26,456 bases of DNA from Paramicrosporidium saccamoebae KSL3 (GCA_002794465.1 MTSL01000187.1:8098-34553), one strand, 5' to 3'; positions 1 through 26,456 are shown, counted from the stretch's first letter. Translations and numbers: made by a program. The notes: a model not told the origin generated them from the letters alone.

Positions 1-112
1 GAAGAGCGAGTCCATTTGACTATTGTCATATCAACTCACTGGCAGATAGGATGCATTATTTTACATATACGCACATAGGCGCATAGACACACTAGTAACT
101 ACAACTACGACT

Positions 113-1985
113 TTATTTAAAGTTTTTCAGATACCGCATGAACGTTGTAGGGGTAAGGATAGAGTCTCCGCCAACAAAAAAGTCGCGCTTCAAAGACGAT
201 GAAAGCTCGTAGGCACTGCGTATCTCTGAATAAGTGACACCACCGATCACATAACAAAAAACTGAGCCAGCAGTGGAGGAGGAGGTGACAGTAGGCTTTG
301 CCCGCAGGGATGTTGCAGCGGCACGACCAACAGCAGCAGGACCAACGTCGCCTTTGATGGCAGGAAATTCGAATTGGTCGAGTTCCTCAAAGGCACAGTC
401 CTCCATGATGATCTGGAGGGCGGGATGGAACCGCGAGACATCATAGGCTGGCGGGTCGTCGAGACAGGATCGACGTTTGCTCCCTTTGGGACGGGCGGAA
501 GGCCGCTGGCGATGATTAGTATTGTCAGCCAACACAAGCAGTTGTCGCAACATGGCCGTGTCATCGGGAGACAAACGCGCATGTTCAAAGAGAGCACGCC
601 GCTCTGTATCAACCAGCTTTGATGGATTAGTCAGGAGATAGATGGCCAACAGCCGCGCCCGATCGACACTTTCCAAATTTTGACGGTCAATGATTTGGGC
701 CAAATCATGCCACATGTCCTTTATAGCATCGCCTTCATTGTCGACCCCGGTGACCATATTCTGTTCAATTCCGGCAACATCGATAAGCTGCTTGCGATCT
801 GAAGCGCCCAAACAATCTTGGGCAATAGACAGATGCAGAGCAAATTCGCTCTTCATCTCTTGGAATTCGCCAAGCGCCGACATTGTGTCCTTTAGCTCTG
901 ACAGCGATGTAACATCATTTCCCGACGCAGTTGTGCGTGACTTTACTGCAGCCTTGTTCTCTGTCAGGAATTTGTTGAAACGCTCAATAATCAGACTCGA
1001 GCAATCCGCAATATGGGCATGCCGCAGCATGAGCCAGAGGGGATCCCGCTCATCCAGACTGACCGTCTTTTGCTGAGGTTCTGTGGAGGTGGAAAAGGTG
1101 TACTCATAACGGGTACCATCGGGGCCCAATCCAATCAGATCATTGGCCATGGCCTGCACTGAAAACTCGCGAAGAAAGGGAGCAGCCAAATCCACAGTGC
1201 GATCTGTAATAATAAGAGTGGAGGCCTTTGTGGGACGCAGATCCAATTTGGCTGCGAGTTCTTCCAATTTTTGTTGAACCCGCACCGCAAGACGAGCGGA
1301 ACGATGATCCGCCACAGTCTTTCTATACCGAACACGTGGAAGTTCGCCCATGGTGACACAAGCTGCCGCAATCTGAGACGCCATTGCGTCCAACTCTAAT
1401 GACAATTGTGGAGGCTCCGGTCCGTTGGGGATCATTGGCGCAAAAATTTGAGAAAAATGTTGGGCATCGCGGGCTAAATGGAAACAACGACTTTCGGGTG
1501 CCACAAAATCCAAGTAAAGCTCCTGCAGAGTGGCCACGTGGGGAGCAACGGCCGTTTGGGCCAACTCATTCATCAGCGCCTGTGAGATCCCCGTGGTGAA
1601 GAGCAAATGCGCCTGTCCATACATTGGACCCGTCCTTCCAGACGCAAGCCGTTTGGTGGGAGGAGTAAAGTCTTTTCCAATATGCACAATGTTCTCTTTG
1701 CTGGCTCGCACAATATACACCGCCGACATCGCGGGATACGGCTGACGTCCAATGGTAATATTCTCCACCAAAAAAACGCCCACATCCAGGATTTCCGCCA
1801 TGCTAATGCTTGCGTCAATAATCTTGACTGTGGACATGTCCAGAATGATAATCTTTTGTCCACCCGTCACCGCCTCCACTGCCTTCAGCAACCCTACCGC
1901 GTGTTAAAATAGCAAAACAATCTGTACGACTTCGGACCGTCTCGCGGATAGACCCGGGAATCACTTTTGTCGTTTCTGTAGACAT
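113..1985 (-). CDS. SEC1: Sec1/Munc18 (SM) family syntaxin-binding protein, ~612 aa, 2 exons (1985-1928, 1893-113)
   Basis: The ORF has SM-family motifs (LILDxST, RxPYPxxxAVYI, DRTVDLAAPFLREFSVQAMANDL, YDVSRFHP, YVIGGVTYSEIRSAYEL, GGDSILTP). The track start at 1891 is TTG. A 34-nt intron 1927-1894 (gtacag...ttttaacacgcggtag) joins it to an ATG at 1985, giving MSTETTKVIPGSIRETVRSRLLKAV. Confidence 0.93.
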
Positions 1986-2284
1986 TCTTCCCCTAAGATG
2001 GTGTCACGGCCGTCTTCTTCACTGTCGTCGACACGAACAATGGAGAACCAATCATCGCCACATTTCAATATGCTAGAGTTCCGCCAATCACAATACCCCA
2101 AAATGTCAACAACTGTACTATTACTAGGGTCCTCTATGTGGCGTAGGGGATAAATCAGCTACATCCGATATAGCATCAAGGCAAGGATCCAACGAAAGCT
2201 AGTTTTATTAACTGTCAGCCTGATTTTATAGGGCCAGCCCCTTCATTGGATCCTCGCCTTAATTGTACATTAGACGTGGCTGAT

Positions 2285-3235
2285 TCATCCCTTGTGGGAT
2301 AGTTTTCCCTCCAGGAGAGCTTCCAGTGATTGAGCATCGTGGTCAAAACGTTTAATGCCATCTGCTAACAGGTCTGTAGCCATCGGGTCTTTGGCCAGTT
2401 CGGACTGAAAGGTTGCTTGGCTCACATGAATGACATCTTTTATAGTCTCCTCCTCCACTCCAACATTAATCGTTCTCGTGACAGAGGTGTCCATTCCCTC
2501 GAGCTGCTCAAGCAAGGCTGGGGAAATGGTTAACAGATCAATGCCAGCAAGTTGAAGGATTTGTCCGGTGGATCGGAAAGACGCTCCCATTACAACGGTC
2601 CTGTAATTGTGCTTTTGGAGATAGGCGTAAATGCGCTTCACAGACGACACTCCCGGATCGACGGAAAATTCATCGCCTCGACGATTATACCAATCTGTAA
2701 TGCGTCCAACAAAGGGAGAAATCAAGGTTGCACCGGCCGCTGCCGCAGCTGCTGCCTGCACCAGGGAAAATAGCAATGTGACATTGCAATGGATTCCCTC
2801 CTCTTCCAGGATGCGCACTGCTTGGATTCCCTCCCAAGTAGCGGCAATTTTGATTAGGATGCGAGCACGGTCTATTCCATTTTCTTCGTACATGGAAATT
2901 AACTTTCTCGCCTTGGCCACCGTGCCTTCAGTGTCATATGAAAGACGTGCATCCACCTCTGTCGACACCCGTCCCGGAATAATCTTGAGATATTCAGTGC
3001 CAAAGTTCACAAGCAACCTGTCCAAGGCCTCTGCTGACTTGGAGCTGGTAGACTGCTGCTTGGCATACTCAATGGCCTTATCGATAAGACTGGAGTAGGC
3101 AGGCAATTTGGCAGCCGACAAAATAAGGGACGGATTAGTGGTGGCATCCTGTGGTTTATATTTCCGTGCAGTCTCAAAGTCTCCCGAGTCGGCGACAACA
3201 GTCGTCAGAGTTTTTAGTCCTTCCAACGAATTCAT
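2285..3235 (-). CDS. TAL1: Transaldolase, 316 aa
   Basis: Motifs VVADSGD, DATTNPSLIL, GRVSTEVDARLS, ILIKIAATWEG (Schiff-base Lys), ISPFVGRI and VMGASFR. The likely start is the ATG at 3235 (MNSLEGLK), not the track start at 3304. Confidence 0.97.
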   Translation of the reverse strand: MNSLEGLKTLTTVVADSGDFETARKYKPQDATTNPSLILSAAKLPAYSSLIDKAIEYAKQQSTSSKSAEALDRLLVNFGTEYLKIIPGRVSTEVDARLSYDTEGTVAKARKLISMYEENGIDRARILIKIAATWEGIQAVRILEEEGIHCNVTLLFSLVQAAAAAAAGATLISPFVGRITDWYNRRGDEFSVDPGVSSVKRIYAYLQKHNYRTVVMGASFRSTGQILQLAGIDLLTISPALLEQLEGMDTSVTRTINVGVEEETIKDVIHVSQATFQSELAKDPMATDLLADGIKRFDHDAQSLEALLEGKLSHKG

Positions 3236-3319
3236 ATGGTTAGTAAGGTGATTGGCTGACTCGTTATTGAGAATTGTGAAGAATTTGATAAAAAGTTGGA
3301 TCACAAATTGGTAATAAAC

Positions 3320-3403
3320 GAAATCAAAATTGAAATCGAACTCGGACTCAAACTCAGACCCAGACCCAGACTCAAACGTGAACCTGAGATCAAAATCGAA
3401 CTA
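3320..3403. repeat. Degenerate hexamer tandem array, 14 units (consensus about RRAMTC)
   Basis: gaaatc aaaatt gaaatc gaactc ggactc aaactc agaccc agaccc agactc aaacgt gaacct gagatc aaaatc gaacta, read directly from the sequence. Confidence 0.75.
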
Positions 3404-3460
3404 GCTTTTCTCCCCCGCCCACGCACCGATTTAATGCAAAAAAACTATACTCTTTTCGGG

Positions 3461-4306
3461 ATGAATTCCTTCTTGGGACGGCGGCTCTTTCCGTTCCGCA
3501 GCATAGTGAGTATCTCTGGACGAAATGAATTTACCGTCCGGCATAGACAGCCAGGTTCAGATGGACCATTGTCCAGCACAGATACAAAGCCGACTGCAAT
3601 GCGTCCAACATTGCTCCGCCATCAGCGTCAGACTGCTACGCCAGAAGTTGCGACTAATGGAGAGGAAACTATTAACAGGGAAGCTGTGCGACGGAAAACA
3701 TCTCCCTTGGAGGCAGTGGCAAATGCATCTTCCATTTCGGGACTGGTAGTGCGCTTATTAAAGATGCGGGTGATCAAAAATATGACAAAGAATGGAAAAT
3801 ACGCTCGTTTCAGCTCTTTGGTGGCGGTGGGGAATGGACGCGGAGCAGTCGGCGTGTCTCATAGCAAGGCCATTGCCGCTGCAGATGCAGTCTCCAAGGC
3901 AACAAAGCAGGCAACTCGTTTAATGGAACATTTTCCCCGCTGGCAAGACCGGACACTTTTCCATGATGACATTGTCAAGTTCCAGGCGACCATTTTGATA
4001 GTCCGTCCCGCAGCACCAGGTGCAGGTCGTCGATGTCATCCGGCAATTTCAGAAATCTGTCGCTGCATGGGGATTAAGGACATTTCCGCCAAAGTGCATG
4101 GCAGTAGACACTCAATGAACGTTGCAGAAGCCTTTCTCATGGCCCTACGGAGACAAAAGACTCCTGAAATGGTTGCCCAAGAGTCTGGCATGCGCATAAT
4201 TGATGTTTTAAAAGTTTACCAGGAAGGCTGTGAGGAACTCTCGCGGACCCTTAGATCAGAGCGATATTCCACCTTGGATCTCAAAAGACAATGGAACAAC
4301 CAATAA
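3461..4306 (+). CDS. MRPS5: Mitochondrial ribosomal protein uS5m, ~281 aa (alternative ATG at 3434)
   Basis: S5 domain: RVIKNMTKNGKYARFSSLVAVGNGRGAVG, RTLFHD, RPAAPGAG, ISEICRCMGIKDISAKVHGSRH. The N-terminus is Arg/Ser-rich and presequence-like (MNSFLGRRLFPFRS). Confidence 0.9.
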   Translation: MNSFLGRRLFPFRSIVSISGRNEFTVRHRQPGSDGPLSSTDTKPTAMRPTLLRHQRQTATPEVATNGEETINREAVRRKTSPLEAVANASSISGLVVRLLKMRVIKNMTKNGKYARFSSLVAVGNGRGAVGVSHSKAIAAADAVSKATKQATRLMEHFPRWQDRTLFHDDIVKFQATILIVRPAAPGAGRRCHPAISEICRCMGIKDISAKVHGSRHSMNVAEAFLMALRRQKTPEMVAQESGMRIIDVLKVYQEGCEELSRTLRSERYSTLDLKRQWNNQ

Positions 4307-4424
4307 ACCCGCTTTATTACACTATTGCGAGTCACTGTGGATATGTCGATGGATCATTGACGGATCAAGTCTCATAAAAGGTTTCCACCACAAATACAAA
4401 CCGAAACCTCACAGCCTCATGGCC

Positions 4425-5318
4425 TTATGATTGCTGCTCTTCTTCCTTGAGAGACAGAATGTATCGGGGCGGAACGGGCCGTTGAGGCACCTCATCGTCA
4501 GAAAACTTGACCAAAAAGTCCTTTGTTTTCTTTCTCCTTGTTGGAGTGCTGATGACTGTGGCAGGGTACAGACACGTCGTTCCAGGGAAGAGTGCCAACA
4601 CCTGCTGTTTGGGCTTTACGCTCTCATCAATTGAATCAGCAAGTGGACGCACCTTTTCCTCATGAACAGTATATCGAGTCTTCACTCCTCCTTTGGTGGG
4701 AGATCCATTTTCTCCCTCTGCATCTTCAATCTCATATGAATTCTCCTCTGGAATATATCGCAAAATGGTTCCCAAGATCCAATCCTCCTGGGTTGCTTCA
4801 GCATCCACCAGGCAAAGCATGGCCACCTCTGTCCCGACATTTAAAACCTCCATAGCGGACGGCATCTCCAAAGGAATCTCCATGGCGTCCACAGATGGAG
4901 AATCTTCAATCACAATCTCCTCCTCCACCGCCAGCTCTAACTCATTCTCCACTATCGGTTCCTCCACCGGTTCCGGTGCAGCAGGGCTCACATCTTGGTC
5001 AACATCCATGAAAATTTCCTCCTCTATCACCGTTTCAGACACAATCTCCTCCTCCGGCCTCTTTTCCTCGGCCTCTTGCATTTGCTCCCGGACCCTCCTG
5101 CTAGCCTCATTGCTCACAGTCTGAAGAAGTGTTGCACTGTCCAAAGCAGTCTCATAGGCTCGCAGTAATTTAACGACGCCATGTTTTGAAACCATTTGAT
5201 CCTTCTCAGCCAACCTTTCGTGTAGCTTTTGAAGCTTACGAAACTGGTGGTCATGCTGTTGGTATTGCGACACTACCCTACCTATTACTAAATTTAGTTC
5301 CTCAATAGAATCATTCAT
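4425..5318 (-). CDS. SGF29: SAGA-associated factor 29 (tandem Tudor, H3K4me reader), 297 aa
   Basis: N-terminal coiled coil. C-terminal tandem Tudor: EVAM...DWILGTI...YEIEDAE...VLALFPGTTCLYPATV...FLVKFSDDE...VPPRYIL. Confidence 0.88.
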   Translation of the reverse strand: MNDSIEELNLVIGRVVSQYQQHDHQFRKLQKLHERLAEKDQMVSKHGVVKLLRAYETALDSATLLQTVSNEASRRVREQMQEAEEKRPEEEIVSETVIEEEIFMDVDQDVSPAAPEPVEEPIVENELELAVEEEIVIEDSPSVDAMEIPLEMPSAMEVLNVGTEVAMLCLVDAEATQEDWILGTILRYIPEENSYEIEDAEGENGSPTKGGVKTRYTVHEEKVRPLADSIDESVKPKQQVLALFPGTTCLYPATVISTPTRRKKTKDFLVKFSDDEVPQRPVPPRYILSLKEEEQQS

Positions 5319-5344
5319 TTACATGCCCCTGTCCCGTTTACTGT

Positions 5345-6370
5345 TTATAATCGGCTGTAAATCTCGGCCACGTCTGCTAGCAGGCCATGAACCGTTGGTT
5401 TTGCACCAGCTCCATTTCCTTGGATGCTAATTCCATTTTTAAAACGGTTCGTAATAATAGTCACAATATTTTCACATCCGGTGGCCCTTAGCAGGGGGGA
5501 CGCCTGGGAGACCTCTCTCAATCCAACCCTCACCTCTGCTCTACTAATTTGCGCAATGTAACGGAGGTACGTACCCCTCTCTCTGCACTCTTTTCGGAGT
5601 CTTTCGAGTTTTCCATCTAATTCAGCAAGAGATCCAGGGCCAACCAGCGAAGATGCCACAGTTGCAGCATCAATCACCTTTCCGCCTATCAATCGGGCGA
5701 TGATGGTTGCTTTCCTAGCAACATCCATACCTTCCAAGTCGTCAAGAGGATTAGGCTCTGTATATCCAAGCTTTTTTGCATCTTCAAGTATTTGCAAAAA
5801 GCTCTTTTCATCGTCGCGTCCATCGTCAAAAGGCATGAATTCGTTGAACAGAAAGGCCAGTGTTCCGCTCAAGATGCCGTCAATCCGATCCACCTGATCT
5901 CCTGCATTGATAATCGACTGGATAGTTTTAATAACTGGCAGTCCTGCCCCTACAGTGCTTTCAAACCCAAACATGGGCAATTTCAAACCATTGAGAGGCA
6001 AGAGTCCAAAGATGGACTCTACGCCGCTAGGCCCCTTCTTGTTGGCAGTGACAACACTCACGCCGCTACACAAATGTCTCTGATACTCTTGGGCTACTTT
6101 TTCACTTGCAGTACAGTCAACAAATACAAGATGATCACAGCATTTCTTTAGCTCTTCTGACTCGTGAAAGTGCACTGGTGTGCTTGATCGTTCCAATTCC
6201 ACTCGCCAATCTTTACTTGGATTGTGCACCAGCTGCTTGGAATTACATAGAGCCAGCACCTCGATCCTCTGTCTACCAAAGAATTCATTTGATATGAGCT
6301 CATCTGCAAGTTCTGCCCCTACAGTCCCCACTCCGACCAGCACCAAACCAAGTTTACATGCAGGTGACAT
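5345..6370 (-). CDS. HOM6: Homoserine dehydrogenase, monofunctional fungal type, 341 aa
   Basis: Rossmann GVGTVG, VFVDCTAS, VVTANKK, FESTVGAGLPVI, GILSGTL, GYTEPNPLDDLEGMDVARK and GAGAKPT motifs. Confidence 0.96.
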   Translation of the reverse strand: MSPACKLGLVLVGVGTVGAELADELISNEFFGRQRIEVLALCNSKQLVHNPSKDWRVELERSSTPVHFHESEELKKCCDHLVFVDCTASEKVAQEYQRHLCSGVSVVTANKKGPSGVESIFGLLPLNGLKLPMFGFESTVGAGLPVIKTIQSIINAGDQVDRIDGILSGTLAFLFNEFMPFDDGRDDEKSFLQILEDAKKLGYTEPNPLDDLEGMDVARKATIIARLIGGKVIDAATVASSLVGPGSLAELDGKLERLRKECRERGTYLRYIAQISRAEVRVGLREVSQASPLLRATGCENIVTIITNRFKNGISIQGNGAGAKPTVHGLLADVAEIYSRL

Positions 6371-6375
6371 GTGCG

Positions 6376-6383
6376 TGATTGGT
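6376..6383. promoter_or_regulatory. CCAAT box (TGATTGGT) in the 29-bp HOM6/TMEM234 divergent gap; one example of a motif recurring upstream of many starts
   Basis: Matches the NF-Y/HAP consensus CCAATCA. Other copies near starts are at 2047, 2083, 3249, 8089, 8974, 17214, 18607 and 18639. Confidence 0.55.
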
Positions 6384-6399
6384 CAACGACGCATTACTA

Positions 6400-6854
6400 A
6401 TGCTTTTCTACATCTTTGCTGTCGCGTTCCTGTGGGGTGTCACAAATCCTCTAATCAAAAAAGGCAGCGCAGGGCTCGAAGAGCTGAAAGATAGCCCAAA
6501 ATACAAGTCAAAGTCGCTTTTGAAACGACTCGTCCTGGACCTGCGATTCCTAGCGACCACATGGCAATACACGCTCCCGCTCCTGCTGAATTTAGCGGGC
6601 TCGGTTTTATTCTTCTATTCTCTCGGTTCAGTTCGTATTCACAATCTTGGTTGTTGATAGTAGAACTATTACTGCTTGGACCGTTGACAAATGCGCTGAC
6701 CTTGGTCATTGGAACTCTTACAGGCGTGACTATCGGAGATCCGTTGCCCAGCAAAAGTACTGTATTTTGGCCTGTGTAAATTCTAGAACAGTTTGGAGGG
6801 ATATTATTAATTCTAGCTGGAGTTACACTATGCTCACTAAATCCATCTTTGTGA
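6400..6854 (+). CDS. TMEM234: TMEM234-family small multi-pass membrane protein, ~131-132 aa, 3 exons
   Basis: AVAFLWGVTNPLIKKG and YTLPLLLNLAGSVLFFYSLGS...PLTNAL match the family pattern. Intron 1 is about 6635-6660 or 6635-6663 (boundaries ambiguous). Intron 2 is 6757-6786 (gtactg...ttctag). The last exon reads KQFGGILLILAGVTLCSLNPSL*. Confidence 0.82.
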
Positions 6855-6891
6855 AATTCATCTTCATATACACTTTGACATGATATCATTT

Positions 6892-7308
6892 TTAAACATA
6901 TTTGGATCGGTGGGGATGTTGAGTCAACTGTGGAGATCCGCCTTGCGACTTGTCATGTGATTCTCTAAACGTATCTTTGATTCTCTCCATGAGCGGGACA
7001 TCAGGATCCGCTTGCAGACGAACATTGTGCTTTTCGATCGGAACTTTAGTCGTCTCGTCAAGACTCTCCTTGCTGGACTCCACACCAGAGACAATAGAGT
7101 CTTTGGCTTGGTCGGCATATGAAGGATTTCTCGGCGTAGGCTCCGTGGTCATGTCATGCAATCCACCACGTATCCCCTCTTTGCCCTCCACCGTCGTTCC
7201 CATGACTACTTGAGTTCCATGGCGAAGCCCTTCCACGGCACCATGGAGAGTCTCACTCACCGTTTCAGCTGCGCGGTTCAGCATACCTGTCTCGCCTGGT
7301 CCTGGCAT
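6892..7308 (-). CDS. Small hydrophilic orphan protein (hydrophilin/LEA-like composition), 138 aa
   Basis: ATG-initiated ORF rich in G/E/T/S/H, with no Cys or Trp. It shares the motif ETxxGxxxGLxHG with the neighbouring gene. Function is inferred only. Confidence 0.7.
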   Translation of the reverse strand: MPGPGETGMLNRAAETVSETLHGAVEGLRHGTQVVMGTTVEGKEGIRGGLHDMTTEPTPRNPSYADQAKDSIVSGVESSKESLDETTKVPIEKHNVRLQADPDVPLMERIKDTFRESHDKSQGGSPQLTQHPHRSKYV

Positions 7309-7600
7309 TCTAGCTCGCCGTCACGACAAGCAGACTCTTAATGCTCGAATTAGCCTTTCAACTCTAAATCCTCATTTATTATTGGTGCAGCATGTCACGT
7401 AGCGGGGCCATTGATTTTATCAGACAATAAGAGACGATAAAAGAGGAAAACTCGTTCACTGTCGGCCACTGTCAGCCAATGTTAATCTAGCGGCCTAATA
7501 CTAGTCTCGCGAATACCGTACTAATCCGGAAATAACAATGATACATATCTTACTCTCCTCAAGTACCCAGCTAACCGATTCATTTTAGACTTTATCACGC

Positions 7601-8002
7601 TTATACGGAAGGAGTCTCCCCCTTAGCCTTTGATGCAGATTTGGTCGCGACTCGGTGGCTATGATCAGAAAATTCATCTGCTGATCCCACTGCTCGCAAC
7701 GGTCCTGCCGCGTTGCCATTCATTGTAGGTTGTTCATAGATATACGTCTTTCTTCCGAATGAAGCTAAACAACATATTAGTCACTCCATGAAAATCTAAC
7801 AGCGTCTTTCGCGAAATGGGGAAAGCTCTTTCACTCGATTCTCTGTTACCGGCGCATGTTTAATCGCTTCAGGAGATCCTTCGCCAATCTTGAGTCCGAA
7901 GGCAATCTCTACTCCGTGAGAGAGACCACCCGAGATCCCCTCTGCCGTTTCCTTAAGTCGGCCGGTAATGGACAAGTCATTGTGATACTCCTTCGACGCC
8001 AT
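7601..8002 (-). CDS. Small hydrophilic orphan protein, 121 aa, 2 exons (8002-7801, 7764-7601)
   Basis: ATG at 8002. A 36-nt intron 7800-7765 (gttaga...gactaat...gtttag) removes the TAG and opens an exon absent from the track: SSFGRKTYIYEQPTMNGNAAGPLRAVGSADEFSDHSHRVATKSASKAKGETPSV*. Confidence 0.68.
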
Positions 8003-8053
8003 AAGCAAAGAGTCAACCCAGGGTCTTTATTTCTACAATGGTCAACCTTAACC

Positions 8054-8959
8054 TTAATATCCATGGTAGTGGCATTTACATTTTCCTGTGATTGGGTCAC
8101 TGGGGGCCTCAAGATCAGAAACTTTACGAGCCATCCCGTGGGGATGACGATGCACTGGACAATAGTTGTACAGATCATCTATGTCGTCGAACCATTCATC
8201 TGCCGCACTTCCGCCATCATCCCCCAATGGTGTCTCTGTCATATTAGCAAGGAACATGTGAAAGAGTTTCGAATAATTTCTCCCACCAAACCAGTACATA
8301 TTCTGCCTGCGAGGCGCTAACGATACACGTCGGAGTGCCAGTCCAGCGACAGGTGCCAAAGATGGGAGGCGACTTACAAAGGGAACAAGAGCTACACGAC
8401 GCAACTGGATCGATTTACTTCCGGGAGAAATAATCTTCTGATAAACTACCTGAACCCCCTCGTGTGTCGTGCCAACCACCATTTCATACAGGCGACGCAC
8501 TAAACGTTTCATGTAGCATAACGCCCTTTCAATGCCCTCTCGGATCATGTCCCACGATCCCTTGGTGTTTCCATTCACATAATCTCTTTTTATGGCATAT
8601 AATTGAATTTTCTTGCTTGAAGCTTCTCGCAGAGCTGGTTCGAGTGCCGCCAGTTTCTCCGGCGACAAGTAGCTAATAGTGGGAGGAAGCATCAGATGTT
8701 CATCATATGGCACTCTTCCAGGGCAAAGATACTCCCCCGCTTGTTTAGGACTGAAAAGCCCTAGGGCCTTCAGTGGAAGCGACAACAGCTCTCGCTGGGT
8801 CGCTTGGCCCAGATCAAGTGCAGAGGCTCTGAAGCGCCCTTTTCTCAAAAGCACATGTATCAAATTGGGATTTACAACTTGATCTTGGTAGAAGAGCAGT
8901 GATGAGATTTGCGGAATCAGGCAGAGAATACAAAACGCAAGCAGCAGCTGCTCAACCAT
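8054..8959 (-). CDS. Putative secreted orphan protein, ~301 aa
   Basis: Long ORF. The ATG at 8959 begins a signal-peptide-like segment, MVEQLLLAFCILCLIPQISS (upstream in-frame ATG at 9031). The C-terminus is Cys/His-rich. I recognise no family. Confidence 0.7.
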   Translation of the reverse strand: MVEQLLLAFCILCLIPQISSLLFYQDQVVNPNLIHVLLRKGRFRASALDLGQATQRELLSLPLKALGLFSPKQAGEYLCPGRVPYDEHLMLPPTISYLSPEKLAALEPALREASSKKIQLYAIKRDYVNGNTKGSWDMIREGIERALCYMKRLVRRLYEMVVGTTHEGVQVVYQKIISPGSKSIQLRRVALVPFVSRLPSLAPVAGLALRRVSLAPRRQNMYWFGGRNYSKLFHMFLANMTETPLGDDGGSAADEWFDDIDDLYNYCPVHRHPHGMARKVSDLEAPSDPITGKCKCHYHGY

Positions 8960-9040
8960 TGTTTCCTTGGCGAGCCAATCACATCCGACTGTTTTATCAC
9001 TGCCGTCGATTGGAGAATTCACTTCAATCATCGCGCAAGG

Positions 9041-9114
9041 GGTCCTTTAGCTCAGTCGGTTAGAGCGTGGTGCTAATAACGCCAAGGTCGACAGTTCGAT
9101 CCTGTCAAGGACCA
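9041..9114 (+). tRNA. trnI-AAT: tRNA-Ile, anticodon AAT (IAU after editing)
   Basis: Acceptor stem GGTCCTT/AAGGACC, D arm GCTC/GAGC, anticodon arm TGGTG-CTAATAA-CGCCA, T arm GACAG-TTCGATC-CTGTC. A T4 tract follows at 9116-9119. Confidence 0.97.
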
Positions 9115-9512
9115 CTTTTGCCTTGCTTTTGAGTCATGCACTCGTATCGAAATGTACTCGCCCCATCTGTGGGATTCGTTTTGCTGCGTGATAGAAAAGT
9201 CACTTGGGCCTGGGCACGGCTATCATAAATCCCTCTGTTGATGGATGTGCTAGTTTTATTAAGGTGTGTTGAATAGTCTACCCGCCTACCACCATTGGTG
9301 CACCCAGCCCAGATAGCGATCCCACGATCCATTCCTGTCATATTAAGGACGTCTGCCTGTCTATAAAGGAGTCACATGCTTTGATAAAAAGATTTTCCCC
9401 TCGGCAACAGGACTGATTAGTCAATAACAAAGATCCCTGTCGCCTATTTTACATCATGTTGATATTATAGTCATATCCATCACGCAACATTATTACTTTA
9501 GTTTTACTGCCT

Positions 9513-10402
9513 TTATTCATATTTGCGTCTTGGCGGCAATGACAGCGTTTCGCCTTCGGGAGTGACATATGCGGCAGCCACGCCTCCGTCGACAAGAAAG
9601 TCAGTGCCAGTTATGAAGCTGGATTCGTCGCTTGCTAGAAACACTGCAGCTTGAGCAATCTCATGAGCCTCGCCAAATCTACCCATGGGAATGTGGACCA
9701 GTCGGCGTTGCTGCTTCTCTTCCGTATTTAAATGAGCCATTAGCAGTGGAGTCCGCAGCGGACCTGGACATAGCGCATTGATCCGAATATTCTCACGAGC
9801 ATGAATAACTGCCAGCTCTCGTGACATGGCCAACACGGCTCCCTTTGATGCCGTGTCTATCATGGTCAGACAACTTTACAAGTAGTAAATACAGGCAATC
9901 TGCGGTGTTGCAGCACCCAGTCGTGCCACAAAGGACGCTGTGTTTATGATAGACCCTCCGCCTGCTCGACGCAGGGCAGGAATTCCGTGACGACAGCCGT
10001 AAAAGACCCCTTTGGCGTTAATGTTGATTGTAAGATCCCAAATCTGGTCCTCAGTATTGGTGGCGCCGCCATCATCAGGGTGCATGATCCCCGCGTTATT
10101 AAGCAGGATGTTAATCTTCCCCAAATGTCTCTCGCCAAACGAGATCATCTCAGAAACAGACTTATCAGAGGACACGTCGCATTGAACACAAAACAGCTTG
10201 GAATCTGGGACAATTTCCTGCACTTTGTTTAGGGCCGCCTGTACCGCCTCCGCGCTAATGTCCGCCATGACAACGCTTGCTCCCTCTAGTGCAAACGCAA
10301 TGCTTGTTTCGAATCCTATCCCACTATACAAATCAATTACATACTAAAATTAAACCCAGCCGCGCCGGTGATGACTGCGACTTTGCCATCAAGTCTTCCC
10401 AT
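9513..10402 (-). CDS. Classical short-chain dehydrogenase/reductase (FabG-like), 273 aa, 3 exons
   Basis: Splicing introns 10355-10324 (32 nt) and 9892-9857 (36 nt) restores the cofactor motif VITGAAGGIG and the catalytic YTASK. NNAGI, NALCPG and VDGG are also present. Substrate unknown. Confidence 0.93.
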
Positions 10403-10542
10403 AGCAGCAATCTACAAAATCATTTAAAATTATGACGTCCAGAGTAAAATCCTATATTGGAATCCCCGGTCCATCCTATATTAGCTTACAAATAATAATA
10501 ACGTTCAGTTTTTGGCAGATTTTTTCCGCCTCCTAGCCCGGT

Positions 10543-11582
10543 ATGGATCGCACAAAACATCGCCTGCTCATCGGTGGGAAACCCGAGCAATATTATGTTT
10601 TGAAGCGACTTTTAAGAAATTCAATGGCCGATGGGCGTCAGGTTGTGACAAGGAGGCTCTTTGACTATTTGGAACAGACAAAATGTCCAGACACTTTGTT
10701 CCTGTTTCAGGCAGGTCTCGAATTGTATTTTGAGTCGGAAGAATTTGAATTGCGGACACTCAGATTTATCCAGACCTACGGAAAGAAAGTCCCAGACGAG
10801 GTATAGCCGTCTCCATGTTGTCACTCTAGGCCGTGTTCTTCTTGGAGACTGCTACCAGTTATTACGTTAAACATGGCCGCCTAAACGAGGCATATGAAAA
10901 TCTCAGTGGATATCTCAGCGCCCCTCCGTACAACTCATCTGCAGGCTTACATGGTTACGCTGGATGGATTGCCACAGAACTTGCGGTAAAAGACAAGCGC
11001 TCCGCCGTGAGAGAAAGGTATTTTCGTCGCGCATTATCCCATTTTGACGAACATTTGCGTGTTCTACAAAATGAAAGCCTGGATATGGGCTTTTTAAATT
11101 CACATGTACACGTTTTGATAGAAATCGGGCGAGTCGATGATGCAAGGACTCTCCTCGAATCTCTGATAAAAAGTCACGAATTGAACATTTTCGTGAGAAT
11201 CAAGCTGTATGAGCTACTTTCAGATAGCTATTCATCTGAACGTGCCGTGTTACGGGAATGTATATTTGGTCTCTTTCGGCTGTTGAAAAAGACGGGTTCG
11301 TCTTTTCAGGCCATCGAACATTCGATCAGTCAATATCTAAGGCGCCAACTCTCCAATGTCCACATGAAAATTGACGAATTTGGGCAATATTTATTTATCT
11401 TTGCATACGCCGTCTGTCTCCAAATCTCCAGAACTTTTACCGATAATCTGGAGCAGCATCATACTCTGCTGGAAACTTGTCGGCTACAGTTTGCCTTTAC
11501 TAGTCTCGATCGGCAGTGGAAGATCTTGGCCAACGAATTCCCGTCAATAATTAGAAACAGAGAATTAAAAGCAATTACATAG
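10543..11582 (+). CDS. Helical/TPR-like protein, ~336 aa, 2 exons; possibly Rrn11/TAF1A-like RNA Pol I core-factor subunit
   Basis: A 29-nt intron 10801-10829 (gtatag...ctctag) joins the two track ORFs in frame (KVPDE|AVFFLE). The segment AYENLSGYLSAPPYNSSAGLHGYAGWI recalls fungal Rrn11/TAF1A-like proteins, from memory only. The gene is likely real; the product call is weak. Confidence 0.5.
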
Positions 11583-11595
11583 GACCTGATATTGG

Positions 11596-14500
11596 TTAAT
11601 TTACACTATCAACATGCTCTTGAGGGACGGGCAATCCGATTTCAACTATGGCACCGGTAATGGTTGAAACGAGCAGGCTCTTCGTCTTCCGTCTAATGGA
11701 CAATGCACAAGGGATATCATCCAGGGCAACTGTTGATTTTTTGAACGATCCCGCATGGATAAAGTGGATAAAGCCGCGGCGATCGGACCCAATAAGAAAG
11801 CCATCGTTCCAGAGCAGACGGCCAATTAATACTGACGAAGAGCTACTCCACTGCTGTGCAAGTTCAATGTTGGCCTGGTTGGTGAGCAGTGAAAAAATAT
11901 CAAGTCCTCCACGACATGTACTCACTGCAACTAAACGTGATTCGGGATCCACAGAAACAGCGAGGATATCACTTCTCCAACACTCTGTCAATAAAAAATC
12001 CATCGATTCAGCCACTGTATTTACCTCAATAAGATGAAGTTCTGAACCTGCCGCAACAAGAACGCGAAACTCACCATCATTCACAACGTCCACGACCGAC
12101 ACGGCATTGACTTTGTGAGGGAAGCCTGCATCGCACGAAAAAATAAGCTGTGATACACCGCCCCGTGACAGTTGTTGCGAAGGTAAAGACTGTCTCCTTC
12201 GCGCATTGCGGTCAATAAAATTGGGTGGGATTTTTAGGATGCGCACCTGCCCGACATTCTGAATCTGCAGTCCAATAATAATGAATCCACTATCCCCAAG
12301 CAGGGCAGCGCAAGTCACTATATCACCGGTTGCAAGAACGCTTTTGAACAATAATTCTTCGTCATTAAGACCATACACTTCAACAGCCGGAGCATTGTTA
12401 GCCCATGAACCTGATGAAATGAATGACTCCTGCTCAGATCTGCCGGGACTGCTGACTACAATTAACTGGCCTTGTTGCGGCCGGTGCATGATAAACCGTG
12501 CACAGCAAACATCTAAGAAAGCTTCGATTCTCGGGGTTACTTGCAAGGATGTAGTAAAAGTACCCATTGACTCGTGCTCAACAACGACAAATCGAAAGAG
12601 CGACTCGTTGGAATTAAGAACTGACCATCGCACCAGGTGATCTGCTCGATGAAGCACAGGCGTCAGGGAGAACACTCCATCCTCCGTCTCGTCCAACAAA
12701 GAGGCTTGTCCCGATAACGCAAAAATACAGGCCGACAGCCCAGAAAGTCGTGTTCTCGACAGCTGGACCGGCCGTTTGCCAGCATGAACCGAAGCAAGCG
12801 GCCTGATGGACACACTGTCCTCCTCTTGTTTCACCCCAAGTACAATGAGCCTTCCATCTCGACCACCGAGCGCCAGTCGAGCTCCATAAGCATCTTTGAA
12901 AAATTGCATCTCATTCACAGCAAAATCGCAGTCCTCCAAGACATATGTGCAAATCTGATCGACGCGGTTAGAACCGTCATCAAAGTATACATTCCACAAA
13001 CAAATTTCCTCATTATAGGAGGCCGCGACAATAAATCCAAAGCAATATTTTTGCGGATTTGGTGGTCCACTTGTACCGAGAGGATAGACAGCAAAAGAGG
13101 AGGTACAAGGTGGCATCGCAAGTTGTAACGAGAGTATAACGGACGGTGCACCACGAGTCGTTCGGCACTGAAATATTTCGATGAAACCCGATCTCAGTGC
13201 GAATACGTGGTCATTAATAATGGCGGCCGAAAAAAAATCCAAATCAGCGCCGCCAGTGTCCAGATCCCGTTTCCAATCAGCAAGAACTTCACCGGCAACC
13301 TGGCCAACATTGCTTTTACAGATAATCACTCTATCTGGGCACACCTGTATAAGAAATGAGCCAGCTTCAGTATTTTCAATAGCCAATGTGCGTCTTCTCA
13401 AATCCACACCATAAAAATCGGTAATATCCTCAAAAAGGGACTCGCCAACCAGACGCAGGAGGATTGTGCTTTTTACAAATGATACTGCCAAAATGGAATG
13501 ATGCTTGTCGCTGTTGTATTCTCGTAACATCCATATTCCTGTACACCCGCGAAAAATTTGGTCTGATCTCATTTCCGTGCACACGGGAATATTTTCTCGA
13601 AATAGCCCAACGATGGACGAATCACCAAATCCGCACGCTACCAAGCAGTCGTCATCAAAACCTTTAGAAGATGCACAGATCATGTCCAGGACAGTATTCG
13701 GCATCTGATTGCGATGCAGAATTTCTATGGTATTGGCTTTAAATTGAAAGGCCAAAATTCCTCTAGAGGGCGAGCTTCCCAATATCATGCCGTTTGGAAA
13801 AAAGCATAGAGATGTGCACCAACACTTCAAATCAGTGGAAAATATTGCTGTAAATGTGCAAGCTCCATGTCGTAGACTATAAACCTGGAGTTCGCCAGTA
13901 TTCCAAGAGATCGCAAACATTGTTTCGCCATCAATTGAGATTGCATTAGAAACTGACTCCACAATCCTAACTGGATCAACTGTGCGCGAAGTGGGAATGA
14001 GCTGGGACGTTGGCGAATCGATTTCTGCGAGCTCTACATTTATTCGAGCGACCGATGGTCCCTAAAATCAAAAAGAGCGAACGGCTTACATTGATCAAAA
14101 ATACTGCATCGTCGGGTCCGGTAAAAAATTTGTTCGGGTAAAAAAATCTCCTGAGAACCATGATATGGTGTATTACTTTTTCAGTAATATTCACACATAT
14201 TACGCGAGAAAGACCTGTTTTGTCACTAGTCATTAATATGCAACACAAGAAGCAATACCAAACTGTTGCTACCATTAAAAAAAGGACGGATCCGATCATC
14301 TTCAATTGTAAAGCCCCGATACCAAATGGCCCAATATCAATAATGTTTTGCTGTCCGGAGCTCACATCAATGATGGCGATAAACCTTTCGATTGATGAAA
14401 TTGCAACAATATTTCCACTACTCAATAACGAAATGGGAAGGTATAGGTACAGTGAACAAGCTTCACCAAAAAATTTAAACGGGATGGTTTGCTTCAGAAT

Positions 14501-14801
14501 AACCTCGCTTCCGTTGCATATGAGCCCCAATCCATCTTTACATACAATAAAAATTTCTGGAGAGCTCGTTGAGAGCAAAAGAACAGAATCTAGGTCGTAC
14601 ACATGACGAACCGTAAACTTCCCGTCAGCCGAGCAGTCACACACATGAACACTTCCATGCTATCGGGAAATCAAATACCAACTTTGTAATTACGTATTGG
14701 ATCGCAAACGTGCACTCTTGGAGATGCACGAGGCGTACAACCGATGAGCTTGGCTGAATTGTCCTTAATTCCCCCGGTGCAGGCAATGTCGTAGATACCA
14801 T
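11596..14801 (-). CDS. MMS1/DDB1/SF3B3/CPSF160-superfamily multi-beta-propeller protein, ~1040 aa, at least 3 exons
   Basis: The segment TVLDM...LVACGFG...GCTGIWMLR...HHSILAVSFVKSTILL...FEDIT...RTLAI...LIQV matches the MMS1_N region. Introns are 14693-14660 (34 nt) and 14089-14062 (28 nt), with a possible in-frame 33-nt intron at 14258-14226. Start is the ATG at 14801 or 14834. Confidence 0.75.
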
Positions 14802-14832
14802 CCTGAGCGTAGCCGGGCTCAAAGGGAGACCC

Positions 14833-15963
14833 ATGCATTCCAGTTGGACGCATATATCGTTTCGGTCCCAAAAGGCCGCCTTTTATTTTACCGCGGGACG
14901 GAGAAATATTACTGTATTTTCTGGTATACAACCCTCCGGTGAATTGCATCTTGGGAACTACTTTGGGAGCTGCCGATTTTTTTTAGACCATCAAAAATCG
15001 AGAGAAGTAAGTGGTCGACGCATAGACAGGTTATTGCTTTCAATTGTGGACCTGCATTCCTTGACATTCTCGGGCCGACAAGATCTCCATAATCAAATCC
15101 ACAAAATGGCAGCCATGCTGCTTGCTATAGGGATCGACCCCAAAGACACGATTCTTTTTCGCCAGTCTGATGTTACGGAACATGCAGTTTTAATGTGGCT
15201 ACTATCTTGCAGAGCATCTGTGAGCAGACTGAAACGGATGATACAGTGGCGGGTATAGATTTATCCATGCTAACTAATCATGCCAGGAAAAATGTGACTC
15301 GCTTGGAGAAAACATGGCCCTTTTGTCCTATCCGTTGCTTCAAGCAGCCGACGTTTTGCTTTACCGGTAACCTCATTTCCGCTTATAACCGATAGTGCCG
15401 ACGTAGTACCCGTTGGTGCAGACCAAAAGCAGCATATTGAGCTGATTTCTGAACTTGCACAGAAATTTAATAGTGCGTATCATGCAAAGGTTTTTCACGT
15501 ACCGGAGGGCCATTATTGCCAAACAAAAATCAGGAGTCTCCGTGACCCTGCTGCAAAGATGAGCAAATCTGATCGTCTTCCCGACGCTTGCATTTTTCTC
15601 TCCGATGGGCCAGAGGTAATCAAGAGAAAGATAATGCGTGCATTAACAGATTCTGGCGAAGATATTACATTTGATGAGTCGACTCGTCCTGGCCTGGCAG
15701 CATTGTTATCACTATTTGCTCTTATGCAAAACAAGACGCCTGACGCTGTAGCGCACGAATACGCTCGAATCAGAGGACTTTGCCAATTCAAAGTAGATCT
15801 GGCCACATGTCTAATAGAGTACCTATCACCATTTCGCAATGCCTACTTGATGAACATGAGTGACCCGGGACACATTGAATCGGTCCTTGCAGAGGGATCC
15901 CGCACCGCCCGTCAAATAGCACAAAGCAACCTTGAACATGTAAAGAGCGTAATATATTCTTAG
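14833..15963 (+). CDS. MSW1: Tryptophanyl-tRNA synthetase, mitochondrial/bacterial type, 355 aa, 3 exons
   Basis: FSGIQPSGELHLGNY (HIGH motif), YPLLQAADVLLY, VPVGADQKQHIEL and KMSKS. Introns are 15253-15286 (34 nt, branch TGCTAAC) and 15367-15395 (29 nt). Confidence 0.96.
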
Positions 15964-16335
15964 CTCGCCATAAAGACATTTATAATTACTAGCTGCACAT
16001 GTGCACAAACATGCCTGTCCTTCAATTATTGCATCAACGCTTGACTCTTAAATTTGCTATAAATTATGCCGCCTGAATCAGCCATCACAGAAATTTATGC
16101 TGCTGCATGTATTTTTGCGTAATAATGCAACTTTTATTATGCGGCTAGTGACGCATGCATTATTAGTGGGGTTGATGTGGGTGCACACTATATCAGGATT
16201 AGCTGTTACCACTAGATGGGCCAAGGTCGCCTTTACTATTTAATTCATGAAACAAGTCCCATTGTTGTTATATATACATACTATCTCACAGCTACCATGT
16301 TCCTGACTAAAAAGTACCACGAGCAAATCAAAAAG

Positions 16336-16408
16336 AGGCCCTTGAGAGGATCGAACTCTCGACCTACTCCTTACTAGGGAGTCGCAACTACCACTGTGCT
16401 AAAGGGCC
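16336..16408 (-). tRNA. trnT-AGT: tRNA-Thr, anticodon AGT (IGU after editing)
   Basis: Reverse strand: acceptor GGCCCTT/AAGGGCC, anticodon arm ACTCC-CTAGTAA-GGAGT, T arm GAGAG-TTCGATC-CTCTC, U discriminator. A T5 terminator follows at 16334-16330. Confidence 0.96.
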
Positions 16409-16423
16409 AGTTAAAGTAAGTAT

Positions 16424-17191
16424 TTACTTTAAACTCTTAACCTTATTAAACAACTCCTCAACATCTTGCACCATCACGCCGGCCTTTCTCTTTTGCGGCT
16501 CGCTTGTCTTGGTCGCGTGAATCGTGGCGGTAAACTTGATACCCAGAGATTCTAGTGTCTCTTCTTGGATTTTTTTCGATTTGGCCTTCATGATGTTTTG
16601 GAGTGTAGCATATCGAGGAACATTTAAACGAAGATCAGTGGTGACTATTGCGGGCATAGGCGCGCTAACAGTCTCCAGGCCAGTTTCAATTTCCCTAGTA
16701 ACGACGAGCCTATCTCCATCAACAGAGACGGCGGATGCAAACGTCTGCTGGGGCCAGTTGAGCATCCCAGCGAGTATCTGTCCAGTTTGGTTCGAATCGT
16801 CGTCTATCGCCTGCTTTCCTAGTAGTACAATCCCAACATCTTCCTCGCGTCTTATGAGCTTTTCAAGTATTTTCGACACCAGCATTGGCTGAACGTTTTC
16901 CTCTTTGCAATCTACATGGATTGCCCGGTCTGCCCCTTTGGCTAGAGCTGTTCGCAAAATTTCTTGACACTGTTTAGGACCGCACGAAACTGCAACAATT
17001 TCTTTTACTGTAGGGCCGCCCAGTTTTTCTCTCAGCTTTAAAGATTCTTCCAATGCAATTTCGTCGAATGGATTCATGGAATGCTTAACATTTGTAGTCT
17101 CTACGCCCGAGCCATCGGGCTTCACTCTTACTCTTACGGCATAGTCAATTACACGCTTACAGGCCACGAAAATCCGGAATGGCTTTGTCAT
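16424..17191 (-). CDS. ETFB: Electron transfer flavoprotein beta subunit, 255 aa
   Basis: VACKRVIDYAVRVRVK, SMNPFDEIALEE, ALAKGADRAIHV, GKQAIDDDSNQTGQ and DLRLNVPRYATLQNIMKAKSK. Confidence 0.97.
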   Translation of the reverse strand: MTKPFRIFVACKRVIDYAVRVRVKPDGSGVETTNVKHSMNPFDEIALEESLKLREKLGGPTVKEIVAVSCGPKQCQEILRTALAKGADRAIHVDCKEENVQPMLVSKILEKLIRREEDVGIVLLGKQAIDDDSNQTGQILAGMLNWPQQTFASAVSVDGDRLVVTREIETGLETVSAPMPAIVTTDLRLNVPRYATLQNIMKAKSKKIQEETLESLGIKFTATIHATKTSEPQKRKAGVMVQDVEELFNKVKSLK

Positions 17192-17483
17192 TAATGTGAG
17201 CTGACTAGAAAGTTGATTGGATCGTTTATTATTTTCACTGGATGACTAACCATAATATATGATTTCCGTCCGCATGTCTATCCCACAAGCAATAACTTGC
17301 AGCGTAGGTGGAAACAAAATTCAAATGGGTAACTGACACGCACACAGCAACACACGACTTGATCTGTACACAACTTGGTCAGCACATGATTTGGAATTCC
17401 AAAATCAAGTCTTCCAAGGGGGATATAATTAATGACTGCTACTGAAAAGTTTTGCAAGTTTATTTCCCAATTATCTGCAGGTG

Positions 17484-18531
17484 CTATGGCAAATTACTGT
17501 TTGTGGACAAAAAATCTAAATGCGTGCCATATAGAGCCGATAGAGGAGATCTCACCGAGTTGCTCATAACTCCAGTTGTAGCAGGCAGCATATCCGATGG
17601 CGATCCAGTAATGTCAAAGGATGAATATTGTTTGGGCGTACCGGCTCCAATAAATACGTCTTGGAATACGGCTTTCTTCTCAAGAGAATCATTGTAGTTT
17701 GAGCCTCCAAACGAATCCGAAGACGAATCAAGGACAGGCATTGATAGGTCTGTTGGAGAAGGTAGCAGGTCCCCACCGAACGACTGTCCTCCTGAAGCAG
17801 TCATTTCCATCATTAGGGGAAAGAATGCGTTTGGATCTGACATCATATTTTGGTCAATGTTCATTGACAGCGGGAATATAGGACGCGGCTCTAATCTCGG
17901 CCGAGGCTTCAATATCGGTAGGCGCAGCGCAGAGTCTGAAGGAGCTCTTTGTTTAAGATTCACGTCAAATGTTATCGGATGCTGATATACAGGAAATGAT
18001 TGTCTCCGAGCAGACACCACTTTTGATAAGTCACCCCGGTGGCCCAAGATACTCGCATGTTCATGAACAAGCTTCCAGTAGGATCCCTTTCCTGGTGTCT
18101 TACTAGACCTCGCAACCTTTTGGAACGCTTTGTTAAGGGATAGGTTGTGTCGAATAGAGTTCTACAGATTATTTTAGCACAAGTCGACGTATATGTACCT
18201 TCCAACCCTGTCCTGCAGTCCTGAAATACGGATAGTGTTCCTCAACAAATTCATAAATGTCACTTAAGACTAGCTGCCTGGCTGGGCAGCTCTCGATGGC
18301 TTCAGTGATCAACGTTGCATATGATATGGGGGGACGGACAGGACGATGGGTAGAGTCAGAATCGGTTGGATTGCTATCCGGAGTTCTGGACTCGCTGCTT
18401 CCCGAAGAAGATTGCAAGAGAGACTCGCTGATCTCCAAACTTGAAGGTGATGAATCTTCTATGTGTGGAGGAGTTGCCGACTCTACACCCGATTCCTCCA
18501 TTCGGGCCTTTGATCTTCTCCTACCCTTCAT
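17484..18531 (-). CDS. Forkhead-box transcription factor without an FHA domain, ~336 aa, 2 exons
   Basis: RPPISYATLITEAI...LVLSDIYEFVEEHYPYFR...GWK|NSIRHNLSLNKAFQKV...PGKGSYW after removing a 37-nt intron at 18198-18162. Confidence 0.93.
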
Positions 18532-18810
18532 CAACCGACTAACTCTTGCACAGAGTCAACAGTGGCCCTTATTCGCCAGAATGCATGTAAATTTTACATC
18601 CGCCCAGCCAATCATACAAGACTTGCCATCTTGCCGCAGCCAATCAAGAAAAACCAGGCAGCCGCTCTTCAGCTGATGGAATTCCGTTCAAAGATGGACC
18701 TAATTGGCCATTAGCAAGAGCGCCCTTGTGGCTATTGTCAGAGTTTTATGCAAGGGCCTTTAACAGATTATTCCATGTAAACTGCTATCCAGGGTTGGCG
18801 GCAAAGGGCT

Positions 18811-19670
18811 ATGCTTGGAGGAGAAGTCCGAGAATTTCTTATAGAGCTCGAGTCTCGGTTTCCGGATTTCCACCTTTCTTCAAGTGGGAATGAATGGCTC
18901 AATTCCCTGGAATTTGAGAGAAAGCACACCGAAATTGCATTTCCTCAAATAGTTTCAATCCTGAACAGCCTCGCTAGCCCAGATAGCACATTCCCTGCCT
19001 CCCAGCCGGGTCATTTTTCTGGTGAAACGGAGAAAATGTACATGTCAAGGATCAGCGAGCTGGAAAACGACCTTGCAAAACGCAGGAGTGAATGCGAAGA
19101 GCTTGTACAGCACATGTCCCAATTAGAAGTTGATTTATCTAGAGCCAATCACCACATAAGCGACGTAATTAATGGCCTGCGCTTTTCTGATATTTTTAGC
19201 TGCAACGGGTAGAAAAGGCACGCGAAAGAATGCTCTTGAGAGAATCATCTCCTAAAAAGTCTGCCGATAAGGCCCTTGCCACGGGGGGTGCGAAAAATGT
19301 AGAGAAACTGAAAGGTATGGTGCAATCTCTCCTGCACACCACGCAGCTGCTCAATAAGGATCGAAGCGAGTTGTACAGTATTCTTTTACAGGTTCTTCAG
19401 GGGGGACAAGTTTCTCAGCGAGTATTCTCAAAAAGATTTGGCTTAGAAGATGAATTAGTGGAAGTTTATAACAAGATTGTGTCTACCAGCTATACAGGCG
19501 GTTCAATGGAGAATACAGAAGATCTCGCTATCATGTCAAGGCCGTATTCTTTTGTTATTTACACGTTTTTTGTGTGGATATCCGGAATTCTAATGGCCGT
19601 TCTAGCATACGAGTACATTATTTGGTCCGATTTTTCGTTTCGGTTTCCTTCCTCCTCTGCCATATACTGA
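18811..19670 (+). CDS. Coiled-coil protein with a C-terminal transmembrane anchor, 274 aa, 2 exons
   Basis: A 35-nt intron 19165-19199 (gtaatt...ttttag) joins the two ORFs in frame (HISD|LQRVEK). It has a heptad-like segment (RISELENDLAKRRSECEELVQHMSQLEVDL), a hydrophobic segment (YSFVIYTFFVWISGILMAVLAYEYIIW) and a 14-aa tail. Confidence 0.78.
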
Positions 19671-19774
19671 TTTGAAACGCTTTGTACAAATTTTTATTAA
19701 ACAAGCTCTGTGGATGTTTCTCTATTGATGTTGTTGTGTGTGGGGAGGGGAAGTATTATCATGTGCCGTGTCAC

Positions 19775-19906
19775 TGCTATTTATTCGAGCAGAAGGAAAC
19801 CTTTTCTCTCTGTGTAATTGCTATTTATCCGAGCGGAAGGAAACCTCTCTCTTTATAATTGCTATTTGTTTGAGCAGCAGGGAAACTCTTTTATTTCCCC
19901 TTTATA
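19775..19906. repeat. Three-unit degenerate tandem repeat (44, 41 and 47 nt)
   Basis: Units start at 19775, 19819 and 19860. Each reads TGCTATTT.T..GAGC.G.AGG(G)AAAC followed by a CT-rich tail. Confidence 0.88.
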
Positions 19907-20031
19907 GGCCCTCTAATACGATACGACTAATTAGCTAAAAGATGGAAACGATTACCATCGTCCCAGCGGGCGCCTTCAAACTTCCTCGTCTTGATTGATT
20001 ATTGACAAAAATAGCAGACGATTCTACTACT

Positions 20032-21183
20032 TCATAAGACTATGCGTTCCAATTCACTAATTCGGTCTTCTTCCTCTTTCAACACCATTTGATCAATAAA
20101 CTGGTCCAGTGATTTTCCGCCAAAAAAGGCCTCCAGTCCATGTATTGACACGCCAAGCCGATGGTCCGTGATCCTCGCCTGTGGAAAATTGTAAGTTCTA
20201 ATCTTATCAGAGCGTTCAGCTTGGCCAATTTGAGATTGTCGTGATGACTTTCTTGATGCATCCTGAGCAGATCTTTGCCGGTCATGTAGTTTTACCCTCA
20301 ACATTTCCATGGCCCGTGCTTTATTCTGCTGTGCGCAGCGTTCTTCTTGCACGGCAATGGCTGTGCCTGTCGGGAGATGTGTAATCCTAACTGCACTGTT
20401 CGTCTTGTTGACATGCTGACCTCCTGGCCCACTGCTTTTGAAAAAGTCGATTCGTAAATCCTTCTCCGATATATCAATCACGACGTCAGTGGACTGTGGC
20501 AAGAGTGCAACTGTGATAGTACTTGTGTGAACACGGCCTTGTGCATCCGTTTTGGGTATCCTCTGAACCCTGTGGACGCCGCTTTCATATTTTAGACGCC
20601 GAAATACTCCCTTCCCCTCAATGCTTATCATGGCTTCTCTAACTGCATCTCCTTGCTCTTCGGAAGCACTCACAACACGAAAAGCCCATCCTCGTAGAAC
20701 GCAGTATCGCTCATACATTCGCAGCATTTCTCCCGCAAACATGGCGGCTTCGTCTCCTCCTGCTCCGGATCTAATCTCCATAACTGCATTGCCATCTTCT
20801 TCCGGTTTCGGGGCTATTAAACAGCGTCTCAGCTGCCCCTCAAGCTCTTCCAAAACAACTTCCTCTCTTTTCATCTCCTCACCGGCCAATTCTCTCAAAA
20901 CTGTATCTTTATCTTCCAAAAGCATCCGATGCAGCTCATCCATATTTGCTTTTGCACTCTTCCATCTTCTAAAAGTCGTCGCCAGTTCTTCAATGTCTCC
21001 AATTTGCTTTCCAATTGACGAAATTTCCTGTGCGCTTAATTCAGTCTCAGAAAGCCGAGTGTTCAATAGCTGATATTTTTCATATATCTTTGAAATGTGT
21101 GCCTCGGTTTTTAGTGTGAGGAGTCGTCCATAGAATCTCTTCCTTGGCTGAAATTGTACGAACCAGACACGAATATGGCACAT
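20032..21183 (-). CDS. MRF1: Mitochondrial peptide chain release factor 1 (RF1/mtRF1a type), 383 aa
   Basis: EIRSGAGGDEAAMFA, YESGVHRVQRIPKT (PxT motif), SSGPGGQHVNKT (GGQ motif), RSDKIRTYNFPQARITDHR. The N-terminus is presequence-like. Confidence 0.97.
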   Translation of the reverse strand: MCHIRVWFVQFQPRKRFYGRLLTLKTEAHISKIYEKYQLLNTRLSETELSAQEISSIGKQIGDIEELATTFRRWKSAKANMDELHRMLLEDKDTVLRELAGEEMKREEVVLEELEGQLRRCLIAPKPEEDGNAVMEIRSGAGGDEAAMFAGEMLRMYERYCVLRGWAFRVVSASEEQGDAVREAMISIEGKGVFRRLKYESGVHRVQRIPKTDAQGRVHTSTITVALLPQSTDVVIDISEKDLRIDFFKSSGPGGQHVNKTNSAVRITHLPTGTAIAVQEERCAQQNKARAMEMLRVKLHDRQRSAQDASRKSSRQSQIGQAERSDKIRTYNFPQARITDHRLGVSIHGLEAFFGGKSLDQFIDQMVLKEEEDRISELERIVL

Positions 21184-21217
21184 CTAATCATTAACCGTTT
21201 TCTTTAATTCAGCGGAA

Positions 21218-22108
21218 ATGTTCGTTTTGCGGAGAAGCATTTTGATGCACCGAATATTGAACAGTATTAGCGCTCGCCGACCAATTTCCAGCCAGGAAAT
21301 GGTTGAAGATGATACCGGGAATGAAGACTTTTTTGCTGCCGCAATTGGGGCACCCACAGAATCAACCAGTTATCCCGCTTGGATTACGGGGATGCGAGCA
21401 AAGCTCTCTGTTGGCTCAGGGCCTGTATTTCTTGGAAAAAACTCTCCCTTCCCATACAATTCAGAGTTTCGTCCGTCGAAACCAGTAACTGACGAGTTTC
21501 GGACATTAGTGCTTGCGACTTGGGAGAGTGACCCGACAAGGTGGACTCCTCGACAACTTTCCATAAAGTTCAAAGTATCTATTGAACGAATCAAAGCGAT
21601 CATTAAGCTAAAGTTGCTGCAAAGGAAGATGGAATCGACCGGATTTCAGATCAATAGAAAGTATCTTAAACAAATGGAGACTCATTTGGGAGCTTCTATG
21701 CCCTCCATTCCCGAAGCGGATGGGAGGAATTTCAGCGTCACCGAGAATTTGCCACCGAAGCTCATTGCCATTCCTGAGGAAGCCAAGTTAAGCCATAACG
21801 AGGCTGCTGCACTGCTCGGTCGAGAGCTACGTCCGATTCATGAAGCAATTGACGCTGATTTGAACGGAGATGTTCCTTTTATTCCTCATAAAAAGCAGTC
21901 TTCGCCGGAAGAACTTGCAAAATTGATTATACAGACTGACCCATACGAACGGAGCAGATGGAAATTTGTTTTTACAGACATTTCGGCTGATGTGAAGCCC
22001 GCAGATCGACTAGTACTGATTAGAGAGCGAAATGGAAATCTTCGCAAAGCAGATACTTTTGAACAAGTCTACGAAGTCAAACAGATGAAGAATAGAGTTC
22101 AAAAATAG
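21218..22108 (+). CDS. MRPS35: Mitoribosomal small-subunit protein mS45 (yeast Mrps35 / S. pombe Bot1), 296 aa
   Basis: PFPYNSEFRPSKPVTDEFR...RQLSIKFKVSIERIKAIIKLK and SRWKFVFTDIS...VLIRERNGNLR match the Bot1p family pattern. The N-terminus is Arg-rich and presequence-like. Confidence 0.85.
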   Translation: MFVLRRSILMHRILNSISARRPISSQEMVEDDTGNEDFFAAAIGAPTESTSYPAWITGMRAKLSVGSGPVFLGKNSPFPYNSEFRPSKPVTDEFRTLVLATWESDPTRWTPRQLSIKFKVSIERIKAIIKLKLLQRKMESTGFQINRKYLKQMETHLGASMPSIPEADGRNFSVTENLPPKLIAIPEEAKLSHNEAAALLGRELRPIHEAIDADLNGDVPFIPHKKQSSPEELAKLIIQTDPYERSRWKFVFTDISADVKPADRLVLIRERNGNLRKADTFEQVYEVKQMKNRVQK

Positions 22109-22139
22109 TCAATCTAGTAAGAATTACAAAATTACAGAA

Positions 22140-25100
22140 TTACGGAATTGTGTCATTGCTGCCTCTAGGTGCCTGTGTTACTGTTTGTCTCAGCTCCTCC
22201 AGCAAAAGGCCGACATCGTCACTGGCGGACATTGCCGATAGCTGTCCCGTAGTTGCTGGTATAGTAGTAGGGGTAGAAATGGTTTGAACCGGCACGGTAG
22301 ATGTTTGGATCGTTGCGGCTGCGCGCGCAGCGGCCTCAACTGCAGCTAGTTCGGATGTGGGCGATGTTACACTATGCGACCATGGAGATTTGAGTTGGCT
22401 CCAGAGACTGTTCATGACACCTTTTATCTCACTAACGCCAGGCGACGACAGAGTTGTTTCTGCTTCCAACTTGATAGTTCTCTGGATCCCACCGGAAAGA
22501 AAGCTCTTGACCGCATCGAAACCTTGCACACATAATATGAATTCTTCCAAGCTCTGTTGTCTCTGCTCAATTTTCAACAACTGAGAGATCCCAGCCGTAA
22601 TATCCTCTTCCAGAGTTAGTTTAAGCAGTGCCTCGGTCATGCTAATGATTCCTTCATATGTTAATGATTCAGAGTCGCAGAATGCGCCAAATAACAATTC
22701 GCAATGTCCTTGCCAATCCAGCGTCACTAATTTATCCATCAGACACACGAGCTCCGCGAACGTAATTCGATCTTGCCGTTCCCGAGAAAACTCTTTAAAT
22801 AGATGTTCACAATACACGAGAACAGCAGAGGGTCTTTGTGGGGTATTCCCCCTCCGGGATCGATCGGGTAAGCGCCAGGTGGTGGTCGCAGACATAAAAG
22901 AGATGAAACAGTCGAGGTCACCGCCTTGAGGGAGGGCGGCGGCTGCACTTGAGTAGTATAGTGCTTTGCTAAATTCGCCGTAGAAAAATGTTACAGCGTC
23001 ACGGGAAATACTAAGCTTGCAAGAATCTACGACATCTCTAACTGTAGTTTTTCTAGTGTAATCTCCAATATTTTGAATAACCTTTAACTGATGTTCCTTT
23101 CGAAGCACCTCGATTCTATCCATTGTGACTACATCAGAAAAATCAGAGTGCGCCAATTTCAAAACGTGCTGAAACCTGGACATTGGACGATCCTCACCAG
23201 CGAATGTTTCCACCTGATCCAAAGAGCACATAAACTCACGCAGTATGCGAACCATTTCGCCATCTTCATAAACATCCATCAAGATTGACGAGTTGCACTT
23301 TAAAACTTCCAATGCAAACCGAAAGAGAAACGGAACACCATCGAGGAAGAACCAATCCAAAATCCTTAGCGCCTGCTGTAGCGGCATTGATGACAAATAG
23401 AGCGTCAAAAACCAGGGAGTCGTAGCGACAGAAAGTTGGATATCATTTGCTTTAAAGTGGGCGGATAATAGGGGCAGGTGTCTCCGGACGAGGATCTCAA
23501 AAACTTGTTGATCAAGGATGGCTCCCCACATGTTGGTGGAGTAATATCCAGGTAATGCTCTTCCACATAGATATTTTAGTAGCCAGAATGCTTGCTCCTC
23601 GTTTGCAAATATTAGCAAAACTGAAGTCACGATATTCATTGCCTGGCAGTAGCCCAGCTCGGGATCATGCCATGCATACGCCTGGAGTACCCTTCGAAGC
23701 ATTTGAATTCCTTCGTCCTTTTGATATGCAGGATATTCCGGCAGACTCCTATGACAAGGTCAGATGCTAAAAAGGACGAGTACCGACAAAGATCTTTTTC
23801 AATCTCCTCCAACGCCAAGGAACTCTTTCCTTCATTCAAGTCCAAAGTTTGCTTGTACAGAGAGGGTGAAAAAAATCGAGAATACAGCGATCCACAGCAA
23901 ATCTCCCACATTTCTCCTCGAAGTCTATTTGGGAGGCCAGCGCGTACAAGTCTTGCAAAGTATGGGGCCTTTAACATGGAAAAGTTCCGACCATACTCTG
24001 AAAAGTAGCCACCCCAATATTCATATAAGATAGTCTGCATCTTTTTACTTGGAAGGGTCGCGTGATTAGAATCAGTGGACTCGCCAGGAAATCCAAATAT
24101 AGGTCCCAAACCCTCGGCAACAACGGCACATCGCTCCTCGCCCATTATGAGTTGCTCGGATGGAAGAGTGGCCAGAAAAGGACCCAGCTGTTCTTTGGCC
24201 AACTTTGCGTTATCAAGAAGAACTTCTTTTAGTCGAAAGCAAAATCGATCACATTGTCTCACACTTCCACCCACGCTGAGATAGACTTTCTGATGGTGGC
24301 AGGTAGTTAGAGCGACTCCGTACAGTTCATCAGTGTTCTTTCCAGCTTCATTTTGTTGGAAAACCTTTTCCATACGACGGATCGCACAAGTTGGGATTGT
24401 AAGCCGCGTGTCTGTGGACGAAAAGAGTACAAATCGTCTTGTCAGAAAAAGCTCCCCACGGTAGATTTCATCTGGCCTGTGTTCCATCCATAACACACTC
24501 CACGACTGCTCAACGAGTTCCTCCCCTGGGGGAACATTAAATAAAGATTGGATGAGGACATCTTTTTTCTGTCTATCAAGGCCTTCCTTTAGTGTCGGGG
24601 TGCCGGTGACGTCGGTAGATGACAGGCTAGGACTTGACTGTGATAGATCTGATCCAGGCTCAGTGCGAGTGGTTCTCAATAGTCTATGGAGCGCCCTGTT
24701 CACCAACGATTGTAATAATTCGTAGGCTTCGTCGCGCCGGAAAAGGTTCGAAAACCTCAACTCGCGCCCTTCTGATGTCTTTACATAGACGGTGTCAGGG
24801 AGCAGGGTTTTCTTGGATCTTTCCTTTCTAATCTCGGTAATGTTCTTTAATTCAACCAAAATCTTGCTCTCAACTCCAAAAACATAGGAGTAATAAGCCA
24901 AGTAATGCTCAGAAATGTACATCCAGCCCTGACTAAGTAGGCCACCACCAGAGGAACACGAAAAATAATTAACGAGTCTCTCAGTGGCAGAGAGTGAAAA
25001 TGTTTGCCTGAATGCACGAGCCGTTGCTCTGAATCTCTCATCGCCAGCGGCTTCGTCCGTGCCAGCCACTTCCTCAGATACTTGGGCTTCGATTTTTGCA

Positions 25101-25423
25101 CAAATTGCACGAACGGCCGAGCCATGGTCCTCAGAGTCGACCAAGTTGGCGTGTATCCACTCCCAGGCCGACTCAATATCTCGGCGAGAGTCACCCACAG
25201 CAATGGTCAGGGCAGCGTCCCCCGATAACAGTTTTACGGGTGAAGTCTTTAGTAGAATACGAAAAGGTGCCTGTCGGACATCAAACATTGCCTGTAATGT
25301 TCCCATGACACTTCCCCACAGCGATTCCTGTTCCACAGTATTCCTTTGTAGCACAAAGTAGTCATCCTCGATCACTGTCTCCCACAGTGGCGTTACCTCA
25401 CAAGCAGATGGAACAATCCACAT
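22140..25423 (-). CDS. GYP2: GRAM-TBC Rab GTPase-activating protein (Gyp2/Mdr1; TBC1D8/9 family), ~1082 aa, 2 exons
   Basis: N-terminus MWIVP...LW...YFVLQR, two GRAM-like regions, and a TBC domain with EIEKDLCR|SLPEY and GYCQAMN fingers. The 35-nt intron 23783-23749 has branch TCTGAC. An EF-hand-like region follows. Confidence 0.92.
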
Positions 25424-25462
25424 GATAGGGATTTGTGATTAAAGTAAAATCATTTTGCTATT

Positions 25463-26296
25463 ATGTCTGCGCCAGCCGGAAGGAGACAGCATTTTCCACC
25501 GCAGCATCCACAACAAAACACACAGCAACACCCACCGCAGCAGGCATATACAAGTCCCCAACCTCAAGTAGTATATGACCAGAGTACCTATGCACAACAT
25601 AACCAGCCGCCTCAGGGCGATGGACTGTCATTTTATCCCACATCATATGCTCCTAATTTCGCCGCTCCCCCAGCGGGAGGGTCGCGGTCACAGACGACTC
25701 CTTCCTCCAATAACAGCTATGGCATAATGACAGCCTCACAACCGGTCTCTTGGCTGGCTGCTCTTGGCACGGGCGGATTGTCGGACGAGCCTACTTTACT
25801 TGAAGAATTGGAAATCAATCCAAGTCACATTCGATACAAGACAATTGCTGTACTGAATCCAGTGCGGACCATTGACAAGCACATTATGGATGACACGGAT
25901 CTTGTCGGTCCACTGCTCTTTTGTCTTTTATTTGGCGTATCTCTGTTGCTTGCCGGCAAGGTCCACTTTGGCTACATTTATGGAGTGGCCCTAATGGGCT
26001 GGATTTCTATCTATGGGATTTTAAACTTGATGAGTGAATGTGGAATTGATACACTCAGGACTGCCAGCGTTCTTGGATACTGTTTGCTTCCAATGGTCTT
26101 GCTCTCTTTTACGTCCATTCTACTCCCCCTCCAGGGAATAATGGGCCTGATACTGGGTGGAGTCACTGTGCTGTGGTGCACAAGTTCTAGTGCAAACATG
26201 TTTGCCACGGCTCTGAGCATGAAAGAGCAGAGGTTCCTTGTTGCCTATCCAGTGGGACTGTTTTACTTTTGCTTTGCCTTGATGACTGTATTTTAA
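25463..26296 (+). CDS. YIP1: Yip1/YIPF5 Rab-interacting Golgi membrane protein, 277 aa
   Basis: EPTLLEELEINPSHI, DTDLVGPLLFCL, GKVHFGYIYG, SVLGYCLLP and LVAYPVGLFY. Confidence 0.96.
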   Translation: MSAPAGRRQHFPPQHPQQNTQQHPPQQAYTSPQPQVVYDQSTYAQHNQPPQGDGLSFYPTSYAPNFAAPPAGGSRSQTTPSSNNSYGIMTASQPVSWLAALGTGGLSDEPTLLEELEINPSHIRYKTIAVLNPVRTIDKHIMDDTDLVGPLLFCLLFGVSLLLAGKVHFGYIYGVALMGWISIYGILNLMSECGIDTLRTASVLGYCLLPMVLLSFTSILLPLQGIMGLILGGVTVLWCTSSSANMFATALSMKEQRFLVAYPVGLFYFCFALMTVF

Positions 26297-26456
26297 GAAC
26301 ATTATAAATATGGGGGTCGAGTAAAGACCCTTTATTCCTGTCCCTGATCCGTAATTATACCATCTCACAATAAGAATCCAAAGAGTCTGATAAAGGAATC
26401 TTGCTGTCGCGTAGTGGGGATAATACCACAGACGGGAAGGGGGGTTGTTTACTGCT

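Follow-up and report, generated by a model that had tools for sequence, protein, structure and literature searches.

Short introns in fungi and in other eukaryotes

Fungal introns are typically about 50–100 nt long and most have a G at position +5 of the donor; surveys of the type of Kupfer et al. 2004 reportedly give GTRNGT as the donor, CTRAY as the branch site and YAG as the acceptor. A donor consensus at +4 to +6 is typical of U2-type introns, but it does not strictly define them.

Tiny introns whose 5′ signal is reduced to GTA are already known from ciliates and from some parasitic animals. The introns of Paramecium tetraurelia are described in PMC8997360, after Jaillon et al. 2008, as 18–33 nt long (mean 25), with only GTA and TAG constrained; their interior is AT-rich, they are recognized by intron definition, and their retention leads to premature stops. 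The introns of Stentor coeruleus are 15–16 nt long, with GUA alone stringently conserved and a branch A at a fixed distance; the snRNAs of this ciliate have been examined and are canonical, U1 with ACUUACCU and U6 with ACAGAGA (PMC9505925). In myxozoans and in Dicyema, the donor agGTaagt has been reduced to 'GTa' alongside the miniaturization of the introns (median about 22 nt) in compact genomes, through independent and convergent origins; in some of these animals no more than AG is left of the 3′ signal, and a weak run of A serves as the branch site (PMC13644364).

Rozella allomycis has two S23 introns of about 30 nt without conserved 5′ splice-site and branch-point motifs, while introns are scarce in the microsporidia, which are relatives of fungi, and carry strong extended motifs there (PMC6349667). 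The introns of mikrocytids are 16–17 nt long and conserved in sequence (PMC10245619). In Entamoeba, a new and strong donor consensus is matched by a changed U1 (bioRxiv 10.1101/2022.06.08.495308).

The introns of the window

The window, that is, the whole stretch of DNA that was analysed (26,456 nt), contains 14 introns in about 20 genes. A sequence-only reading had listed 14 introns, and we found all of them with exactly the lengths and donor hexamers it gave. They are described below, together with the introns at the same sites in syntenic relatives (L001, L003 and so on).

113–1985, minus strand: Sec1/Munc18 gene (start ATG at 1985, stop at 113).
1894–1927, minus strand: Sec1/Munc18 intron, 34 nt, phase 1, GTACAG...TTAAC...GGTAG; orthologue in L004 (39 nt).
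6635–6660, plus strand: TMEM234 intron 1, 26 nt, phase 1, GTATTC...GATAG; tandem acceptor (NAGNAG) with an alternative end at 6663 giving 29 nt; orthologues in L004 (32 nt) and L006 (36 nt).
6757–6786, plus strand: TMEM234 intron 2, 30 nt (a multiple of three, with an in-frame TAA), phase 1, GTACTG...TTCTAG; orthologue in L006 with identical codon and phase (37 nt, GTCACC...TGTAG).
7765–7800, minus strand: intron of a small gene (ATG at 8002, stop at 7601), 36 nt, phase 1, GTTAGA...GACTAAT...TTTAG, with GTT in place of GTA and one of the two +5 G; orthologue in L006 (32 nt, GTTCAC...CTTAG).
9857–9892, minus strand: SDR (short-chain dehydrogenase) intron 2, 36 nt, phase 1, with an in-frame TAA, GTATTT...CTGAC...GATAG; orthologues in L006 (31 nt) and L001 (98 nt).
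10324–10355, minus strand: SDR intron 1, 32 nt, phase 2, GTTTAA...TTGAT...TATAG; orthologues in L006 (36 nt, GTATTT) and L001 (141 nt, GTGAGT).
10801–10829, plus strand: intron of a TPR-like gene (10543–11582), 29 nt, phase 0, GTATAG...CTCTAG; orthologues in L001 (138 nt), L004 (40 nt) and L006 (34 nt).
14062–14089, minus strand: intron 2 of an RSE1/DDB1/CPSF1-family gene, 28 nt, phase 0, GTAAGC...TTGAT...TTTAG, with the other +5 G; orthologue in L006 (30 nt, GTAAAT...TTTAG).
14660–14693, minus strand: putative intron 1 of the same gene, 34 nt, phase 0, GTAATT...TTGAT...CGATAG; at this site in L006, 25 nt, GTTACG...TTGAC...TTTTAG.
15253–15286, plus strand: intron 1 of the mitochondrial-type TrpRS gene, 34 nt, phase 0, GTATAG...CTAACTAAT...GCCAG, the only acceptor other than TAG; orthologues in L006 (33 nt) and L001 (127 nt, GTAAGT).
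15367–15395, plus strand: TrpRS intron 2, 29 nt, phase 2, GTAACC...ATAAC...CGATAG; orthologues in L006 (34 nt) and L001 (65 nt, GTAAGC).
18162–18198, minus strand: intron of a Forkhead transcription-factor gene, 37 nt, phase 0, GTACAT...CTAAAATAAT...TGTAG; orthologues in L003 (33 nt), L006/L007 (39 nt) and L001 (91 nt).
19165–19199, plus strand: intron of a coiled-coil/membrane protein gene (18811–19670), 35 nt, phase 0, GTAATT...CTGAT...TTTAG; orthologue in L003 (36 nt, GTATTC...TTTAG).
23749–23783, minus strand: intron of a GRAM+TBC Rab-GAP gene (Gyp2/Mdr1-like), 35 nt, phase 2, GTACTC...CTGAC...CATAG; orthologues of 39 nt in L006/L007 and in L008.

The bare pattern GTAN(20–31)TAG is not enriched (77 matches against about 63 expected), and therefore the evidence that these are introns comes from reading frame and homology, not from the motif. 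The spliced products of the intron-bearing genes are stop-free. In five proteins, which account for eight introns, a single Pfam match runs uninterrupted over every junction: adh_short_C2 in the SDR (residues 13–252, profile 1–235), tRNA-synt_1b in TrpRS (residues 24–291), Forkhead (residues 56–137), TMEM234 (residues 6–126, profile 2–112) and RabGAP-TBC. A ninth junction, that of Sec1, is confirmed by the continuous ORFs of the relatives, to which the N-terminus of the spliced protein aligns without gaps. No Pfam match was obtained for the small gene at 7601–8002.

The claim that excision restores conserved motifs is borne out to the residue. In the SDR, removal of intron 1 leaves the TGxxxGIG Rossmann motif intact (ITGAAGGIG), and removal of intron 2 the YxxxK active-site motif (IAYTASKGAV); the same is true of LLY(R)ADVVPVGADQ after excision of TrpRS intron 2, of GWKNSIRHNLS in the Forkhead protein and of the arginine-finger motif IEKDLCRSLP in the Rab-GAP, whose spliced TBC domain is 50–53% identical to fungal Gyp2-like proteins. 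The L004 TrpRS gene has neither intron and the L008 Forkhead gene lacks its intron as well; both ORFs match the spliced window products exactly. In the RSE1/DDB1/CPSF1-family gene, the L006 orthologue of intron 2 precedes the conserved GP..(V/I)..VESVSNA, and the 25-nt L006 intron lies between ...Y and xxSxHxCxxSxDG, a place that matches intron 1 of the window; the latter is the one of which we are least sure, since exon 1 is poorly conserved. Altogether, all 14 introns have a counterpart of identical codon position and phase in a syntenic relative, and for three of them (both TrpRS introns and the Forkhead intron) an intron-free ORF of a relative corresponds residue for residue to the spliced product; six related genomes share these intron sites. 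On these grounds of frame and homology, the 14 are real introns, apparently of the spliceosomal GT-AG type.

Splice signals and anatomy

All 14 introns are bounded by GT and AG. The counts given by the sequence-only reading hold: the third donor base makes GTA in 12 introns, +5 is G in only two (GTTAGA and GTAAGC), and 13 acceptors are TAG. At +4 the donors have five A, four C, five T and no G, and at +6 four G, four C, four T and two A. Just two upstream exons end in AG, as read from the sequence, in keeping with the claim that the exons do not compensate. The extended donor consensus for pairing with U1 and U6 (+4 to +6, and +5 G especially) is thus not seen in the 14 window introns. By hand calculation, the probability of finding at most two +5 G in 14 donors is 3e-6 if the true frequency is 0.75, and 0.0065 if it is 0.5. 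The depletion of +5 G exceeds chance; the 14% found here roughly matches the background level of G in these AT-rich introns. These counts support a 5′ splice site reduced to GTA, uninformative at +4 to +6 and without an exon consensus that would compensate.

The introns measure 26–37 nt (mean 32.5) and their GC content, counted by hand, is 35.6%, against about 46% for the whole window. The TRAY-like branch core that had been noticed close to the AG is found again: a yTrAy motif (CTGAC, CTAAC, CTAAT, TTGAT or TTAAC) can be read in at least 10 of the 14 introns, 21–27 nt from the 5′ end and 6–13 nt before the 3′ end. It is weak or ambiguous in three to four introns (6635–6660, 6757–6786, 10801–10829 and, in part, 18162–18198).

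The length is divisible by three in only three of the 14 introns, and each of these carries an in-frame stop, a statement that concerns three introns only; the lengths of the remaining 11 are not divisible by three. At least two L006 introns (SDR intron 1 and TMEM234 intron 1) are multiples of three and contain no stop, and therefore the argument in favor of NMD is not clean.

Introns at the same positions in related genomes

The samples are small: 14 introns in the window and about 29 in the relatives. The short-intron relatives (L003, L004, L006/L007, L008 and L011) have introns of 25–40 nt; counted by hand, 19 of 22 donors are GTA, 21 of 22 acceptors are TAG, and +5 is G in 6 of 22 donors. 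Over about 36 short introns in six genomes, +5 G is at its background frequency. L001 is different. At six of the window's positions its introns are 65–141 nt long; +5 is G in six of seven donors (hexamers GTGAGT, GTAAGT, GTAAGC, GTAAGA, GTGCGT and GTAGGC) and the branch sites are CTAAC. The difference in +5 G between the short introns and those of L001 has P of about 0.002 in a Fisher test computed by hand. The canonical donors and branch sites of L001 at shared positions imply that canonical recognition exists somewhere in the clade.

The positions +4 to +6 drift freely, since orthologous introns carry unlike hexamers; the Forkhead intron, for instance, has GTACAT, GTAAGA, GTAACA and GTGCGT in four genomes. 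The pattern recurs in independent assemblies (NCBI, JGI, ENA and Logan), so that an assembly artefact can be ruled out. Members of the clade turn up in metagenomes of soil, water and activated sludge, and one unannotated assembly at NCBI belongs to it as well; the nearest named homologues are fungal. The gene callers used for public collections split the SDR, TrpRS, Forkhead and GRAM-TBC GAP genes of the relatives exactly at these introns, and gene finders trained on a GTRNGT model with introns of about 50–100 nt will break such genes.

Recognition of the introns and alternative explanations

We consider it probable that these are ordinary U2-type (GT-AG) introns that have shrunk near a lower size limit in a very compact genome, that of a possibly uncultured, early-diverging fungus. 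Selection on the donor would be left on G1, U2 and usually A3, while +4 to +6 and the end of the exon would drift. Recognition would most likely proceed by intron definition, the entire intron being read as a single unit from a GUA donor, a roughly fixed spacing of about 21–27 nt to yUrAy and a further 6–13 nt to UAG, with the AT-rich interior (about 36% GC against 46% overall) as an additional cue. By analogy with other systems, and considering L001, a conventional spliceosome presumably does the splicing, and length and spacing may replace the contacts that U1 and U6 would otherwise make at +4 to +6. An intron left in the transcript would cause a frameshift or bring in an in-frame stop, and we infer that quality control, perhaps NMD, may clear such mis-spliced transcripts. 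The interpretation of the sequence-only reading is partly supported: recognition through the short length, yTrAy and TAG fits the anatomy, but the step from there to an altered spliceosome is unsupported, and an altered U1 or U6 is not required.

It may be, however, that the machinery itself has changed (in the 5′ end of U1, in the ACAGAGA box of U6 or through the loss of U1 snRNP or 5′-splice-site proofreading factors), in which case the loss of +5 G would be a consequence of this change and not of relaxed selection. The background level of +5 G in the short introns of six genomes speaks for this, and so does the low mean complementarity of the donors to the canonical 5′ end of U1, counted by hand at about 4.7 of 9 positions; there are also precedents, in the coevolution of snRNA and introns in Entamoeba (bioRxiv 10.1101/2022.06.08.495308) and in the reduced spliceosomes of other compact genomes (PMC10245619). 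Against it, +4 to +6 vary from intron to intron, even among orthologues, and therefore there is no new consensus with which a changed U1 or U6 could pair; L001 has canonical GTRAGT donors at shared sites, Stentor combines GUA-only donors with canonical U1 and U6 (PMC9505925), and the Syf1 gene of L004 and L011 shows that the machinery is there at least in part. snRNA genes were sought in the window and in about 115 kb of related loci, and none was found. We regard an altered spliceosome as unlikely. Quite unlikely too is that, throughout a clade of uncultured, early-diverging fungi with compact genomes, the choice of the 5′ splice site would be independent of U1/U6 pairing beyond GUA, possibly through lost or remodelled U1 snRNP or proofreading factors, with L001 having kept or regained long canonical introns; if it were true, these genomes would offer a natural syntenic series on the coevolution of intron length, signal strength and spliceosome composition.

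It is very improbable that the boundaries are mis-called, with canonical donors a few bases away, or that some of the introns are in-frame coding insertions. The acceptor of TMEM234 intron 1 could be 6660 or 6663, the RSE1-like gene has a poorly conserved exon 1, and GTA...TAG strings of this size are frequent by chance. Yet the lengths and in-frame stops described above mean that none of the 14 can be coding, the junctions yield invariant motifs to the residue (WKNSIRHNLS, YxxxK, TGxxxGIG and IEKDLxR) and gap-free matches to intron-free orthologous ORFs, and there is no other in-frame GT at the well-anchored junctions. That they are not U2 introns at all, but DNA eliminated as in ciliates, assembly or sequencing errors, frameshifts of pseudogenes, or U12-type or non-spliceosomal introns, is effectively refuted and has a next to negligible probability. 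The sizes of the shortest eliminated sequences of Paramecium do overlap 26–37 nt; however, the boundaries here are GT...AG and not TA...TA, in genes whose closest named homologues are fungal, which rejects internal eliminated sequences. U12-type introns (RTATCCTT donor, TCCTTAAC branch site) are likewise rejected, as none of the 14 donors matches. Most of the introns have a branch-site motif, and L001 has longer, fully canonical introns at shared positions.

Comparison with known systems

We found no description in the literature of the tiny GTA...TAG pattern in a fungus, and the window is apparently the first intron-rich fungal case of tiny GTA-only introns; with its relatives, it is apparently an independent fungal instance of the tiny-intron syndrome of ciliates, myxozoans and dicyemids. 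The window alone does not demonstrate a new splicing mechanism. The close syntenic contrast between degenerate introns of about 30 nt in most genomes and canonical introns of 65–141 nt in L001 is material for asking whether the loss of signal follows miniaturization or drives it.

The introns share GT-AG ends, a CTRAY-like branch site near the 3′ end and, most likely, intron definition with typical fungal introns, which those of L001 resemble and those of the window do not. Microsporidia and mikrocytids also combine short introns and reduced genomes, but the introns of the window are frequent and degenerate in sequence. Like Entamoeba, the window lacks the standard +5 G context; unlike Entamoeba, it has no consensus beyond GTA. 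The myxozoans and Dicyema are animals, and in contrast to them TAG and yTrAy are well kept here. The introns of Stentor, which are half as long, have in common with those of the window the GUA-only donor and a branch A at a roughly fixed distance from it.

The comparison with Paramecium made from the sequence was apt: the same short introns with GTA and TAG only are found, shorter than about 40 nt and with conservation limited to the first three and last three bases. Both have very short introns of narrow size range, GTA and TAG ends and an AT-rich interior; Paramecium differs in having shorter and far more numerous introns in a very AT-rich ciliate genome, whereas the window has introns of 26–37 nt in a fungal genome of 46% GC, with a clearer yTrAy branch motif.

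Gene content and gene order

At about one gene per 1.3 kb, the window (26.4 kb, ~46% GC) is very gene-dense; it has ~20 genes for proteins and two for tRNAs. The protein genes code for Sec1/Munc18, transaldolase, the mitoribosomal protein S5, SGF29, homoserine dehydrogenase, TMEM234, a LEA-like repeat protein, the products of a small gene and of another gene, both without known function, a short-chain dehydrogenase (SDR), a TPR-like protein, a propeller protein of the RSE1/DDB1/CPSF1 family, a mitochondrial-type TrpRS, ETF-beta, a Forkhead factor, a coiled-coil/membrane protein, mitochondrial RF1, a Bot1p/mS45-like protein, a GRAM+TBC Rab-GAP and Yip1. The tRNA genes lie in short spacers:

9041-9115 (+), tRNA-Ile(AAT)
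16335-16408 (-), tRNA-Thr(AGT)

In three protein searches the window proteins group with Fungi, and their nearest named homologs are distant: ETF-beta is 57-60% identical to proteins of Coemansia, Mortierella and animals, Sec1 ~30% to those of Calcarisporiella, agarics, Endogone and Thamnocephalis, and the TBC domain 50-53%, equally to Mucorales, chytrids, Basidiobolus and others. Among metagenomes and Logan assemblies of public read sets, many proteins have 60-93% identity to those of the window. The window is concluded to come from a fungus of an early-diverging lineage that lacks close annotated relatives. The contigs encoding the closest of them led to six related genomes with the gene order of the window, whose loci are referred to as L001/L002 (NCBI GCA_047514055.1 and SRR26965757), L003 (JGI 3300063079), L004/L005, L006/L007, L008/L009 and the more distant L011. 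The source of another locus, L010, is an activated-sludge metagenome, which hints at a habitat. Activated sludge commonly contains Rozellomycota, and together with the ~30-nt introns of Rozella noted in PMC6349667 this makes Rozellomycota a guess at the placement of the window.

The order Yip1, GRAM-TBC, Bot1p, RF1, two genes without known function, Forkhead, ETF-beta, TrpRS, RSE1-like, TPR-like, SDR ... TMEM234, HSD ... SGF29, mS5, TAL, Sec1 is common to the window, L001, L003, L004, L006-L008 and L011, though the proteins are only 30-80% identical. The window and three relatives (L003 4786-4858, L006 10016-10088, L008 10855-10927) have a tRNA gene directly after ETF-beta, so that even so small a feature is syntenic.

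The RSE1-like and TrpRS genes are divergent, with likely start codons at 14801 (-) and 14833 (+), ~30 nt apart, and with a second possible ATG, at ~14834, the RSE1-like gene would overlap the start of TrpRS, implying a bidirectional promoter that is minimal or overlapping. The LEA-like repeat protein (6892-7308 (-), motif ...PTPxNPSYxDQAK...) has 138 residues, against 280 in L006 (18177-19019), because the number of repeats differs; its gene is single-exon, as is the L006 ortholog. ORFs of 140-155 aa are antisense to TMEM234 (6455-6889 (-)), transaldolase (2631-3098 (+)), SGF29 (4693-5124 (+)) and RF1 (20621-21073 (+)), and are almost certainly not genes.

Location and reality of the introns

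Each reported donor hexamer was searched at its reported length, and every intron has one unique sensible place in the window (14/14), within a range bounded by:

1927..1894 (-), first intron
23783..23749 (-), last intron

The description given by the sequence-only reading is thus recovered in full, including places, lengths and donors. The donor is GTA in 12 introns and GTT in the remaining two, a G at +5 is present in only two (GTTAGA and GTAAGC), and the acceptor is TAG in 13, the exception being the CAG of TrpRS intron 1. Its remark that the exons carry no compensating AG also stands, AG ending only 2/14 upstream exons.

Three independent lines of sequence evidence, from the reading frame, from protein families and from comparison with relatives, indicate that the 14 introns are real. 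The length is not a multiple of three in 11 of them, the other three (30, 36 and 36 nt) have in-frame stops, and the spliced gene models are all open. Five of the products (SDR, TrpRS, Forkhead, TMEM234 and RabGAP-TBC) each have, once spliced, a single unbroken Pfam match across the junctions (for instance, residues 13-252 of the SDR against positions 1-235 of 236 of adh_short_C2, and residues 24-291 of TrpRS against positions 4-268 of tRNA-synt_1b), and the motifs TGxxxGIG, YxxxK, YPxLQAAD/VPVGxDQ, WKNSIRHNLS and IEKDLxR are remade at junctions. After splicing, the N-terminus of Sec1 aligns without gaps to continuous ORFs of relatives. A junction-refinement script, which scores all GT/GC-AG models against the window protein, finds an intron in the same codon and the same phase in relatives for 12/14 window introns; the first intron of the RSE1-like gene and the second of TMEM234 were matched by eye in L006. 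Where a relative is intron-free (L004 for TrpRS introns 1 and 2, L008 for Forkhead), its continuous ORF is the same as the spliced product of the window.

Motif enrichment was discarded as evidence for introns, since the window contains 77 GTA-N-TAG strings of 26-37 nt for ~63 expected, which is near chance. An all-against-all scan for candidate introns was dropped as too noisy. Many in-frame introns proposed by the script (mostly with GC donors, multiples of three in length, and with a valid no-intron model) are indels between orthologs and were discarded. Extra introns were sought in the window and none was found, though 5' UTR introns may be present. A 30-nt GTAATT...CTAG string at 22114-22143 (-) starts on the last base before the TAA stop of the TBC gene; its splicing would swap the stop for a short extension, and it is probably a chance match.

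Intron anatomy

The introns are 26-37 nt long (mean 32.5), with a GC content of 35.6% by hand count (162 of 455 bases), below the overall ~46%. G1 and T2 are invariant and A3 is present in 12/14, while the following positions are mixed: A5/C4/T5 at +4, two G and otherwise A, T or C at +5, and G4/C4/T4/A2 at +6. The last exon base is G in 6/14. On average, 4.7 of 9 positions match the canonical U1-pairing string CAG|GTAAGT (hand count). [quoted passage not shown] In fungi, the frequency of G at +5 is typically 0.75; if this were the true frequency, the probability of finding two or fewer in 14, calculated by hand, would be 3e-6. The observed 14% is plain background G content.

The donor of the small-gene intron is GTT both in the window (7765-7800 (-), GTTAGA) and in L006 (GTTCAC), and L006 has further non-GTA donors, GTTACG (25-nt intron) and GTCACC (37 nt), which shows that even the A at +3 is not obligatory. 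The non-GTA introns of L006 are:

17870-17901
11468-11492
19162-19198

The acceptor of TMEM234 intron 1 (6655-6663 (+)) is a tandem of the NAGNAG type, GATAG|TAG. Homology of the predicted product (LE rather than Q) weakly favours the 26-nt version, and the 29-nt version would fit the branch-to-acceptor distance better.

Short and long introns in a single syntenic clade

The relatives give the most informative result of this analysis. In L003, L004, L006/L007, L008 and L011, the introns are 25-40 nt long, and their donors are GTATTC, GTAAGA, GTACTG, GTAAAG, GTACGA, GTACCG, GTATAA, GTAACA, GTAAAT (twice), GTAGCG, GTTACG, GTACGC, GTATTT, GTAGGC, GTTCAC, GTAATT, GTCACC, GTACAT, GTAGGT, GTAGGA and GTATTA, that is, GTA in 19/22 and +5 G in 6/22, with a TAG acceptor in 21/22. 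L001, whose distance from the window is about that of L004, L006 and L008 (judged from ETF-beta, TrpRS and Forkhead identity), has at the same positions introns of 65-141 nt, with the donors GTGAGT, GTAAGA, GTAAGT, GTAAGC, GTGCGT, GTAGGC and GTAGCA (+5 G in 6/7) and with branch sites that are mostly CTAAC. Its long canonical introns lie within these stretches of JBCAWG010001111.1:

4064-4154
7112-7573
13525-13662
15466-15563

The difference in +5 G between the short introns (8/36) and those of L001 (6/7) has P ~0.002 (Fisher test by hand). In this small sample of introns from one syntenic clade, the degeneracy of the signal thus accompanies miniaturisation. The bases at +4 to +6 are unrelated among orthologous introns (the Forkhead intron donor is GTACAT, GTAAGA, GTAACA and GTGCGT in four genomes), so that these positions are neutral in the short class.

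Some introns differ between relatives. TrpRS has a third intron in L001 that the window lacks. Two relatives have a Yip1 intron of 38-40 nt (L006 313-350 and L008 916-955, GTACCG / GTACAT ... TTTTAG / TGTAG), at a site where the window ORF is continuous; it was either lost in the window lineage or gained in the other two. In L011, whose Sec1 is 39% identical, transaldolase and RF1 have introns of 28-30 nt at positions other than those of the window, and a T-box gene is also present:

3702-3729 (-), short intron
2135-2164 (+), short intron
8662-9459, T-box gene

Recognition of the introns

The tiny introns exist at these positions and carry these signals; how they are recognised can be proposed from their anatomy. 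Most likely, they belong to the U2 type and are read by intron definition: a GUA donor reduced to the minimum, a yUrAy branch site at a constrained distance from it, a UAG acceptor and an AT-rich interior would together specify the unit. Since every retained intron would produce a frameshift or a stop, surveillance could clear the errors, possibly through NMD. The proposal of the sequence-only reading that length and branch point largely define these introns is plausible and fits their anatomy.

That reading went further, and took such a definition to imply an altered spliceosome, through changes in U1 or U6 or loss of factors. We consider such a change in the window lineage unlikely, and the data do not require it. 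An altered U1 or U6 would have no replacement consensus to pair with, and the canonical donors of L001 imply canonical recognition inside the clade. As a matter of precedent, the 15-16 nt introns of Stentor conserve only GUA at the donor, yet U1 keeps ACUUACCU and U6 keeps ACAGAGA (PMC9505925). In Rfam scans for U1, U2 and U6, which covered the window and ~115 kb of related sequence in eight loci, the only hits were tRNAs.

The RSE1-family gene (11596-14801 (-)) seemed relevant because SF3b130 belongs to the same family, and its product gives a good Pfam match to the second propeller of the family. However, the similarity to SF3B3 in the PDB (E ~1e-5 over ~100 residues, DDB1 coming next) is too weak for the protein to be called an SF3b subunit, and the gene was rejected as a divergent SF3b130. 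The protein evolves fast (31-43% identity between relatives), no CPSF_A-type C-terminal domain is detectable in it, and SF3b130, DDB1 and a Rik1/Mms1-like protein are candidates for its identity.

Comparison with known short introns

Outside fungi, the tiny-intron syndrome is already established. Myxozoan and Dicyema introns keep only GTa of the donor agGTaagt (PMC13644364). The introns of Entamoeba have a new and strong donor which is paired by a correspondingly changed U1 (bioRxiv 10.1101/2022.06.08.495308), unlike those of the window, which have no replacement consensus. Mikrocytid introns (16-17 nt) are conserved in sequence (PMC10245619), and those of microsporidia are short and few, with strong motifs (PMC6349667).

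The Paramicrosporidium genome paper makes no mention of introns, and a search of the literature on short introns in early-diverging fungi found nothing matching. The nearest fungal-side precedent that we found is a passing remark on two ~30-nt introns of Rozella without conserved donor and branch motifs (PMC6349667). The window adds a fungal, moderately intron-rich instance of the tiny GTA...TAG class, for which L001 provides a useful long-intron sister genome for contrast.
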